Positions 1 through 64,000 of a DNA stretch of 64,000 nucleotides are shown here, piece by piece. Source of the DNA: a virus (lineage: Duplodnaviria; Caudoviricetes). Made by a program: the position numbers and the translations under genes. The notes under the pieces are model-generated. The model ran no database searches. It saw only the letters and a program-made list of their open reading frames with translations, and was not told where the DNA came from. The stretch lies in IMG/VR virus record IMGVR_UViG_3300032225_000686, one strand, 5' to 3'. Numbering within the stretch: position 1 is the stretch's first letter; each line of letters starts with the position of its first letter.

Positions 1-1160
1 CCTCCATGAGCGATTCGGGAACGATTGATGTGAACCGCCTGTGGTCCTACCGCGTGAGCGACGAGATCTTCCGTCAGTACGCAAATGTGAAGAATGGTCA
101 GAGCCACGGCATTCAAGTGTTCGTGGACTTCAGCGGCTCCATGAGTGGCATCCTGTACGAGACCATGAGTCAGATGGTTTCCCTCGCTGCCTTCTGCCGC
201 CGAATGAACATCCCCTTCGATGTCTACGCCTTCACCGATGGTCTGCCGACGCAATGGCTGACCGATGTGGATGGCGAGACCCTGCGGACAATGGGTTCGG
301 ATGGCTACAATAAGGAAATGAGTCCTTGGATTCAGACCGAGAAGACTATGAGAATGAGTCACACTCACTTCCGTCTGGTTCATCTGCTGACGAGTGGTCT
401 GTCGGAGCGAAACTTCCGCATGGCCGTGGGTGGTATGCTCGCCATCGTTTCCCGTGCCGTGGCGGATAGCGATTGGGGTAGCGGCAAGGCCAATCGTAGT
501 GCGGCTCAACTGTTCCGCCTGAATGGAACCCCGACCAATCAGGCAACGCTCGCCGCGATGACCATCATCCCCGAGTTCCGTAAGAAGAACAATCTGCAAA
601 TCGTCCACGCGGTCTTCCTGACCGATGGAGAGAGTGGTGACCGCTTCTCTGGTCCGACCAAGTACGAGAACATTTACGGTCGCAGCACCGTTGATGTCTA
701 CGGTTACGAACTGCGCGATAGCGTGACGGGTAACACCGAGAAGGCGATGAATTCCTACTGCGCGACGAGTCAGAACCGTGCGCTGAATCACCTGCTCGCC
801 AAGCGTATCCCCGGCTGCAATGTGATCGGCATCTCCCTCTGCCCGACCCGCGAGTTCCGAACCAAGATGTCTGACGGTCTCGCCAAGCGGAAGAATCGCT
901 ACGGCTTCGATGTCGAGATGGAAGCCGCAAAGGTGAAGGGCTTCTGCGAGGCTGAGGACTGCTACGGTTACACCAAGTGGTTTGGAATGAACGCTCCCCA
1001 CCTTGATTCGAATGACTACTTCATGGGCATCACCGACGATGCACCGAAGGCAGTACTGACCAAGGCATTCGCCAAGACGATCAAGCAGGGTACGATGAAC
1101 CGTCTGCTCCTGAGCCGCTTCGTGGACCTGATCGCTAATCACGGCGCGAAGAAGAATTGA
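1..1160 (+). CDS. VWA/MIDAS-domain (CobT-like) protein of T4-like phages, probably 5'-truncated by the window
   Basis: MIDAS motifs VDFSGSM, NGTP, FLTDGE; higher GC3 than downstream genes. Confidence 0.75.
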   Translation, partial: SMSDSGTIDVNRLWSYRVSDEIFRQYANVKNGQSHGIQVFVDFSGSMSGILYETMSQMVSLAAFCRRMNIPFDVYAFTDGLPTQWLTDVDGETLRTMGSDGYNKEMSPWIQTEKTMRMSHTHFRLVHLLTSGLSERNFRMAVGGMLAIVSRAVADSDWGSGKANRSAAQLFRLNGTPTNQATLAAMTIIPEFRKKNNLQIVHAVFLTDGESGDRFSGPTKYENIYGRSTVDVYGYELRDSVTGNTEKAMNSYCATSQNRALNHLLAKRIPGCNVIGISLCPTREFRTKMSDGLAKRKNRYGFDVEMEAAKVKGFCEAEDCYGYTKWFGMNAPHLDSNDYFMGITDDAPKAVLTKAFAKTIKQGTMNRLLLSRFVDLIANHGAKKN

Positions 1161-1183
1161 ATTTTCAAAAAGGAGAAAGACCA

Positions 1184-1570
1184 ATGTATCGCATGACCGT
1201 AATCACCGAACCGCAGAACGCAAGCCAAGAAAAACTTCCGCCTATCCCTCTTCATAAGGCATGGCTCTACCACACCGATACCAATACATGGCTACTGCAT
1301 CTAGAGGGACAGTTCACTGGTGTGGGCGTATCCGCTGTCCGAGCCAACGCTGGAGTTTCTCTGTACGATCTCTACGGACACTTCCGCCCTGTAGAAATTC
1401 AAATCACCTGCACCAACAAGGATGAGTTTTTGAAACTTCGTGGTTCTCACAAGGTCTCACAGATCATGTTGGGTGACCCTGAAGATGGTGGAGTGGATCA
1501 TATCAGCGTGTCTATGACCAACATCACTAACGACAAGTGGACTGATGTAGCGAAGTGGAGCCGCGACTGA
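1184..1570 (+). CDS. hypothetical protein
   Basis: ORF with AGGAG RBS before ATG 1184, followed by terminator. Confidence 0.6.
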   Translation: MYRMTVITEPQNASQEKLPPIPLHKAWLYHTDTNTWLLHLEGQFTGVGVSAVRANAGVSLYDLYGHFRPVEIQITCTNKDEFLKLRGSHKVSQIMLGDPEDGGVDHISVSMTNITNDKWTDVAKWSRD

Positions 1571-1593
1571 ACTAACGAGCGTTTGAGGGTCTG

Positions 1594-1627
1594 ACCCCTG
1601 TAGGTGTAAAAGCCTACGGGGGTTTTT
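1594..1627 (+). terminator. Rho-independent terminator
   Basis: ACCCCTGTAGG-tgtaaaag-CCTACGGGGGT then T-run. Confidence 0.85.
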
Positions 1628-1987
1628 GTTTATTGGGATTAGACTGGGTTAACTGGTGGCTGGACCAGCCGGTGGCTATGCGGTCTCGCCCGATTCAACT
1701 TTAAAACTAAACTTCGGGAATGTGGGGGCGTGGGAGCGGGAACAACAAAATGCGATCTGCGAAAAAATTCAAGGTATGGGTTGACTTCCCCAGAAAACGA
1801 CCCCCCTGTTTTAGTTTTGCGAGCGGCGGGTTCCCATCCAAGCAAGGGCCGAGTGCCGAGAAAATTATGGAGTCCGCAGGTTCGCCCAAATAAAGACCCC
1901 CCCCCCTTTAATCCACCTCGTTGATTTCAGTTGCCCCGAAATGCCTTTTACCCCCGAGGTAAAAATCTTCCAAAAACAGGTCTGATC

Positions 1988-1994
1988 CTAAATA
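1988..1994 (+). promoter_or_regulatory. T4-like late promoter (C/A)TAAATA; other copies at about 2763, 10499, 12852, 13719, 14807, 18572, 20124, 20700, 24663, 24920, 26071, 28659, 29774, 47737, 48636, 53171, 53767, 58187, 59278, 60421, 61091
   Basis: TAAATA recurs just upstream of gene starts and matches the gp55-dependent TATAAATA consensus. Confidence 0.8.
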
Positions 1995-1999
1995 TCATC

Positions 2000-2302
2000 A
2001 TGCCAAAACAAACACAGCAAAACGATCCCTCCAACTATCCCTTCAAAGGTCGTTTCCCTTTCAGTACAGAACTAGAATATGAATTGTCCCCCTTTGCTCG
2101 TAACTTTGCATGTTTTACAAATTGCTATAGCGAGTTCACCAAAACAAATCCAGAACCATCAGTAGGTTGTACTGAAAGTAGCGGTAAGATAAAGAACCCA
2201 CTTCCCCAAGAGTGTGCTCAATGGGATGGGAAGAGAAGACTACACATCAGCAAGTGTAGAGACCTTTGCTCATTCTATGGAACACCTACGGGTAATCAGT
2301 AA
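2000..2302 (+). CDS. Cys-rich hypothetical late protein
   Basis: ATG 5 nt after late promoter. Confidence 0.55.
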   Translation: MPKQTQQNDPSNYPFKGRFPFSTELEYELSPFARNFACFTNCYSEFTKTNPEPSVGCTESSGKIKNPLPQECAQWDGKRRLHISKCRDLCSFYGTPTGNQ

Positions 2303-2331
2303 AACTAAAGGAATCCTTGGAGGGAGTTGTT

Positions 2332-2766
2332 ATGGCAAAACAATCTCAAATCAATACCGGTGTTGTTAGTAAATCATTCCCCTCATCAAGCGGGTTGCCT
2401 ACTGACCCGAATGGGTTCATCTCTTCTAACTGTGCCTTGAGCGTTGGTGGGTCTTGTTCTCAATGCAGCAACTACTTGTCCTGTATGTCCCCAAAGGTTA
2501 GAGAGTACATCAACAGTTTTCCTTTGTCGGTAAGTAGTGGTCAACCCGTACTAGCAATAGGAGATTTAAAAAACTTTGTCATCGCTCATTGTAGAGACTG
2601 CTATGACATATGCCGTTCCTATCCCTGCTCCTCTATCCCCACCACGAACACATCAACCCTGACCGATTCTCCTAGTTTTTCCAACAACCCAAATTCAGGT
2701 TATGTCTTAGATGCAACACGGCTAATGTACGGATTGGTTTCTAGATTTGGAAAGTTGAAAACCTAA
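2332..2766 (+). CDS. Cys/Ser-rich hypothetical protein
   Basis: GGAG RBS; CxxC clusters. Confidence 0.55.
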   Translation: MAKQSQINTGVVSKSFPSSSGLPTDPNGFISSNCALSVGGSCSQCSNYLSCMSPKVREYINSFPLSVSSGQPVLAIGDLKNFVIAHCRDCYDICRSYPCSSIPTTNTSTLTDSPSFSNNPNSGYVLDATRLMYGLVSRFGKLKT

Positions 2767-2776
2767 ATATCTAACC

Positions 2777-3166
2777 ATGAAGTCCTTTCGCCAACACATC
2801 TCTGAAATGTTTGTGACTTGGGAGGAACTAGGCCGCCTTGAGCGAGTCCTTGATTCCATGTTTGCTCAGGTTGGATTGGACATCGGATTCACCAAGCACT
2901 TTTGGGAACGCATCAATGGTAGTCGAATGTATGGCGGAACGGTCAGCATCATGGACATCAAAGACGCATTTCAAAAAACCTTTCAACGCTATGCCAAGCA
3001 AATAGCAGCAAAGCCAGTTGATTGGAAGGCAGTCATCAACGATGTAACCAAAGGTCTCAACATGCCTTTCACTCTCTCATGGGACAGAGTAGGCAAGCGT
3101 ATGGTGATGTTGACTGCCATGAAGAAGCATGACTTCAAGACTCCAGACCCCAAACTCAAGGTGTAA
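2777..3166 (+). CDS. putative internal head protein (CTS-like N-terminus), possible RelE/BECR-like fold
   Basis: MKSFRQHISE; FTKHFWER motif; late promoter. Confidence 0.6.
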   Translation: MKSFRQHISEMFVTWEELGRLERVLDSMFAQVGLDIGFTKHFWERINGSRMYGGTVSIMDIKDAFQKTFQRYAKQIAAKPVDWKAVINDVTKGLNMPFTLSWDRVGKRMVMLTAMKKHDFKTPDPKLKV

Positions 3167-3171
3167 AAAAA

Positions 3172-3897
3172 ATGGCGAAACAGATTCAATTCTCGGGATT
3201 GTCGATGATACCTCCAACAGCCGTGGAGTGCACAGAAGATGCGGGCGGTATTGGCACGGATGTTGTGTATTCTATGGTGGGAGACAAAAGAGTAACACAG
3301 ACTACTCAAGCAAAGAAGCCTTGCCCACCACCAATATTTCCCCCAAAAGGAATGACCCAACAAGATTGGGAAAGATTCAAGAAGGGTCTATGTTGGGCAG
3401 AGAGTGATCCGGATTGCCCGTGTTGTGATAATAAGGTTGGTACTGCTAATGATGTTGGAAGATATCAATTCACCCCTCTTGCCGTTTACGACATCTACAA
3501 GTACTACTGCGAAGATTGTAAAACTGATAGATGCAAACAAGGTTGTGCAGAACTAAAGGCTATATGCCCCGATGTAAAAAAAGATTCCTCTTGTGCAAGT
3601 AAGCAGGATGTAGCAGATAAACTTCTTGAACTATGGTCTGGTGGTAGATGGTATCCTGATATAGAAAGAAAACAGGGCGAAAGTGATTGGCAATACTACC
3701 ACAGGATTCTAGGGATTTTCCATTGTGGTAAACCGTCTAAACTTTCCTGTGCAGAGTATGGTCCGCTGCCTCCTCTCACAACTCCCGGACAGAACTACTT
3801 TATAAAGTTCTGGTGTGAATATAAGAGGAACGGGGGAACAGGACCAGATCCTACGGGTTGGAATCAGGATTGGTGCAAGCCCAAAGGCAACAAGTAA
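3172..3897 (+). CDS. Cys-rich protein with lysozyme-like segment
   Basis: AES...DVGRYQF resembles lysozyme-superfamily motif; many Cys. Confidence 0.45.
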   Translation: MAKQIQFSGLSMIPPTAVECTEDAGGIGTDVVYSMVGDKRVTQTTQAKKPCPPPIFPPKGMTQQDWERFKKGLCWAESDPDCPCCDNKVGTANDVGRYQFTPLAVYDIYKYYCEDCKTDRCKQGCAELKAICPDVKKDSSCASKQDVADKLLELWSGGRWYPDIERKQGESDWQYYHRILGIFHCGKPSKLSCAEYGPLPPLTTPGQNYFIKFWCEYKRNGGTGPDPTGWNQDWCKPKGNK

Positions 3898-3921
3898 TCG
3901 GAGAATTTATAGGGGTCATCC

Positions 3922-4206
3922 ATGAAAACCTACCGTGAACTATCCGAGTCTCTTCGTGAATCAACTCTTGCCGACAACGGTAGAGTTCAGGTTCACTATG
4001 ATTCAACCAACGGCAAGGGGCAACCAATGACGGTGATAGCAACCGTTCCCCCTGTGCAAGAGCCAGAGATAAATAACAAGTATGATATGATTCGCTATGT
4101 AGAAAAGTACATCAAGTCCATGAAGTCCAAAGGCATCATCAAGGGCAACTACGAGGTAGTCTTCCCTGACAGTCCGAAATGGTACAAATGGGGAGGTCAA
4201 AAATGA
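3922..4206 (+). CDS. putative internal head protein
   Basis: MKTYRELSESLRE resembles T4 IP CTS MKTYQEFIAE. Confidence 0.6.
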   Translation: MKTYRELSESLRESTLADNGRVQVHYDSTNGKGQPMTVIATVPPVQEPEINNKYDMIRYVEKYIKSMKSKGIIKGNYEVVFPDSPKWYKWGGQK

Positions 4207-5045
4207 AGAACTATTTTGAATTCATGCAGCAACTCAACGAGGTCGCTAAGGGCGGAACAGTCCCTTGGGCAGGCAAGACACGCGGTCCTTACGATAAGGC
4301 TAAGGGCGGTAGAGACATGTTGGCAGGTATTGAAGCCGACGCTAGACTCTATGCTCAACGCATGAAGGAGATGCAACCCATCTTCGCAGCGATTGATGAC
4401 TACAAGGCAGGCAAGCCTATTGAGCCAACCATGATGAAGCAGATTGAACCTTACATCAAGCAGTTGGGCATTCAGCGTGGCACTCCAATAGCCGGTCTTG
4501 CTGCAAAGCCCGTAGTTGCTAGCCGTCCTCCATTCAACTGGGATAGAAGTGGAGCAGGTTGGTGGCATCCGACCAAGCAATGGTTCCGCTTCTCCCATGA
4601 TGGTGCAAACTACCATGTGACACAGGTCTACAAGACTCCTGAGAAGTTTGGCATCACACACAACGAGGTTAGAGCAGTCATCAAAGAGTATCTACAGAAG
4701 AACCGTGACTATGCATACACCGACAAGATAAACAGCAAGAGGATGACATTAGAACAAGCCGTGATTGGTCTAGGAGAGGACATCCGCAACGGTTATAGAG
4801 ACATCTTCAGACCACTTCAGAAGTATGTCTACAATCGTGGATGGCTCAAGATCTATGGTGGGCATGACTGCTACATGGAAGGAACCATGCAGTCCTCATA
4901 CAAGGCGGCGATGCGTGAGATCATCAAGGCTTACGGTAACAAGACAGAGTACAATGTTGAGATTGCAAACTATGGTCCTCATGATGAGTACCCAGATAGT
5001 AAGAACTACAACAGGCAGTCTTCCCGCGAGCAGTTCGCTTCATAA
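4203..5045 (+). CDS. putative internal head protein
   Basis: MKNYFEFMQQLNE; GGAGG RBS. Confidence 0.6.
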   Translation: MKNYFEFMQQLNEVAKGGTVPWAGKTRGPYDKAKGGRDMLAGIEADARLYAQRMKEMQPIFAAIDDYKAGKPIEPTMMKQIEPYIKQLGIQRGTPIAGLAAKPVVASRPPFNWDRSGAGWWHPTKQWFRFSHDGANYHVTQVYKTPEKFGITHNEVRAVIKEYLQKNRDYAYTDKINSKRMTLEQAVIGLGEDIRNGYRDIFRPLQKYVYNRGWLKIYGGHDCYMEGTMQSSYKAAMREIIKAYGNKTEYNVEIANYGPHDEYPDSKNYNRQSSREQFAS

Positions 5046-5051
5046 TGATAC

Positions 5052-6557
5052 ATGGTAAGGTTCAAGTCATTCATTTCTGAGTCCAAAGGTGTTCAGCCCA
5101 GTCGTGTTACGGCGGGGGAGATCATCTTCACGGACAGGCAGAACAATGTGTGGCTTGCAACCGAGTGGCACTACTTCAAGCGGTTTCTAGACCCCAACAG
5201 CAAGAACGAGAACCCCGAGTATCTGCGGGCGGCGCAGATGGCTAGCACCCTTGTCGGTGGTCAGAAGACGAACCCCAAGGGCATCGTCGTTATCAAGTTG
5301 ACCAACGACAACAACGCTAGCGTAACTCTCATTCGCTATACCACTACACCCGAAGCCCCAAGCAAGATCGGCAACGAGGAGTTCTCGCTGGCGGGCTATG
5401 AGCGTAGGACCAAGATGGGAGGTCAACTGTCTAGACTATCATCTAGTGATTTCCTCTTGGGTCATACTAAGGTTGAACCACTTCGCGTTTCAGACAACAA
5501 CATCCAACACTACATCTTCTATAATGCCAACAGTCTCCGCGACACAATCATTCGCAACATGCAGTCAAGCAAGTTCAATGTGCTGCGTGAGCCATCGGTG
5601 ATCCAAGCAACAAAGGAGTTCTTGGATGGTGGAGCAAGACACTTTGATTGGTCCAAGGTTGGTCAGTTAATGAACCAACAGGACCGTATCAAGTTTGGCA
5701 TCTACCTCGCATCAGAGTTAGGCTATGCCTTTTGGATTCTCGCAGGTCACAGCATCGGCAAGTTCCCCGGCATGTCCACCATCAAGTTCTTCGCCGTACC
5801 AAGGGACAACACCAACACATCTTATGATTCCTACCTTCGTGGTGTACTCAAGGGTGGTTCGGGTATCGCAAACCTCATGGTGTCCTCCAAGACGATTGCA
5901 GGCAAGAAGGGTGGAGCAAGGTCAACGATCCTCCCTGCTCTCAACGGCATGGCAAAGAGCATGACTGACTACAACACACTCAACAATAAGTTCTTGGTTG
6001 CTATGCTTCCATACTTCAAGGAGAGTGCAACGGGTGGCAGAACAATCTACCCGTTCATGATTGAGAAGGTGCTTGGACTCAAGGGAGCAATCCCTGATCC
6101 TGTTGTGTTTTGGAACCGCATCTGCAAGTTGCACGGCAAGCGTAAGGGCAACCTATCAGAAGCAGAGATGGCAGAACTAGAGAAGCAAGTTGTCGCGGTG
6201 CAGAAGAAAGTTGCATCGGGTGTCATGCTGTTGGGTATCAACAAGACAGCACCACTCAATCACAACGCTGCTCGCTTTCCATCTCCTCCACAATGGAAAG
6301 ATTTCTCTCGCTACATCTCCGACATCTTCTGTGATGCCATCTGCTTCGGTCTAAACTTTGATGGTGCATCAGACATGAGACCAACAATCTCATGGCAGAT
6401 TGATATGGATATCCGAGAGTTCTCCCGCACGGGCATGGTGAACTACCTCATGAAGGAAGTCTCGCAAGAGATGAGGGGAATGTACATTGACGGCGGTAAG
6501 CAATCCGCAGGCGATCCTTCACGCAACATCACATGGCTTGGGGCAAGACCACTATGA
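5052..6557 (+). CDS. putative internal head protein, possible PD-(D/E)xK-like nuclease fold
   Basis: MVRFKSFISE; YDSYL...MVSSK. Confidence 0.5.
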   Translation: MVRFKSFISESKGVQPSRVTAGEIIFTDRQNNVWLATEWHYFKRFLDPNSKNENPEYLRAAQMASTLVGGQKTNPKGIVVIKLTNDNNASVTLIRYTTTPEAPSKIGNEEFSLAGYERRTKMGGQLSRLSSSDFLLGHTKVEPLRVSDNNIQHYIFYNANSLRDTIIRNMQSSKFNVLREPSVIQATKEFLDGGARHFDWSKVGQLMNQQDRIKFGIYLASELGYAFWILAGHSIGKFPGMSTIKFFAVPRDNTNTSYDSYLRGVLKGGSGIANLMVSSKTIAGKKGGARSTILPALNGMAKSMTDYNTLNNKFLVAMLPYFKESATGGRTIYPFMIEKVLGLKGAIPDPVVFWNRICKLHGKRKGNLSEAEMAELEKQVVAVQKKVASGVMLLGINKTAPLNHNAARFPSPPQWKDFSRYISDIFCDAICFGLNFDGASDMRPTISWQIDMDIREFSRTGMVNYLMKEVSQEMRGMYIDGGKQSAGDPSRNITWLGARPL

Positions 6558-7531
6558 AATCCTTTTCACAGCACATGAGTGAGAAGTTAGATCCTCGTTT
6601 GAAAGCGACGGGTTCAACCGTGAGTGCTAAAGGTATGTCACTTTGTGAGTTGCTAGCAGGCGATGAGATAGAGTTCATCAAACATTACAACGCTCTAGTT
6701 AAATCTGGGTTAAACGATATAATGCCTACCACAAAGATAAACCCGAGAGCAGGAAACTTCATAAAAGCATTGGGACAATGGTATGACCAAGCAGGAGGAA
6801 ACAAAGATTGGTTCCTTCCTATCTTGCAGGAAGCAGCAAAGTGTCCCAACAGAGCAGCATGGACCTATTACTCAGGCAAGGTGTATCGTGGGGTTCTCAA
6901 GAGTTTAGAGAGTGTCAACTTGGTTTTGGAAGACAAGTTGGTAAACGATCCAGTAGGTTCAGGGTTAGGACCGTTCTTGGTAGGAACAGCAACCTACAAT
7001 AGCATCTATCCAATGCAGTCATGGTCTGCAAGAGCAGATGTGACATACGAGTTTGCTAACACAAACTACACCAAAAGGTTCATGGCATTGAAAGGCAGAA
7101 AGCAAAAGTATCCGATGATATTTGAAGCCGAACCGCCCAAGGAACAAACCTTCCTCAACGACAATACTTCAAACTTTATTGGGAGATCTACAGAGCACGA
7201 AGTTCTTCGTATCAGCAACACACCATTAAAGTGCAAGGTGTACATATGGTATGACTCTTTTGAGAAAATGTTTTGGAATGGTTTTGTACAAACCAAAGAA
7301 GCAGAAGACCTAGCGAAGGTTATGGCAAGAGAGTTGAACAAGAAAGATCCGAAGAAGACCAAGAACGATAAGACCAAGAAGATGCTGAAGAATATCCTTT
7401 CCAAGACATTAGGTTTGGGAGATAAGGGTGCAGAGTTACTTGTGGAAGCAAAGAATAAAAGGTTCTTATACAACATCACTCGCAAGATGACCTTTGCTTA
7501 TCCTGACTTATTGAAAGGCTACCCTGTATGA
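6554..7531 (+). CDS. capsid-targeted ADP-ribosyltransferase-like protein (paralog A)
   Basis: MKSFSQHMSE; YRG / QSWS / EHE (R-S-E triad). Confidence 0.6.
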   Translation: MKSFSQHMSEKLDPRLKATGSTVSAKGMSLCELLAGDEIEFIKHYNALVKSGLNDIMPTTKINPRAGNFIKALGQWYDQAGGNKDWFLPILQEAAKCPNRAAWTYYSGKVYRGVLKSLESVNLVLEDKLVNDPVGSGLGPFLVGTATYNSIYPMQSWSARADVTYEFANTNYTKRFMALKGRKQKYPMIFEAEPPKEQTFLNDNTSNFIGRSTEHEVLRISNTPLKCKVYIWYDSFEKMFWNGFVQTKEAEDLAKVMARELNKKDPKKTKNDKTKKMLKNILSKTLGLGDKGAELLVEAKNKRFLYNITRKMTFAYPDLLKGYPV

Positions 7532-8454
7532 AACGATTCACCGACTACATCAACGAAGCCCGTAAAGGCAAGAACGAAGACGAGCCTTGTGTTATTCCAA
7601 CCATCTGTGAGTTGTTGTCTCACAAATCACCAATCGCGTTCAAAAAAATTTATAACCGCAGACCTAGTTTGATTTATGGGTTTGATCCTGATGGAGCAGC
7701 AGAGACAAAGTGGGAGCAGGATTGTATTAGGAAGAATCGAAAGACCATAAACGACAACGAAGAATATGTTGAAGCGGTTCATTCTTGGCTTGAGAGTGTG
7801 CATGGAGCAAAGGGTGGCTTTATGAACAGAATCCTTGCTATGGGTAAATGCCCCAACAAAGGTCCGTGGGCCTGTTGGCAAGGTACTGCATACCGTGGTC
7901 TGGGGAAGAGAAAAGAGTGGGTTCAAAAACTCAACTTCACCGGAGAGGTAATAACTAAACAAGGACGGAGACAAAATGAACAATGGCTAGTAGCACAGGG
8001 GGAGTACAAAAGCCTATACCCCGCACAGTCTTGGACAAGTGATTGGAATACTGCTCTTAGTTTCTTGTTGAGTAATGAGAATGTATACTCCGATATGAAA
8101 TTAGGAGTCATAGTTGAGATGAAGTTGACTAGGGACAACACACTCTTCAGCCCAGACTTCATGAATGATATGGTCAAGGGGTATCGTGAGAGTGAGATCA
8201 TACGAATAGGAAATGAACCAACGAAGTGTCGGATGTACATTCGCACAAAAGAGTTGCACGACACTCTAAATATGAAGATACAGTATCCTGAAAAATTGAG
8301 AACGGGCGGTTCAGAAAAACAGCAGGAAGAATACTACATCAATCAATGGCACAAGAAGTTGGCGGTCTTTATTGGAGAGAAGAACGCAAAGAAATTGATG
8401 AGCAGCGCACAGTACTTGAAGATTGTCAAGAACTTTAGAAAGACAGACTACTGA
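7528..8454 (+). CDS. capsid-targeted ADP-ribosyltransferase-like protein (paralog B)
   Basis: MKRFTDYINE; YRG / QSWT / ESE; aligns with upstream ORF (CELL, KCPN, W..YRG, YP.QSW, E.E..RI.N.P.KC..YI). Confidence 0.6.
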   Translation: MKRFTDYINEARKGKNEDEPCVIPTICELLSHKSPIAFKKIYNRRPSLIYGFDPDGAAETKWEQDCIRKNRKTINDNEEYVEAVHSWLESVHGAKGGFMNRILAMGKCPNKGPWACWQGTAYRGLGKRKEWVQKLNFTGEVITKQGRRQNEQWLVAQGEYKSLYPAQSWTSDWNTALSFLLSNENVYSDMKLGVIVEMKLTRDNTLFSPDFMNDMVKGYRESEIIRIGNEPTKCRMYIRTKELHDTLNMKIQYPEKLRTGGSEKQQEEYYINQWHKKLAVFIGEKNAKKLMSSAQYLKIVKNFRKTDY

Positions 8455-9284
8455 TGAAACGCTTCACATCATACATCCCAGAACTATTCAGCAGTCCAAC
8501 AAATCCAAACACATGGAGTAGGGTTGTTGTAAGAACAAACGACTCTGCCAACTACAAGTTCACTATGGCTTGGCTTGCTGATGGATATGCTTTGGCTCCA
8601 AAGTGCTGCAAAGAACTTCTCGCCTTCTATGAGAAGAACGACATCATGATTGACCTTAAGTGGAGCACGGGAGTAGGAAAAATGTATACCTACCTCAAGG
8701 GAAGCAAGGTTCGTTCAGATGATCCTACTTCTCTTGACGGTATGTCTTACTTGGTAGGATTTACCCGACTCTCGGCTATGGGTGCTGACTACTCCGGTCT
8801 CTTCTCATTAATCAATCCTGATATACCACCAATATCTAAATCCGTGGTTTGGGACAACACTTATGAGTTGTGGTTCTCCGCAGACAACGCTAGGGTTGGT
8901 TTCCCAAACGGCAAGTCAAAAACATTTCCTGCAAACGATCTTGGGTGGGTATGCTCTAGTGAGGACTGCTTGAAAGGAGTAGATGATGACTTGGGTATAA
9001 TGAGTGGGTCATCTGCCATCTCTGTATTCAATACTCTTCTTGCGATCATTGAAGACTTCATCAAAGTAAAACGACCATCGGCTATCATCATCGGATCGAA
9101 GTTGGGAGCAAAGTCGGCTAGACCTGCGGTATACAAGCGTATTGCCAAGATGGCTGCTCAGAAGTTAGGTGGAACCGTGTATGATCTAGATCAGTACAGA
9201 ACACCACAGGCTAGACCCGGATTGATGCACGGGGTTCTTGTCACTTTCAATGTATCAAAAGACTTCTTCGTAATGCCAAAATAA
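8454..9284 (+). CDS. putative internal head protein
   Basis: MKRFTSYIPE. Confidence 0.55.
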   Translation: MKRFTSYIPELFSSPTNPNTWSRVVVRTNDSANYKFTMAWLADGYALAPKCCKELLAFYEKNDIMIDLKWSTGVGKMYTYLKGSKVRSDDPTSLDGMSYLVGFTRLSAMGADYSGLFSLINPDIPPISKSVVWDNTYELWFSADNARVGFPNGKSKTFPANDLGWVCSSEDCLKGVDDDLGIMSGSSAISVFNTLLAIIEDFIKVKRPSAIIIGSKLGAKSARPAVYKRIAKMAAQKLGGTVYDLDQYRTPQARPGLMHGVLVTFNVSKDFFVMPK

Positions 9285-9303
9285 AATCAAATAGGGGGAT
9301 CAC

Positions 9304-9702
9304 ATGTACGAGTACTCAATATCAGAGGTAATAAAGGTAGTAGACGGAGACACACTAGAGGTTGTCTTTGATGTCGGCTTCAGTATGTTCTGCAAGCAGC
9401 GTGTGCGTCTAGATGGAATAGACACACCCGAGTCATTCACATCAGATGCCAACGAGAAGAAGTTCGGTCTTGAGGCAAAGGAGTTCCTCAAGGAGTGGGT
9501 TAGCAAGCAGAAGAAACTTCGTGCCAAGACCACAAAGGATGACAAGTATGGTAGAATCCTTGCCCGCATCTACGGGGACAATCCCGATGTCTGCATCAAC
9601 GACGAGATGATAAACAAAGGTTACGCTTGGGTTTATGACGGGGGAACCAAACAGAAAGATTTCAACCACCTTCTAGAGCAGCGTAAAAAAGCAGCAGTAT
9701 AA
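9304..9702 (+). CDS. thermonuclease (SNase-like)
   Basis: VVDGDT, RVRLDGIDTPE, DKYGRILA. Confidence 0.9.
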   Translation: MYEYSISEVIKVVDGDTLEVVFDVGFSMFCKQRVRLDGIDTPESFTSDANEKKFGLEAKEFLKEWVSKQKKLRAKTTKDDKYGRILARIYGDNPDVCINDEMINKGYAWVYDGGTKQKDFNHLLEQRKKAAV

Positions 9703-9739
9703 GGTCCGAATAATCTTTGAAAAACCACTACCCACCCTC

Positions 9740-9767
9740 TTGACCGAGGGTGGGTTTGTGTTATAAT
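9740..9767 (+). promoter_or_regulatory. sigma70-type promoter embedded in an inverted repeat
   Basis: TTGACC-N16-TATAAT. Confidence 0.8.
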
Positions 9768-9773
9768 AGTGGT

Positions 9774-10064
9774 ATGGCAAAGAAGAAGACCAAGACGGTT
9801 CGTAGCAACAAGAGCAAACTGCGAGAAGAGCGAGCAAACCGTTCCGCTCCCGGCGAGATGAGGATGCCCGGAAAGATGGACAAGGAAGTTGAGTTTTGCA
9901 CTTGGTTTGACCGAACATGGCAGCAGAGAATTGTTCGGATTCAGAGCAGCGACAACGACCACATTGTGAATGTGGATATTGAGAGTTCGTTGGACTTGCG
10001 CGTAATGGCAGCGTGGCTGACTGCTGCTGCGGAATGGATGGACAATCAGGAGGACAGCAAGTGA
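9774..10064 (+). CDS. hypothetical protein (leaderless start)
   Basis: ATG 6 nt after -10. Confidence 0.55.
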   Translation: MAKKKTKTVRSNKSKLREERANRSAPGEMRMPGKMDKEVEFCTWFDRTWQQRIVRIQSSDNDHIVNVDIESSLDLRVMAAWLTAAAEWMDNQEDSK

Positions 10065-10429
10065 GCAAGAACAAAACTCCCTGTGAGGCAGATACCTTCA
10101 TGTGGCCTCTTCCCCTGACCTTTACCGCCCGCTACAACCTTCGGCGTAATGTCTACAGGGTGGATGACACCACCTACCTTGTAGAGGGTCCAAGCGAGTA
10201 CAGCCGTGGGGCTATGGATACCGATGGATCGTTCTTCATGGTAGACTTTGAGGGCGGTCCATACATTCAGAAGGGCATGAGTCTTTCTCTCGCTCTTCAT
10301 GATGACCTGCCCGCCAAGATCATAAAGGACGCAAGGTTCGTTACCTATGAGGACAGGTGCAAACTCTTGGGTATTAAGTGCGAGGGCGAGCCAAAGGAAA
10401 CCTACGCCTACTGCAAGGTTACGGTCTAA
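10061..10429 (+). CDS. hypothetical protein
   Basis: GTG start with AGGAGG RBS, overlaps upstream stop. Confidence 0.55.
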   Translation: MSKNKTPCEADTFMWPLPLTFTARYNLRRNVYRVDDTTYLVEGPSEYSRGAMDTDGSFFMVDFEGGPYIQKGMSLSLALHDDLPAKIIKDARFVTYEDRCKLLGIKCEGEPKETYAYCKVTV

Positions 10430-10460
10430 CCCCCTCCACCCCAAGAAAAAACTTCCCCCG

Positions 10461-10499
10461 AAGCCCCTGCTATCGTGCCAACGCCGATAGTGGGGGTTT
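10461..10499 (+). terminator. stem-loop/terminator just upstream of a late promoter
   Basis: AAGCCCCTGCTATCG...CGATAGTGGGGGTTT. Confidence 0.65.
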
Positions 10500-10524
10500 A
10501 TAAATAGGAGACAGGAGATTGTCT

Positions 10525-11757
10525 ATGTACAACTATCAGAAGAGATTGCTAGAGGAAGCCACCGCAGTACCACAGAAGGAAGTAGTCCTTACTGAAGGCA
10601 TAATTGATTACATCAAGAACGCCATCAAGCGAGAACCACTACTTTCGCAGATCGTGGCTCTTCGTGCCTTGAGGGGCAAGATAAGTAAAACGGAGTATGA
10701 GAAGAGGATTGAAGGCATCAAGAACATGGCGGCTACTTATCTCTTCAAGGGGGCAACTCTTGCTGCTATGGGTGTAAACATTGCTCACAGAACAGGTCTA
10801 ATGAAAATTCTAGACAAGGTAGTTCATCACATAGCACTAGACCCACACCACGCAACAGAGATTGACCACCTCATACACTCTGCGTTGGGTATGGTAAAGG
10901 TCTTTGCAGAATACACCCCCGAAGGAGAAACCTTGGACGAGGCTCCTGCGGCAACAGCAAGCAGCAAAGACTACAACGCAAGAGTCATGTCTGCTATGGC
11001 TATAGTCAAGGCAGTAAAGCAAAAAGCAAAGCAACTTGGAGTCAGAGTAGATGCTGATGGCAAAACTGTGACTTGCACCAAGGAGTTTACAAAGGGTGAC
11101 AAGAACGCATTCCGTCACGCATACGATGCTTGCTATAGCGTCATCTGCTTGTTCAAGTTCACGAAGAACACAAACCTGTGGGGTTGCTCAACAGCAGGAT
11201 TTGGTATCGGAGCACAGGAGTGCATCAAGAACGGTCGCATCGTTCTAAACAAGAGTGGAGATGGAACGCAACTACAGTTTAGAGGATTGAAGGGTGGTCT
11301 ATATCTCTCTAACGGAATGCGATTGACTGAAGAGAACCTTGAATCAATTAAAGAAGCCATTACGGTAAAGGATATCCTTGATAGTAAGAAGAACCCCCAA
11401 TTGAAGTTCGTCACTAAATTAAAGGAGTGGAGTGGTGTTCGTGAGTTTCTAACTAAGAGTGGAGCGATAGAGTGGCTACATAGCGTCGGCTACAACGATG
11501 TCAACTATGACTATATCAAGGCACAGGTTCTCGGTAAGAAGTACTTCGCTCCTTGTGCGATCATCCACACCGCGATCTATGATCCATCGGCCAACGGTGA
11601 TGTCTCACACAACATCGTGGTACAGCCCAAGGGGATGTTGGATCAGATGTCATCAACATACAAGGGTCTTGGAAGTATCGCACCCGGCAAGAGAGGCGAG
11701 AAGACTTTCAGTACAGGCATGAAGATCGTAGCAACAATACTAGCAGTAGGAGAGTAA
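10525..11757 (+). CDS. modular late protein with LxE processing-like sites
   Basis: TATAAATA promoter, AGGAG RBS; LLEE, LTE, LDE, IKE sites. Confidence 0.55.
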   Translation: MYNYQKRLLEEATAVPQKEVVLTEGIIDYIKNAIKREPLLSQIVALRALRGKISKTEYEKRIEGIKNMAATYLFKGATLAAMGVNIAHRTGLMKILDKVVHHIALDPHHATEIDHLIHSALGMVKVFAEYTPEGETLDEAPAATASSKDYNARVMSAMAIVKAVKQKAKQLGVRVDADGKTVTCTKEFTKGDKNAFRHAYDACYSVICLFKFTKNTNLWGCSTAGFGIGAQECIKNGRIVLNKSGDGTQLQFRGLKGGLYLSNGMRLTEENLESIKEAITVKDILDSKKNPQLKFVTKLKEWSGVREFLTKSGAIEWLHSVGYNDVNYDYIKAQVLGKKYFAPCAIIHTAIYDPSANGDVSHNIVVQPKGMLDQMSSTYKGLGSIAPGKRGEKTFSTGMKIVATILAVGE

Positions 11758-11911
11758 TCATGGGAAGAGCGAGAGATGCAGGAAAGTCGTTCGGAACCAA
11801 GGGAGGCTATAAGACTCGTAAGAGACCCAAGGGTATCTCCCGCGCAGGACTACCGAAGATATACCCGCCGGGTTCGGATGGCGGCATAGCAAGAATCAAC
11901 ACCAAAGTAAA

Positions 11912-12040
11912 ATGAAATCGTTCAAGAAGTTCTTGGAAGAGAAGTGGACAAAGGATTACAAGAAGTCCATCAACTGCTCTAACCCCAAGGGCTTCTCGCA
12001 ACGCGCCCATTGTCAGGGCAGAAAGAAGAGAGGTAAGTAA
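11912..12040 (+). CDS. small CTS-bearing protein (KKSINCSNPKGFSQRAHC type seen in T4-like cyanophages)
   Basis: hand translation MKSFKKFLEEKWTKDYKKSINCSNPKGFSQRAHCQGRKKRGK. Confidence 0.65.
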   Translation: MKSFKKFLEEKWTKDYKKSINCSNPKGFSQRAHCQGRKKRGK

Positions 12041-12041
12041 T

Positions 12042-12224
12042 ATGCAGAACCGTAGATTTATAGCACCGAAGTTTCATGAGAGACCACAGATAGTAAGTCC
12101 ATTGAGTGCTCCTCCACCAGAAGTTACAGAAGAACAGAAAGTCGAGGAGACTAATGAAATCACAGAAACACCGGTTGTAGAAGATAAGAAACTCAAAGAT
12201 AGCAACAACAAGAAGAACAACTAA
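12042..12224 (+). CDS. hypothetical protein
   Basis: GAGG RBS; fills the gap. Confidence 0.4.
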   Translation: MQNRRFIAPKFHERPQIVSPLSAPPPEVTEEQKVEETNEITETPVVEDKKLKDSNNKKNN

Positions 12225-12238
12225 CATTGGAGATTTAT

Positions 12239-12823
12239 ATGATGAAGTTTTCAGAAGTCGGTCAAGATTTGTTTGTGGTAAATCAATTGAATGGTAAGAG
12301 AAATGGTGTGTTTCTTGACATAGGAGCAGGACACCCAACATTCAATAATTATCAAGGTTGGCAGCAGGGAGATACATGGATAGACGGGTGGTATGAAGGA
12401 AACAACACCTTCTTGCTAGAAAGAGATTACGGTTGGACAGGTGTATGTGTTGACCTAGACTCCAGATGGAATGAGGCTTGGAAAACAAGAAGAGCAAAGT
12501 TTCTAAATCAAAACGCACTAGAGATAGATTACGATAAGTTGCTCTCTGAGATAGCAGTTGATGGTGTTGTCGATTACTTGAGTTTAGACTTGGAACCTGC
12601 GTCCGTAACATACGAGTGTTTGTTGCGTATACCTTTTGATAAGTATCGCTTTTCTGCTGTAACTTACGAACACGATAGTTATAGATTCGGTCATCATTTC
12701 AGAAACGAATCTAGAGAACTGTTTTTAAAACATGGTTATAGATTAGTTGAAAAGGATGTTAAGTGTCCATCTGGTGGAGAGTATGAGGACTGGTATGTTC
12801 ATGAAAGTGTGAACTTACCTTAA
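12239..12823 (+). CDS. FkbM-like SAM-dependent methyltransferase
   Basis: FLDIGAG, NNTFLLE, DYLSLDLE, YEDWY. Confidence 0.8.
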   Translation: MMKFSEVGQDLFVVNQLNGKRNGVFLDIGAGHPTFNNYQGWQQGDTWIDGWYEGNNTFLLERDYGWTGVCVDLDSRWNEAWKTRRAKFLNQNALEIDYDKLLSEIAVDGVVDYLSLDLEPASVTYECLLRIPFDKYRFSAVTYEHDSYRFGHHFRNESRELFLKHGYRLVEKDVKCPSGGEYEDWYVHESVNLP

Positions 12824-12902
12824 ATAAACGGCTCAACCAATTCGTTTACTCATAAATACATGACCATCCAAATCAGGATGGCACTTATAAGGAGAAAGAG
12901 TA

Positions 12903-13658
12903 ATGACACGATTCTTTAGATACTTCGCCGCTGTAGCCGCAGTAGTTTTGGCACACAGCACTTTCGCTCAGACTGCTTCGGCTCCGGCTACGAAGGCATC
13001 ACCTGCCATGTTCAACAGCGTATCGGTTGACGAGACCTTGACCTTCTGGGGCAAGAAGAATGTTGACACCGTTACTGAGTTGGACTCAACCATCAAGGGC
13101 AAGTTGTATGACCTGCTCGGTTGGCACATCACCGTTCCTGTTTATTCACAGGACACCACCGGTTATGGTGCTATTGATGTTGGTGCAGATTACGCTTTGT
13201 TCACAGGTGAGAAGTTCCTTGGCTCAGTCACCAACTTCAGCGTTGAAGCGGGTGCATGGATGCCAACAGGTTCGGCTGGTTACAACACCGACAATGTGAA
13301 TCCACATGTTGGTTTCAACTATGACATGACTTGGGGTTCGATTGCCTACACACAGACTTTTGATGTTCTGTGGGTTGGTTCATATGCTTACACTCCTGTG
13401 TTTGGTAACTTCAACAACTACGGTCTCAACGCCGAGTCGTTTGTTGCCTACAAGTGGAGTAATCTACAGGTTGGCGTAGACCTGAACCAATGGTACACCG
13501 AGGGTAGCAATGTTGCTTTCCTTGGGCCAAAGGCTGAGTGGAAGGTCTCCAACAATGTTGACCTGAACGCAGGCTTCGGCGTTCCAGTATGGCAGGAAGT
13601 AAACGCTGCCAACGAGAACAGTTGGAATGTCACCGCCGGTATCGGCATCAAGTTCTGA
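12903..13658 (+). CDS. outer-membrane beta-barrel protein
   Basis: Sec signal (AHSTFA), amphipathic strands, C-terminal AGIGIKF Bam-type signal. Confidence 0.75.
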   Translation: MTRFFRYFAAVAAVVLAHSTFAQTASAPATKASPAMFNSVSVDETLTFWGKKNVDTVTELDSTIKGKLYDLLGWHITVPVYSQDTTGYGAIDVGADYALFTGEKFLGSVTNFSVEAGAWMPTGSAGYNTDNVNPHVGFNYDMTWGSIAYTQTFDVLWVGSYAYTPVFGNFNNYGLNAESFVAYKWSNLQVGVDLNQWYTEGSNVAFLGPKAEWKVSNNVDLNAGFGVPVWQEVNAANENSWNVTAGIGIKF

Positions 13659-13685
13659 TTTTACAATTTCATAACTTTAGGGATT

Positions 13686-13716
13686 GGGGAGGAGGAAACT
13701 CCTCCCCTTTTCTTTT
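13686..13716 (+). terminator. Rho-independent terminator
   Basis: GGGGAGGAG-gaaa-CTCCTCCCC-TTTT. Confidence 0.9.
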
Positions 13717-13752
13717 ACCTAAATACTTTTGCATTTTTAGAAAGGGGCTGGT

Positions 13753-14181
13753 ATGCCTATGATAGAACTATTATCAATGCTTGGCGGATCGGCTGTAGGC
13801 TTTCTGTTTCGCTTTATAGCACAGAAGTCACAAGATCAAAAAGAATTGTTTGAACGCATGATGGCTGCAAACACACAGACCACCAGTAACCAAGACAAAG
13901 CCGTAGAGCGAGTTCCACTAGATGTAGGTAAGGGAGTGCGTCAGATTATAGTTCTGTCAACCCTATTTGCCACATTCTTGGCTCCGTTCGTGTTACCCTT
14001 CTTCGGCATTCCTACATTTGTTGAAGTGGATGCAACTCAAACCAACTTCTTGGGGCCTGATGTTCTTAGAAAATACTTTGTGGAAATCAACGGGTTCTTG
14101 TTCACATCAGAGAATCGTCAAATCTTGTTGAGCATTGTAGGATTCTACTTTGGTTCAGCAGCAGCAGCAAACAAGTCGTAA
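13753..14181 (+). CDS. membrane protein (holin-like)
   Basis: hydrophobic segments; C-terminal IVGFYFGS. Confidence 0.5.
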   Translation: MPMIELLSMLGGSAVGFLFRFIAQKSQDQKELFERMMAANTQTTSNQDKAVERVPLDVGKGVRQIIVLSTLFATFLAPFVLPFFGIPTFVEVDATQTNFLGPDVLRKYFVEINGFLFTSENRQILLSIVGFYFGSAAAANKS

Positions 14182-14191
14182 AGGAGTAAAC

Positions 14192-14488
14192 ATGAAATAC
14201 CTAATAGGATTAATCACTTCACTCGTTCTAACGGCTTGCAGCACAGCACCAGTTATTGTTCCCGACACCACAAAAGATAATGTGGTGATGAAGAAACTAA
14301 ACTGGGAAATTACAAACAACACGCATCTAACAACAGATTGGGGTTGGATTCTGTGGTATCTGCCTGTAGTATTCTTGGTTGTGGTTTGGGCTTACAATCA
14401 ATATCTAAAAACCAAATGCACAGAAGAAGAGACTGATTCAACCACAGAGGCTTCCAAGCCGACAGAGCAACCTCCATCACAGAGTTGA
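14192..14488 (+). CDS. lipoprotein with C-terminal TM segment (possible unimolecular spanin)
   Basis: lipobox LTAC; TM WGWILWYLPVVFLVVVW. Confidence 0.55.
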   Translation: MKYLIGLITSLVLTACSTAPVIVPDTTKDNVVMKKLNWEITNNTHLTTDWGWILWYLPVVFLVVVWAYNQYLKTKCTEEETDSTTEASKPTEQPPSQS

Positions 14489-14489
14489 G

Positions 14490-14810
14490 ATGAAGTCTTT
14501 TCGGCAGTACATCAAGGAAGAGGGTGTGCCAAACAGCACAGGAATGTTTACCTATGGTCTAGACTTTCAGGTAGATACGGTTCGTGCTGATTTTGATATT
14601 GAGGACTTTACAGATACAGATGATCCAAAGGACAGCAAGGACCGTAAGTACCGTAAACACTTCCCGTGGGAGGTTGAGAACGCTATTGAAGCCAACAGCA
14701 GACGGGATATGGTTCTTCGTTGGATGAAGAGTGCAGGAGCCAATAGCAAGAAAGCAGTAACTAACAAGTCTTTGCCACTAATTCCCGATTGGCAGACTAC
14801 CAAGAGATAA
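14490..14810 (+). CDS. putative internal head protein
   Basis: MKSFRQYIKEE. Confidence 0.55.
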   Translation: MKSFRQYIKEEGVPNSTGMFTYGLDFQVDTVRADFDIEDFTDTDDPKDSKDRKYRKHFPWEVENAIEANSRRDMVLRWMKSAGANSKKAVTNKSLPLIPDWQTTKR

Positions 14811-14841
14811 ATAGTAGACACCCCTTTCAAGGACACTAAAC

Positions 14842-16767
14842 ATGAGCGACTTCAATTTCCGTAAGCCACTATCCTCGCAGAAGAAGAACATCAACGAATC
14901 CCTCCGTCACATTAACAGGCTGTATAACAACACCCTGTCGGCAGGTAGAGTGGATGTCGTTAGCATGGAACTCAACGAGGCAGGAGAGAAGACTATTGGA
15001 AAGATTACCTTCAGTCCATACAAGGAAGGCAGTAGGTCGGTATGGATAGTCAAGGGAAAGGGCGGTCAGGAGATTGGGTTCATCACCATAGTGAAGAGTA
15101 CAGCCGTAACGACAGTACCCAATCAGTTGTACTTGGGCAGTCGCGGCGAGGGTAAGTTAGCACTCAACCTTTGGCCAGAGAAGGTTGGAACCCCACCCAC
15201 GGGCGGGTACACGCGGGCGTATGTGAAGTACAAGCCAAACCAAATGTTGTCAGCAGCAGCAAAGTGGATCATGGACAACCACAAGGAGTTGGTAGAAGAG
15301 GTTGTTGTTGATGAATCCAAGGAAGAACTAAAGGTTGTCAAGAAGGGCAACACAAAGACAGAGAAGAACAAGTCATCAGAGTTCAATGGGGACAAGCGTG
15401 GCATGAACCGCTTCGTTGAAGAGGATGAGGTGGAGGAAGTTGAGGATGTTGAGGAAGAGGTTACTGTAATCGGCATGAAGGAGAGTGTTGAACTCCAAGA
15501 AGCATCTTGGTCATCAAGTTCAGGAACTATTGACAAGAAGACAGTAGATTCATTCTTGGACGATCTAGAAAAGGCATACGAGAGGGGCGGCAAGAGAGCC
15601 AAGGTTGGTAATACTGATGGAACAGTAGAGGATTGGATGCAGGATTACAAGGACTGGTTCCGCCGTGCTCCCAAGAATCTTATGGACTATCTCAAGACAG
15701 AGATATCAAAGATCGTCAAGAAGGAATCACTAGGCACACACATGGCTACTTCAGAGGCATACGCACATCCTGACGAAAAAACTATAGGTTCATTCTATGA
15801 GAAGACGGGGAAGCACTTCTTTGAGTATAGAGTTTCAAAGGATTCTTGGGGTAAGAGCCACGGTCTACCTCATGAAGTCTGTGTCTCCCGTAAAGACCCG
15901 AGTAGCAAAGGTGATTGGAGATCTGCTAATGTCAAGGGAACTGTATGCTACATCGCTGTTGATGAAGATTCAGACGGTAAGCCTGTGATGGAGAAGTGGG
16001 AGATCAAGAGGCATGTCAAGTATGTGAAAGCAGAGGCAGTTGAAGTTGAGACTCAAGATGAAGACCTAAGCGAAGCATACATTAGTACAGACGCAATCAA
16101 GATAATCCGTGACGATCTCAAGAAGGAATTCCCCAAGTTCAAGTTCATGATTGCTAGAGAGCGCAACAGTTACTCCAGTCTTCGTGTAGCAATCGTTTCC
16201 GGTCCTGTTGCTTTTGCAACCAAGCACGATGGAACACCATTGCCGTTCGCAGACATCAATCACTACTACCCAATGAACTATAAGAACGGTGAGATTCTAA
16301 AGAAGATTCTTGAGACAATCAACAAGAAGAACTGGGATCGCAGCGACATTCAAACAGACTACTTTGATGTTGGTTTCTACTTGACTGTAACACAGGGCAA
16401 TCGTTCATATGGCATGACACAACGCCCATTCACACTAAATGGTGTTGCCGTAAAGAAGCCAACTCCCGTGCAGACACAGCAGAAGGTTAATGCTATAATC
16501 AAGAAGGTAATAAGCAGCAATCCCACCAAGAATGCAGTAACAGGAAAGACACACACCAAGTCTACTCCCGCAAACGCAGGCGGTCCTTCTGCTAGTCGTT
16601 ACGGAGTCTTTGAGGATGCTCAGGAAGTGAACGAGAAGTCACCTCCAACAGGTACGGCTCGCAAGTTCAGCAAAGACCCTGATGTGAAGGCTGCATTCAA
16701 GAAGAAGTATGGAGAGCGTTGGAAAGAGGTAATGTACGCTACCGCATGGAAGATGCACAACAAGTAA
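14842..16767 (+). CDS. multi-module late protein with LPD29-like domain
   Basis: modules separated by acidic linkers ending in L/IxE; IRDDLKKEFPKFKF...DIQTDYFDVGFY; C-terminal YGERWKEVMYATAWK. Confidence 0.6.
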   Translation: MSDFNFRKPLSSQKKNINESLRHINRLYNNTLSAGRVDVVSMELNEAGEKTIGKITFSPYKEGSRSVWIVKGKGGQEIGFITIVKSTAVTTVPNQLYLGSRGEGKLALNLWPEKVGTPPTGGYTRAYVKYKPNQMLSAAAKWIMDNHKELVEEVVVDESKEELKVVKKGNTKTEKNKSSEFNGDKRGMNRFVEEDEVEEVEDVEEEVTVIGMKESVELQEASWSSSSGTIDKKTVDSFLDDLEKAYERGGKRAKVGNTDGTVEDWMQDYKDWFRRAPKNLMDYLKTEISKIVKKESLGTHMATSEAYAHPDEKTIGSFYEKTGKHFFEYRVSKDSWGKSHGLPHEVCVSRKDPSSKGDWRSANVKGTVCYIAVDEDSDGKPVMEKWEIKRHVKYVKAEAVEVETQDEDLSEAYISTDAIKIIRDDLKKEFPKFKFMIARERNSYSSLRVAIVSGPVAFATKHDGTPLPFADINHYYPMNYKNGEILKKILETINKKNWDRSDIQTDYFDVGFYLTVTQGNRSYGMTQRPFTLNGVAVKKPTPVQTQQKVNAIIKKVISSNPTKNAVTGKTHTKSTPANAGGPSASRYGVFEDAQEVNEKSPPTGTARKFSKDPDVKAAFKKKYGERWKEVMYATAWKMHNK

Positions 16768-16777
16768 GGAGAAACAA

Positions 16778-17005
16778 ATGGCTAGAAAGAAGTTGGTTAG
16801 CATAGCAGTCACTCCCGAATACTTCCTACATTTCTTTCCCGTAGGAACAGTCATTGACAGACCCGGCCTTCCTCTACTGAAGGTCTCTGATGCTGCCCCT
16901 ATGTTGGATGGCAACATCTCTGTTCAGTTTGAAGTCTCAAACAGCATGACCCGAGCGAAGCACACATTCGGTGGCACGAACGGGGAAAACGGCATTCCAT
17001 TTTGA
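16778..17005 (+). CDS. hypothetical protein
   Basis: AAGGAG RBS. Confidence 0.5.
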   Translation: MARKKLVSIAVTPEYFLHFFPVGTVIDRPGLPLLKVSDAAPMLDGNISVQFEVSNSMTRAKHTFGGTNGENGIPF

Positions 17006-17415
17006 AGTCGTTTAGCCAACATCTTGTAGAACAGGATGCGGCTCCAAAACCCCGTGGCGAGTATTTCGTCAGTCGTTTTAATATTAGCGGAACTGTTGTG
17101 AGTGCTGTCGCTGTATACGAAAGACCCACCAAGAACTACAAGTATAAAACTAAAGTTTGGAGATGGCGGGTTCGTATAAAGACGAGTGAAGGATGGATGC
17201 TGATGGGCTATATCGGCAATGGACAACGACAGGAAGAACTGCCTCCGCTTCGTGTTGGAGATGTTGTGGAGATTAGAGACCTTGTTTTGTCTAGAGTCAC
17301 GGGTGGAGATTGGGCGCAACGAAACAAGGTAATCGGCAAACCTCTTGACTATCGTTCTAACTTGTTTTCTCGTCAACTATATGGCAAGATCAAAAGAACC
17401 TCAACCTCCGTATGA
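17002..17415 (+). CDS. putative internal head protein
   Basis: TTG start, KSFSQHLVE. Confidence 0.5.
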   Translation: MKSFSQHLVEQDAAPKPRGEYFVSRFNISGTVVSAVAVYERPTKNYKYKTKVWRWRVRIKTSEGWMLMGYIGNGQRQEELPPLRVGDVVEIRDLVLSRVTGGDWAQRNKVIGKPLDYRSNLFSRQLYGKIKRTSTSV

Positions 17416-17852
17416 AATCGTTCAAGCAACTAAAGTGGGATTTGGGAGAAGCCAAGAAGCAGGATGCTGTTGAGGCTATTGACCGTTCTGCCAATGTTGT
17501 AGTTCGTCCTGCTGACCTACGCCACAAGACCCCCGGCGTAACAGTCATGGTACGCAAGCACAAAAAGCACAAGAGGGGCGAAGAGGCTTACGACTGGACT
17601 CTCCGAGAGCCTAATAGCAATCGCAACTATTATGGGACTCTGAGGAAGAACAAGGGTAAAAAGAGTGGTGGATGGATTGCAATGGCTACCGATTCCAAGA
17701 AAAAAGAAAAGACAGTTATCAAGGATACCCACGGAGATTCCATGAAGGCTGTCAAAAAGGCATACAAAGCCATAGCCAAAGCCACAGGGTCCACCGCCTT
17801 GGGTCTACCACTAATCGCTAGAGGAAATGCGAAATATAGACCCTTGACTTGA
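17412..17852 (+). CDS. basic putative internal head protein
   Basis: MKSFKQLKWDLGE; Lys-rich. Confidence 0.5.
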   Translation: MKSFKQLKWDLGEAKKQDAVEAIDRSANVVVRPADLRHKTPGVTVMVRKHKKHKRGEEAYDWTLREPNSNRNYYGTLRKNKGKKSGGWIAMATDSKKKEKTVIKDTHGDSMKAVKKAYKAIAKATGSTALGLPLIARGNAKYRPLT

Positions 17853-17871
17853 TTGCGCGATGTGGTATAAT
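17844..17871 (+). promoter_or_regulatory. sigma70-type promoter
   Basis: TTGACT-N16-TATAAT. Confidence 0.85.
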
Positions 17872-17877
17872 GGTGGT

Positions 17878-18144
17878 ATGAAGACCGCACCAGTTCGCCG
17901 TCCATCAATCGCAACCACAGTTCTATTGACCTTTGTCATACTGAAGTTGACAGGTCAGTTGGATTGGTCGTGGTGGTGGGTTACCTCTCCCGCATGGATC
18001 GTCTTGGGACTTTGGGCTTGCGTCCTTGGTCTCTTTGGTGTATCATATGTAATCAATCCCGAAGGCGTAAAGCGTTTCATTCGGGATAGGGAGTTTGAGC
18101 GTCTGTGCAAGGAATACTTCAACGCAACCCGAAGGAGCAAGTGA
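17878..18144 (+). CDS. small membrane protein
   Basis: LKLTGQLDWSWWWVTSPAW phage membrane motif. Confidence 0.7.
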   Translation: MKTAPVRRPSIATTVLLTFVILKLTGQLDWSWWWVTSPAWIVLGLWACVLGLFGVSYVINPEGVKRFIRDREFERLCKEYFNATRRSK

Positions 18145-18416
18145 TGAAGACTGCAATGACACGCGATGATTACAAGTTTAAACTTCGCAAGGGTATCTGT
18201 GAGATCACCTTCACCAAGAAGGACGGATCGGAGCGAGTGATGCGTTGCACCCTCGCGCAGGCGCACATGCCCGTGCGTGAGTACGAGAAGGACTCTGCGG
18301 AGCCTAAGACTCCACGCAAGGTCAACCTCAACACCCTCGCTGTTTGGGATTTGGACAAGGAGGCGTGGCGAGCATTCAACTTGGACAGCGTGAAAAATTT
18401 CAAAAACGCTGTCTGA
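18144..18416 (+). CDS. SH3/WYL_2-like (DUF2693-type) protein
   Basis: FTKKDGSERVMRCTL...VWDLDKEAWRAF. Confidence 0.8.
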   Translation: MKTAMTRDDYKFKLRKGICEITFTKKDGSERVMRCTLAQAHMPVREYEKDSAEPKTPRKVNLNTLAVWDLDKEAWRAFNLDSVKNFKNAV

Positions 18417-18422
18417 TCCCCT

Positions 18423-18496
18423 GTTCCCGTAACTCAGTTGGATAGAGTAGTTGCCTTCTAAGCAACAAGTCACAGGTTCGAATCCTGTCGGGAACG
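18423..18496 (+). tRNA. tRNA-Arg(TCT)
   Basis: cloverleaf, anticodon arm GTTGC-CTTCTAA-GCAAC. Confidence 0.95.
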
Positions 18497-18499
18497 CTC

Positions 18500-18571
18500 G
18501 CCTCCGTAACTCAATGGTAGAGTAGCCGACTTTTAATCGGTAAGTTACAGGTTCAAGTCCTGTCGGGGGCA
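18500..18571 (+). tRNA. tRNA-Lys(TTT)
   Basis: GCCGA-CTTTTAA-TCGGT. Confidence 0.95.
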
Positions 18572-18610
18572 CTAAATACAAGCACCCATCTCTTGAAAGG
18601 AGATTACATT

Positions 18611-18976
18611 ATGGACTCACTTCTTTACGGTATCCTCGGTCTTTCACTCGCAACCAATCTCGTAACTTTCATTGGCTCAATCGCTACCAATTCCAAGCGT
18701 CGGGATGAAGAGAATCAGCGAACTCTCTCTACTGTACGCGACGAACTCATCAATCGTATCAATGAGGTTGATCGTCGTGTTGACGGAGAGGTTAGCCTAC
18801 TTCACAACTCAATTCAGAGTGAGGTAAATGGCCTCACTAGCAAGATTGAGGAACTGGATCGTACCCTTACTTCCATGATTGACAACTTGGAAGAAGAGGT
18901 CTACAATAGTCAGGATCGTTTCTACGAGATTGCAGAGGCGGAAACTGCTTGCTGCAAGGCAAAGAAGCGGAACTGA
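18611..18976 (+). CDS. N-terminal TM plus coiled-coil protein
   Basis: late promoter, AAAGGAG RBS, heptads. Confidence 0.6.
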   Translation: MDSLLYGILGLSLATNLVTFIGSIATNSKRRDEENQRTLSTVRDELINRINEVDRRVDGEVSLLHNSIQSEVNGLTSKIEELDRTLTSMIDNLEEEVYNSQDRFYEIAEAETACCKAKKRN

Positions 18977-19022
18977 TAAAGGGATCGCCATCCCTTACAA
19001 CTTTAACATAAGGAGAAAACAA

Positions 19023-19232
19023 ATGGCAAAGTTTGAATCGGGCACATGCCCTGTTACTGGTGGCTGCGATAAGTTGAACTGCCTTCTCAGCAAGGTTGGC
19101 ATCAACCGTAGCCTTCTCGTCACTTTGGCCCTTCTTCCGTTCGCTTGGAACGGAGCCGTGTGGCTTAAGAATGCTGCCGTTGCCATCGTTCATGTAGTGG
19201 CAGGACTATTCGGCAATAGCCCCGTCGCTTGA
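19023..19232 (+). CDS. small membrane protein with Cys-rich N-terminus
   Basis: AAGGAG RBS; MAKFESGTCPVTGGC. Confidence 0.55.
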   Translation: MAKFESGTCPVTGGCDKLNCLLSKVGINRSLLVTLALLPFAWNGAVWLKNAAVAIVHVVAGLFGNSPVA

Positions 19233-19262
19233 TGTGACGGGATAATTGTGCAGGGATGCACC

Positions 19263-19333
19263 TGCCCGATGGTGTAACGGTAGCACAAGAGACTTTGGTT
19301 CTCTTTGTCCTAGTTCGAATCTAGGTCGGGCAA
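19263..19333 (+). tRNA. tRNA-Gln(TTG)
   Basis: U1-A72; AGAGA-CTTTGGT-TCTCT. Confidence 0.93.
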
Positions 19334-19347
19334 TTTTGGAGGTACTA

Positions 19348-19554
19348 ATGGGAAGCAACTTCTATCCAACTGATGATAGCGGTAATGAGATACGAGACCC
19401 TGAAACGGTCAAAAAGTATCATCATGCCATCATGTTGTTTGGCATGAAGTTTAGTGAGTATGTGAAGGAGATGGATCCTGACCTTTGGAAGAGAGCCGCA
19501 GACTACGCTGCTTCATTCACAAAGGTTGATGGAATAGAATTCATGGGCCGATAG
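19348..19554 (+). CDS. hypothetical protein; stop overlaps tRNA-Ala 5' end
   Basis: GGAGG RBS. Confidence 0.55.
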   Translation: MGSNFYPTDDSGNEIRDPETVKKYHHAIMLFGMKFSEYVKEMDPDLWKRAADYAASFTKVDGIEFMGR

Positions 19555-19616
19555 TTCAACGGGAGAACAATGCCTTTGCAAGGCATGGGTTGGAGGTTCG
19601 AATCCTCTTCGGTCCA
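19545..19616 (+). tRNA. tRNA-Ala(TGC)
   Basis: G3:U70; ATGCC-TTTGCAA-GGCAT. Confidence 0.93.
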
Positions 19617-19631
19617 CTACAGGAGGTTAGC

Positions 19632-19841
19632 ATGACAAGCATGAACTCGTACACGCCCGGACACGGGTACAAAGAAGGCTACAATGATCGCATGAATGGT
19701 CTAGCAGATCGTTCTATCACCCACGCCACCACAGAAGTGTTTTGGATGGAGTACCGTCAGGGGTATATGCAAGCCGAAAGAAATATCATTGAGAAGGCTC
19801 GTCATGAAGTTAATGAGAGCCGTAGATTCTTGTCGGAATGA
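19632..19841 (+). CDS. hypothetical protein
   Basis: AGGAGG RBS; GYKEGY/YRQGY repeats. Confidence 0.55.
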   Translation: MTSMNSYTPGHGYKEGYNDRMNGLADRSITHATTEVFWMEYRQGYMQAERNIIEKARHEVNESRRFLSE

Positions 19842-19848
19842 ATTTTAA

Positions 19849-19937
19849 GGACAGGTGGCAGAGCGGTTTAATGCGGCGGTCTTGAAAACCGCTGAAGGGT
19901 GAATGCCCTTCCGAGGGTTCGAATCCTTCCCTGTCCG
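19849..19937 (+). tRNA. tRNA-Ser(TGA)
   Basis: long variable arm; GCGGT-CTTGAAA-ACCGC. Confidence 0.95.
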
Positions 19938-19942
19938 CTTTA

Positions 19943-20025
19943 GCGTGGGTTCCGGAGTGGTCAAACGGGACAGACTGTAAATCTGTTGGCTTTCGTCTTC
20001 GTAGGTTCGAATCCTACCCCACGCA
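19943..20025 (+). tRNA. tRNA-Tyr(GTA)
   Basis: ACAGA-CTGTAAA-TCTGT; variable arm. Confidence 0.95.
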
Positions 20026-20029
20026 CTTC

Positions 20030-20114
20030 GGGCAGATGGCAGAGTGGTCTAATGCAGCGGTTTACTAAACCGCAGAGGTTAACGCCTCCGAGGGTTCGAA
20101 TCCTTCTCTGCCCG
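20030..20114 (+). tRNA. tRNA-Ser(ACT), atypical anticodon
   Basis: Ser-type body, G73; GCGGT-TTACTAA-ACCGC. Confidence 0.88.
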
Positions 20115-20135
20115 CTTGGAATACTAAATATGAGT

Positions 20136-20498
20136 ATGCACATATCATTCTTCCTACAACTTCAATCTCAAGTAAGAGTTCTTCATTGGCAAACGAAGTC
20201 ATATGAAGAGCATAAGGCTCTAGGTAAATTGTACGATGCCCTTGATCCTCTCGTAGACAAGTTTGTTGAGGTTCATGCGGGGAAGTATGGTAACACTTTG
20301 GGTAATCCTAACTTCTCGTTCAGCGTAAGTAATTACAAGGATTCCAATTCTATGGGAATAGTCCAAATGGCTATTGAGTTCCTTACAAACGAACTACCGA
20401 AGAAGTTAAACCCAAACACAGACACCGATCTTCTCAACATTCGTGACGAGATGGTTGGTGCTCTAAACCGGACAAAATATCTACTCCGTCTAGAATAG
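20136..20498 (+). CDS. ferritin/Dps-like four-helix protein (DUF5856-type)
   Basis: LHWQTKSYEEHKALGKLYD, DKFVE, DLLNIRDEM; late promoter. Confidence 0.8.
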   Translation: MHISFFLQLQSQVRVLHWQTKSYEEHKALGKLYDALDPLVDKFVEVHAGKYGNTLGNPNFSFSVSNYKDSNSMGIVQMAIEFLTNELPKKLNPNTDTDLLNIRDEMVGALNRTKYLLRLE

Positions 20499-20501
20499 TT
20501 G

Positions 20502-20530
20502 TTGACGGCGAGCGGATCGTCGGCTATAAT
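20502..20530 (+). promoter_or_regulatory. sigma70-type promoter for tRNA-Glu
   Basis: TTGACG-N17-TATAAT. Confidence 0.8.
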
Positions 20531-20549
20531 ACTCAAGACAATTTGTAAC

Positions 20550-20622
20550 GGCCCTATCGTCTAGTGGTCTAGGATAGGAGGCTTTCATCCTCTTGACCGG
20601 AGTTCGAATCTCCGTAGGGTCA
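20550..20622 (+). tRNA. tRNA-Glu(TTC)
   Basis: GGAGG-CTTTCAT-CCTCT. Confidence 0.93.
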
Positions 20623-20787
20623 CTCAAAACCTTGATGGGATTGTTAACCCCATCAAAAACTCTGCCTGTCCATCAACCTACCCATCCACTAACGGTGGGA
20701 TAAATAGTGTATGGTGCAGTCAGGGGGCGTAGTTGGATGTTTCTTCTAGATGGCCACTAGAGAGCATCAGGTCTACTGCCTTTCTTT

Positions 20788-20911
20788 GTGGGATGGTTCT
20801 TCGGCAAAAGCAGTAACGCCAATGGTAGGATTGTCGGTGGCATGTGTTGGTTACTGAGTACATGTAAGTAAAACAAAACATCGGCAACGGGTTCGAATCC
20901 CGTATCCCACT
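20788..20911 (+). ncRNA. tRNA-like ncRNA (acceptor stem plus T-arm, expanded interior)
   Basis: GTGGGAT/ATCCCAC stem and ACGGG-TTCGAAT-CCCGT; internal CAGTAAC/GTTACTG helix. Confidence 0.7.
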
Positions 20912-20933
20912 TTCTCATTATGGAGTCTACACT

Positions 20934-21986
20934 ATGAAGATTGAAGAAGACATCAAGTTGGATTTCGCAGATGTGCTGATTCGCCCAAAGCGAAGCAATC
21001 TTGAGAGCCGAAGCAAGGTTGATCTAAACCGCACATTCAAGTTCACTTTGCCTAAAGGCGAAGAGACATGGACAGGCATTCCTCTTGTAGCGGCAAACAT
21101 GGACTCTACGGGAACTATACCTATGGCTAAAGCCTTGTCCAAGTGGGAGGCTATGGGTGCGGTACACAAGCATGTTCCGATTCGTGAGTGGAAGGAAGCC
21201 AACATTCATGATTGGTTGCCCAACGCAATCTCATGCAACATCATCTACACGATGGGTATGGGAGACAGCAGCAGCAACATGAAGGAGATGCTAAAGGCAC
21301 AAGAGGTTCTTGGTATGTACCCACAGATCAAGTTCATCTGTATTGATGTTGCCAACGGATACACGCAGAAGTTCGTAAACTTTGTTAGCAGTATTCGTGG
21401 CTTCTTCCCAAACCATATCATCATTGCAGGTAATGTAGTCACCCGAGAAATGACGGAGGCATTAATTCTCGCAGGAGCCAACATTGTCAAGATTGGTATT
21501 GGACCCGGCTCTGTATGCACCACGCGAAAGGTAGCGGGCGTTGGATATCCGCAACTATCCGCAATCATGGAGTGTGCTGATGCTGCTCACGGTCTTGGTG
21601 GATTTGTGATGGCTGATGGAGGATGCACCTGCCCCGGAGATGTTGCAAAGGCATATGGTGCAGGAGCAGACTTCGTTATGATCGGGGGTATGCTCGCGGG
21701 CGCGGACGAGGCAGCAGGAGAGATCACAGATAACGGTAAGGAGTTCTATGGCATGAGTTCTGCTGATGCTATGCAGAAGTACTCAGGCGGTGTTGCTACT
21801 TACCGTGCATCTGAAGGCAAGAAGGTTTATGTCAAGCCTAGCGGTCCTGCTGATGAAACGATCCAACATATACTTGGTGGAGTTCGTTCTGCTTGCACTT
21901 ATGTTGGTGCAGAGAGACTTAAGGACTTGCCAAAATGCACAACATTTGTGAGGGTTAATCGTCAACTCAACAATATCTTCACCTAA
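20934..21986 (+). CDS. guaC: GMP reductase
   Basis: KLDFADVLIRPKRS, AANMD, IDVANGY, GIGPGSVCTTR, YRASEGK. Confidence 0.95.
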   Translation: MKIEEDIKLDFADVLIRPKRSNLESRSKVDLNRTFKFTLPKGEETWTGIPLVAANMDSTGTIPMAKALSKWEAMGAVHKHVPIREWKEANIHDWLPNAISCNIIYTMGMGDSSSNMKEMLKAQEVLGMYPQIKFICIDVANGYTQKFVNFVSSIRGFFPNHIIIAGNVVTREMTEALILAGANIVKIGIGPGSVCTTRKVAGVGYPQLSAIMECADAAHGLGGFVMADGGCTCPGDVAKAYGAGADFVMIGGMLAGADEAAGEITDNGKEFYGMSSADAMQKYSGGVATYRASEGKKVYVKPSGPADETIQHILGGVRSACTYVGAERLKDLPKCTTFVRVNRQLNNIFT

Positions 21987-22002
21987 CTACTAATGTCACT
22001 AT

Positions 22003-22074
22003 GCGGATGTAACTCAATGGCAGAGTGTTGGCCTTCCATGCCAAATGTTGAGGGTTCGACTCCCTTCATCCGCT
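22003..22074 (+). tRNA. tRNA-Gly(TCC)
   Basis: TTGGC-CTTCCAT-GCCAA; U73. Confidence 0.95.
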
Positions 22075-22077
22075 TTA

Positions 22078-22152
<75 letters not shown>

Positions 22153-22166
22153 TATAGGAGGTTTGT

Positions 22167-22307
22167 ATGGGCGGTAAGCATGATGCAGGTAAAGGAGATC
22201 GTTATCGCAAGGTAGACTACGATTTGTGGTCTAAAAATTGGGATGCGATTTTCAAAAAGAAGACCAAGAAGCGAAAAGTTAAACTTGATCCGAAGCGAAA
22301 GGCGTGA
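22167..22307 (+). CDS. small basic phage protein
   Basis: AGGAGG RBS; hand translation MGGKHDAGKGDRYRKVDYDLWSKNWDAIFKK... Confidence 0.6.
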   Translation: MGGKHDAGKGDRYRKVDYDLWSKNWDAIFKKKTKKRKVKLDPKRKA

Positions 22308-22313
22308 TATACT
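22285..22313 (+). promoter_or_regulatory. sigma70-type promoter
   Basis: TTGATC-N17-TATACT. Confidence 0.6.
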
Positions 22314-22361
22314 AAACACTATATCACAACTAGAGCCACCGAGCAGTATGGTGGGTCGCAT

Positions 22362-22556
22362 TTGGAGAAAGAGATGGTCATTGAAGATTTCGCTACACAC
22401 GCAAACATCGGAGAGTTTGCTCGTAAGACTGCACGGATAGTTGAGTGGGAGAATGAGGGCAAGTTCGGAACGATGCAGGCGTTTGAGGAGATCAAGAAGG
22501 CTTACTTGGCTCTAAAGCAAGCAAACGCAGAGATAAAGGGACTAACAAATGGCTGA
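22362..22556 (+). CDS. hypothetical protein
   Basis: ORF filling the gap. Confidence 0.5.
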   Translation: MEKEMVIEDFATHANIGEFARKTARIVEWENEGKFGTMQAFEEIKKAYLALKQANAEIKGLTNG

Positions 22557-23154
22557 AGAGATGGAGACATACACTAGAGAACTAATCACCGAGATATCAT
22601 TGTCTCGCGTTTTCTCTCATGTCGAGAAGAGACCGTTCGCTATCCTCACAGCGTTTCGTGGTAGCAACTCTTTGCAAATGAACCGAACGCAGAACAAGAA
22701 ACTTGAGAACGACATTCGTGCCGCAGGGTTTGGCTTTGAGAAGGTCGTTGGAACTTATGAAGAGGATCTTGGCGATGGCAAGAAGCGAAGAGTTACCGAA
22801 GAGTCTTTTATGGTTATCGGTGATGATGACTCCGATGCAAAGGTCGGAGCAATCAGGGGCTTTGCCAAGAAGATGGGAACGAAGTATGAGCAGGACGCTA
22901 TCTTCTTCAAGTCTCCCAAGTCTCCACAGGGTTTTGTAATCGGAACCAAGGCAGACGCATGGCCCGGCATGGGCAAGGAAGAGTCTGTTGGTGAGTTCCA
23001 TCCTAATCGTTTGAACGGTATCTACACAGCATTGAAGACCAAGAACAAGGAACCCATCCGTGGTTTTAAGTTTGAAGAGTTTCATCACCCGATGACAGTT
23101 ACACAGATTTGGGTGCGTCATCTCATGAAGAAGAAAGGTATAGACAATGATTAA
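22549..23154 (+). CDS. conserved phage protein (DUF3293-like)
   Basis: ITEISLSR, ILTAFRG, EESFMV, KYEQDAI. Confidence 0.6.
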   Translation: MAEEMETYTRELITEISLSRVFSHVEKRPFAILTAFRGSNSLQMNRTQNKKLENDIRAAGFGFEKVVGTYEEDLGDGKKRRVTEESFMVIGDDDSDAKVGAIRGFAKKMGTKYEQDAIFFKSPKSPQGFVIGTKADAWPGMGKEESVGEFHPNRLNGIYTALKTKNKEPIRGFKFEEFHHPMTVTQIWVRHLMKKKGIDND

Positions 23155-23350
23155 CAAGTTTCGTGAACTACGCCGCCGTCGCAAGCGGAAGTATGAGGCT
23201 CGCAAGTTGAAGAGGCAGGAAGGTCTACTCAACGCAAAGAAGGAAACTCTTCGTAAGTTGGAGGATCATGGTATCCTTCCTGCTTGGATTAAAGAGGAGA
23301 AGTTTGGGCGAGAGCCAACCGCATACGAGAGAGCCAGATACAAGGTTTGA
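23147..23350 (+). CDS. basic hypothetical protein
   Basis: Arg/Lys-rich ORF. Confidence 0.5.
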   Translation: MINKFRELRRRRKRKYEARKLKRQEGLLNAKKETLRKLEDHGILPAWIKEEKFGREPTAYERARYKV

Positions 23351-23392
23351 CCGTAACGGGATAAGTCGTTGGTTCAATTCCAACCTTGGGAG
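23351..23392 (+). pseudogene. 3' half of a tRNA
   Basis: GTTGG-TTCAATT-CCAAC plus CTTGGGAG with no matching 5' strand. Confidence 0.55.
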
Positions 23393-23420
23393 TTGACAAT
23401 ACTTGGTTAGATGCTATACT
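23393..23420 (+). promoter_or_regulatory. sigma70-type promoter for the tRNA-Leu pair
   Basis: TTGACA-N16-TATACT. Confidence 0.8.
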
Positions 23421-23428
23421 ACCTGTAT

Positions 23429-23501
23429 GGGATCGTAGACCAACGGCAGAGTCAGCGGATTTAAAATCCGCAAAGTATGGGTTCGAATCCCATCGGTCCT
23501 A
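23429..23501 (+). tRNA. tRNA with TAA anticodon (Leu) lacking the long variable arm
   Basis: GCGGA-TTTAAAA-TCCGC; 5-nt variable loop. Confidence 0.85.
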
Positions 23502-23505
23502 TAAT

Positions 23506-23591
23506 GCGAGAGTGGTTGGAATTGGCATACACGGCGGATTCAAAATCCGCTGCCCCCCAAAGGCGTGTGGGTTCGAATCCCACCTCTCGCA
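23506..23591 (+). tRNA. tRNA-Leu(CAA)
   Basis: long variable arm; GCGGA-TTCAAAA-TCCGC. Confidence 0.95.
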
Positions 23592-23628
23592 CTTTGTAAA
23601 GATTCAGTTTACTCGTATATCTACTCAC

Positions 23629-23814
23629 ATGGAAACCATCACAACCACATCCCTCATCATCTCTCTACTGTCCGCACTAACAGCAGGTGCTTTCAAGTTG
23701 CACAATTGGTCATACTCTCGCGGGTACGCGCACGGGCAACACGCGGGATTTAGCCAAGGCTTGTGGAAGGCTCATGAACGAAATAACCGAAAGAAGACCT
23801 TGACACAGGTCTGA
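23629..23814 (+). CDS. small membrane-anchored protein
   Basis: hydrophobic N-terminus; GY..G...GF repeat. Confidence 0.5.
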   Translation: METITTTSLIISLLSALTAGAFKLHNWSYSRGYAHGQHAGFSQGLWKAHERNNRKKTLTQV

Positions 23815-23828
23815 CTTCGCGGTATAAT
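23800..23828 (+). promoter_or_regulatory. sigma70-type promoter
   Basis: TTGACA-N17-TATAAT, perfect consensus. Confidence 0.9.
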
Positions 23829-23835
23829 ATTCGTA

Positions 23836-24159
23836 ATGGCAACTCCAATCTACACAATTGGCAAGGAAGAAACCTTCACCACCATTCATCAGAAGTGGGC
23901 GGATGAGTTCATTTCTATGGTGAAGACGAACAAGACTTTGGTGTGTAGGACTTGCAAGCACGAAGTCCCCGCCAAGGGAGATGAAGGAAAAGATGAAACT
24001 TTTTTGTGCTTCCCTTGCTTTCGTGATGAACATAATGGGGAGCCTTCAAAGAACAAGGAATACTTTGACAGCCTGAACAAGCAGGATGCAATAGAGAAGG
24101 TTCGTGAGGCGAAGAGAAAGCCTAGAAAGAAGAAGGTACAGAATGACACTACCATATGA
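23836..24159 (+). CDS. Zn-finger hypothetical protein
   Basis: CRTC...CFPC. Confidence 0.6.
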   Translation: MATPIYTIGKEETFTTIHQKWADEFISMVKTNKTLVCRTCKHEVPAKGDEGKDETFLCFPCFRDEHNGEPSKNKEYFDSLNKQDAIEKVREAKRKPRKKKVQNDTTI

Positions 24160-24670
24160 ATCCTATTGGGCAGTTGTGAGGACTTCAGAGTTTCTCAAGG
24201 AAGTCATGAGCAATACCAAGATGGGCAAGGACGAAATCCGAAAGAAAGCCCGTGCTCTTCTCAAGCATTACCCTTTTGACTTTGATGTTGAACTGTGGGT
24301 TAAGAACAACGAGAAGGTTATGTGCGAGTGGGGTAAGCCCAAGGCAAACGAGAAGGGTTTCATCGCTATCGGTCGGCACGATCCCGTAGAGTATTCCCCC
24401 AAGCATGGAGGTTGGATTTTTTGGGTGGAAACATGGGCAGACTTCAATGGTCCTTTCGTTAGTGAAGAGGCTTGTCAGGCTGCTCTCGTTGAATACTGCA
24501 AGCAACTTGATAGTGGGGAAAAGGCCAGAGAAATGAAGGCAGAGAAGGAAGAAGAGAAGCGAAGAAACGATCTACTGAAGACAAACGCATTCTCTCCTCC
24601 TGAACTGAAGGAAATGGTTGCCAAGGTCAACAAGTCCTTGGCAAAGAAGAAGAAGGCACGGGCTAAATAA
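24143..24670 (+). CDS. hypothetical protein
   Basis: MTLPYE...ARALLKHYP motif. Confidence 0.6.
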   Translation: MTLPYESYWAVVRTSEFLKEVMSNTKMGKDEIRKKARALLKHYPFDFDVELWVKNNEKVMCEWGKPKANEKGFIAIGRHDPVEYSPKHGGWIFWVETWADFNGPFVSEEACQAALVEYCKQLDSGEKAREMKAEKEEEKRRNDLLKTNAFSPPELKEMVAKVNKSLAKKKKARAK

Positions 24671-24676
24671 CAAAGC

Positions 24677-24758
24677 GTCGGTGTGGTGAAATTGGCATAC
24701 ACGAAAGATTTAGGTTCTTTTGCCGCAAGGCGTGTGGGTTCGACTCCCTCCACCGACA
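24677..24758 (+). tRNA. tRNA-Leu(TAG)
   Basis: AAAGA-TTTAGGT-TCTTT; long variable arm. Confidence 0.93.
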
Positions 24759-24763
24759 TTCAC

Positions 24764-24836
24764 AGTCCCTTAACTCAACGGCTAGAGTGCTTCCTTTACA
24801 CGGAAGAAGTTGTAGGTTCGAATCCTATAGGGACTA
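24764..24836 (+). tRNA. tRNA-Val(TAC)
   Basis: CTTCC-TTTACAC-GGAAG. Confidence 0.95.
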
Positions 24837-24838
24837 CT

Positions 24839-24910
24839 GCCACCTTAGCAGAGCGGTAATGCGTCGCTTTTGTAAAGCGAAGATCATGGGTTCGATCCCC
24901 ATAGGTGGCT
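24839..24910 (+). tRNA. tRNA-Thr(TGT)
   Basis: TCGCT-TTTGTAA-AGCGA. Confidence 0.95.
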
Positions 24911-24932
24911 TTAATAGAAATAAATAACCGTA

Positions 24933-25688
24933 ATGAAATACAACTCTGTTTTTATTTCCGACATTCATCTTGGTTCTAAAAAAGCCAAAAGCAAAGCACT
25001 AAATGAATGGTTGAAAGGTAACGAAATGAAAGAATTGTATTTGGTTGGTGACATTATTGATATTTGGAGATTCAAACAAGTGTTCTCCATGTCACATCAA
25101 AAACAAGCATCACACCTTGAAGTGGTTGAACGAATTCTAAAGCACACAAGAAAGGGAACATCTGTCCATTATATTTGGGGGAACCACGACGAGTTCATGC
25201 AGAAGTTTAGTGGTCACAGAATATTCGGAGCAATAAGCCTCCATGAAAGAATGGACTTTGTTTCCAAGAGTGGTAAAAAGTTTCTTGTGTTACACGGACA
25301 TCAATTTGATTTTTTGACTAAGTATCCAATTACATCATGGACTTATAAATTGGGAGATAGATGCTATGAGATTCTTCTCTCTTTCAATGAAGTCTTTAAT
25401 TGGGTCAGAAGAGTAATAGGTATGAGATACTGGAGTATCAGCAAATACATAAAAATCAAAGTAAAGCGAGCAACTCAATTTGTTGAAAGTTTTGAAACTG
25501 TTGTTTGCAGATACGCTAAAGAAAATGGGTATGATGGTGTTATTTGCGGACACCTACATGAACCAAAGGTAAAAACGATAAACGGTATAGTGTACGCTAA
25601 CACAGGTTGTTGGACAGAGAAGGACAATTGCTCCTTCCTGTATGAGGATGAAAATGGAGACTTGCAAATCGGAAACCAAGAAACCTGA
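24933..25688 (+). CDS. LpxH-like metallophosphoesterase (UDP-2,3-diacylglucosamine hydrolase family)
   Basis: SDIHLG, VGDIID, GNHD, HGH, CGHLH. Confidence 0.8.
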   Translation: MKYNSVFISDIHLGSKKAKSKALNEWLKGNEMKELYLVGDIIDIWRFKQVFSMSHQKQASHLEVVERILKHTRKGTSVHYIWGNHDEFMQKFSGHRIFGAISLHERMDFVSKSGKKFLVLHGHQFDFLTKYPITSWTYKLGDRCYEILLSFNEVFNWVRRVIGMRYWSISKYIKIKVKRATQFVESFETVVCRYAKENGYDGVICGHLHEPKVKTINGIVYANTGCWTEKDNCSFLYEDENGDLQIGNQET

Positions 25689-25836
25689 TGATTATTGGAT
25701 TGATTTCACCTTCAACTTTGTTGTTGGATGTTGTGTGTTTGTTTTGTTCATGCTATGCTTGGGTGGTATAGTTGTTGAACACATCAAGGCTAAAATGAAA
25801 AGAAAACAATATGTTAAACCCCTTTGTTCGCAATAG
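25654..25836 (+). CDS. small membrane protein
   Basis: single TM; GAGG RBS. Confidence 0.35.
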   Translation: METCKSETKKPDDYWIDFTFNFVVGCCVFVLFMLCLGGIVVEHIKAKMKRKQYVKPLCSQ

Positions 25837-25868
25837 ACGAGTAAGATACAAAAAGGTAGATCACACTA

Positions 25869-26063
25869 ATGCTTGAGTTTCACAACCCGATACCGGTTGT
25901 CGTAGAAGATGGTAAGGAAGGATATGCCATCTATGTACGAGACTCAGGAACCTTTGAAAACGACATTTGGTGCGTGGTGCATTGCGATTCGGGGATTGTT
26001 CGCCATTACCGATCCGATCAAATCCGCATCCATTTCAACGCAACTTTCAACATCACGAAGTAG
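25869..26063 (+). CDS. small conserved phage protein
   Basis: NPIPV...GYA...ENDIW. Confidence 0.55.
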   Translation: MLEFHNPIPVVVEDGKEGYAIYVRDSGTFENDIWCVVHCDSGIVRHYRSDQIRIHFNATFNITK

Positions 26064-26145
26064 CCATTTTTATAAATACTGGTGTTCTTGGAAGGACAGA
26101 TTTCTAGGAATCTGGCCGTCTAAAAAGGACAGAACGGAGCCGCGT

Positions 26146-26997
26146 ATGCTAAGACCGAGGTGTTTGGTCATGGCGGGCGTTCTAACGCTCGCAACCGTGC
26201 TCACAGCAGGACAAGTATCCTGCCATTCATCAGCAAATTGCGATTGCAATGGCTACAATCAACAGGTGGTAGAGAAAGTGGTGGGTGCTAATGCAGTAGT
26301 CCACTATGGAGGAAGTCCTCTTGGTTCTGGTATTGCATATCGCAAGAATGGTAAGTTGTATGTGCTAACAGCAGCACATGTGATAGAAGACGAACAGGAA
26401 GTAAAGAGTAAGTATTGGTTCTGCCCGCAAAACTTTGTGGAGATAGACGATACACCATCTCTTCAAGTATGCCCTGAAAATAAGCCAAGTCAGGACAAGA
26501 CATGGGGAACCAAGAAGATAGAGGTCACTCTCTTTGCAGGAGAATACGAGTCTCCAATTTCTACAGAGACTTGCAAGTTAGTATTCAACGATCCCGAGTA
26601 TGATCTATCAATACTAGAGGTGGAGCAAGAGAAGCCACTTACTCCACTCGTAAAGGGATGCCTCTTCGATTACAATATCCCGCGCATGGGTGTGCCCGTA
26701 TACATGATGGGCAATCCTGCTGCGGATTACATGACTATCACCCGAGGAATAATCGGCAACAATCATAGGAGCCGTGGATCACTATCTGACCATTTGCCTT
26801 TCTTCTACCAGACAGATGCAGATGGTGCTCCCGGCTCTTCAGGCGGCGGTCTCTATCGTGCGGACACGGGCGCGTGTGTGGGCGTAGTGGTAATGTTGAA
26901 TTGTAGAAATTTCCAAGTCTACTGCGTACCGGCCATGTTCTTGAGAGAGACACTAATCAGGCACAATCAAGTAGATTTGTTGCCACCAAGCACTTGA
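26146..26997 (+). CDS. secreted trypsin-like serine protease
   Basis: signal-like N-terminus; TAAH, DLSIL, PGSSGG triad. Confidence 0.85.
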   Translation: MLRPRCLVMAGVLTLATVLTAGQVSCHSSANCDCNGYNQQVVEKVVGANAVVHYGGSPLGSGIAYRKNGKLYVLTAAHVIEDEQEVKSKYWFCPQNFVEIDDTPSLQVCPENKPSQDKTWGTKKIEVTLFAGEYESPISTETCKLVFNDPEYDLSILEVEQEKPLTPLVKGCLFDYNIPRMGVPVYMMGNPAADYMTITRGIIGNNHRSRGSLSDHLPFFYQTDADGAPGSSGGGLYRADTGACVGVVVMLNCRNFQVYCVPAMFLRETLIRHNQVDLLPPST

Positions 26998-27021
26998 CTT
27001 CACTCGTTACTGTGATATAAT
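26994..27021 (+). promoter_or_regulatory. sigma70-type promoter of the replication operon
   Basis: TTGACT-N16-TATAAT. Confidence 0.85.
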
Positions 27022-27048
27022 CTCTCCAACACCTTTAGGAGGTACACT

Positions 27049-27750
27049 ATGAACATCTCGCAAGACACTATCGCGTTGCTCAAGAATTACGCTGCAATCA
27101 ACAGCAACATCGTGATTCGTTCGGGCAACACTATTCGCACCATCAGTCCATCCAAGAACATCTTCTGTGAGGCTACTGTCTCAGAAGAGTTCCCTATTGA
27201 CTTTGGCATCTACGATCTGAGCAAGTTCCTTGCTACGATCAGCATGTTCAAGGATCCAAACTTTGAGTTTGAGGATACCCATGTGGTCATCTCAAACAAG
27301 GGCAGCAAGTCCAAGGTCAAGTATTACTACTCCGATCCTGAGCAGTTGATGAAGAGCGACAAGAAGTTGAAGATGCCCCCTTCGGTGGTCAACTTCCGCT
27401 TGGATGGTAAGGATCTCGTTGAGTTGCAGAAGGCTTCTGCTGTTCTTGGTTGCCCTGATATGGAACTCTCTCGCAAGGGTGACCGTCTTGAACTACGAGT
27501 CCTTGACCGCAAGGATCCAACAAGCCACAACTATGCTATGGATGTTGGTGATACCGACACAGATGCAGACTTCAAGTTCCTGTTCAAGGTTGATGCTCTT
27601 CGCATGATCCCCGGCAACTACGATGTCATGATAAGTGACAAGAATGTTGCGGAGTTCCGTAGCGAAGACGGCAACAAGGTGTATTGGATTTCGCTTGAGA
27701 GCGACAGCACCTACAAGGCAGGAAAGAAGTCTCATGCTACCATTGGTTGA
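27049..27750 (+). CDS. gp45: sliding clamp
   Basis: LKNYAAINSNI, FGIYDLSKFL, YWISLESDS. Confidence 0.93.
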   Translation: MNISQDTIALLKNYAAINSNIVIRSGNTIRTISPSKNIFCEATVSEEFPIDFGIYDLSKFLATISMFKDPNFEFEDTHVVISNKGSKSKVKYYYSDPEQLMKSDKKLKMPPSVVNFRLDGKDLVELQKASAVLGCPDMELSRKGDRLELRVLDRKDPTSHNYAMDVGDTDTDADFKFLFKVDALRMIPGNYDVMISDKNVAEFRSEDGNKVYWISLESDSTYKAGKKSHATIG

Positions 27751-28666
27751 AAAGTACCGACCTTCCAAGGTCGCAGACTGCATCCTCCCCGCAAGCATCA
27801 AGAAGACCTTTGAGGATATCGTCCGCACGGGCGAAGTCCCAAACATGATTCTTGCAGGTGGTGCAGGGTGCGGTAAGACCACGGTCGCGGTTGCGATGTG
27901 CAAGGAGTTGGGTCTAGACTACCTGTTCATCAATGCGAGCGAGGACAATGGTATTGATGTTCTCCGTACACGCATACGCAACTTTGCGTCCACGGTCTCT
28001 TTGAGTGGCGGCAAGAAGGTAGTCATCCTTGATGAGGCAGACTATCTGAATCCGCAGTCTACACAGCCCGCTCTTCGTGGTGCTATTGAAGAGTTTGCTA
28101 ACAACTGTAGATTCGTTCTTACCTGCAACTTCAAGACCCGTATCATTGAGCCTCTGCACTCTCGCTGCACGGTGATTGACTTCAAGATTCCTGCAAAGGA
28201 GAAGCCAACACTAGCAGGACAGTTCTTGGATAGAGCCAAGATGATTATGGACTCCGAGGGTGTGCAGTACGAAGAGAAAGCAGTAGCAGAACTAATCATT
28301 CGCTACTATCCTGACTTCAGAAAGACTCTGAACACCATTCAGCGTCATGCCCTGTCTGGAGCAATCAACGCTTCTGTCCTTTCTAATGGTAAGGACATTG
28401 AGATAGATGCTCTCATCAAGGCTATGAAGTCAAAGTCATTCCCTGAGATTCGTAAGTGGGTTGTGGATAACTCTGATAGAGAACCCGCTTCCCTATTTAG
28501 GAAAATCTATGAGGGAATACAGGATAAGGTTGAGATGGGATCAATCCCACAGGCTGTTCTCATCCTTGGAGAGTATCAGTACAAGTCTGCCTTTGTTGCA
28601 GATCAGGAACTAAACCTTGTAGCATGTTGTTTGATGCTTGCTTCAGACTGTACCTTCACTAAATAA
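27734..28666 (+). CDS. gp44: clamp loader large subunit
   Basis: VEKYRP, GGAGCGKT, DEAD, LHSRC. Confidence 0.95.
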   Translation: MLPLVEKYRPSKVADCILPASIKKTFEDIVRTGEVPNMILAGGAGCGKTTVAVAMCKELGLDYLFINASEDNGIDVLRTRIRNFASTVSLSGGKKVVILDEADYLNPQSTQPALRGAIEEFANNCRFVLTCNFKTRIIEPLHSRCTVIDFKIPAKEKPTLAGQFLDRAKMIMDSEGVQYEEKAVAELIIRYYPDFRKTLNTIQRHALSGAINASVLSNGKDIEIDALIKAMKSKSFPEIRKWVVDNSDREPASLFRKIYEGIQDKVEMGSIPQAVLILGEYQYKSAFVADQELNLVACCLMLASDCTFTK

Positions 28667-28673
28667 GGATGCC

Positions 28674-29384
28674 ATGAATCCCAAGATAAAAAGCCTGAAC
28701 GATCTTACAATCGCGTTGCATGAGATCAACAAGAAGTTCCGCATCAATGAATTTGTGGAAGAGTATCGCAAGTCTATTGGGGAATCAAGCAGCGAGATAC
28801 TGACCCAACTAAAACAGGATGGGTTGAGTAATCCATTTCAAAAGATCGTAAGTCTATCCTCCAAGATAGATGAGAGTGATCTTGATAAGTTGATGGTTGT
28901 GGGTGAAAAGTTGACGAGTAAGTACAACTACACCGAATACTTAGATGAGTGCCAAAGCCTACGAGATGCGTTTCTAAAGGATCGTCGCAACTACTTCGCA
29001 TCAAAGGTAACTCGTCAGCCAAGCACAAAGAAGTACGAGATGACAAGCATCTTTGACTTGAGCGGAACAACCGATATGATCCTAGCGGACTTCATAGACA
29101 AGGCACTAGCCCTGATTCATCCAAAGCATTTGGATATTGTGTATGAGGACTTGAACGGGAATCGCGTCAAGACAAAAATAAGACACAGACCTGCATCAAT
29201 TACACACGATCATGTCGAAGCCCCCCTGATTGATCGCTATCATGGCATCAATGCATACGACACCTTCTTGCTCAGATCCTTTTACGACATCAAGAAGAGC
29301 GAGTGGGTTTACATTCCTATTCGCCTGATCGTATCCTTGACTTCTGAAGAGGATATCTCTAGTATCCTTGATCTAAAACTATGA
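28674..29384 (+). CDS. hypothetical protein inserted between gp44 and gp62
   Basis: own TAAATA promoter. Confidence 0.55.
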   Translation: MNPKIKSLNDLTIALHEINKKFRINEFVEEYRKSIGESSSEILTQLKQDGLSNPFQKIVSLSSKIDESDLDKLMVVGEKLTSKYNYTEYLDECQSLRDAFLKDRRNYFASKVTRQPSTKKYEMTSIFDLSGTTDMILADFIDKALALIHPKHLDIVYEDLNGNRVKTKIRHRPASITHDHVEAPLIDRYHGINAYDTFLLRSFYDIKKSEWVYIPIRLIVSLTSEEDISSILDLKL

Positions 29385-29770
29385 ACCCCTTTGACTTCGT
29401 AAACAGCATCAACGACAAGACAGGCAACCTCATAGACCGCGACTTCGACAAAGAGAAGCAGTACATTCCCTTTGTAATCAATCGTGCGTTCTCGCAGTTC
29501 CCCGATACTGTTATGGCGGCGAACAGCATGAACACCTTTCCACACCTAGACAAGAAGTTGCAGTATGACTTCCTGTACAACTCTATCAAGAAGCGTAAGA
29601 GATTCTCTCGTTGGCCCAAGGCAGAGTGGGATGAGGAGATCGGTGGTATGATCTGCGAGTACTACAATGTGAGCAAGTACAGGGCAAGAGAATACATGGC
29701 TCTGATGACTGAGGAAGATATAGAATATCTGAAGAGAAAGACATGGAAGGGAGGAGTGAAGGGTAAGTAA
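29381..29770 (+). CDS. gp62: clamp loader small subunit
   Basis: PFDFVNSIN, YIPFVINR, LQYDFL, KRKRFSRW. Confidence 0.92.
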   Translation: MNPFDFVNSINDKTGNLIDRDFDKEKQYIPFVINRAFSQFPDTVMAANSMNTFPHLDKKLQYDFLYNSIKKRKRFSRWPKAEWDEEIGGMICEYYNVSKYRAREYMALMTEEDIEYLKRKTWKGGVKGK

Positions 29771-29810
29771 ATGCTAAATACCCCTTGGACACACATCAAG
29801 GAGTATTGTC

Positions 29811-30248
29811 ATGTCGCTAGTGGAATCCTTCGTGGAGGTAACCCTCCCCAATCCAGAGAATTTCTTGAAAGTCAAGGAAACTCTAACCCGCATCGGGGTA
29901 TCATCAAAGACGGAAAACAAACTATGGCAGTCCTGCCACATCCTTCACAAGAGAGGCAAGTACTACATCGTTCACTTCAAGGAACTCTTCATGTTGGATG
30001 GGTTGCCTGCGAACTTCCCCGATTCGGACAAGGCTCGCCGTAACACAATCTGCAACCTGTTGCAGGAGTGGGGTCTAATCAAGATCGTAGATTCAAGCAA
30101 GACCAAGGAGCCTGTAGTCCCCGTATCGTACCTAAAGATTCTACCGTTCGGTCAGAAGAAGGAATGGGAACTAATCCCCAAGTACAACATCGGCAGGAAG
30201 AGAGCAATGGATCAAGGAGAGACCTATGATCCCGACAGCGAAGAATAA
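29811..30248 (+). CDS. regA: translational repressor RegA
   Basis: FLKVKETLTRIG, QSCHILHKRGKYYIVHFKELF. Confidence 0.95.
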   Translation: MSLVESFVEVTLPNPENFLKVKETLTRIGVSSKTENKLWQSCHILHKRGKYYIVHFKELFMLDGLPANFPDSDKARRNTICNLLQEWGLIKIVDSSKTKEPVVPVSYLKILPFGQKKEWELIPKYNIGRKRAMDQGETYDPDSEE

Positions 30249-30273
30249 TTAACCCCTTTTTGAAATTTACATT

Positions 30274-30807
30274 ATGGAAACACTAAAGTTAAAATACAAC
30301 AAACTTTGGATAGATGTCCCTGATCTAGCCTTCGCTACAGAGCAGTCTGCCTGCTTTGATGTCAAGGCTTACTTCGGTTCCAAGACCCGTATGGTGGATG
30401 CCTACGACCGCAATAACGGTCACCACAGGCTCATGGCGGGCTTTGAGCGTCCTGATGCCCCTCCGTTCCTTATAGTGCCTCCTAATGGCGTTAGGGTGCT
30501 TATACCCACAGGGATCGTCCTAGACATCCCAGAGGGCTATTCCGTTCGCCTACACGCCCGTAGCGGGCTTGCAATCAAGGGCGGCTTGATATTAGCCAAC
30601 TCCGAGGGTATAATAGACTCCGACTACACAGACCAACTTATGGTAGCGGTAGTCAATATCTCAGACCTTTCTATCCGAATTACACATGGAGACCGTATCT
30701 GCCAAGGCGAGATGGTCCCTGTTCTCAAGTACTCTCTTGAAACCACCGACGAGAGAATCCTCCCAAAGACTAGCCGAAAAGGTGGGTTCGGCTCTACTGG
30801 AGTTTAA
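30274..30807 (+). CDS. dut: trimeric dUTPase
   Basis: SACFD, IPTG, RSG, GIIDSDY, RKGGFGSTG. Confidence 0.93.
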   Translation: METLKLKYNKLWIDVPDLAFATEQSACFDVKAYFGSKTRMVDAYDRNNGHHRLMAGFERPDAPPFLIVPPNGVRVLIPTGIVLDIPEGYSVRLHARSGLAIKGGLILANSEGIIDSDYTDQLMVAVVNISDLSIRITHGDRICQGEMVPVLKYSLETTDERILPKTSRKGGFGSTGV

Positions 30808-30810
30808 AAA

Positions 30811-31293
30811 ATGACACGCGATGAACTGCTCAAGATTCACGAAGACCTGACTACCAAGGCTCGTAACCTGATGAAGAAGAAGAATGCTGACTACGCAGGT
30901 AACGATGGTCTTGAACCCTTTGCAAATTTCACAAGAGTTGAATCTATGGGAATTTGCACAACTGAACAGGGCTTCCTAGTCCGCATGACCGATAAAATGA
31001 GCCGCCTTTCGTCATTTGTCGAGTCCGGTAAGTTGGCAGTTGAAAATGAATCTTTCGAAGATACTCTCGTAGATGTTGTCAACTACGCCGTTTTGATGTA
31101 TGCTTACATACATGGCAAAAATACCGAATCGGCACAGTATACTCCGAAGTTCATTGCTGGCGTTAAGCCTTCTGATGTTGTTTACGACAAAGGTTGCTGC
31201 AAGCACAACCCAAAGTCAAAGTTCGAAAACTTCATTAGCAATCCGTGGACTAACTACGCAACAGACCCGTCAGTTGTTGGACGCGATGCTTGA
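30811..31293 (+). CDS. DUF1599 / nucleotide-modification-associated domain protein
   Basis: KKNADY, PFANF, VRMTDKMSRL, EDTLVDVVNYA. Confidence 0.8.
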   Translation: MTRDELLKIHEDLTTKARNLMKKKNADYAGNDGLEPFANFTRVESMGICTTEQGFLVRMTDKMSRLSSFVESGKLAVENESFEDTLVDVVNYAVLMYAYIHGKNTESAQYTPKFIAGVKPSDVVYDKGCCKHNPKSKFENFISNPWTNYATDPSVVGRDA

Positions 31294-31618
31294 AGTTGAG
31301 AGCGGCGGCAAAGACGATGCTGTTGGTGACAACGGCAAGGCGATTGGTCCGTACCAAACTTGGGAAGTGTATTGGCGGGATGCTGTTGAGTATGATCCAT
31401 CAATCAATGGCAAATACTCAGACTGCAAGAACCGTGCATACGCAGAACGAATTATGGTAGCATACCTCAATCGTTACGCTCCCAAGGGTGCGACCTACGA
31501 GACTCTTGCTCGCATTCACAACGGCGGTCCAACAGGATACAAGAAGAGTAAAACTATCAAGTACTGGAACAAGATCAAGAAAGTTCTATATGGAAGACAG
31601 CAGATACCAAATCATTGA
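31112..31618 (+). CDS. destabilase/i-type lysozyme-like muramidase with signal peptide
   Basis: VESGG, GPYQ, YWRDA, ARIHNGGP. Confidence 0.75.
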   Translation: MAKIPNRHSILRSSLLALSLLMLFTTKVAASTTQSQSSKTSLAIRGLTTQQTRQLLDAMLEVESGGKDDAVGDNGKAIGPYQTWEVYWRDAVEYDPSINGKYSDCKNRAYAERIMVAYLNRYAPKGATYETLARIHNGGPTGYKKSKTIKYWNKIKKVLYGRQQIPNH

Positions 31619-32795
31619 AGGTGATTGCATACAGGGAATGAAGACGCTACCCGATGGGTGCGTACATACCATAGTTACCTCTCCTCCCTATTATGGTCTT
31701 CGTGACTATGATGGTGGAGAGGCGGAAATCGGAGGCGAGGAAACTCCCGATGACTATGTGAAGAAGATGGTTGAGGTGTTCAGGGAAGCCAAGCGTATTC
31801 TCCGAGATGACGGTACGCTGTGGCTCAACCTTGGTGACACCTACGCTACTACGAGTGGAGGCATGGAGCAGTTGCGTAAGTTGGGGGATCAGACCCCAAA
31901 CTACGGAGCGGTGAAGTACTCCGAAGGATACAAGGGAGTTTCGCAGAAGGGCAAGGACGGAGCAAAGAAGAGCGGTCTCAAGCACAAGGACTTGATTGGT
32001 ATTCCGTGGCGAGTGGCTCTTGCTCTACAGGCTGATGGTTGGTATCTGCGTCAGGACATCATTTGGAACAAGCCAAATCCTATGCCTGAGAGTGTGACCG
32101 ACCGTTGCACCAAGTCGCATGAGTATATCTTCCTGCTGACGAAGCAGCCAAAGTATTACTACGATAACGAAGCCATCAAGGAGCCTGCTACTACTTCCCC
32201 TGCTTATAGAGACAAGCATGGTGAGGGCTATCATGCAGACTATCCCAACGGTGATAGATTCTCACCCGGCGAGCGTGTATGGGGAGCGGACGGTAAGCGG
32301 AACAAGCGTTCGGTGTGGACGGTGACTACCAAGGCGTACAAGGGTGCACACTTCGCTACCTATCCAAAAGACTTGATTGAGCCTTGCGTCCTCGCGGGTA
32401 CGAGCGAGCATGGATGTTGCTGCAAGTGTGGTACACCTTGGATTCGTAAGGTTGAGACTGCTCGCTCTTTTGAAAGCGGTTCTGGAAAAAGCGATAACCT
32501 GCCAGAAGGGAAAAACGGAAAGAATCTTCAAGGCGGCGGGGAAACCAAAGATATTCGCAGAGGTCCGGTCTGCCATACTAAAACTATTGGGTGGGAATCT
32601 GCTTGTTCTTGTGAAGCAGAAGTTGTTCCCTGCACGGTGTTTGATCCGTTCACAGGCAGCGGCACAACTGCTGTAGTTGCTTTGAATCACGGGCGCAAGT
32701 ACATCGGCACAGAGTTGAACCCCGAGTACATCAAGTTGGCCGAGGGCAGGATCGCAGAAGAAGCACCCCTAACACTATTGGATTTCCTAGCATGA
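31590..32795 (+). CDS. beta-class N4C/N6A DNA methyltransferase
   Basis: TSPPY before DPFTGSGTT; Cys-rich insert. Confidence 0.92.
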   Translation: MEDSRYQIIEGDCIQGMKTLPDGCVHTIVTSPPYYGLRDYDGGEAEIGGEETPDDYVKKMVEVFREAKRILRDDGTLWLNLGDTYATTSGGMEQLRKLGDQTPNYGAVKYSEGYKGVSQKGKDGAKKSGLKHKDLIGIPWRVALALQADGWYLRQDIIWNKPNPMPESVTDRCTKSHEYIFLLTKQPKYYYDNEAIKEPATTSPAYRDKHGEGYHADYPNGDRFSPGERVWGADGKRNKRSVWTVTTKAYKGAHFATYPKDLIEPCVLAGTSEHGCCCKCGTPWIRKVETARSFESGSGKSDNLPEGKNGKNLQGGGETKDIRRGPVCHTKTIGWESACSCEAEVVPCTVFDPFTGSGTTAVVALNHGRKYIGTELNPEYIKLAEGRIAEEAPLTLLDFLA

Positions 32796-33055
32796 ACAAG
32801 TTAAGACCTATTGGCAAGTGGATTGAAGTTCAGACCGTTGGCGGTGGCGAGAAGACCACAGAGAGTGGCGTAATCTACACCGAGAAGATTCGCTCACAGA
32901 TGGTGTGGAGTACGGTCATCTCTATCGGTGACAAGTTGAGCGAAGACATCAAGGTTGGAGATAAGGTGCTGTGGGACATCTCCAAGATCAAGGGTCAGGG
33001 CTACGGTAACAACAATGTGATCCATCAGGATTGGATCGCTATGGTGGAGAGATGA
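32792..33055 (+). CDS. GroES-like co-chaperonin
   Basis: LRPIG, TESGVI, IKVGDKVL. Confidence 0.8.
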   Translation: MNKLRPIGKWIEVQTVGGGEKTTESGVIYTEKIRSQMVWSTVISIGDKLSEDIKVGDKVLWDISKIKGQGYGNNNVIHQDWIAMVER

Positions 33056-33056
33056 T

Positions 33057-33845
33057 ATGGATAAGACGGTATTCCTCCCCATCCTTACCCGAAATCATAA
33101 CAACTATCTCAAGCACTATCTTCGTTGCATAGATGAGTTGGACTATCCCAAGGATAAGATAGTCATCTACATCAATACAAACAACAACGATGATGATAGT
33201 GTTAGAACTTTGTTGAATTGGATGCAAAGAGTCCACAAGGATTACAAGAAGGTCATCTTTGAACACAATGACTATTCGGGGCTGAAAAAAGAAATGGAGT
33301 GGGGGGAAGATGGAGGAAGAAGACTCCATGTGATGTCCATCATCAGGCAGAGAAGCCTAGACCTGTGTAAGACAGAAAAGTGTGACTACTTCTTCCCTAT
33401 GGATACCGACAATTGGGTTGAGCCTTGTACACTAAAGTATCTTGTTAGCAAGGATCTTCCTCTCGTAGCACCATTCTTGAAGGATTTTGCGGAGAGGAAT
33501 GTATATTCCAACTTCTTTTACACCCTGAATGAATGGGGATTTATAGGAACCGATCCTGATTATGAGTCCTTCAAGATTTGGCACAGAATTGATATGAATG
33601 GAACTTTTGAAGTCCCCCTAATTCATTGCACCTACCTTTTGGATTGCAAGTACATCGACAAGGTTCATTACTACGATGGAAGCAATCAATGGGAGTTTAT
33701 AACTTTCGCTAACAGCGCAAGAAATGGCGGGGTAAACCAATACATTTGCAATGAGAGAATGTTTGGGTTTGTTCGTTATGATACTGTGGTCGATGATGAG
33801 AATTGCTATCAGTTAATGGAGGCGAAGGTAGAAAATGATAACTGA
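33057..33845 (+). CDS. procollagen galactosyltransferase (COLGALT/PLOD N-domain)-like glycosyltransferase
   Basis: LDYPK, NNDD, IRQRSL, DYFF.DTDN, VAP, YSNF, VPLIHCTYL. Confidence 0.7.
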   Translation: MDKTVFLPILTRNHNNYLKHYLRCIDELDYPKDKIVIYINTNNNDDDSVRTLLNWMQRVHKDYKKVIFEHNDYSGLKKEMEWGEDGGRRLHVMSIIRQRSLDLCKTEKCDYFFPMDTDNWVEPCTLKYLVSKDLPLVAPFLKDFAERNVYSNFFYTLNEWGFIGTDPDYESFKIWHRIDMNGTFEVPLIHCTYLLDCKYIDKVHYYDGSNQWEFITFANSARNGGVNQYICNERMFGFVRYDTVVDDENCYQLMEAKVENDN

Positions 33846-34509
33846 AAAAATTCCAATAGCAATATCCTCATCTGATAAACCTAAGTACGCGGAGCGAAGA
33901 CAAAAAATCAAAGAAACTTGGCTCAAGGATTTGAACACAGATAGGTTCTATCCCCTCTTCTTGGTAAACAACAAGGAAAGAGCAGAGGGTAATGAATATC
34001 TGTATTGCTCCGAGGAGCAGACTCTTTATGTAAATTGCGAAGATCATTATGCTTATACTTCAAACAAGTTGAGATGCTATTATTCTTGGGCATTAGCCGA
34101 AACAGCAGCATCTCACTTTTGGAAGTGTGATGATGATACTTACATCAACCCAACAAAGTTTAATAGTTATACCGCTTTCTTGTCATATGACTATTTGGGT
34201 TGTCTTATGAACATCACCGACAAAGAAGGTGTGTTCAAGGGTCTTTATAGACAGTTCATGAGTGGTGCGGGACACTCTGTTTCAAGAAAAGCAGCGAGCG
34301 GGATTCTACGCTTTCTTCCCCACATCGGTCCTGACGATTGGTTTCAAGGTTCTATAATTATGGATAAAATGCCCGATGCTTTATGGTATAATGAGCAAAG
34401 CATAGACCCATTTTCGGGATGCAAAAGGATAGATGGATTGATGATCGGTCACTATGTGTTTCCTGAAGATATGGAGACCATGCACAACTACTACAAGGAC
34501 GGCAATTGA
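33835..34509 (+). CDS. GT31/Fringe-like glycosyltransferase
   Basis: IKETW, KCDDDTY, FMSGAG, PDD. Confidence 0.75.
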   Translation: MITEKIPIAISSSDKPKYAERRQKIKETWLKDLNTDRFYPLFLVNNKERAEGNEYLYCSEEQTLYVNCEDHYAYTSNKLRCYYSWALAETAASHFWKCDDDTYINPTKFNSYTAFLSYDYLGCLMNITDKEGVFKGLYRQFMSGAGHSVSRKAASGILRFLPHIGPDDWFQGSIIMDKMPDALWYNEQSIDPFSGCKRIDGLMIGHYVFPEDMETMHNYYKDGN

Positions 34510-37052
34510 ACTTCTACACCCATGTAGCCGTAAAAGGCTCCAACATCCTCTTCCGTGGCTACGAGAACGGCAAGAAGGTTTCATACAAGGCAGACTTCGC
34601 ACCAACCCTGTTCGTCCCCGCAAAGGGCAAGCAAACAGATTGGTCTACTCTTGATGGTAAGCCTGTTGAGCCATTTCAGCCCGGCAGTATCCGCGATTGT
34701 AACGAGTTCATCAAGGAGTACCGTGGTGTGAGCGGCTTTGAGATATACGGCAACTCCGAGTGGGTCTATCAATACATCGGAAAGCAGTACCCCAATGATG
34801 TTGAGTATGATCCTTCTCTGCTTCGTGTTGGTTTCATAGACATTGAGACCGAGAGCGAAGATGGATTCCCCAACATCAAAACTGCTACTGAGAGAGTCAA
34901 CGCCATTACCCTGAAGGTCAAAGGCAAGACATTGGTGTTTGGTTTGGGTAAGTTCGCCTTGCCCGATGCCAAGTGCTTTCAGTATGATGACGAAGCCAAG
35001 ATGTTGCAGGAGTTCCTTGCGGCATGGGAGGCTCTAGACATAGACATCATTACGGGATGGAACATCAACTTCTTTGACATTCCCTACCTTGTCAATCGCA
35101 TCACACGACTGTTCGGTGAGAAAGAAGCCATGCGTCTTTCCCCGTGGAGAGACATTCGCTCCCGAACAGTAGTGGTCATGAACAAGGAGAATGAGGTCTA
35201 TGACTTGTTGGGGATAGCAACCCTCGACTACTTCGACCTGTACCGCAAGTTCACCTATGTGAATCAGGAGTCCTATGCCCTGAATCATATCGCTTGGGTG
35301 GAGTTGGGCGAGCGTAAGAAGCACTATGAGGGAACCCTATCTGATTTCTACAAGAGGGACTTTCAGAAGTTCATTGAGTACAATCAGCACGATGTTGCTC
35401 TCGTAGAGATGCTTGAGAACAAGTTGAAGTTGCTTGAACTCTCCTTGGCTCTAGCCTACTCTGCCAAGGTGAATCTGAATGATGTCTTCTCGCAAGTCCG
35501 TACATGGGATGCTATCATCTACCATCACCTGACCAAGAAGAAAATTGCCATCCCGATGAAGAAGGGGGACGCAGAGAAGGAGGACAAGTTTGAGGGAGCC
35601 TATGTGAAGGAGCCTCTTGTGGGCAGTCACGATTGGGTGGTCTCGTTTGACTTGGACTCGCTGTACCCCCACCTAATCATGCAGTACAACCTTAGCCCCG
35701 ATACCAAGGTTGTAGACCGACAGGTTGAGCCTCTAGCCTACACAGTAGAAGACTTCCTCACGCGGGCACACGCGGGCGCGGACACGCACACGCGGGCGTA
35801 CATGGAGAAGATGTTTGACAAGGGCTACTGCGTTGCTGCTAACTGCGTTTGCTTCACCAAGAGCAAGCAGGGCTTCTTGCCTGAACTCATGGAGACCATG
35901 TATGAGGATCGCAAGGCATTCAAGAAGAAGATGCTTGAAGCCAAAGCAGCACTAAAGCAGTTGGGGGAAGATGCTCCCGCCGATAAGGTCAAGGAGTTGA
36001 AACTTGACATCACCAAGTATCACAACTTCCAGTTGGTTCGTAAGATTCAGTTGAACTCTGCGTTTGGTGCTTGCGGCAATCAGTACTTCCGCTATTACGA
36101 TCCACAGATAGCCGAAGCCATTACCTATTCCGGTCAGTTGTCGATTCGTTGGATTGAGACCGCTTTGAACAAGTTCCTAAACAAGACACTCAAGACCAAC
36201 AAGACAGATTACATCATTGCGAGCGATACGGACTCTGTGTACATCCGTCTAGGTAACTTGGTCAAGCAGATCATGCCCAACGAGACCGATCCACAAAAGA
36301 TCACCAAGTTCTTGAACCGTTTCTGCAACGAGGTCTTGCAGCCACTCATCAACAAGGAGTTTGCCCAACTAGCAGAGCAGCAGCAGGCTTACTCACAGAA
36401 GATGAACATGAAGCGAGAGGGTATTGCTAGCCGTGGTATATGGACAGGCAAGAAGCACTACATCCTTGCAATATGGATGGGCGAGGACAATGTTCTGTTG
36501 CAGAAGCCCGAGATCAAGATGATGGGTATTGAGACTGCCAAGAGCAGCACACCGTTCATCGTGCGCGAGGCTTTGAAGAAGGCTATCAGTATCATCATCA
36601 ACGGAACCCGCGAGGAGTTGGTATCGTTTGTTGGCTCTTTCAAGGATACTTTCAATAGTAGCCCCGTGGAGGAAGTTGCATTCCCGCGTGGGTGCAACAA
36701 CCTGAAGGAATACAAAGACCCGACGATGATCTACAAGAAGTCAACTCCTATTGCTGTGAAGGGAGCCTTGATTTATAACCATTTTCTCCGCGAGAAGAAC
36801 CTGACCAAGAAGTACCCTCTGATAGGTGATGGCGAGAAGGTCAAGTTCATCTATCTGCGAATGCCCAATCCCGTGAAGGACAAGGTTATTTCGTTTAGCG
36901 GCAAGATTCCCAAGGAGTTTGGGCTAGAGGCGAAATACATAGACTATGACGCGCAATTCGACAAGTCTTTTGTAGTGCCTCTCACAACTATTACAAATCT
37001 GATCGGTTGGAACATCTTTGAAATGAGCACCTTGGAGGATCTATTGTCATGA
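34506..37052 (+). CDS. gp43: family B DNA polymerase
   Basis: DIET exo, SFDLDSLYP, KIQLNSAFG, ASDTDS, C-terminal LEDL clamp-binding tail. Confidence 0.97.
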   Translation: MNFYTHVAVKGSNILFRGYENGKKVSYKADFAPTLFVPAKGKQTDWSTLDGKPVEPFQPGSIRDCNEFIKEYRGVSGFEIYGNSEWVYQYIGKQYPNDVEYDPSLLRVGFIDIETESEDGFPNIKTATERVNAITLKVKGKTLVFGLGKFALPDAKCFQYDDEAKMLQEFLAAWEALDIDIITGWNINFFDIPYLVNRITRLFGEKEAMRLSPWRDIRSRTVVVMNKENEVYDLLGIATLDYFDLYRKFTYVNQESYALNHIAWVELGERKKHYEGTLSDFYKRDFQKFIEYNQHDVALVEMLENKLKLLELSLALAYSAKVNLNDVFSQVRTWDAIIYHHLTKKKIAIPMKKGDAEKEDKFEGAYVKEPLVGSHDWVVSFDLDSLYPHLIMQYNLSPDTKVVDRQVEPLAYTVEDFLTRAHAGADTHTRAYMEKMFDKGYCVAANCVCFTKSKQGFLPELMETMYEDRKAFKKKMLEAKAALKQLGEDAPADKVKELKLDITKYHNFQLVRKIQLNSAFGACGNQYFRYYDPQIAEAITYSGQLSIRWIETALNKFLNKTLKTNKTDYIIASDTDSVYIRLGNLVKQIMPNETDPQKITKFLNRFCNEVLQPLINKEFAQLAEQQQAYSQKMNMKREGIASRGIWTGKKHYILAIWMGEDNVLLQKPEIKMMGIETAKSSTPFIVREALKKAISIIINGTREELVSFVGSFKDTFNSSPVEEVAFPRGCNNLKEYKDPTMIYKKSTPIAVKGALIYNHFLREKNLTKKYPLIGDGEKVKFIYLRMPNPVKDKVISFSGKIPKEFGLEAKYIDYDAQFDKSFVVPLTTITNLIGWNIFEMSTLEDLLS

Positions 37053-37195
37053 CTATGCAACTACTTGGCGCGGTGATTGTTATGTGCGTCGGCTACTTTT
37101 TGGGTATGGTTGTATACGAGCAGATGAAAATGCTTGCAGAAAAGAAACACAGACAAAAGATTCGGGAAGAACTTGACCGTCTGTACAAAGACTGA
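37049..37195 (+). CDS. small membrane protein
   Basis: hand translation, single TM, GGAGG RBS. Confidence 0.45.
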
Positions 37196-37227
37196 TAAAC
37201 TACACTATTCTAAATGGAGTATACACA

Positions 37228-38280
37228 ATGAGCGACTTTCTAAAGAGCATGATTCGTGCGTCGGGTAACGAGTGGGCAACCATAGCAGAGGACGGAGTTG
37301 ATGGTGATGTTGCGGGCTTTGTTGATACAGGCTCCTACATCTTCAACGCTCTTCTATCGGGTTCACTAAAGGGCGGTATCGCAAGCAACAAGATTCTTGG
37401 TATCGCGGGCGAGAGTGCGACAGGCAAGACCTACTTCGCTCTCGGTATCGCAGCACAGTTCTTGAAGGACAATCCCGATGGAGCGATCCTCTACTTTGAC
37501 AGCGAGCAGGCTGTTACAAGTGAGATGATCTCGGGCAGAGGTCTTGATCCCTCTCGCGTAGCCGTATTCCCTGTGGCTACCGTTGAGCAGTTCCGCCATC
37601 AGTTGCTACAGATCATAGACAACTACGGCAAGTTGGACGAGAAGAAGCGTAAGCCCTTCTTTGTGGTATTGGACTCGCTAGGCATGTTGAGCACTAGCAA
37701 GGAAACTAACGACACACTTGAAGGCAAGGAAGTTCGTGACATGACCCGTTCGCAGGTCATCAAGGGAACCTTCAGAGTTCTAACCATGAAGTTGGGTCTG
37801 CACAAGATTCCTATGGTTGTGACTAACCACACCTATGATGTCGTGGGTGCATATGTTCCGACCAAGGAGATGGGTGGTGGTAGTGGTCTGAAGTACGCTG
37901 CGTCTACCATCGTCTACCTGTCCAAGAAGAAGCACAAGGTAGATGATGAAGTTGTTGGTAACATCATCCATTGCAAGTTGTACAAGGCTCGTTTCACCCG
38001 CGAGAACAAGATGGTGGATGTTCTGCTTACCTTTGACAAGGGTCTTGATAGATACTATGGTCTAGTTGACCTTGCTCTCTCGCAGGGCGTGTTCAAGAAG
38101 GTTTCCACCAAGATTGAACTACCTGATGGGACTACCGCCTTTGAGAGTCATATCAACAAGAACCCCACCAAGTTCTTCACCGAAGAAGTAATGAAGTCCC
38201 TTGAGGTAGCAGCCGCAAAGGAATTCAAGTACGGTAGCGATAGTGAAGTAGAAGTAGAACAGGAGACCGAGAATGTCTGA
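37228..38280 (+). CDS. uvsX: RecA-like recombinase
   Basis: [26 protein letters not shown]. Confidence 0.95.
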
Positions 38281-38959
38281 TAAGAACTTAAGCATCGTTA
38301 TTCCCTACCGTAACAGGGAAGAACATATGGCTATATTTGTACCTCACATGGAGAAGTTTCTCTACGATAGAGGTATTCTTCGATTTAGAATACGGTTGAT
38401 AGAACAGGCGGCTACCCAAGAAGAACAACCATTCAACAGAGCAAAACTATTGAATGTTGGGTTTGATATCGACAAAGATTGGGCAGACTATTTTTGCTTC
38501 CATGATGTGGACATGATCCCAACAGAAGCAGACTATTCGTATGTAAATGAACCGACTCATATGGCTACGGAATGCTCTCAATTCGGGTATCAGTTGCCGT
38601 ATGGTGGTTACTTCGGCGGGGTTACCATGTTCAACAAACAAGACTTTATGGAAGTTAATGGATACAGTAATCTCTATTGGGGATGGGGAGCAGAAGATGA
38701 TGACATGATGCTTCGTTGCTATGCAAAGGGAAAGATAATTCCTCCTGCTCATATCCCTCGTCGTAGAGGTCGTTATGAATCCTTGGCTCACAAGAGAACT
38801 GTTTGGTTGAATGAATACAAGGAAAACATCAATCGTTTGAGAGGTCTTACTGAAGAGAATGTGATAGTTGAAGGTCTAAACACTCTCACCTACACAGAAG
38901 TTGCTAGGGGTGTTATACCCGAAAGCCGTCATACTACAAAGATAAAGGTTTCTATATGA
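38273..38959 (+). CDS. GT7 (beta-1,4-galactosyltransferase-like)
   Basis: [30 protein letters not shown]. Confidence 0.9.
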
Positions 38960-39744
38960 AGGGTGTAATAGTCGGTACTGTTAAGGGATTGACTATAAGT
39001 CAAGTGTACCCTTGGGCTTCTACAGCAGCAAAGACAGGTAATAGAGTTGTTCTTTTGAGTATGGAAGAGAACAAGGTACTATCCATGCAGATGAAAGGGT
39101 TGGGAGTAGAGGTTGTTTCGAAACCAGTAACTTTAACAAATAGGTCTCCACATAACGAGAGATTCATACTACAGCACGAATACCTGAATACCTGTGAAGA
39201 AGAATATGCCATCATTACAGATGTCAGAGATGTAGTGTTTCAAGAAGACCCAATTCAATGGTTGAGGGACAACTTGGGGGAGTACAAGGCGGTATGTGCT
39301 AGTGAGGGTTTGGCATACAAGGATGAGCCTTGGGGTAATGATAACCTAAAGGAAGGCTATCCTGAATTGTACGAGACCCACAAAGACAACACGATTGTTA
39401 ATGTTGGCGTTATAGGTGGAAGGACTAAAGATGTTGCAAATATTTGCCTTTCCATCTACGATATGTGCAAGGTAAACAAAGCATATCTTTCGGATCAGTC
39501 TTCTTTCAATGTCTTGTGCGCCAAAGAAGAAATGCAATCTGTAATTCGAAAGACTTCATCTGAGGATAGTTTTTGTATCAATGCCGGAACCTTCGTCAGA
39601 AACGCTGTTGGAGGTAGGTTTGTTCTGAACGATTCAACCGCTCATCTGCTGAGAGAACCGGAACCAGTATTCGATGGCCAGTCACTAAAGACCCCTAGTG
39701 GAGTACCTTATTGTGTCGTTCATCAATGGGATAGAATTCCATGA
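38956..39744 (+). CDS. GT-A-like glycosyltransferase
   Basis: TDVRDVVFQ, N.G.IGG, DQ..FN, VHQWDR. Confidence 0.7.
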   Translation: MKGVIVGTVKGLTISQVYPWASTAAKTGNRVVLLSMEENKVLSMQMKGLGVEVVSKPVTLTNRSPHNERFILQHEYLNTCEEEYAIITDVRDVVFQEDPIQWLRDNLGEYKAVCASEGLAYKDEPWGNDNLKEGYPELYETHKDNTIVNVGVIGGRTKDVANICLSIYDMCKVNKAYLSDQSSFNVLCAKEEMQSVIRKTSSEDSFCINAGTFVRNAVGGRFVLNDSTAHLLREPEPVFDGQSLKTPSGVPYCVVHQWDRIP

Positions 39745-40430
39745 AAGTAGCGTTGTGTCTTTCGGGGCAACCTAGAGGACTTGAAAAGGCATACGAGTAT
39801 GTCAGCAAGAATCTTCTTGATGAGAATGATGTTGATATCTTTTGTCATACTTGGGATGATGGAGACCTAGTTGATAAGGTATACCGACCAACTCATTTGG
39901 GAGTAACTCTATCGTCACAGGTAAAATGGGATGGGGAATTCCGCACTAGAGACCCCATAAACCACCCCGCAAGAAACACAATCTGCTTTTACTATTCTCT
40001 CTATTGCTCAGATATGTTTCGAAAGGAATACGAAATCCGAGAAGGGTTTCGCTATGATGTGGTGATACGATCTCGCTATGACTACGCTATAGCAAGACCA
40101 TTAGACTTCTCTACGATTGATCTCACGAAGATATGGACTCCCCTGATTAAAATACCCATGCCTTCAGGATTCCTTTGCACAGATCAGTTTGCGTTTTCTA
40201 ATTCTAACAACATGGGGGTCTACTCTGATGTATACCCAAACATAGGAAAGTACCACGAAACAGGAACCTTGGTAAATGGGGAAGACTTGCTAGCAAGACA
40301 TTTACGAGAAAGTCAACTAGCAGACTTGGTGTCTTACATGGACATGTGGGATCCTTTCATGGGTGGCAAATACAACTATGGACCGCATTCTTTGATTAGA
40401 GATGACATGGAAGAGTGGAGAAACAAATGA
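39741..40430 (+). CDS. putative glycosyltransferase (KVALCLSGQPR family)
   Basis: ALCLSGQPR, HTW, YDVVIRSRYD, DQFA. Confidence 0.6.
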   Translation: MKVALCLSGQPRGLEKAYEYVSKNLLDENDVDIFCHTWDDGDLVDKVYRPTHLGVTLSSQVKWDGEFRTRDPINHPARNTICFYYSLYCSDMFRKEYEIREGFRYDVVIRSRYDYAIARPLDFSTIDLTKIWTPLIKIPMPSGFLCTDQFAFSNSNNMGVYSDVYPNIGKYHETGTLVNGEDLLARHLRESQLADLVSYMDMWDPFMGGKYNYGPHSLIRDDMEEWRNK

Positions 40431-41230
40431 AGGTTGTCTGTAGTAGGCAGCCAAATTGGCTGAACTTTGAGTTGGATTTCCCCTGCGAGATTCATCTACA
40501 ACAGCCAGAGATGCCATTCAACCCAAACGATGGGGTTTACCGAGTCTATTGTGATTCCTTCGAACCCACCTCTTCTTGCGTACCGCACAACTACATGGAG
40601 CAGGTGTTCCCTATGTATAACCTTGTTCTGACAAAAAATGAGGACACCGTTTCTCGTTTTCCAAACGCTAGACTATTCCTGTTCGGGTCATCATTCATAT
40701 ACCCCGCATTACCTACCAAGAAAGAATTCTCTGTATCTTTCATAACAACTCGACCCCCTTGGCATTTGAGTGGGTATGACATTCGATACGAATTGTGGAA
40801 GAGGCAAGATGAAATTAAAGTACCCAAGGTTTTCTACAGTTCAAACAGAATGCCTATTGATCCAAGCAGGCTTCTGCCGGGTGATGGTTCAAATATGGAC
40901 AAGATGGTTATGTTTGAGTCTATGTTCCACATAGCAGTTGAGAACACCAACGAGCCAAACTACTTCACCGAAAAGATCAATGATTGTTTTTGGACGGAGA
41001 CCGTTCCTCTCTATTGGGGGAACAGGAAAACCATAGACAATTTGTTTGATTCTAATGGAGTGATTCACTTCCAAACTGTAGATGAACTCATAGATAGATG
41101 TAACAACTTGACAGAAACCGATTACTTCTCAAGAGTTGATGCAATGAAGAAGAATAAAATCGTATCCGTAGAGTATGCTAGGGATATGAATGATAGAATC
41201 CGAGAGCAGATTCTTTTGAGTAGGAGTTGA
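40427..41230 (+). CDS. GT10 (fucosyltransferase-like)
   Basis: FHIAVEN...YFTEKI.DC...VPLYWG. Confidence 0.8.
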   Translation: MKVVCSRQPNWLNFELDFPCEIHLQQPEMPFNPNDGVYRVYCDSFEPTSSCVPHNYMEQVFPMYNLVLTKNEDTVSRFPNARLFLFGSSFIYPALPTKKEFSVSFITTRPPWHLSGYDIRYELWKRQDEIKVPKVFYSSNRMPIDPSRLLPGDGSNMDKMVMFESMFHIAVENTNEPNYFTEKINDCFWTETVPLYWGNRKTIDNLFDSNGVIHFQTVDELIDRCNNLTETDYFSRVDAMKKNKIVSVEYARDMNDRIREQILLSRS

Positions 41231-41232
41231 TT

Positions 41233-41856
41233 ATGAGTAGCAGTCTAATACAAGCAGTTCTTTTTGATCTTGATGGGGTTCTTGTTGATGCGTGTGATTG
41301 GCACTACGAATCCCTAAACACCGCTTTGGTCGAATGCGGTCACGCACCCATAAGCAGGGAAGATCATATTAGCAAATACAACGGATTGCCAACTGATGTA
41401 AAACTTGGCATGTTGGGTATAACAGGCTATGATGCTTCTAATGTGTGGAAGTTGAAGCAACAGCATACCCTCAATACCATTCAAGCAAACGCAATAGACA
41501 TGCCCGAGAAGAAAGAACTTCATCAATACTTGAAGTCTAAGGGTATCAAAATCGCTTGCGTTACCAATTCAATAAGGCAAACAGCAGAGGCTATGCTTCG
41601 AAGCACGGGTCAGTTGGAATACATGGATATCGTAGTCAGCAACGAGGATGTAGAAAAGAACAAACCCCATCCCGATTGTTATAACAAGGCTATTAGATTG
41701 CTTGGAGTGAGCCCCACGATGTGCGTGTGCGTGGAAGACTCCGATAAAGGAATAGAGGCGGCTATCGCTAGCATAGCGGGCTGTATGTGGATTGTTAAGA
41801 ACACGACAGAAGTTACCAAGGATAACTACATCAACTTTGAAAGGAAACGAGGATGA
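41233..41856 (+). CDS. HAD-family phosphatase
   Basis: DLDGVLVD, TNS, KPHP, EDS. Confidence 0.9.
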   Translation: MSSSLIQAVLFDLDGVLVDACDWHYESLNTALVECGHAPISREDHISKYNGLPTDVKLGMLGITGYDASNVWKLKQQHTLNTIQANAIDMPEKKELHQYLKSKGIKIACVTNSIRQTAEAMLRSTGQLEYMDIVVSNEDVEKNKPHPDCYNKAIRLLGVSPTMCVCVEDSDKGIEAAIASIAGCMWIVKNTTEVTKDNYINFERKRG

Positions 41857-42569
41857 ACATTCTGATACCGATGGCAGGAGAAGGAAGTAGATTTGCTAAA
41901 GAGGGGTATACCTTTCCTAAACCCCTGATTGATGTAGAAGGTAAGCCGATGATTCAGGTTGTTGTAGAGAACTTGGACTTCGATGCTAACTATATCTTCT
42001 TGGTTCGCAAGGAACATCTAGAAAAGTATTCGGGGCTAAAAACCACACTAAACCGTATAACCAACGGCAAGTTTACAATTGTTGAGGTAGATGGTCTTAC
42101 CGAAGGAGCCGCCTGTACTGCGCTCTTGGCAAAGGAATTCATCAACAACGATGATGATCTACTGATAGCGAATTCGGATCAAGTGATAGAGTACAGCAGA
42201 GAAAACTTTGAAACCCTAAAGAGCATGACTGATGTTGATTCTATGGTCTACACATTTAGAGCAGTCCATCCAAAGTGGTCGTTTGTAAAGACCAACTCTA
42301 GAGGGTTCGTGACAGAGGTTGCAGAGAAGAATCCAATTTCGGATATCGCAACCTGCGGAATCTATTGGTACAGGAAGGGTTCGGATTTTGTGTCCTGCGC
42401 CGAACAGATGATTTCAAAGAACATCCGAGTCAACAACGAATTCTATATTGCTCCTGTTTATAATGAACTAATAGATCAAGGTAAGACTTTGATACCCTTC
42501 TTTGTTCACAAGATGCATGGCATAGGCACACCTGAAGATCTCAAGCAGTATCTTGGACTAGTGATCTAA
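41853..42569 (+). CDS. sugar/polyol-phosphate nucleotidyltransferase
   Basis: IPMAGEGSRF, PKPLI, EKNPIS, IGTPED. Confidence 0.88.
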   Translation: MNILIPMAGEGSRFAKEGYTFPKPLIDVEGKPMIQVVVENLDFDANYIFLVRKEHLEKYSGLKTTLNRITNGKFTIVEVDGLTEGAACTALLAKEFINNDDDLLIANSDQVIEYSRENFETLKSMTDVDSMVYTFRAVHPKWSFVKTNSRGFVTEVAEKNPISDIATCGIYWYRKGSDFVSCAEQMISKNIRVNNEFYIAPVYNELIDQGKTLIPFFVHKMHGIGTPEDLKQYLGLVI

Positions 42570-42612
42570 TGTATGAGATAGTCAGAAACTCCGATTGTCT
42601 GAGTCACATAGT

Positions 42613-43050
42613 ATGATTGTCATATCACACAGAGCAAACCTTGATGGATCAGACCCTAAACGGGAGAATGTTCCATCGTGCATAGAAGAAATTCTTTCTA
42701 TGGGTATTGATGTGGAGATAGATGTTTGGTTCAAGGACGGGGCTTACTATTTGGGTCACGATTCTCCCGACTACAAAGTTGATATCGAATGGCTAAAGAC
42801 AGATGGATTATGGTGTCACGCCAAGAATCAAAACGCTCTTGAGCGAATGAAGTACGATAGGGTTAAGAATTACTTCTGGCATCAAGAGGATAGGTTCACC
42901 ATTACAAGCGATGGACACATATGGTGCTACCCTAACAACATGTCTCATCATGGCATTTTGGTTCATCTAGACCCTCCCAAATCTTCTTTGGATGTCTATG
43001 GCGTTTGCACAGATTACCCCATTTCTTGGCTAAAATACCATAAACCGTAA
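42613..43050 (+). CDS. GDPD/PLC-like phosphodiesterase
   Basis: SHRAN, EN, VEIDV, LGHD, HAKN, CTDY. Confidence 0.75.
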   Translation: MIVISHRANLDGSDPKRENVPSCIEEILSMGIDVEIDVWFKDGAYYLGHDSPDYKVDIEWLKTDGLWCHAKNQNALERMKYDRVKNYFWHQEDRFTITSDGHIWCYPNNMSHHGILVHLDPPKSSLDVYGVCTDYPISWLKYHKP

Positions 43051-43089
43051 GAACACTCACATAGATAATTAGAGCGAAAGGTATTCAAC

Positions 43090-43674
43090 ATGCAACTAAC
43101 CCTGAAAAATTATCAAGATCAACTAAAACCCGAAGGCAACAACATCATACAAGTTGGTGCAAATGATGGTGTTGTTGGAGAAGAGTACGGCTTTATTGAG
43201 ATAGTGAAGAATCAGAACAACAATGTTGTAATGGTGGAGCCAATACCCGAATACCTAAACACACTAAAGCAAACGGTATCGGGAGCAAAGTCCAACATAA
43301 GATTCCTGAACGCTGGCATCAGAAACAAGCAGGGGGTAGATAAGATAACCGTTGAGGGTGGACTGTCTTCTTTCAAGGGTCAGTTTGGTCATAGACCATC
43401 TATAGTAGTCAAGGTTATAAACACCAAAGACCTTTTGGAGTTCTGTAAGTTTGATGTGGTAGACCTACTGCTTCTAGATACCGAAGGTTGTGAGCGAGAG
43501 ATAATAGAGGATTTAGACCTACAGACCAACAACATACGAACCATAAGGTGGGAATACCACAATCTAACTCAAGAAGACAACGAGTTCATAATGAATAAGT
43601 TGAGTCAGCATGGGTTTACCATAGGATTATGTTCCCATGATTCTCAACACAATTTTATAGGATGGAGGTCGTAA
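43090..43674 (+). CDS. FkbM-like methyltransferase
   Basis: QVGANDG, VEP, LDTEGCE. Confidence 0.8.
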   Translation: MQLTLKNYQDQLKPEGNNIIQVGANDGVVGEEYGFIEIVKNQNNNVVMVEPIPEYLNTLKQTVSGAKSNIRFLNAGIRNKQGVDKITVEGGLSSFKGQFGHRPSIVVKVINTKDLLEFCKFDVVDLLLLDTEGCEREIIEDLDLQTNNIRTIRWEYHNLTQEDNEFIMNKLSQHGFTIGLCSHDSQHNFIGWRS

Positions 43675-44375
43675 TGCATCTACTGATCTGCGGTCATCTT
43701 CGCAATTTCTTCTATCACCACAAGTTGTTCATAAACGAGTACTTCGCAAAACTGCCTGCTAAAAGCAAGCATCTCTATACATACAGAAACTTGGGTTGGT
43801 GGAGCGGTATCAATACCGTGACAGAAGGAAAGGATGTTGATTTGGGAGGAATAGTAACCGAAGATTATTTCGATACTATAACCCTATTCAAAACAAATGT
43901 CGTTGGTGGAGCGGCATCTCTATACTTACCCCCAGTCTCATTGAAAAGACCTTATTTGCGTAAAGAAAACATGTCCAAGCAGTTGGCTTTGAGGTATTTG
44001 AGTTGTAGGGCTGCATCCTCCATGATATCCGAGAATTCGGTTGTTGTGTTAACCCGTCCTGATCTCTTGCCAAGCAAAGAAACCTTTGATAACATTCCGA
44101 GAATGGTAGAAGCAGTACAAGCAGACTCTTCTGTTGTTTGCTATATGAGTGAACCCCCGCAAGATCAGGGGGACTATATCTTTGTCGGTACACTAAAAAA
44201 CTTGACTTACATTGTATCTCCCTCCGCTATCAACAAGAATGAATACATGGATGTTCATGACTTCTTGCATGGTGCTGTTGCTGATACAGGAATACGATTG
44301 ATGGGATTCCCGGGAATGGGATGGAATCTCTGCAATTCCCCCAATATGTCTCGCTACGCAGAGGTAAGTCAATGA
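43674..44375 (+). CDS. putative glycosyltransferase (related to 39741 family)
   Basis: ICGHLR, TRPDL, DYIFVG. Confidence 0.5.
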   Translation: MHLLICGHLRNFFYHHKLFINEYFAKLPAKSKHLYTYRNLGWWSGINTVTEGKDVDLGGIVTEDYFDTITLFKTNVVGGAASLYLPPVSLKRPYLRKENMSKQLALRYLSCRAASSMISENSVVVLTRPDLLPSKETFDNIPRMVEAVQADSSVVCYMSEPPQDQGDYIFVGTLKNLTYIVSPSAINKNEYMDVHDFLHGAVADTGIRLMGFPGMGWNLCNSPNMSRYAEVSQ

Positions 44376-45313
44376 GAGCATTGGTAACAGGAGCGGCAGG
44401 ATTCATTGGGTCAAATCTAGTTGACCATCTGATTGATCTTGGTTGGGATGTTGTTGGTATAGACAACGAGTCTAGCCTAGCCCACGATCAATTCTACTAC
44501 AACCCAAAGGCTTCGTATGTGCCCAAGGAAGAAGCAGACATCTCGACAGAAAAGCCGTGGAAAGCACTAGCCAACCATAAGTTTGACTATGTGTTTCACA
44601 TGGGAGCAGAGTGCCGCATTCAGCAATGCATAGAGAATCCCGCACTTTGCATCTCAACAAATGTACTTGGAACCGTAAGAACTTTGGAATACGCGGCAAA
44701 GGTTGGAGCCAAGAGATTGGTATTCTCTTCGACATCTTCGATATACGCAGGTTGTGATTACATGGCAGACGAAAATGAGGAGCCAATCTGCATCAACCCC
44801 TACGCTTCTACTAAAATGGCGGGCGAGGTCTTCTGCAAACAGTACAGTATGACTACAGAGTTGGATACGGTTATACTTCGCTACTTCAATGTTTACGGGA
44901 AGCGACAGCCTGTTCGTGGTTCGTATGCTCCTGTTATAGGAGTGTTTCAGCGTCAACTAGCAGAGAAGACCGCGTTTACCATAGTTGGGGATGGAGAACA
45001 GAGAAGAGATTTTGTGCATGTAAAAGATGTCTGCACGGCTAATGTTTTGGCAGCAACAACTGAAGAGTTTGCCAAAAGGTGCAATGCTGAAGTCTTCAAT
45101 ATCGGCACAGGAAAGAACTATTCAGTCAATCAAGTGGCAGATATGATCTCATCCACACACAATAGAATAAACCTTCCTGCCCGCGATGGGGAGGCTAGAA
45201 CAACTTTGTGTGATTGGGATAAAGCGGCAACATGGTTGAATTGGAGTCCAACAACAGATTTGGCAACTTGGATATCAACAGAAAGAGAAAATCATGTATT
45301 CACAGAACAATGA
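44372..45313 (+). CDS. NAD-dependent sugar epimerase/dehydratase
   Basis: GAAGFIG, YASTK, RYFNVYG, RDFVHV. Confidence 0.93.
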   Translation: MRALVTGAAGFIGSNLVDHLIDLGWDVVGIDNESSLAHDQFYYNPKASYVPKEEADISTEKPWKALANHKFDYVFHMGAECRIQQCIENPALCISTNVLGTVRTLEYAAKVGAKRLVFSSTSSIYAGCDYMADENEEPICINPYASTKMAGEVFCKQYSMTTELDTVILRYFNVYGKRQPVRGSYAPVIGVFQRQLAEKTAFTIVGDGEQRRDFVHVKDVCTANVLAATTEEFAKRCNAEVFNIGTGKNYSVNQVADMISSTHNRINLPARDGEARTTLCDWDKAATWLNWSPTTDLATWISTERENHVFTEQ

Positions 45314-45914
45314 AGAGGAAATAATCCTCAAAAAGTTTGGAGATAAGGTAGGCACATTTTTAGATATTGGTGCTTATGATGGAGTCAATTTAAGTAACAC
45401 CAGAAGGCTTGCTGAATTGGGTTGGAATGGGGTGTTGGTAGAGGGATCATCTTTCAATTTTGGAAAGTTGTTTCACCAATACAAGGGCAACTCCAAAATG
45501 ACCCTAATCAATTCAATGGTTGCTTATCAGGATGAAGTTCCAGAGAGAGTAGTCAAAATGTGGGAGAGTCCAAACTCTGCAATATCGACTATGGAAAAGC
45601 AAAACTACGAGAAGTGGAAAGTAGCCGTTACTTACTACAATCCAGAACCGTTCTACGAGATGTTTGTCTCGGTATCATCTCTCCGTGAGATTTTGAATGT
45701 TTGCAAAAGCAAGCATCCGATAATAGATTTTGTAAACATTGATGTGGAAGGAACATCAACCGATATCGGTTTAAAGTTCGATCCAGACGAATTCCAAACT
45801 TCTATGGTCTGCATAGAACACGATGGTAGAGTGCAGGAGTTGATGGACTATTATTCATCAAAGGGGTTTGTTTTGAACGGGATGAATGCAGAGAACCTAA
45901 TTTTCAGCAGATAA
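45294..45914 (+). CDS. FkbM-like methyltransferase
   Basis: YSQ..E, FLDIGAYDG..SNT, IDVEG. Confidence 0.82.
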   Translation: MYSQNNEEEIILKKFGDKVGTFLDIGAYDGVNLSNTRRLAELGWNGVLVEGSSFNFGKLFHQYKGNSKMTLINSMVAYQDEVPERVVKMWESPNSAISTMEKQNYEKWKVAVTYYNPEPFYEMFVSVSSLREILNVCKSKHPIIDFVNIDVEGTSTDIGLKFDPDEFQTSMVCIEHDGRVQELMDYYSSKGFVLNGMNAENLIFSR

Positions 45915-45917
45915 TGC

Positions 45918-45945
45918 TTGCATTTTTGCTGTATAGTGGTACAAT
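45918..45945 (+). promoter_or_regulatory. sigma70-type promoter of helicase
   Basis: TTGCAT-N16-TACAAT (extended TG). Confidence 0.7.
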
Positions 45946-45951
45946 AGGTGA

Positions 45952-47382
45952 ATGGTAGCCGACAGAACCGAACTAATCATCCTCCGTTCCCTACTCCATA
46001 ACGAAGAGTACGGTCGGAAGGTTCTCCCTTTTCTTCAGCCTGAGTACTTCACCGAACGCGACGAGCGTGTGGTGTTTGATGCTGTTGCAGAGTTCTTCAG
46101 CAAGTACAACAAGCCACCGAGCGTAGAGACCCTTCTGATTGACTTGAGCAAGAAGGACGGGCTAAACGAAGCCGAGTTCAAGAGTGTGCAGACGGTCATC
46201 CGTTCTCTAGCAGACAACAACACAATTGATGATAAGTGGCTCCTTGATACCACCGAGACCTTCTGTAAGGACAAGGCGGTATACAACGCCATCATGGAGT
46301 CCATTCAGATCATTGATGGTAAGAGCCAACGGACTGCAAACGCAATCCCCGAGGTTCTGTCAAAGGCTCTGTCTGTTTCTTTTGATACCCACATCGGTCA
46401 CGACTTTATTGAGGATGCGGACAAGCGATACGACTTCTACCACACAGTAGAAAAGCGTATTCCGTTTGACCTTGACCTGATGAACAAGATCACCAACAAC
46501 GGAACGCCATACAAGACGCTGAATGTGTGCCTCGCGGGCACGGGTGTCGGCAAGTCTCTGTTCCTCTGCCACCATGCTGCGAACTGTCTCATGCAGAGCA
46601 AGAATGTACTCTACATCACCTGTGAGATGGCAGAGGAGCGTATTGCAGAACGCATAGACGCTAACCTTATGGATATCTCTTTGGATGATCTCAAGTCTCT
46701 ACCCAAGGACATCTATGACCGCAAGATCAAGCGGATCATGGATCAGACTACAGGCAAACTGATCGTGAAGGAGTACCCGACAGCAACAGCCAATGTGATG
46801 CACTTCAAGCATCTGTTGGATGAACTGCGACTCAAGAGAAACTTCAAGCCCGAGATCGTGTTTATTGACTACCTGAACATCTGTGCATCTAGTCGCTTCA
46901 AGGCAGGAGCAAATGTGAACTCCTACACCTATGTCAAGGCTATTGCAGAAGAACTTCGTGGTCTTGCTGTAGAGACAGGTGTCCCTATTTTCACCGCAAC
47001 CCAAACCAATCGTTCGGGCTTCTCTAGCACCGATGTTGAACTTACTGACACAAGCGAGTCCTTCGGTTTGCCACAGACAGCAGACTTCATGTTTGCCTTG
47101 GTCTCCACCGAAGAACTTGATGGGCTTGGTCAGATCATGGTGAAGCAGTTGAAGAACCGTTATGCCGATCCTGCCTCTAACCGACGATTCGTTATTGGTA
47201 TTGACCGCAGCAAGATGAAGTTGTTTGATCTTGACCCCTCTGCACAGAACAACATTATCCTAGAGGGGGGTCGGGGCAGTAAGGAGGAACAGGAAGAGGA
47301 TAAGGGAGGATTCAAGACTTTCCGTGAGCGTATGAATGACAAGTTCGACAAAAAGAAGCGGGATTTCGCGGATTGGTCTTGA
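45952..47382 (+). CDS. gp41: replicative DnaB-like helicase
   Basis: AGTGVGKS, EMAEERIAERIDAN, IDYLNI, QLKNRY. Confidence 0.96.
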   Translation: MVADRTELIILRSLLHNEEYGRKVLPFLQPEYFTERDERVVFDAVAEFFSKYNKPPSVETLLIDLSKKDGLNEAEFKSVQTVIRSLADNNTIDDKWLLDTTETFCKDKAVYNAIMESIQIIDGKSQRTANAIPEVLSKALSVSFDTHIGHDFIEDADKRYDFYHTVEKRIPFDLDLMNKITNNGTPYKTLNVCLAGTGVGKSLFLCHHAANCLMQSKNVLYITCEMAEERIAERIDANLMDISLDDLKSLPKDIYDRKIKRIMDQTTGKLIVKEYPTATANVMHFKHLLDELRLKRNFKPEIVFIDYLNICASSRFKAGANVNSYTYVKAIAEELRGLAVETGVPIFTATQTNRSGFSSTDVELTDTSESFGLPQTADFMFALVSTEELDGLGQIMVKQLKNRYADPASNRRFVIGIDRSKMKLFDLDPSAQNNIILEGGRGSKEEQEEDKGGFKTFRERMNDKFDKKKRDFADWS

Positions 47383-47406
47383 CAGCCGATAAACATACAC
47401 TATAAT
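47379..47406 (+). promoter_or_regulatory. sigma70-type promoter
   Basis: TTGACA-N16-TATAAT. Confidence 0.85.
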
Positions 47407-47412
47407 ACACAT

Positions 47413-47661
47413 ATGTTCCGACTCCACATTGATATCCCACTAAACACAGACGAGCAGACTGCTGCAAATCTGTCTAACATGGTTATCGGATTCCTTTCAG
47501 GTAAGGCTTCCGAACACCTTGTTGCAGCGGGGGTGGAGGAGATCAACTACCGATTGGGTAACGATGATGATAGGCAGAAGAGCAACTATCTTATCAAGAC
47601 CGAATCGGGTCATGTCGCTAACAAGAAAACTAGGGTTCCTCTCAAGGAGGAATCCACTTAA
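47413..47661 (+). CDS. hypothetical protein
   Basis: ATG 6 nt after -10. Confidence 0.55.
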   Translation: MFRLHIDIPLNTDEQTAANLSNMVIGFLSGKASEHLVAAGVEEINYRLGNDDDRQKSNYLIKTESGHVANKKTRVPLKEEST

Positions 47662-47662
47662 C

Positions 47663-47736
47663 GGGAGCGGGGGGTCTTTGGTTGGCCCAGATTGGTTTAT
47701 ACCCGATTGGAACAGGTTCGATTCCTGACGCTCCTA
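47663..47736 (+). tRNA. tRNA-Ile(TAT), atypical
   Basis: GGGAGCG/CGCTCCT-A; ATTGG-TTTATAC-CCGAT; CAGG-TTCGATT-CCTG. Confidence 0.75.
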
Positions 47737-47763
47737 CTAAATACTCACAAAGGAGATTTCACC

Positions 47764-48123
47764 ATGATGCTTATACCGAACAACGATTACGCAGTCCTTT
47801 CAGTAGCCGATGAGGCAGAACTCAAGCCCGGCGTTACCTTCACAGCAAAGGTTGAAGCAGTAGGTCAGACTCCCTTTGCACCACAGCCAGTCGGTGGCGA
47901 TGGACGCAACTTCTCATTCGCAAGACAGCCCGATGCCTTCCCCCTGAAGAAGGGCGATGAAGTCCTCTGTGGTAGTTTTGTTGAGACCTTCAAGGACGGT
48001 GCTAGAACTCTAGTCATCGTGTTCAAGGATCACATCTACGCTATTGTCCGTAGCGAGGAAGAGGAGATCAACCTCTTCAACCAAGAGATGGCGGTCAAGG
48101 AGCCTCAGTTTCTTCAGGGCTAA
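47764..48123 (+). CDS. second GroES/gp31-like co-chaperonin
   Basis: IPNND, VEAVG, LKKGDEVL, DHIYAIV; late promoter. Confidence 0.6.
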   Translation: MMLIPNNDYAVLSVADEAELKPGVTFTAKVEAVGQTPFAPQPVGGDGRNFSFARQPDAFPLKKGDEVLCGSFVETFKDGARTLVIVFKDHIYAIVRSEEEEINLFNQEMAVKEPQFLQG

Positions 48124-48126
48124 TGA

Positions 48127-48639
48127 ATGAAGGTTCTTCTTCTGAATTCAAGCGAAGAAGTCCTAAACCTGATTGATTGGAAGCGAGCCGTAAACCTACT
48201 CTGTTCGGGTAGGGCGGCGAAGCCCTATGGTCATGAGGACTTCTATCAGATTCGTACACCTGTAGGGCAGTATGCCTTACCCACGGCTATCGTGCTTGTG
48301 GAGTATGTCCATGTTCCTCATAGAGTGGAAGGCGTGACTCGTAAGGGCATCTTCCGACGAGATAAGTTCTCCTGCCAATACTGCGGGTGTTCTTTGAACT
48401 CCTCCAACGCTACAGTTGACCATGTTCTTCCTGTGAGTAGAGGTGGTCTATTCTCTTGGAAGAATGCGGTGGCTTCCTGCAAGCCCTGTAATGCCCGCAA
48501 GGCTAACAGGACACCCGAGGAAGCCAAGATGCCTCTAAAGACCAAGCCATTTGTACCCACCCGTAAGATGTTGATCTACACGATTGTGGACAAAATGGGC
48601 ATCAAGAAATGGGGAAGATGGGTTCAGGGAAATGAATAA
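48127..48639 (+). CDS. HNH endonuclease (McrA-like)
   Basis: RDKFSCQYCG, TVDHV.P.SRGG, CKPCN. Confidence 0.92.
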   Translation: MKVLLLNSSEEVLNLIDWKRAVNLLCSGRAAKPYGHEDFYQIRTPVGQYALPTAIVLVEYVHVPHRVEGVTRKGIFRRDKFSCQYCGCSLNSSNATVDHVLPVSRGGLFSWKNAVASCKPCNARKANRTPEEAKMPLKTKPFVPTRKMLIYTIVDKMGIKKWGRWVQGNE

Positions 48640-48651
48640 ATACCCTAGCCT

Positions 48652-49896
48652 ATGCTCTCATTCACCAATTTTTTAAATCAGCCATGTAAGGTACTAGCCG
48701 AGGAGGGTAAACTCACCCACCTTGCACACCTTGAGGACGGTATGTTTTTGGATGGGGTGGATGGTCTAAACGACTCCATCGACATATTGAACAAGGTTGT
48801 AGATACTCTCACGCCCTCCCGCGTGGGCGCGCCCGCGCCCGTGAGCGTGACTACTAAATGGGACGGAGCACCCGCTGTTGTTACGGGTACAGACCCAAGC
48901 AACAAGAAGTTCTTTGTGGCTACCAAGTCAGCCTTCAACCCAAAGAACCCGATACTAAACTACAGCATAGAAGACATCAAAAAGAACTACCCCGATTCAG
49001 GAGTAGCCGAGAAGTTGATTGATGCCTTCACCTACCTGAAGCCCATGAACATCAAGGGAGTGTTTCAGGGAGACTTGTTATACACGACTACGGGAAGGAA
49101 AGAGGAAACCATAGACGGTATCCGCTATATCACTTTCCGTCCAAACACCATCGTTTATGCTGTTCCTGTGGATGGTCCTGTTGGGGTGTCTATCAAAGCA
49201 TCCAAGATAGGTATTGTTTTCCATACTAAGTACACAGGCTCAACCATAGCAACAATGACTGCTTCTCCTTTGGGTAACACCAAGGTAGGCAGTACATCTA
49301 CAGCAGTATGGTCAGTAGATCCAAAGATTCCTGCGTTGCCGAAGAACTCTCCCGTTCTGATGCAACCGCCCGAAGTCAAGTTGCTTAGTGAGTTGGTTAA
49401 GCAGATCAAGAGCAAAGGCAAAACGCTATCTGCTTTCCTCACAAACTTCTTGGCTAAAGAACCGGCAAAATACATCAGTCTATACATCAATTCAACAGTC
49501 AATACAGGAATCTCAAACCGTAATGCAAACGGTCTTGGTCTTTACATTAGAACAAGAGAGACCAAGGAGATGGATAAGTTGAAGACGGAGAAGGCAAAGG
49601 CACAAAGGCAAGAGAAGTTGGATGGCATGATTGCTTATCTCAACGCTTACGCCAAGCAGATTGATGGACTCTTTGAACTGCACTCTTTGATTTCGCAGGC
49701 AAAGATGGTCCTTGTAAACAAACTAGCCATGACTAATGTGGTTGACACATTCAATATAACCGACAAGGGTTATGTGAAGACTGCGCCTGAAGGATTCGTT
49801 GCTGTATGCGGCGATACCTGCAAGATGGTCAAGTTGGTAGACAGAAATCAGTTCTCGCGTATAAACGCAACATCGAAGAAGGAGTGGAGCAAGTGA
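48652..49896 (+). CDS. ligase-like nucleotidyltransferase (DUF6267-type)
   Basis: THLAHLED, TKWDGAPA, QGD, PEGFV, KLVDR..FS. Confidence 0.75.
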   Translation: MLSFTNFLNQPCKVLAEEGKLTHLAHLEDGMFLDGVDGLNDSIDILNKVVDTLTPSRVGAPAPVSVTTKWDGAPAVVTGTDPSNKKFFVATKSAFNPKNPILNYSIEDIKKNYPDSGVAEKLIDAFTYLKPMNIKGVFQGDLLYTTTGRKEETIDGIRYITFRPNTIVYAVPVDGPVGVSIKASKIGIVFHTKYTGSTIATMTASPLGNTKVGSTSTAVWSVDPKIPALPKNSPVLMQPPEVKLLSELVKQIKSKGKTLSAFLTNFLAKEPAKYISLYINSTVNTGISNRNANGLGLYIRTRETKEMDKLKTEKAKAQRQEKLDGMIAYLNAYAKQIDGLFELHSLISQAKMVLVNKLAMTNVVDTFNITDKGYVKTAPEGFVAVCGDTCKMVKLVDRNQFSRINATSKKEWSK

Positions 49897-52800
49897 AACG
49901 GTTCACCGAAATAGTAGCAGAAGCCCCAAAGAAAGAGAAGGCGATAGTCATAGGTGTTGGCAGGTTCAATCCTCCTACTATCGGTCATGAACTGCTTTGC
50001 AAGAAGGTAATGGATGCTGCCTCTGCTCGTCAGGCAGAACATGCTATCTTTGTCTCCACTTCAAAAGACCCAAAGAAGAATCCTCTTGATGTCAAGACCA
50101 AGTTGGAATACCTAAAGAAGTTCTTCCCCAAGGTAAACTTCAAGGAGATGGGAGTATACAAGTCTCCAGATACGGGTAAGAATATTGGTGGTCCATTCGG
50201 TGTCCTACAGATGTTGAGCGACAAGGGCTACAAGAAGGTCTATGTCGTAACGGGCGCAGATCACATGGAAGTCTACAAGGGTGCGAGCAAGTATATCAAC
50301 ACCGACCCAAACGACAAGACAGGATACAAGTTCACCGAATACGAAGTCATCAATGCAGGAGACCGCGATCCCGATGCGGAAGGTGTAACTGGTATGTCTG
50401 CCTCAAAGATGCGTAAGGCTGTGTTTGACGGAGACTACAACGAGTTCCTAAAGGGTGTTCCTGCTCATGTAAGCAAGACAGATGCGAAGAAGTTGTACAT
50501 GGCTGTACGCAAGGGACTACAATTATCTGAAGAGTGGCTGTGGGAAGAGAAGTCTTCTGATGTCACTATCCTCTGCTTGACTTCTGCTGAAGGAAGCATT
50601 GAAGGATCAAGCATAGAAAAGATGGAGAAGTCCTGCAAGAAGAAGGGCATAGAGTTCCATGTAGTGAAGATGAAGTATGCCATGATTGATACGGGGACTG
50701 CAACACCCAACAAGATAGTCATTCAAAACATAGACGGGGATAAGAAGAGTATCACCATCGACCCCACCAATACTTTGTGCTTCGTGCGCGGTGGCGTGAT
50801 GAATTCGGAGATCGGTATTGGTCTCTCTACCGTACTACAGAACAACGGTGTGTTCATGGTCAACGAAAAGGGTGCTATGGATTTGTGTGCAAACAAGTTG
50901 CAGACTGCCCTAGCACTCAAGAAGTTTGACCTGCCACACCCACGAACAGCATTCGTTTCGGATGTTGACTCCATTCCAAATGCCATGAAGGCTATTGGTG
51001 GCAAGTATCCAGTAATCCTCAAGACAATCACAGGAGCCGAGGGTATCGGTGTCTCCATCATTGAAAGCGAGAAGTCTCTGCTTTCGGTTCTACAGTCATT
51101 GTGGAAGTTCGGTGCAGAGTTGATTATTCAAGAGTTCCTGCCCGGATTCAAGAACGATGTTCGCAGCATCGTACTCAACGGCAAGATATTCGCATGTGCC
51201 AAGAGAGATAAGGCAAAGGGAGATTTCCGAACGAACATCGCCCGTGGCTCAAAGGGTGGCTCATTCAAGTTGTCAGATGAAGAGATTGCTCTAGTGGAGA
51301 AGGTCGCTCGCGTGAGCAAGTGCTATTATGTTGGAGTTGACCATGTAGTTGTTGACGGTAAGCCATACATCATAGAGATGAATGCTTCTCCCGGCAGCGG
51401 TAATGTCTACACCATCTACAAGGACGGTAAGCCTGTAAAGGAAGTAGATGGTGAAGGATTGATGGATGAGTTGATTGAGCATGTCTCAAACAAGGCTAAC
51501 TGGAAGTTGTTCACGGCAGTAGCCGTAGCAGACAAGATCGTTGTTGATGGTAAGGACTTCATCTGCAAGGTAGACACAGGCAACAGCGGTTATAACTCAA
51601 TTCACGCAACAGACATCAAAATCAACGAGAAGAATCATACAGTCTCATTCAAGTTCAACGGCGAAACTCAAATCACCAAGAATATTGTAAGCAGAGTCAA
51701 GATTCGTCGTGGTGGTATCAAAGACCAAGAGGTTCGCCCAGTTGTTTTGCTAGATGTTGAGTTTGCCGGTAGAAAGCACAAGAATGTCAAGTTCACTTTG
51801 GCTGATAGAAGCCACATGACCTACAAGGTTCTTGTTGGTGTTCGCTTCCTTGTGCAGGCAGGTGTGCAGGTAGACCCTAGTGATATGTCTGCTGCTGCAC
51901 CTGCGGTCAAAGAAGAGGCAGAGCAAATCATAGAGGCAGAATATAAAACGAAGACAGGCAAGACCAAGGCTAGTCCAAAGGATAAGGAAACAGGACTACC
52001 AAAAAAGTATGTTTCGGGGTTGAGTGACAAGCAAGCAAAGAAGAGGGAAGCACAGTTTGCTGCCCGCAAGGCTAGGTCTGATAGTGATCCCAAGGCATGG
52101 AAGAAGTTGCCGGGTGATCCAGAGAAGACAGCAAAGAGATCAAAGTATTCTGTAGCATTTGCCAAGAAGTTCGGAAGTAAGTCAGAAGCCTACGAGTTGC
52201 AGAATGTTCTTGAGACTCTTCTGCTTGTAGATGATGCCCCTACAAATGCCGTGAAGGTGGAGAAAGCCCGAAACTATCAATCACGGGCAACATGCCAAGA
52301 AGAGATTGATGCTTGGGAACTCTATATCACGGGCATCAAGGAATCCATGTATGGTGGGGTTATCCCCGAAGGAAAACTGACTCTAGAGGAGAAGTTTGAA
52401 GACATCTTGGTGAACCACACGGACAAGACAAGTGAGGCTCGTCAAGCATACCTTGAAGCCCTTGAGGTTGGAACAGATAAGATCAGAAAGACCTACGCAA
52501 AGGACACTCCGGGTCAAGAGAAGTTGGCAGAGGAAGACAAGGAAAAAGAAGAACAGGATGCCGTCTACAAGGAGTGGTCTAAGTTGGTAAACATGGGACC
52601 AAAGGAACTTGAAAAGTTCATTGATTCCGATGAAGGGGAAGAAGCCGGTCTTTCGCGCAAGGAGGCGGGCAAAGCAGGTTCGGGTGGTGGTAAAATTACA
52701 AGTGGTAGAGACTCTGCCCGTGCTATTGTAAGAATGTTGAAGCGTAACAAGGATTCTTGGACACCCAACGATTGGAAGTGGGCAAAGAAGCAGATAAACT

Positions 52801-52907
52801 TTATAAATAGAATGAAGGGAGCCAAGGGCAAGATGCGTGAGCCTGATGGAACCCCGACCCGCAAATTACTGGCCCTAAAGATATGGGGTCACAATCCAGA
52901 AAAATGA
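49893..52907 (+). CDS. fusion: cytidyltransferase + RimK ATP-grasp + retropepsin-like protease + DUF3140-like domain
   Basis: GRFNPPTIGH/SASKMR; NKLQT, G.EG.GV, QEF, FRTN, GVD, EMN.SPG; KVDTG; LVNM..ELE...WGH.P. Confidence 0.8.
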   Translation: MKRFTEIVAEAPKKEKAIVIGVGRFNPPTIGHELLCKKVMDAASARQAEHAIFVSTSKDPKKNPLDVKTKLEYLKKFFPKVNFKEMGVYKSPDTGKNIGGPFGVLQMLSDKGYKKVYVVTGADHMEVYKGASKYINTDPNDKTGYKFTEYEVINAGDRDPDAEGVTGMSASKMRKAVFDGDYNEFLKGVPAHVSKTDAKKLYMAVRKGLQLSEEWLWEEKSSDVTILCLTSAEGSIEGSSIEKMEKSCKKKGIEFHVVKMKYAMIDTGTATPNKIVIQNIDGDKKSITIDPTNTLCFVRGGVMNSEIGIGLSTVLQNNGVFMVNEKGAMDLCANKLQTALALKKFDLPHPRTAFVSDVDSIPNAMKAIGGKYPVILKTITGAEGIGVSIIESEKSLLSVLQSLWKFGAELIIQEFLPGFKNDVRSIVLNGKIFACAKRDKAKGDFRTNIARGSKGGSFKLSDEEIALVEKVARVSKCYYVGVDHVVVDGKPYIIEMNASPGSGNVYTIYKDGKPVKEVDGEGLMDELIEHVSNKANWKLFTAVAVADKIVVDGKDFICKVDTGNSGYNSIHATDIKINEKNHTVSFKFNGETQITKNIVSRVKIRRGGIKDQEVRPVVLLDVEFAGRKHKNVKFTLADRSHMTYKVLVGVRFLVQAGVQVDPSDMSAAAPAVKEEAEQIIEAEYKTKTGKTKASPKDKETGLPKKYVSGLSDKQAKKREAQFAARKARSDSDPKAWKKLPGDPEKTAKRSKYSVAFAKKFGSKSEAYELQNVLETLLLVDDAPTNAVKVEKARNYQSRATCQEEIDAWELYITGIKESMYGGVIPEGKLTLEEKFEDILVNHTDKTSEARQAYLEALEVGTDKIRKTYAKDTPGQEKLAEEDKEKEEQDAVYKEWSKLVNMGPKELEKFIDSDEGEEAGLSRKEAGKAGSGGGKITSGRDSARAIVRMLKRNKDSWTPNDWKWAKKQINFINRMKGAKGKMREPDGTPTRKLLALKIWGHNPEK

Positions 52908-53164
52908 AGAAGTTCAAAGACCTAGTTGAAGAATTGGAACTAAAGGAGAGCCTGAAAGCCTTGAAAGACAAGGCTGCAAAATCAGGGATCTCATATTCAA
53001 TTTTGAAACAAGTATACAACAGGGGGATGGCTGCTTGGAAAGGCGGTCACAGACCCGGAGCCACACCACAACAATGGGCATTGGCTAGGGTCAACTCATT
53101 TTTAACAGGCGGAAAGACCCGCCATACCGCAGACGCAGACCTTTGGAAGAAAGCCAAGGGCTGA
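52904..53164 (+). CDS. DUF5824-like small head protein
   Basis: MKKFKDLVEE; VYNRGMAAW...QQWALARVNSF. Confidence 0.75.
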   Translation: MKKFKDLVEELELKESLKALKDKAAKSGISYSILKQVYNRGMAAWKGGHRPGATPQQWALARVNSFLTGGKTRHTADADLWKKAKG

Positions 53165-53206
53165 AAAATACTAAATATAGATTAGCAACATCCTCAAGGA
53201 GTTACA

Positions 53207-53770
53207 ATGCACAACAGTCCAATTAGCAAGGCTTTTTACAACAACATCGCAGAAGTCCTATCAGGCAAGACCACAAAGAAGGTCGAACTTCCTGCATCAT
53301 TGATAGAAGCCGCCAAGAACGCTCGTAAAGACCTACAAGAGTCCCTTCTAACTGAAGGTTACACAAGTATTGAGCGTAAGAAGGAAATCCTACGGAAGCA
53401 TCTCAAGGAAGGTGCTGCCAAGTGTGGTTGCAACCTAACCAATCAGATGGTTGCTCGTTTTGATGAGATGGTCTACGAGGACGAGGCTCCTGTTGTTGCC
53501 GAAGCATCCAAGGACAAGATGCCAACACAGAACAGCCCACTAGCAACCCCAAGTGAAGTTGCCAAGAAGACCGCCAAGCCAGAATCAAAGGGTGGCATGG
53601 GCAAGAATACCGGTTTGGCTAGCACGGGCAAGAACCCCGCCAAGATTGGTGAGGAGAATGTTGCCGAGGCTCAGCAGATTTTAGAAACAACTGAAGCACT
53701 AGACGCTTTTGTGAATGAGTTGAATGAGGACGAGATTCGTATCCTCAAGAACATTCTTTTCAACCGCTAA
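53207..53770 (+). CDS. late protein (head core/scaffold-like)
   Basis: late promoter; multiple LxE sites. Confidence 0.45.
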   Translation: MHNSPISKAFYNNIAEVLSGKTTKKVELPASLIEAAKNARKDLQESLLTEGYTSIERKKEILRKHLKEGAAKCGCNLTNQMVARFDEMVYEDEAPVVAEASKDKMPTQNSPLATPSEVAKKTAKPESKGGMGKNTGLASTGKNPAKIGEENVAEAQQILETTEALDAFVNELNEDEIRILKNILFNR

Positions 53771-53795
53771 ATAAAGGCAAGAGGAGAAACCGAAA

Positions 53796-54599
53796 ATGTT
53801 TTGGAACACCAACGACAGAGAAGAATCAAAGCCAAATTGGCTAAACGCAGGACAGAAGCGGTATTGTGTTCGCACAAACAGAGGTTGGGAAGTGCCTCAA
53901 GCAGATTCTGTTTCAAACTTGGCTAACCAGTTTGAAGGACCAAAGACCCTATCAGTAACAGGCAATGTTCCGATGATGGAAGTGCTTGTTGCTCTACCTG
54001 TAGACCCAAGCATAACCGGAGTTACTGCTTCTAACTTTGCAAACCGTATCTCGCCCGGCAGCGTAGCAAACTCTGCTTATACTGGAAACGGTGGAACAGC
54101 AGCAGATGCAACCAACTATGCTCCGTACATCACCTGCCCATTCGGCGGCGATAGTTTCACAGCAGGCGGAATGAATTCTCTAGGAGTTTCACACGATGCA
54201 AACACAAACTACGGCTTGAATGGATACGGCGTATCTACACTATACTGGCCAAGTTTGAGCAACGGCGGAAGCACAGGATACATCAAGGTATGTGCCAACG
54301 ATGTAAACTTCACCAATGCACTAACTCTATCTTTGACTGCTTCAAGCCTAACAGCAGCATCCACAACAGGTGGAACAATAAGAACAATTGCGTTCTACAC
54401 CAACTCAAATCTATTGAACACCTCAAATGTTCCTGCTGATGTTTACGCCGCATTCTTTGGACCAACATCCGCATACGGTAGCAACATCGGTGTCATTCGT
54501 ATTCCTTGGGGAATTACCGCAGGCAACTACGGAATGACTGCCAATATCTACGATGGAACAGTCACCGGTTCAAGTAAGTTCACAGTCACCGTTTATTGA
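53796..54599 (+). CDS. virion structural protein
   Basis: late promoter; KPNWL..RGW; G/S/T/N-rich. Confidence 0.6.
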   Translation: MFWNTNDREESKPNWLNAGQKRYCVRTNRGWEVPQADSVSNLANQFEGPKTLSVTGNVPMMEVLVALPVDPSITGVTASNFANRISPGSVANSAYTGNGGTAADATNYAPYITCPFGGDSFTAGGMNSLGVSHDANTNYGLNGYGVSTLYWPSLSNGGSTGYIKVCANDVNFTNALTLSLTASSLTAASTTGGTIRTIAFYTNSNLLNTSNVPADVYAAFFGPTSAYGSNIGVIRIPWGITAGNYGMTANIYDGTVTGSSKFTVTVY

Positions 54600-54608
54600 T
54601 AGGAGTAC

Positions 54609-55766
54609 ATGATGCGTTTCAAGGACTTGCGTAAGAGTCTGATTGAGAATGGTGGGTATGGTGCGGAAACTGGTTTTTCGCATCTTCGTCCCGCTGTAGG
54701 TCCGTTCAATCCCGATGGTGCAATAGACACCCCCGAGACAAATATTGCCTCACTAACTGGTGAAGCAATAGAGAAAATTAATGCTTACTTGGGTGCTGCT
54801 TTCTGCAAGTCATACATCAACCCATCAACTGTTCTAAATCAGATCAAGATGAAACTCGGTGAGTTTGGTCTTCACTTTGATTACAGGCTTCCCCCTTCAA
54901 AACAAGGCGTTGGTCCAACCAAGACTACAAACAGTACCTTGGATAAGAACGGTCCAATAGATCATGTTGAAGAGGGCGAACACTACTATCCTCTAACAAT
55001 GTACGGTGGCTCATACGGTCGATACCCAACAGATCCGGGTTACGAACCATATCACTCAGATGGCATCACCCGCAAGACAGGAACCCCTCTTGTCCTATGC
55101 GTACATGTCATGCGTAACGAGAACTCAACCTTCACGGTCAAGCCATACATCAAGATGGGTTCTGTTCAGAATCCTGCTATGGAACAAACTGAAGTTGATG
55201 GAGAAGATATCGTTGAGGTTCAAACTCCACTTCGTTCCAAAGAAATGAAAATGAAGTATAATGATGCTTGGCTTCAGGGAGACAAGGAAGCCCGTCAAGT
55301 TAAGAAGCAAGACGATTCCGAAAAGGCCGACAAAAAGTTCCTATATCTAAAGGGCGGCAAAAAGGTAAGGAATTCGGGGCAGAATCCTGCTAGGGAAGAG
55401 GTAGAGGCATCGGACGAAGACCTACTAAATGAAGTAGTCTCAATGCAGGACTTGGGTTTCAAGCCCACCACTTCAATCGGCGGCACATCCTTGATCGGCT
55501 ACATCAAGGGAACAACCATCAACGAAATAACTAAGATACTTGGTCAGCCAAAGAGATATACCCGGGGTGAGAAGGTAAGTGTATTATGGGCTATCGGTAA
55601 CGGTAGATTGACCATAACCATTTACGATTACACCACAGGCGGTCTAGATGACAACGAGAAGTATGACTTCCATGTTGGCACATTCTACAACAAGTATTCG
55701 GTCACCGAGTCTGTTCGTAGAGCCTTGAGGCTGATGGGTCTGAAGTTTACCGCCAAGAAAAGATAA
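54609..55766 (+). CDS. putative internal head protein
   Basis: MRFKDLRKSLIE; modular with IVE/LNE sites. Confidence 0.55.
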   Translation: MMRFKDLRKSLIENGGYGAETGFSHLRPAVGPFNPDGAIDTPETNIASLTGEAIEKINAYLGAAFCKSYINPSTVLNQIKMKLGEFGLHFDYRLPPSKQGVGPTKTTNSTLDKNGPIDHVEEGEHYYPLTMYGGSYGRYPTDPGYEPYHSDGITRKTGTPLVLCVHVMRNENSTFTVKPYIKMGSVQNPAMEQTEVDGEDIVEVQTPLRSKEMKMKYNDAWLQGDKEARQVKKQDDSEKADKKFLYLKGGKKVRNSGQNPAREEVEASDEDLLNEVVSMQDLGFKPTTSIGGTSLIGYIKGTTINEITKILGQPKRYTRGEKVSVLWAIGNGRLTITIYDYTTGGLDDNEKYDFHVGTFYNKYSVTESVRRALRLMGLKFTAKKR

Positions 55767-55797
55767 AGGGCGTTTCAAAATCCGCATTTCACCGCCC

Positions 55798-55827
55798 AAA
55801 GGAGTTGTCAAAAGCAACTCCTTTTTT
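55798..55827 (+). terminator. Rho-independent terminator
   Basis: AAAGGAGTTG-tcaaaag-CAACTCCTTTTTT. Confidence 0.85.
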
Positions 55828-55860
55828 CTTGCATAGATAATGGTATAACGATGGTAAACT

Positions 55861-56247
55861 ATGCAATTCAAAAAACTGAATGAAGATAATTTTACGCTGT
55901 TCGCGGTCAAGAACTACGACAACCCGCAATGCGCGAGTATGAACGAGTTTGAAGAAGACCTCACACGCATAGTCTATTTGAAGCGTCTGTTCAAGAAGTA
56001 TCAACGAACAGACGAACTTCGGGAACGACTAATTCTCAACCATCTCATAACCTTCTACAATGTATTCGGTATTCCTGCGGGGAACCGAATGTTGTTTTAC
56101 AAGATGGACAAAGACCTGCTGTCCTATCTAAAAACCTTCTTGATCTACCTGCAATATCTGCCAGAAACGACTAAAGAATTAGAAGGCATAGATATTGTAG
56201 GAATACCGCTTGATCCTGCTATAGTCCAAAAGTTGAGGGAAATCTGA
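55861..56247 (+). CDS. conserved T4-like hypothetical protein
   Basis: YDNPQC..EF.EDL..YLKRL..RLILNH. Confidence 0.7.
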   Translation: MQFKKLNEDNFTLFAVKNYDNPQCASMNEFEEDLTRIVYLKRLFKKYQRTDELRERLILNHLITFYNVFGIPAGNRMLFYKMDKDLLSYLKTFLIYLQYLPETTKELEGIDIVGIPLDPAIVQKLREI

Positions 56248-56960
56248 TGAATATCATAGATGTTGTAATAGCCTACCGATTCGTTACGATCCTGTCAACT
56301 CCTTGGACAAGCATGGAAGCATTCAAGTACGGGATCATAAACAAGAACGGAAAGATTCTCAAGAAGAGAAGTGAACTAACAACAGCACAGGAAAAGGCTG
56401 CATATCCCGATGTTTTCTTCACCCTCTGTTGGAACATCAAGCGTATCCTTGAGAAGGTCGGGTTCAAGAGTCAGTTGACTAACTTTGCTGCTGCTCTGTG
56501 GCTGCTAAAAGAGAAGTACGGCGAAACCGATCCCATGAAGTTTGAGCGTCTACTAAACGACATCTTCAACGAGAGAGGCATATCGCTCAAGCCCATAATC
56601 GCAGAACATAAGAACAACAACCTGATAGAGCCGGGGGTGTATAGGCTCTACAACAAACTATACAGAGTCAAAGAGTCGGTCAAGCCTGTTGGTGATGTGT
56701 TTGGAATCCCCGTGTTCAAGTTTGGAAACAAGGTCTTCATCCTTGACGAACTAAAGCGAGTAGCCGAAGACGGTGCTGCTGTGGCTGCTCCTGCTAACAA
56801 TGTTGGTGGTGGTGCTATGGCGGGTGTCTCGCCGGGTCAAGACCCACCAATGCCAAAGAGCGTTGCCAAGAAGCGTAAGAAGATGTTGAAGCGTCAACAG
56901 GATAGAATCACGAAGGATGTGAAGACCCTGAATATCATTGATCCATCAGGGCAAAAGTGA
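56247..56960 (+). CDS. conserved T4-like protein upstream of primase
   Basis: YRF..L.TPW...AFK.GII...G; PANNVGGG. Confidence 0.65.
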   Translation: MNIIDVVIAYRFVTILSTPWTSMEAFKYGIINKNGKILKKRSELTTAQEKAAYPDVFFTLCWNIKRILEKVGFKSQLTNFAAALWLLKEKYGETDPMKFERLLNDIFNERGISLKPIIAEHKNNNLIEPGVYRLYNKLYRVKESVKPVGDVFGIPVFKFGNKVFILDELKRVAEDGAAVAAPANNVGGGAMAGVSPGQDPPMPKSVAKKRKKMLKRQQDRITKDVKTLNIIDPSGQK

Positions 56961-57112
56961 TACTGGGTGCTATGTATACGAGAAACTTGCCAGATTGACA
57001 AAAATAATGAACAATCTTTACTTGACATTTCAAAACACATCAACTTTAGTTAAAATTGCCAATTAGGTTGAATTCGTCGCTTGCAATAAACAGTTAACTG
57101 CCACATTGTCAC

Positions 57113-57140
57113 TTGATTTGCCCCGTGTTTATGATATACT
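57113..57140 (+). promoter_or_regulatory. sigma70-type promoter of primase
   Basis: TTGATT-N16-TATACT. Confidence 0.7.
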
Positions 57141-57147
57141 AGCCGCA

Positions 57148-58182
57148 ATGGGCTTCCTTGAAATCAAGTACATCAATATGGTCTCCCCACGGCTGACTCG
57201 TTTTGTCTGGAAGAAGACTAACAATCTAGCCACATGCAGGTGTCCAATATGCGGAGACTCCAAGAGAAACCGAACCAAGACTCGCTTCTACTTCTACGAA
57301 AGGAAGGGTGGCTTCTATGTCAAGTGCCACAACTGTGATTATGGAACAACCCTCGCAAGATTCCTTGAGCAGTTTGACAGGGGACTCTACGACCAGTACA
57401 TCATGGAGAAGTACCGAAGTGGACTTGAAGGGCGCAACGAGCCAAAGCCTGACTTCAAGTTTGAACAACCACGATTCAATAAAGGAAGCGATAGCCAACA
57501 TAAGGGAGCAACGGATATCGGACTCCCTTCACTTGACTCGCTTCCGCAGGATCATCTTGCGGTAGAGTTTGTTCGTAGCCGCTTGATTCCAAGAGACAAG
57601 TGGGGGCTACTATACTACGCTGAACACTTCGGGGATTGGGCAAAGACCATAGACCCCGAGAAAGAGTTGGGCGATGAACCAAGACTCATCATACCTATCA
57701 TTCGCGGCGGTAAACTGATCGGGGCTAACTGCCGTGCCTTGGATAGCAGGCAGGGCAAGAACATTCGCTACATCACTCTACGCAAAGAGCAAGATGAAGA
57801 CCGCCTGTGGTTTGGTCTAGACAGATTGAATCCCAAAGAACAGGTGTTTGTGGTGGAGGGTCCGCTAGACTCTCTGTTCCTGCCGAATGCTGTGGCGATG
57901 TCGGGTCTTGGTAAATGTACCAACCTACCTAAAGAGTTGGGGGATTCGCCTATTTTTGCCTTGGACAACGAACCTAGAAACAAGGAATTGGTCAAGACGA
58001 TGAATGATCTGATTGCTATGGGCAGGTCTGTATGCTTTTGGCCTAGCAAGATAGTCCAAAAGGACATCAACGACATGGTTCTATCGGGTCTCGCGCCCGC
58101 CCGCGTGTGCGAGATGATAAAGGAAAACTCCTGCAAAGGACCGGCTGCTAAACTAAAAATGATGACTTGGAAACGCTGCTAA
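57148..58182 (+). CDS. gp61: DNA primase
   Basis: CPICGDS, CHNC, VEGPLDS, DNEPRN, KDINDM. Confidence 0.95.
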   Translation: MGFLEIKYINMVSPRLTRFVWKKTNNLATCRCPICGDSKRNRTKTRFYFYERKGGFYVKCHNCDYGTTLARFLEQFDRGLYDQYIMEKYRSGLEGRNEPKPDFKFEQPRFNKGSDSQHKGATDIGLPSLDSLPQDHLAVEFVRSRLIPRDKWGLLYYAEHFGDWAKTIDPEKELGDEPRLIIPIIRGGKLIGANCRALDSRQGKNIRYITLRKEQDEDRLWFGLDRLNPKEQVFVVEGPLDSLFLPNAVAMSGLGKCTNLPKELGDSPIFALDNEPRNKELVKTMNDLIAMGRSVCFWPSKIVQKDINDMVLSGLAPARVCEMIKENSCKGPAAKLKMMTWKRC

Positions 58183-58198
58183 AAGCCTAAATAGAGGT

Positions 58199-58579
58199 AT
58201 GAAGCGTTTCACAGAATTCCTGAAAGAGTCTTCGATAACTACTGATCGCCAAATGGTAAAGAAGTCTTACGGCTCTTTCTACGGTCAGGGGACTGCGTTC
58301 GTTTGGGTAGCAATGTCTGGTGGCAAGATTTACAAGACGGGCAAGATTGCCTCTGTAGATATTGCTGATGCCAAGGCGGTTGTTAGACAAATCGCCAAAG
58401 ACTTGCAGGCTCCGATTGATACCATGCGTATCATAGGACGCGACAACAAAGTTTTAGCAGATGTCAAGATCAGCAGCGAGGGACTAGCACAGAGCCACGG
58501 AGATATCGGTGACTTGGGGGATTTGGATAAGCCACTAGGAACGGGAAAGGCTAGGAAGGTAAAGAAGATCAAGACCTAA
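58199..58579 (+). CDS. putative internal head protein
   Basis: late promoter; MKRFTEFLKE. Confidence 0.6.
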   Translation: MKRFTEFLKESSITTDRQMVKKSYGSFYGQGTAFVWVAMSGGKIYKTGKIASVDIADAKAVVRQIAKDLQAPIDTMRIIGRDNKVLADVKISSEGLAQSHGDIGDLGDLDKPLGTGKARKVKKIKT

Positions 58580-58581
58580 TT

Positions 58582-59304
58582 ATGGAGAACCCTGTGAATA
58601 CAGATTACAAGATGGATAGCATGAGGATTGGTGTTCTAGACAAAGGCTTCGTACAATACATTTCGCACATGGGTGATGACCTGATGGTTGTCAATGCCGC
58701 CCGTGTGTCATTCAACAAAAAGTCTACTCAACTAACGGACAAGGATGCGAAGTTGATCTCGTATCTTGCCAAGCACAAGCATTGGACTCCGTTTGCTCAT
58801 CCGCAGATCACCTTGCACATCAAGGCTCCAATCTCCATTCGTACCCAATTGTTCAAGCACAAGCAGGGGTTTGTGGAGAATGAAGTAAGCCGCCGCTATG
58901 TAAAGGACGAACCAGATTACTACATTCCTGAATGGCGTTCTGCTCCAACCAACGGAGCCAAGCAAGGAAGTGAAGACTTTATAGATGATCTTGCAATAGA
59001 AGACTATGACCGAGCATACAATCGTTCGGCTATGGATGCTATTGATACCTACAACATGCTTCTAAAAGAGGGTGTGGCTCCCGAACAGGCTAGATTTGTT
59101 CTGCCTCAAGGCACATATACCGAGTGGTGGTGGACAGGAAGCCTAGCCGCATACGCCCGCGTGTATGCACTACGATCAGACCCCCATGCACAATGGGAAG
59201 TTAGGGAGTACGCAAAGGCTATCTCTGACCTGATTAAACCTCTGTTTCCTGTGGCTTGGGAGGCTCTTTGCCCACCCCTAAATACCTCTAATGGAGCAGT
59301 CTGA
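58582..59304 (+). CDS. thyX: FAD-dependent thymidylate synthase
   Basis: AARVS, HWTPF, NEVSRRY, EQAR.VLP, HAQWE. Confidence 0.95.
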
Positions 59305-60424
59305 CTGGTCAAATCAAGAGCCATCCGACGAACAAGAGTTCTTCCAAGAGTTTGCGGAGTTCTTGGAGTCGGATACCGAGTCAAAACCTTTAAACGAGGT
59401 TGCCGATGGTCTACAGGGAGAACGAGGCGAACGCGGAATGCGTGGTCTTCGTGGTCTCCGTGGTATTACAGGACCGAAGGGCGAGAAGGGAGACAAAGGT
59501 GAGCGAGGCGAGAAAGGCGAGAAGGGTGCAACGGGAGCACAGGGACCGCAAGGAGCCACGGGCGCACAAGGACTTCAGGGTACTGCGGGGCCACAGGGAG
59601 AGAAGGGTGAGAGAGGAGATCGCGGAGAACAGGGATCATCCGGCTCTCAAGGAGTTCAAGGCCCGAAAGGCGAAGTGGGCAAGAAAGGTGAGAGAGGGGA
59701 TAAAGGAGAGCAGGGACCAAAGGGCGAGAAGGGTCAAAAGGGAGATCGCGGAGATAAGGGCGAGAAGGGCGAAGCAGGCGATAAAGGATTGGATGGACGA
59801 GATGGGTCTGTAGGTCCACAAGGCGAGAGAGGTACAAAGGGAGACAAGGGGGATCGTGGAGAACGCGGTCTCAAGGGAGACAAGGGTGATCGCGGAGATG
59901 TTGGACCAAGAGGCGATGCGGGAGAGCGAGGAGAAAAGGGAGACCGTGGTGATGTTGGTCCTACGGGTCCGCAAGGAGAGACAGGAGTTCTCTCTGCCAA
60001 GTATCCGTTGAAGTATGACGCAAAGAAGCGTCTACTTACAATTGACACAACTAAACTGAATACTGGTGGCGGTAGCGTAAGCCGTGATGGTGGTGGCGGT
60101 GGTCTTGATACCGCATTCAAGGTTGTATCTGTATCAGGTCAATCTAATCTCACATCGGTTCAGTACGATGCAGAGACTCTTACTTTTATCGCGGGTACTG
60201 GCGTTAATATAACAACAGATCCTTCAACAAATAGTCTTACCATATCTGCTACGGGTGGTGGCGGTGGTGGAAATCTAGTATCTTCATCATTTACATTTAG
60301 TGATACTGCTCCAGAATTAGCGATACATGGAGATCGTTGGTTCAACAGTACAAACGGAAGACTGTACACCTACTTCTATGATGGTGACTCTTATCAATGG
60401 GTAGAGTTGGGGGGTAACCAATAA
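59291..60424 (+). CDS. collagen-like protein
   Basis: about 65 contiguous Gly-X-Y triplets; late promoter. Confidence 0.9.
59408..59992 (+). repeat. collagen Gly-X-Y repeat (Lys at Y in about 20 triplets)
   Basis: hand count from the translation. Confidence 0.85.
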
Positions 60425-60432
60425 ATAAATCT

Positions 60433-60795
60433 ATGGACCCGATCAAGAAGATCAATCTAAAGAGAGGCTTGACAGGAGGAAGTGTTCCTTCAGAACTATC
60501 CTTTGGCGAGATTGCTGTCAATACCTATGACAGAAAATTGTTTGTTGGCTCAAGTCAAGACGAGGTTCTAGACTTCCCCAGTAATCGTGTGTTCTTCTAT
60601 GGAGCAACAGCAGACTTCCTCTATGCACTAGAGTCTGGAGCGTTTGGTTTAACCTGTTCAGAAACGCATTTCAAATTTGGGGATTCTGTTGTTCTAACAG
60701 GAGACATGAGTAGATTTACTTACATCCCCAAACCCGGAGCATTAGGATTAACTAGCGGATGTTTAGAAGGCATTTGGGTAGAACTACGAGGATAA
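60433..60795 (+). CDS. tail fibre-associated protein (Mtd-N-like)
   Basis: INLKRG...L..GEIAVN..D.KLFVG. Confidence 0.65.
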   Translation: MDPIKKINLKRGLTGGSVPSELSFGEIAVNTYDRKLFVGSSQDEVLDFPSNRVFFYGATADFLYALESGAFGLTCSETHFKFGDSVVLTGDMSRFTYIPKPGALGLTSGCLEGIWVELRG

Positions 60796-60796
60796 C

Positions 60797-61120
60797 ATGC
60801 CCGCAGAATTTCCCGCAAATCCTACAGTCGGTCAAACATACCAATATGATAATGTCTATTGGCAATGGAACGGATTTGGTTGGGCGTTTAAGGGATCTAC
60901 AGGAACAGAACCATCTTCTATTGTTCCGGGTCAAACTCAAATTGTACTTTTTCAGTCCTACGAAAACGAGGGTACTCCTGTTGGTGTAAATCCGGGAGCA
61001 TTGTGGCTGAACCTTGATAGTGGGATTTTGTATACCTATTTGGGCGGGCAAACCGGTCAGTTTGCGAATGCTTGGGTTCAAGCAACCATCATAAATAACG
61101 ATATCACACTCCCATCATAA
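60797..61120 (+). CDS. small virion fibre protein
   Basis: [11 protein letters not shown]...WQWNG; G.LW.N. Confidence 0.65.
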
Positions 61121-61121
61121 T

Positions 61122-64000
61122 ATGCCATACTTTCCAAATAATCCAAATCCGGGCGATACCTACAGCATCAACGGCAAAACATGGCGTTGGAATGGTTTTG
61201 CTTGGGACTCTGTAATAGAGGATTTGAATGTTGCAGGCAATCTTACTGTTGGTGGCAATCTTACAGTTAGCGGTGGGGTGACTTCCACATTCAGCGAAAC
61301 TGTTCTAATTCAAGACAATTTCATCACTCTAAATTCTAATGTTACGGGTGGCTCTCCATCAGAAAACGCAGGTATAGAAGTTAGTCGTGGTGCTTCTGCG
61401 AATGTTCAGATTCGTTGGAATGAGAGTACTGATAAGTGGCAGTTCACAAACAACGGAACAAACTATTACGATATTCCAACCACGGGAGGGTTAGGTGCAA
61501 CAGGTGGTACAGGTTCTACAGGACCGACAGGTTCAACTGGATCAACGGGATCAACAGGTTCAACCGGTTCTACAGGATCGACAGGTGGAACTGGTTCGGC
61601 AGGTTCTACAGGAAGAACCGGTGCTACGGGGTCTACAGGCTCTACGGGTGCGACAGGTGCAACTGGCCCTCAAGGTGCTACAGGAGCATTGGGTCTTACA
61701 GGAACCGCCAACCAAATATCAGTAAGTGGAAGCACAGGAAGTGTCACAGTAGGATTGGTTAATAGCCCATTCGTACCGGGAGACCTAACAGTAACAGGAT
61801 CAAACATAACGATTGTTGGTAATCGTTACGCTCCTAATTACATAACATTCAACACAGGGGTTACGGCTCAAACTATACTTTACCAAGCAGGAATCCAAGT
61901 AGGTCGTGGCAGTTTGGGGTTGACTGCCTACTTCTATTTTGAGCCACAGGTTGGTGTAAATCCTGCCCGATGGACTTATTCAGACGGAACAAACACCTCT
62001 TACCTACCAACATCTTTTGCCGACTTTGCTGTAAAGAATGCAGACAATCAATTTAGTGTTTCGCAAACTATATCAACGGCAGGGGGTATTCTTACTGTTA
62101 TAGACACGGACAGTAGTCAAACTATAAACATAAGTCCATCAAATAGGGATATTACCTATCAAGAAAGTAGCGGAAACTCGCAACACTTGCAATTTGCAAA
62201 TTTGGCTGGATTAGGAGGAATAGAAGGACCAGTTGAGTATACAGTAACATTACCTGCTGTAACAACAACTCTTGCAGGACTAAATGTAGAACAAACCTTT
62301 ACCCAACCTAATACATTCGCTAGTAGTATTTCAACTAATAGAATTGGCCCATATAATCCCCCAATCGGCATTGGTACTTATATGGCAATTGGAGACTACG
62401 CTAATAGTGGAAATTACAATCTCATCAAAATATGGGACGATGAGAACGAAATTACTATTCAATCACCAAGTGGGATTATCAATTTAAATTCCCCAACAGT
62501 TAGCATCAATAGTGGTAGTACATCAGGAAGCGTATTGCTACCAAATGGTGCAATGATTGGTGATGCTTATAATACGGGTAATGGTATAGATCTAAAAGCC
62601 CCAACCGGTCCCTTAGGTTATGCTGAACTAGTTAGCAATAATTTGAATTCGTTTGTTGTTGTTGATAATGATGAAGTTGCAATTGGAACATCTGATGGAA
62701 CATCTAGTTATGTTTGGATATTTGATAATACTGGTACAATATCATCATTAAGTGGTGGCCGTATTCGAGGTATTACAAATGGCATTTCTATTAATAACCT
62801 AACAGTAACAGGTGGAGCAACTTTTGCAAACATTTACGCTTCCAACATAGTAAATTCTTGGAACGGACAAACTGGCGCAGTAGGATTCTCAAACTATGTT
62901 TCTTCAATAAACGGTAGAACAGGCGCATTCGGTCTCACAGGAACTCAATACGAGATTGAGATTACAGGAGCCACAAGTTTCGTTGTGGGACTTCCTGATA
63001 ATACCCGAATCACTTCCTCTTTAACCATTGCGGGTTACACCGCATGGCACGCAGGAAATGACGGTGCAGGTTCAGGATTAGATACTGATCTTATTAAGGG
63101 AGTGGATGGTAATCGTGTTCTTGAAGAAATACAAACAGGACTTCTATATGGTGGTGTCATCACTATCAATGGTAGTGATAATACAAAAGTTGATATATCT
63201 GCTGGTGCAGGAATCATTGCCACGGTAAACGGCTCCACAGGAGCGTATCCTGCACCTGTTCTGCAAACCGTAACATGGACCGCCAAGACAGGTGTTGCCG
63301 TTACAGGATTGACATCATCGGACTTTACTTTCTTCCGTATTGATTCATCAGGAAATCTACAGCAGTCTACCAGTAATTTCTCGCAAACCCAATACCTGAA
63401 CAGCGTGGTGATTGGTAATGCAGTTCACCAATCACGGGCTTATGTGAACCGAGTTCACTACCACCCAATCGTAGCCTACGCTTCAAGCGCACAATACGAA
63501 ACATTTATTCGTTACTTTGGTGGACTCAAGGTAGACGGTTATGTGCTGAGTGGATACGGAACCACAGGCGGCATACAGCACACTACAGGTACTGCGTTTG
63601 CTTTGGGCGCAAACATGGATACCGATCCCAACAATCCAAGTCTTGTCACGGACAGTTCTGCTGTGCCTGTGCAACAACTATTCTACTTGTACAGAAATGC
63701 GGATGGTACTTACAGAACAGATCCGGTTGCCCGCACCACCGTTAATTTTGGAAATTACGATGACGGGGACGGAACTCTTGGAAATGTCGGCAACCAAAGT
63801 TGGTCTATACAGCGAGTCTACAAGATTCCGGGAGTAAACAATTCGCTGTACATCTACTACGGCACAGCAGTCTACGGATCACTAACTGTTGCCTCAAACA
63901 ACATTTTGTTAGAATCATTTGCAGAAGCAGACATTACACGATACAACGGTGTGTTCTTGGGATGGCTTATTGTGCGTGGCAACGGTTCCAATGTGTCTGA
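61122..64000 (+). CDS. long tail fibre protein, runs off the window end (absent from the ORF track)
   Basis: hand translation MPYFPNNP...GNLTV...GIEVSRG...; start and end read in the same frame; [15 protein letters not shown] fibre motif. Confidence 0.8.
61494..61709 (+). repeat. collagen-like Gly-X-Thr repeat
   Basis: about 24 triplets, mostly GST/GAT/GGT. Confidence 0.85.

Follow-up and report, generated by a model that had tools for sequence, protein, structure and literature searches.

Chi, KOPS, matS, DNA uptake sequences (DUS) and cyanobacterial HIP1 each consist of a fixed word whose single copies are enriched and conserved, and the RPE of Rickettsia are palindromic insertions in coding sequence. 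Supercoil-driven Z-DNA is known in bacteria (review PMC13463272; theory PMC3343103) from engineered inserts, incidental sites and promoter-proximal motifs; torsional buffering is a leading hypothesis for its role, and direct in vivo evidence for its part in regulation is limited (PMC13463272). Eukaryotic promoter Z-DNA ("flipons") is read by Z-alpha proteins such as ADAR1, ZBP1 and viral E3L (PMC12607565, PMC12776410). Noncanonical structures in bacteriophages have been termed largely uncharted (PMC12607565), and the word "phage" is never used in the main text of PMC12776410. In the literature searched, most subscription journals lying outside its coverage, Z tracts under selection within phage genes were not described.

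The tracts described here were found in the genes of an uncultured T4-like phage with strong restriction-site avoidance. They resemble bacterial supercoil-driven Z-DNA in their anti/syn phase, in the dominance of CG, CA/TG and GG/CC dinucleotides and in a predicted switching inside the cellular supercoiling range. Unlike the bacterial cases, they are intragenic, remodel proteins, avoid restriction sites, and have been gained, lost and moved across the phage group under purifying selection. With flipons they share conserved Z-compatible tracts as a structural code, but they do not lie at promoters and differ from simple microsatellites of the (CG)n or (TG)n type. Five related records, of which two are near complete, were found to contain no Z-alpha domain (PF02295). 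Like Chi, KOPS, matS, DUS and HIP1 they are written into genes by synonymous codons and can bias the choice of amino acids; in contrast to these signals, single copies occur at chance, and the words follow restriction avoidance while the phase is constant. Like RPE they can be GC-rich extra sequence in protein loops, but they are not homologous copies of a single element, show no conserved hairpin and extend to purely synonymous recoding of catalytic motifs. A phage origin module (alternating tracts next to an AT-rich unwinding block in a gene-free gap) was rejected, since the flanks have 0.50-0.53 AT against 0.54 for the genome and the tracts are intragenic.

The window, a stretch of 64,000 nucleotides, was scored for in-phase Z compatibility with our own script and dinucleotide energies after Ho et al. 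1986/ZHUNT. Segments scoring at least 12, 15 and 18 numbered 13, 7 and 5, respectively, and a score of at least 12 was taken to define a strong tract. An earlier note on this DNA had listed 15 stretches, all of which were recovered in place, on the + strand and in reading frames. No strong tract was found at 1-15 kb. The tract at 15192-15225 (score 18.6) lies in a 641-aa LPD29-domain gene (14842-16767) and is kept in the related genomes G005 and G007, and that at 18246-18287 (22.3), in a WYL_2-fold gene, is without CGCGGG and is missing from the orthologues in G002, G008 and G004. A 15-tRNA cluster contains short genes bearing the tracts at 19636-19671 (13.3; listed earlier from 19646) and at 23711-23747 (13.7; final CGCGGG out of phase), the latter in a conserved gene after two tRNAs. 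Relatives conserve both tract-bearing peptides, with a weaker score (~8) at the first. Long ORFs as carriers of these two tracts were ruled out by tRNA overlap, and an atlas search with ORF 23386-23814, which overlaps tRNAs, gave no match. The tract in the GMP reductase gene guaC (21683-21710, 13.3) consists mostly of synonymous choices and is missing in G002 and G008. Two tracts, at 26679-26706 (15.2) and 26857-26886 (18.9, without CGCGGG), are found in a trypsin-like protease gene, one in the gp44 clamp loader gene (27965-27994, 12.3, without CGCGGG), which had been overlooked in the earlier note, and one in a DNA methyltransferase gene (32385-32430, 13.9).

The strongest tract (35759-35804, 31.3, 23 dinucleotides) fills a variable loop of the gp43 DNA polymerase. 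This loop is present in all relatives, which does not agree with the short in-frame insert proposed earlier. The tract near the start of a DUF6267 gene (48806-48849, 23.7) arose in the lineage of the window together with an altered peptide, that near the end of the gp61 primase gene (58090-58113, 15.4) is lineage-specific, and for that in thyX (59148-59169, 14.1) the corresponding position scores 12-15 in both G004 and G007. The tract in the Walker A motif of the gp41 helicase (46524-46552) scores 10.3 here and ~11-13 in most clade relatives; its third positions alternate C and G, and it is missing from ~90 outgroup sequences despite a nearly identical peptide. Two further stretches proposed as tracts are weak, with scores in the range reached by shuffles: 36677-36696 in gp43 (9.5, listed at 36683), which is not above chance and of which relatives keep part, and 37404-37419 in the uvsX Walker A region (8.4), which is not kept in G007 and is probably background. 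The tracts measure 20-50 bp in the window and reach ~130 bp in relatives. As had been claimed, the codons used in them include ones uncommon genome-wide (GCG 14% of Ala codons, ACG 12% of Thr codons, CGG 6% of Arg codons and GGG 11% of Gly codons).

The number of tracts exceeded chance under every codon shuffle applied, confirming the earlier observation as real. Against the 13 segments at a score of at least 12, plain codon shuffles gave ~2.5-3.6, and a restriction- and CG-aware shuffle gave 2.4, 1.0 and 0.4 at the thresholds of at least 12, 15 and 18. The strictest null, which preserved the proteins, the codon counts and all 256 4-mer counts, gave 1.8, 0.9 and 0.3, with maxima of 4, 1 and 1 in 12 runs. 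For CGCGGG itself, counted with its complement, an excess was seen in the total (23 vs 15.0±2.6 under the strictest null) but not among isolated copies (9 vs 13.5). The suggested regular spacing was not borne out, the coefficient of variation of the gaps being 0.99 vs 0.89 under random placement. When CG autocorrelation over the whole genome was compared between even and odd lags, no signal was obtained (difference z 1.1), because the tracts make up less than 1% of the DNA and CG is inflated by plain shuffles. A parity test of CG-dense windows was weak (p ~0.07 for the window and 0.004 for G007, k=6).

The tracts are locked in a single dinucleotide phase. In ten gp43 loop sequences located via protein homology, in which both peptide and length vary (12-28 codons, even in every case), the CG steps fell 102:0 in one phase, and in deacetylase loops located in the same manner they fell 62:0. 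Dinucleotide use in homology-located loops ranked with Z cost (Spearman -0.78), and in 17 of 18 loops random synonymous coding of the same peptides matched the score in less than 2% of trials. Phasing was also seen in a test independent of the energy table, where in-phase G/C third positions near CGCGGG anchors amounted to 28/53, 20/41 and 14/37 at distances of 1-6, 7-12 and 13-18 bp, vs 10.2, 7.5 and 7.2 expected, and anti-phase ones were depleted. At codons where C or G would each yield one CG, 9 choices were in phase and 1 was out (p 0.011). Rare-codon translational pausing was rejected, because a two-base phase cannot be obtained from pausing and common codons also take part.

Minimisation of Z energy with restriction bans and a GCGC penalty recovered 13 of 14 gp43 codons; with this penalty 9 cores were obtained (6 without it) vs 11 observed, and GCGC use in tracts did not track genome GCGC avoidance (rho 0.13). 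The mean energy of the tracts was 345, much closer to the 307-332 of optimal than to the 483 of random coding, and 40-43 of 136 codons departed from the optimum under each of three schemes, showing the tracts to lie off the energy minimum. In a simple two-state model with these energies, the predicted critical supercoiling of the tracts was -0.045 to -0.055, similar to the -0.049 for (TG)12, and 11 segments reached -0.05 vs 1.7 in shuffles. The alphabet and the fixed two-base phase track B-to-Z energetics, in line with the DNA-level code under selection that had been proposed.

The words in which the phase is written turn over, and the conserved property is the dinucleotide phase and not the word CGCGGG, which had been taken as the core signal. 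CGCGGG is the lowest-cost CGCG context remaining once the absent palindromes of the genome are excluded. On our reading the words are set by host restriction sites and by the protein, which would account for the dominance of CGCGGG here and its absence in CGCG-avoiding phages. In all six lineages with a CGCG observed/expected ratio below 0.4 the tracts contain no CGCG, and CGCG-avoiding relatives build equally long tracts without CGCGGG. Recurrent six-mers are found in the tracts of many lineages (CGGGCG 29 vs 11.6 expected, CACGGG 27 vs 5.2) and (CG)3 is nearly absent (1 vs 22), as would be expected if the tracts were degenerate B-form site arrays for a protein that prefers a two-base period and acts cooperatively in coating, condensing or partitioning, their Z-compatibility being incidental. 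The spacing of the gp43 tract cores (10 bp) and the coding-strand asymmetry, in which first positions favor G over T and CA greatly outnumbers TG, a bias not predicted by Z energetics alone, also suit such arrays, as does CACGGGC, the sole word raised outside tracts (13 vs 6.6±2.2). However, no word is common to all lineages, and word content follows CGCG restriction avoidance. Isolated six-mers outside tracts occur at chance (CACGGG 27 vs 26.4, CGGGCR 48 vs 43.9), and the isolated CGGGCR and CACGGG copies are conserved no better than background (15/48 and 10/26 vs 0.36). Core spacings of 14 and 20 bp occur too, and an unbroken phase across at least 40 dinucleotides is hard to get from separate sites. 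Site arrays are therefore considered a rather unlikely explanation.

Purifying selection on the tracts was seen in the relatives, where the earlier note had proposed to look for lower synonymous variation. G/C-ending silent sites in tracts showed 30 changes vs 62.6 expected, about half as many, and 14 of 58 silent sites in tracts were changed vs 608 of 1501 (Fisher p 0.013); G007, which carries frameshift-type errors, was used for substitutions only. Within gp41, scans for synonymous constraint and for shared rare codons ranked the Walker A motif first or second, not significantly (p 0.75 and 0.42), on codon alignments that included a frameshifted row and members that have lost the tract. Of the 19 members of one supported clade, 15 carry the gp43 tract; within this clade, ~0.5 protein changes per site deep, the phase is kept and four-fold sites are 42-46% identical. 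In binned genomes only distant relatives of gp43 (~51% or less) were found.

The position of the tracts turns over as well. Sister phages without the gp43 tract have one in the next gene, encoding the deacetylase, and a strong tract remains within ~2 kb of gp43 while shifting between genes, which suits a signal acting over kilobases. New tracts arise at new loci with amino-acid changes, and this, like the retention of phase across the gp43 clade, argues against a purely mutational origin by slippage or microhomology copying in CG-rich runs, a low local mutation rate and loop tolerance. Length changes of 6, 12, 18 and 48 bp would fit two-base slippage under frame constraint, some tracts of GC-rich relatives are tandem Pro-Thr/Pro-Glu linkers, and CA, TG, GG and CC are each one step from CG. 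Nevertheless, the tracts of gp41 Walker A, gp44, guaC and thyX are repeat-free synonymous choices in invariant motifs, and GG/CC outnumbers AG/CT by 44 to 25, so that an unselected origin appears quite improbable.

Folding into mRNA hairpins or DNA cruciforms was also considered. The tracts at 48806 (z -3.4), gp41 and gp61 (both z -2.0) folded better than shuffles, and L082 retains the stem at 48806, but no better folding was found at 15192 (z +1.3), 18246 (z -0.2) or gp43 (z -0.9). Consensus folds were without covariation (1/7 pairs in the gp43 loop and 0/33 in the ruvC-adjacent tract), the gp61 and thyX changes of G007 disrupt predicted pairs yet lower the Z cost, and Rfam matches were to tRNAs only. 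As a general explanation these folds are largely refuted, and we regard them as highly improbable.

We tentatively favor, at somewhat less than even probability, the reading of the tracts as selected B-to-Z switching elements in coding DNA, most likely acting as supercoil buffers. Each tract, with its single anti/syn phase, would flip from B to left-handed Z under negative supercoiling; switching is predicted at moderately high supercoiling, and the gp43 tract could absorb ~9 turns. In conserved enzymes the tracts would be written by synonymous codons and in tolerant loops, linkers and termini by recoded peptides, providing a torsional buffer for a heavily transcribed replication module. Torsional tension has been reported for intracellular T4 DNA (Sinden and Pettijohn 1982, as cited in PMC4396842). 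The earlier interpretation is partly supported: the DNA-level code under selection is borne out, a CGCGGG core and regular spacing are not, and the supercoil sinks that it offered would be a candidate role. Its genome transcribed in one direction applies to the window only; near-complete relatives have gene blocks on both strands. A type II topoisomerase subunit was not found in G004 (98% complete) or G007. The complete outgroup phage G010 is also without this subunit, yet the 21 kb examined around its gp41 (L155) contain no strong tract, so lack of the enzyme is not sufficient for tracts, and as their cause it was set aside as not discriminating.

The phase evidence counts equally for a Z-forming mark that a structure-specific protein of phage or host would read, for pairing in UvsX-driven recombination-dependent replication or for packaging or nuclease entry at B-Z junctions. 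Several lineages have their strongest tracts in or beside gp43 and a RuvC-like resolvase gene, and the unrelated phage L277 has same-style tracts upstream of its terminase operon. In the L012/L197/L199 lineage the tracts of gp43, Walker A and DUF6267 are all missing at once, as though a common requirement or partner had been lost; this lineage is, however, also the AT-richest of the clade (36-42% GC). Growth to 80-130 bp and the shunning of (CG)3 add capacity and do not lower the threshold, whereas a short low-threshold site would probably suffice for a reader, and the lack of Z-alpha domains in the related records also weighs against a protein-read mark, which we consider possible but unlikely. 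Equally unlikely is its broader form, in which left-handed DNA would be a functional, evolvable second code within genes, and an undescribed non-Z-alpha protein of phage or host would read it and link supercoiling with packaging or recombination-dependent replication.

A selected role for Z-DNA in bacteria or their viruses has long been in question, and direct in vivo evidence is scarce (PMC13463272, PMC12607565). In this phage group selection seems to have sufficed to fix rare codons within a Walker A motif and to recast protein loops. Phase and word are separated by natural variants, in CGCG-free and CGCG-using versions of one loop (that of the deacetylase in L490 and L495, respectively), and sister lineages separate tract-present from tract-absent states. 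Such natural pairs lend themselves to supercoiling assays on small cloned fragments, with no need to grow the phage. If the tracts were a second code read by a protein, no Z-DNA signalling system under selection would have been known before from a prokaryotic virus. Some low-complexity Ala/His/Thr/Gly/Pro loops of phage proteins may reflect the needs of the DNA rather than those of the protein.

Tracts, that is, 20–50 bp in-phase runs of CG, CA, TG, GG and CC dinucleotides in coding DNA, were scored by summing 2.7 minus the anti-syn B-to-Z cost over the in-phase dinucleotides, using a ZHUNT-type cost table whose numerical values were not copied from the published software. Descriptions of the dinucleotide unit and of the untwisting and energy cost of the junctions are available (PMC3343103). 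The window contained 13 segments scoring at least 12 (strong tracts), seven at least 15 and five at least 18. A protein-keeping null gave 2.5–3.6 segments at the lowest threshold, 2.4 with restriction bans and the CG count held, and 1.8, 0.9 and 0.3 at the three thresholds with all 4-mer counts held, so that the comparison with codon-shuffled, protein-preserving controls stood at 13 against 1.8–3.6. The positions in the earlier note were correct and most of its sites were retained, except 36683 and 37404, the scores of which lay within the chance range; a gp44 tract at 27965 had been overlooked. Regular spacing, which it suggested testing, was not recovered, the gaps in the window looking random. 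Since selection by Z score is circular, the key tests located the sequence through a fixed anchor or protein homology.

Around CGCGGG anchors, flanking third positions favoured the anchor phase up to 18 bp and shunned the opposite one; other CGCG sites showed little or no such preference. At codons where C or G each give one CG, the in-phase choice prevailed 9 to 1. The gp43 loop (35759–35804, score 31.3), found via flanking residues in ten sequences, contained 102 CG steps, all of the same phase; its peptides diverged freely and its length was 12, 14, 18 or 28 codons, always even. Dinucleotide phase is thus the property kept in the tracts. Dinucleotide use in homology-located loops followed Z cost (Spearman −0.78). 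Arrays of protein sites on B-form DNA are an unlikely reading.

Four-fold G/C-ending sites in tracts showed 30 differences from eight relatives against 62.6 expected, in comparisons that are not independent; with each site entered a single time, the values were 14 of 58 and 608 of 1501 (p 0.013). The reduced synonymous variation anticipated for relatives was thus observed, indicating selection on the tracts at the DNA level. A mutational origin is very unlikely. In the gp41 Walker A tract (46524–46552), third positions read C,G,C,G,C,G,C in most clade members, even at 35–44% GC, and about 90 outgroup sequences with a near-identical peptide did not use alternating C/G codons. The within-gene maximum test did not single out the Walker A window, so that the support for this case comes from the contrast between clade and outgroup. 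Synonymous conservation in gp41 peaked upstream, at 46447–46467 (p 0.014), in a stretch that was not Z-like. Tracts confined to the window's lineage and accompanied by altered peptides were found in the WYL gene, DUF6267 (48806–48849) and gp61, and one with mainly synonymous changes in guaC, so tracts arise anew and are not just inherited.

The window (GC 46%), part of a T4-like phage genome, carries nearly all its coding on the + strand, with gp45, gp44, gp43, uvsX, gp41, gp61, thyX, guaC, regA, a methyltransferase, many glycosyltransferases and 15 tRNAs. Among cultured phages, cyanophages come closest in gp43 (~49% identity); close relatives come from metagenomes only. The tRNA cluster (18423–24910) is interleaved with short ORFs and has three tracts inside or adjoining it. 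Glycosyltransferase and sugar-nucleotide blocks (33057–34509 and 38273–45914) flank gp43-uvsX, vary among close relatives and contain no strong tract. AGCT, ACGT, CCWGG, ACGCGT, CCGCGG, TCGCGA, TGCGCA, CGTACG, GCATGC, TGATCA, CCATGG, CTGCAG, CACGAG, CGATCG and others are absent, GCGC is at about one third of its expected count, and most close relatives likewise lack AGCT and ACGT. This broad avoidance of putative restriction sites suggests that the host carries numerous restriction systems. A SAM lyase-family gene lies at 22549–23154. CACGCT occurs 0 times on the + strand and its complement 12 times (0 and 6 in the related record G005), an asymmetry not seen in G007, G002 or G004 and probably due to chance.

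Among the CGCG contexts that remain once the missing CGCG-flanking palindromic six-mers are set aside and GCGC is penalised, CACGCGGG and its complement have the lowest cost in the table used. Energy minimisation under the window's word rules reproduced 13 of 14 gp43 tract codons and 9 cores against 11 observed; agreement was less complete for the tracts taken together, 43 of 136 codons deviating from the minimum. CGCGGG, proposed earlier as a core signal, was at chance level outside tracts, and each of the six lineages in which CGCG fell under 0.4 of its expected frequency carried CGCG-free tracts; a fixed-word signal was rejected on both grounds. CGCG-free and CGCG-using versions of the deacetylase loop shared one phase. 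GCGC showed no comparable correlation with tract content across lineages. As judged from sequence, the word is a by-product of Z phase under word avoidance. An origin module was discarded, as tract flanks were not AT-rich. Hairpins, for which folding z-scores were mixed and covariation was absent, are highly improbable as a general reading; for the 48806 tract alone, a hairpin as well is plausible.

Of the 19 members of a supported gp43 clade (FastTree, midpoint root), 15 had the gp43 tract, which seems to have been lost from G004 and from contigs L012, L197 and L199. Sisters without it had a strong tract either in the polysaccharide-deacetylase loop directly after gp43, where eight sequences gave a CG phase of 62:0, or 2 kb ahead of gp43 within a lysozyme gene. 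The strongest tracts of G007 (L163:12323-12407) and G004 (L179:17321-17418) lay in or just after a RuvC-like gene, near the junction of + and − strand genes, G007 (L159–L166) being a 145-kb record with many frameshift-type errors and unreliable gene calls. Close-relative variation in the 92-bp RuvC-adjacent tract was almost solely between low-cost steps, plus 6- and 12-bp indels. About 0.8 kb past the RuvC-like gene, a small basic protein has a Pro-Thr/Pro-Glu/Pro-Ala linker coded wholly in Z phase (scores 29–69) without CGCG (L462:3661, L429:3633, L469:3668, L434:3657, L417:3662). L012, L197 and L199 had no strong tract in the 32 kb examined, the gp43, Walker A and DUF6267 tracts being missing; lying within the tract-bearing clade, they are the best natural control for gene-content comparison. 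Unrelated phage contigs, a non-random sample retrieved by pattern, carried same-alphabet tracts of up to ~340 bp (L274:6607-6950, L275:3375, L276:104-340, L277:5930-6030), one directly after a primase gene and one upstream of a terminase operon.

In the sequence tests run, the tracts behave like Z-DNA-forming elements and are candidates for that class. Searches of the open-access literature found no account of selected Z-phased tracts inside phage genes; for bacteriophages, a review from 2025 describes the field as "largely uncharted" (PMC12607565). A simple two-state model of a 4.4-kb domain predicted switching at superhelical densities of −0.045 to −0.055 in the window's tracts and −0.041 to −0.049 in those of relatives, as against −0.038 for (CG)8 and −0.049 for (TG)12; extra length would add capacity (~9 turns for gp43, calculated likewise) and hardly lower the threshold. 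Within tracts (CG)3 was nearly absent (1 against 22), CGGGCG and CACGGG were in excess, and the coding strand preferred CA over TG and, at first positions, G over T, all of which speaks against energetics as the sole cause. These biases may stem from what the protein tolerates (Gly, Ala, His, Thr, Pro), from restriction and from the instability of repeats. A reader protein could also account for them. That a protein recognises the tracts as Z-DNA is unlikely. No Z-alpha domain was found in related records. Nor was a type II topoisomerase subunit found in related records; an outgroup phage lacks one too, yet had no strong tract in the region covered.

The predicted threshold is moderate and the capacity high, and the tracts lie in mid-gene and keep their neighbourhood rather than their exact place; on these grounds we favour, tentatively and at not quite an even chance, Z-forming elements with a putative buffer role. 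Sinden and Pettijohn reportedly found, in 1982, torsional tension on linear T4 DNA in vivo (cited in PMC4396842). Host topoisomerase I is inhibited by T4 gp55.2 (PMC4396842). Supercoiling thus matters to T4-like phages, and the tracts would absorb the negative supercoiling that transcription generates in the replication module.
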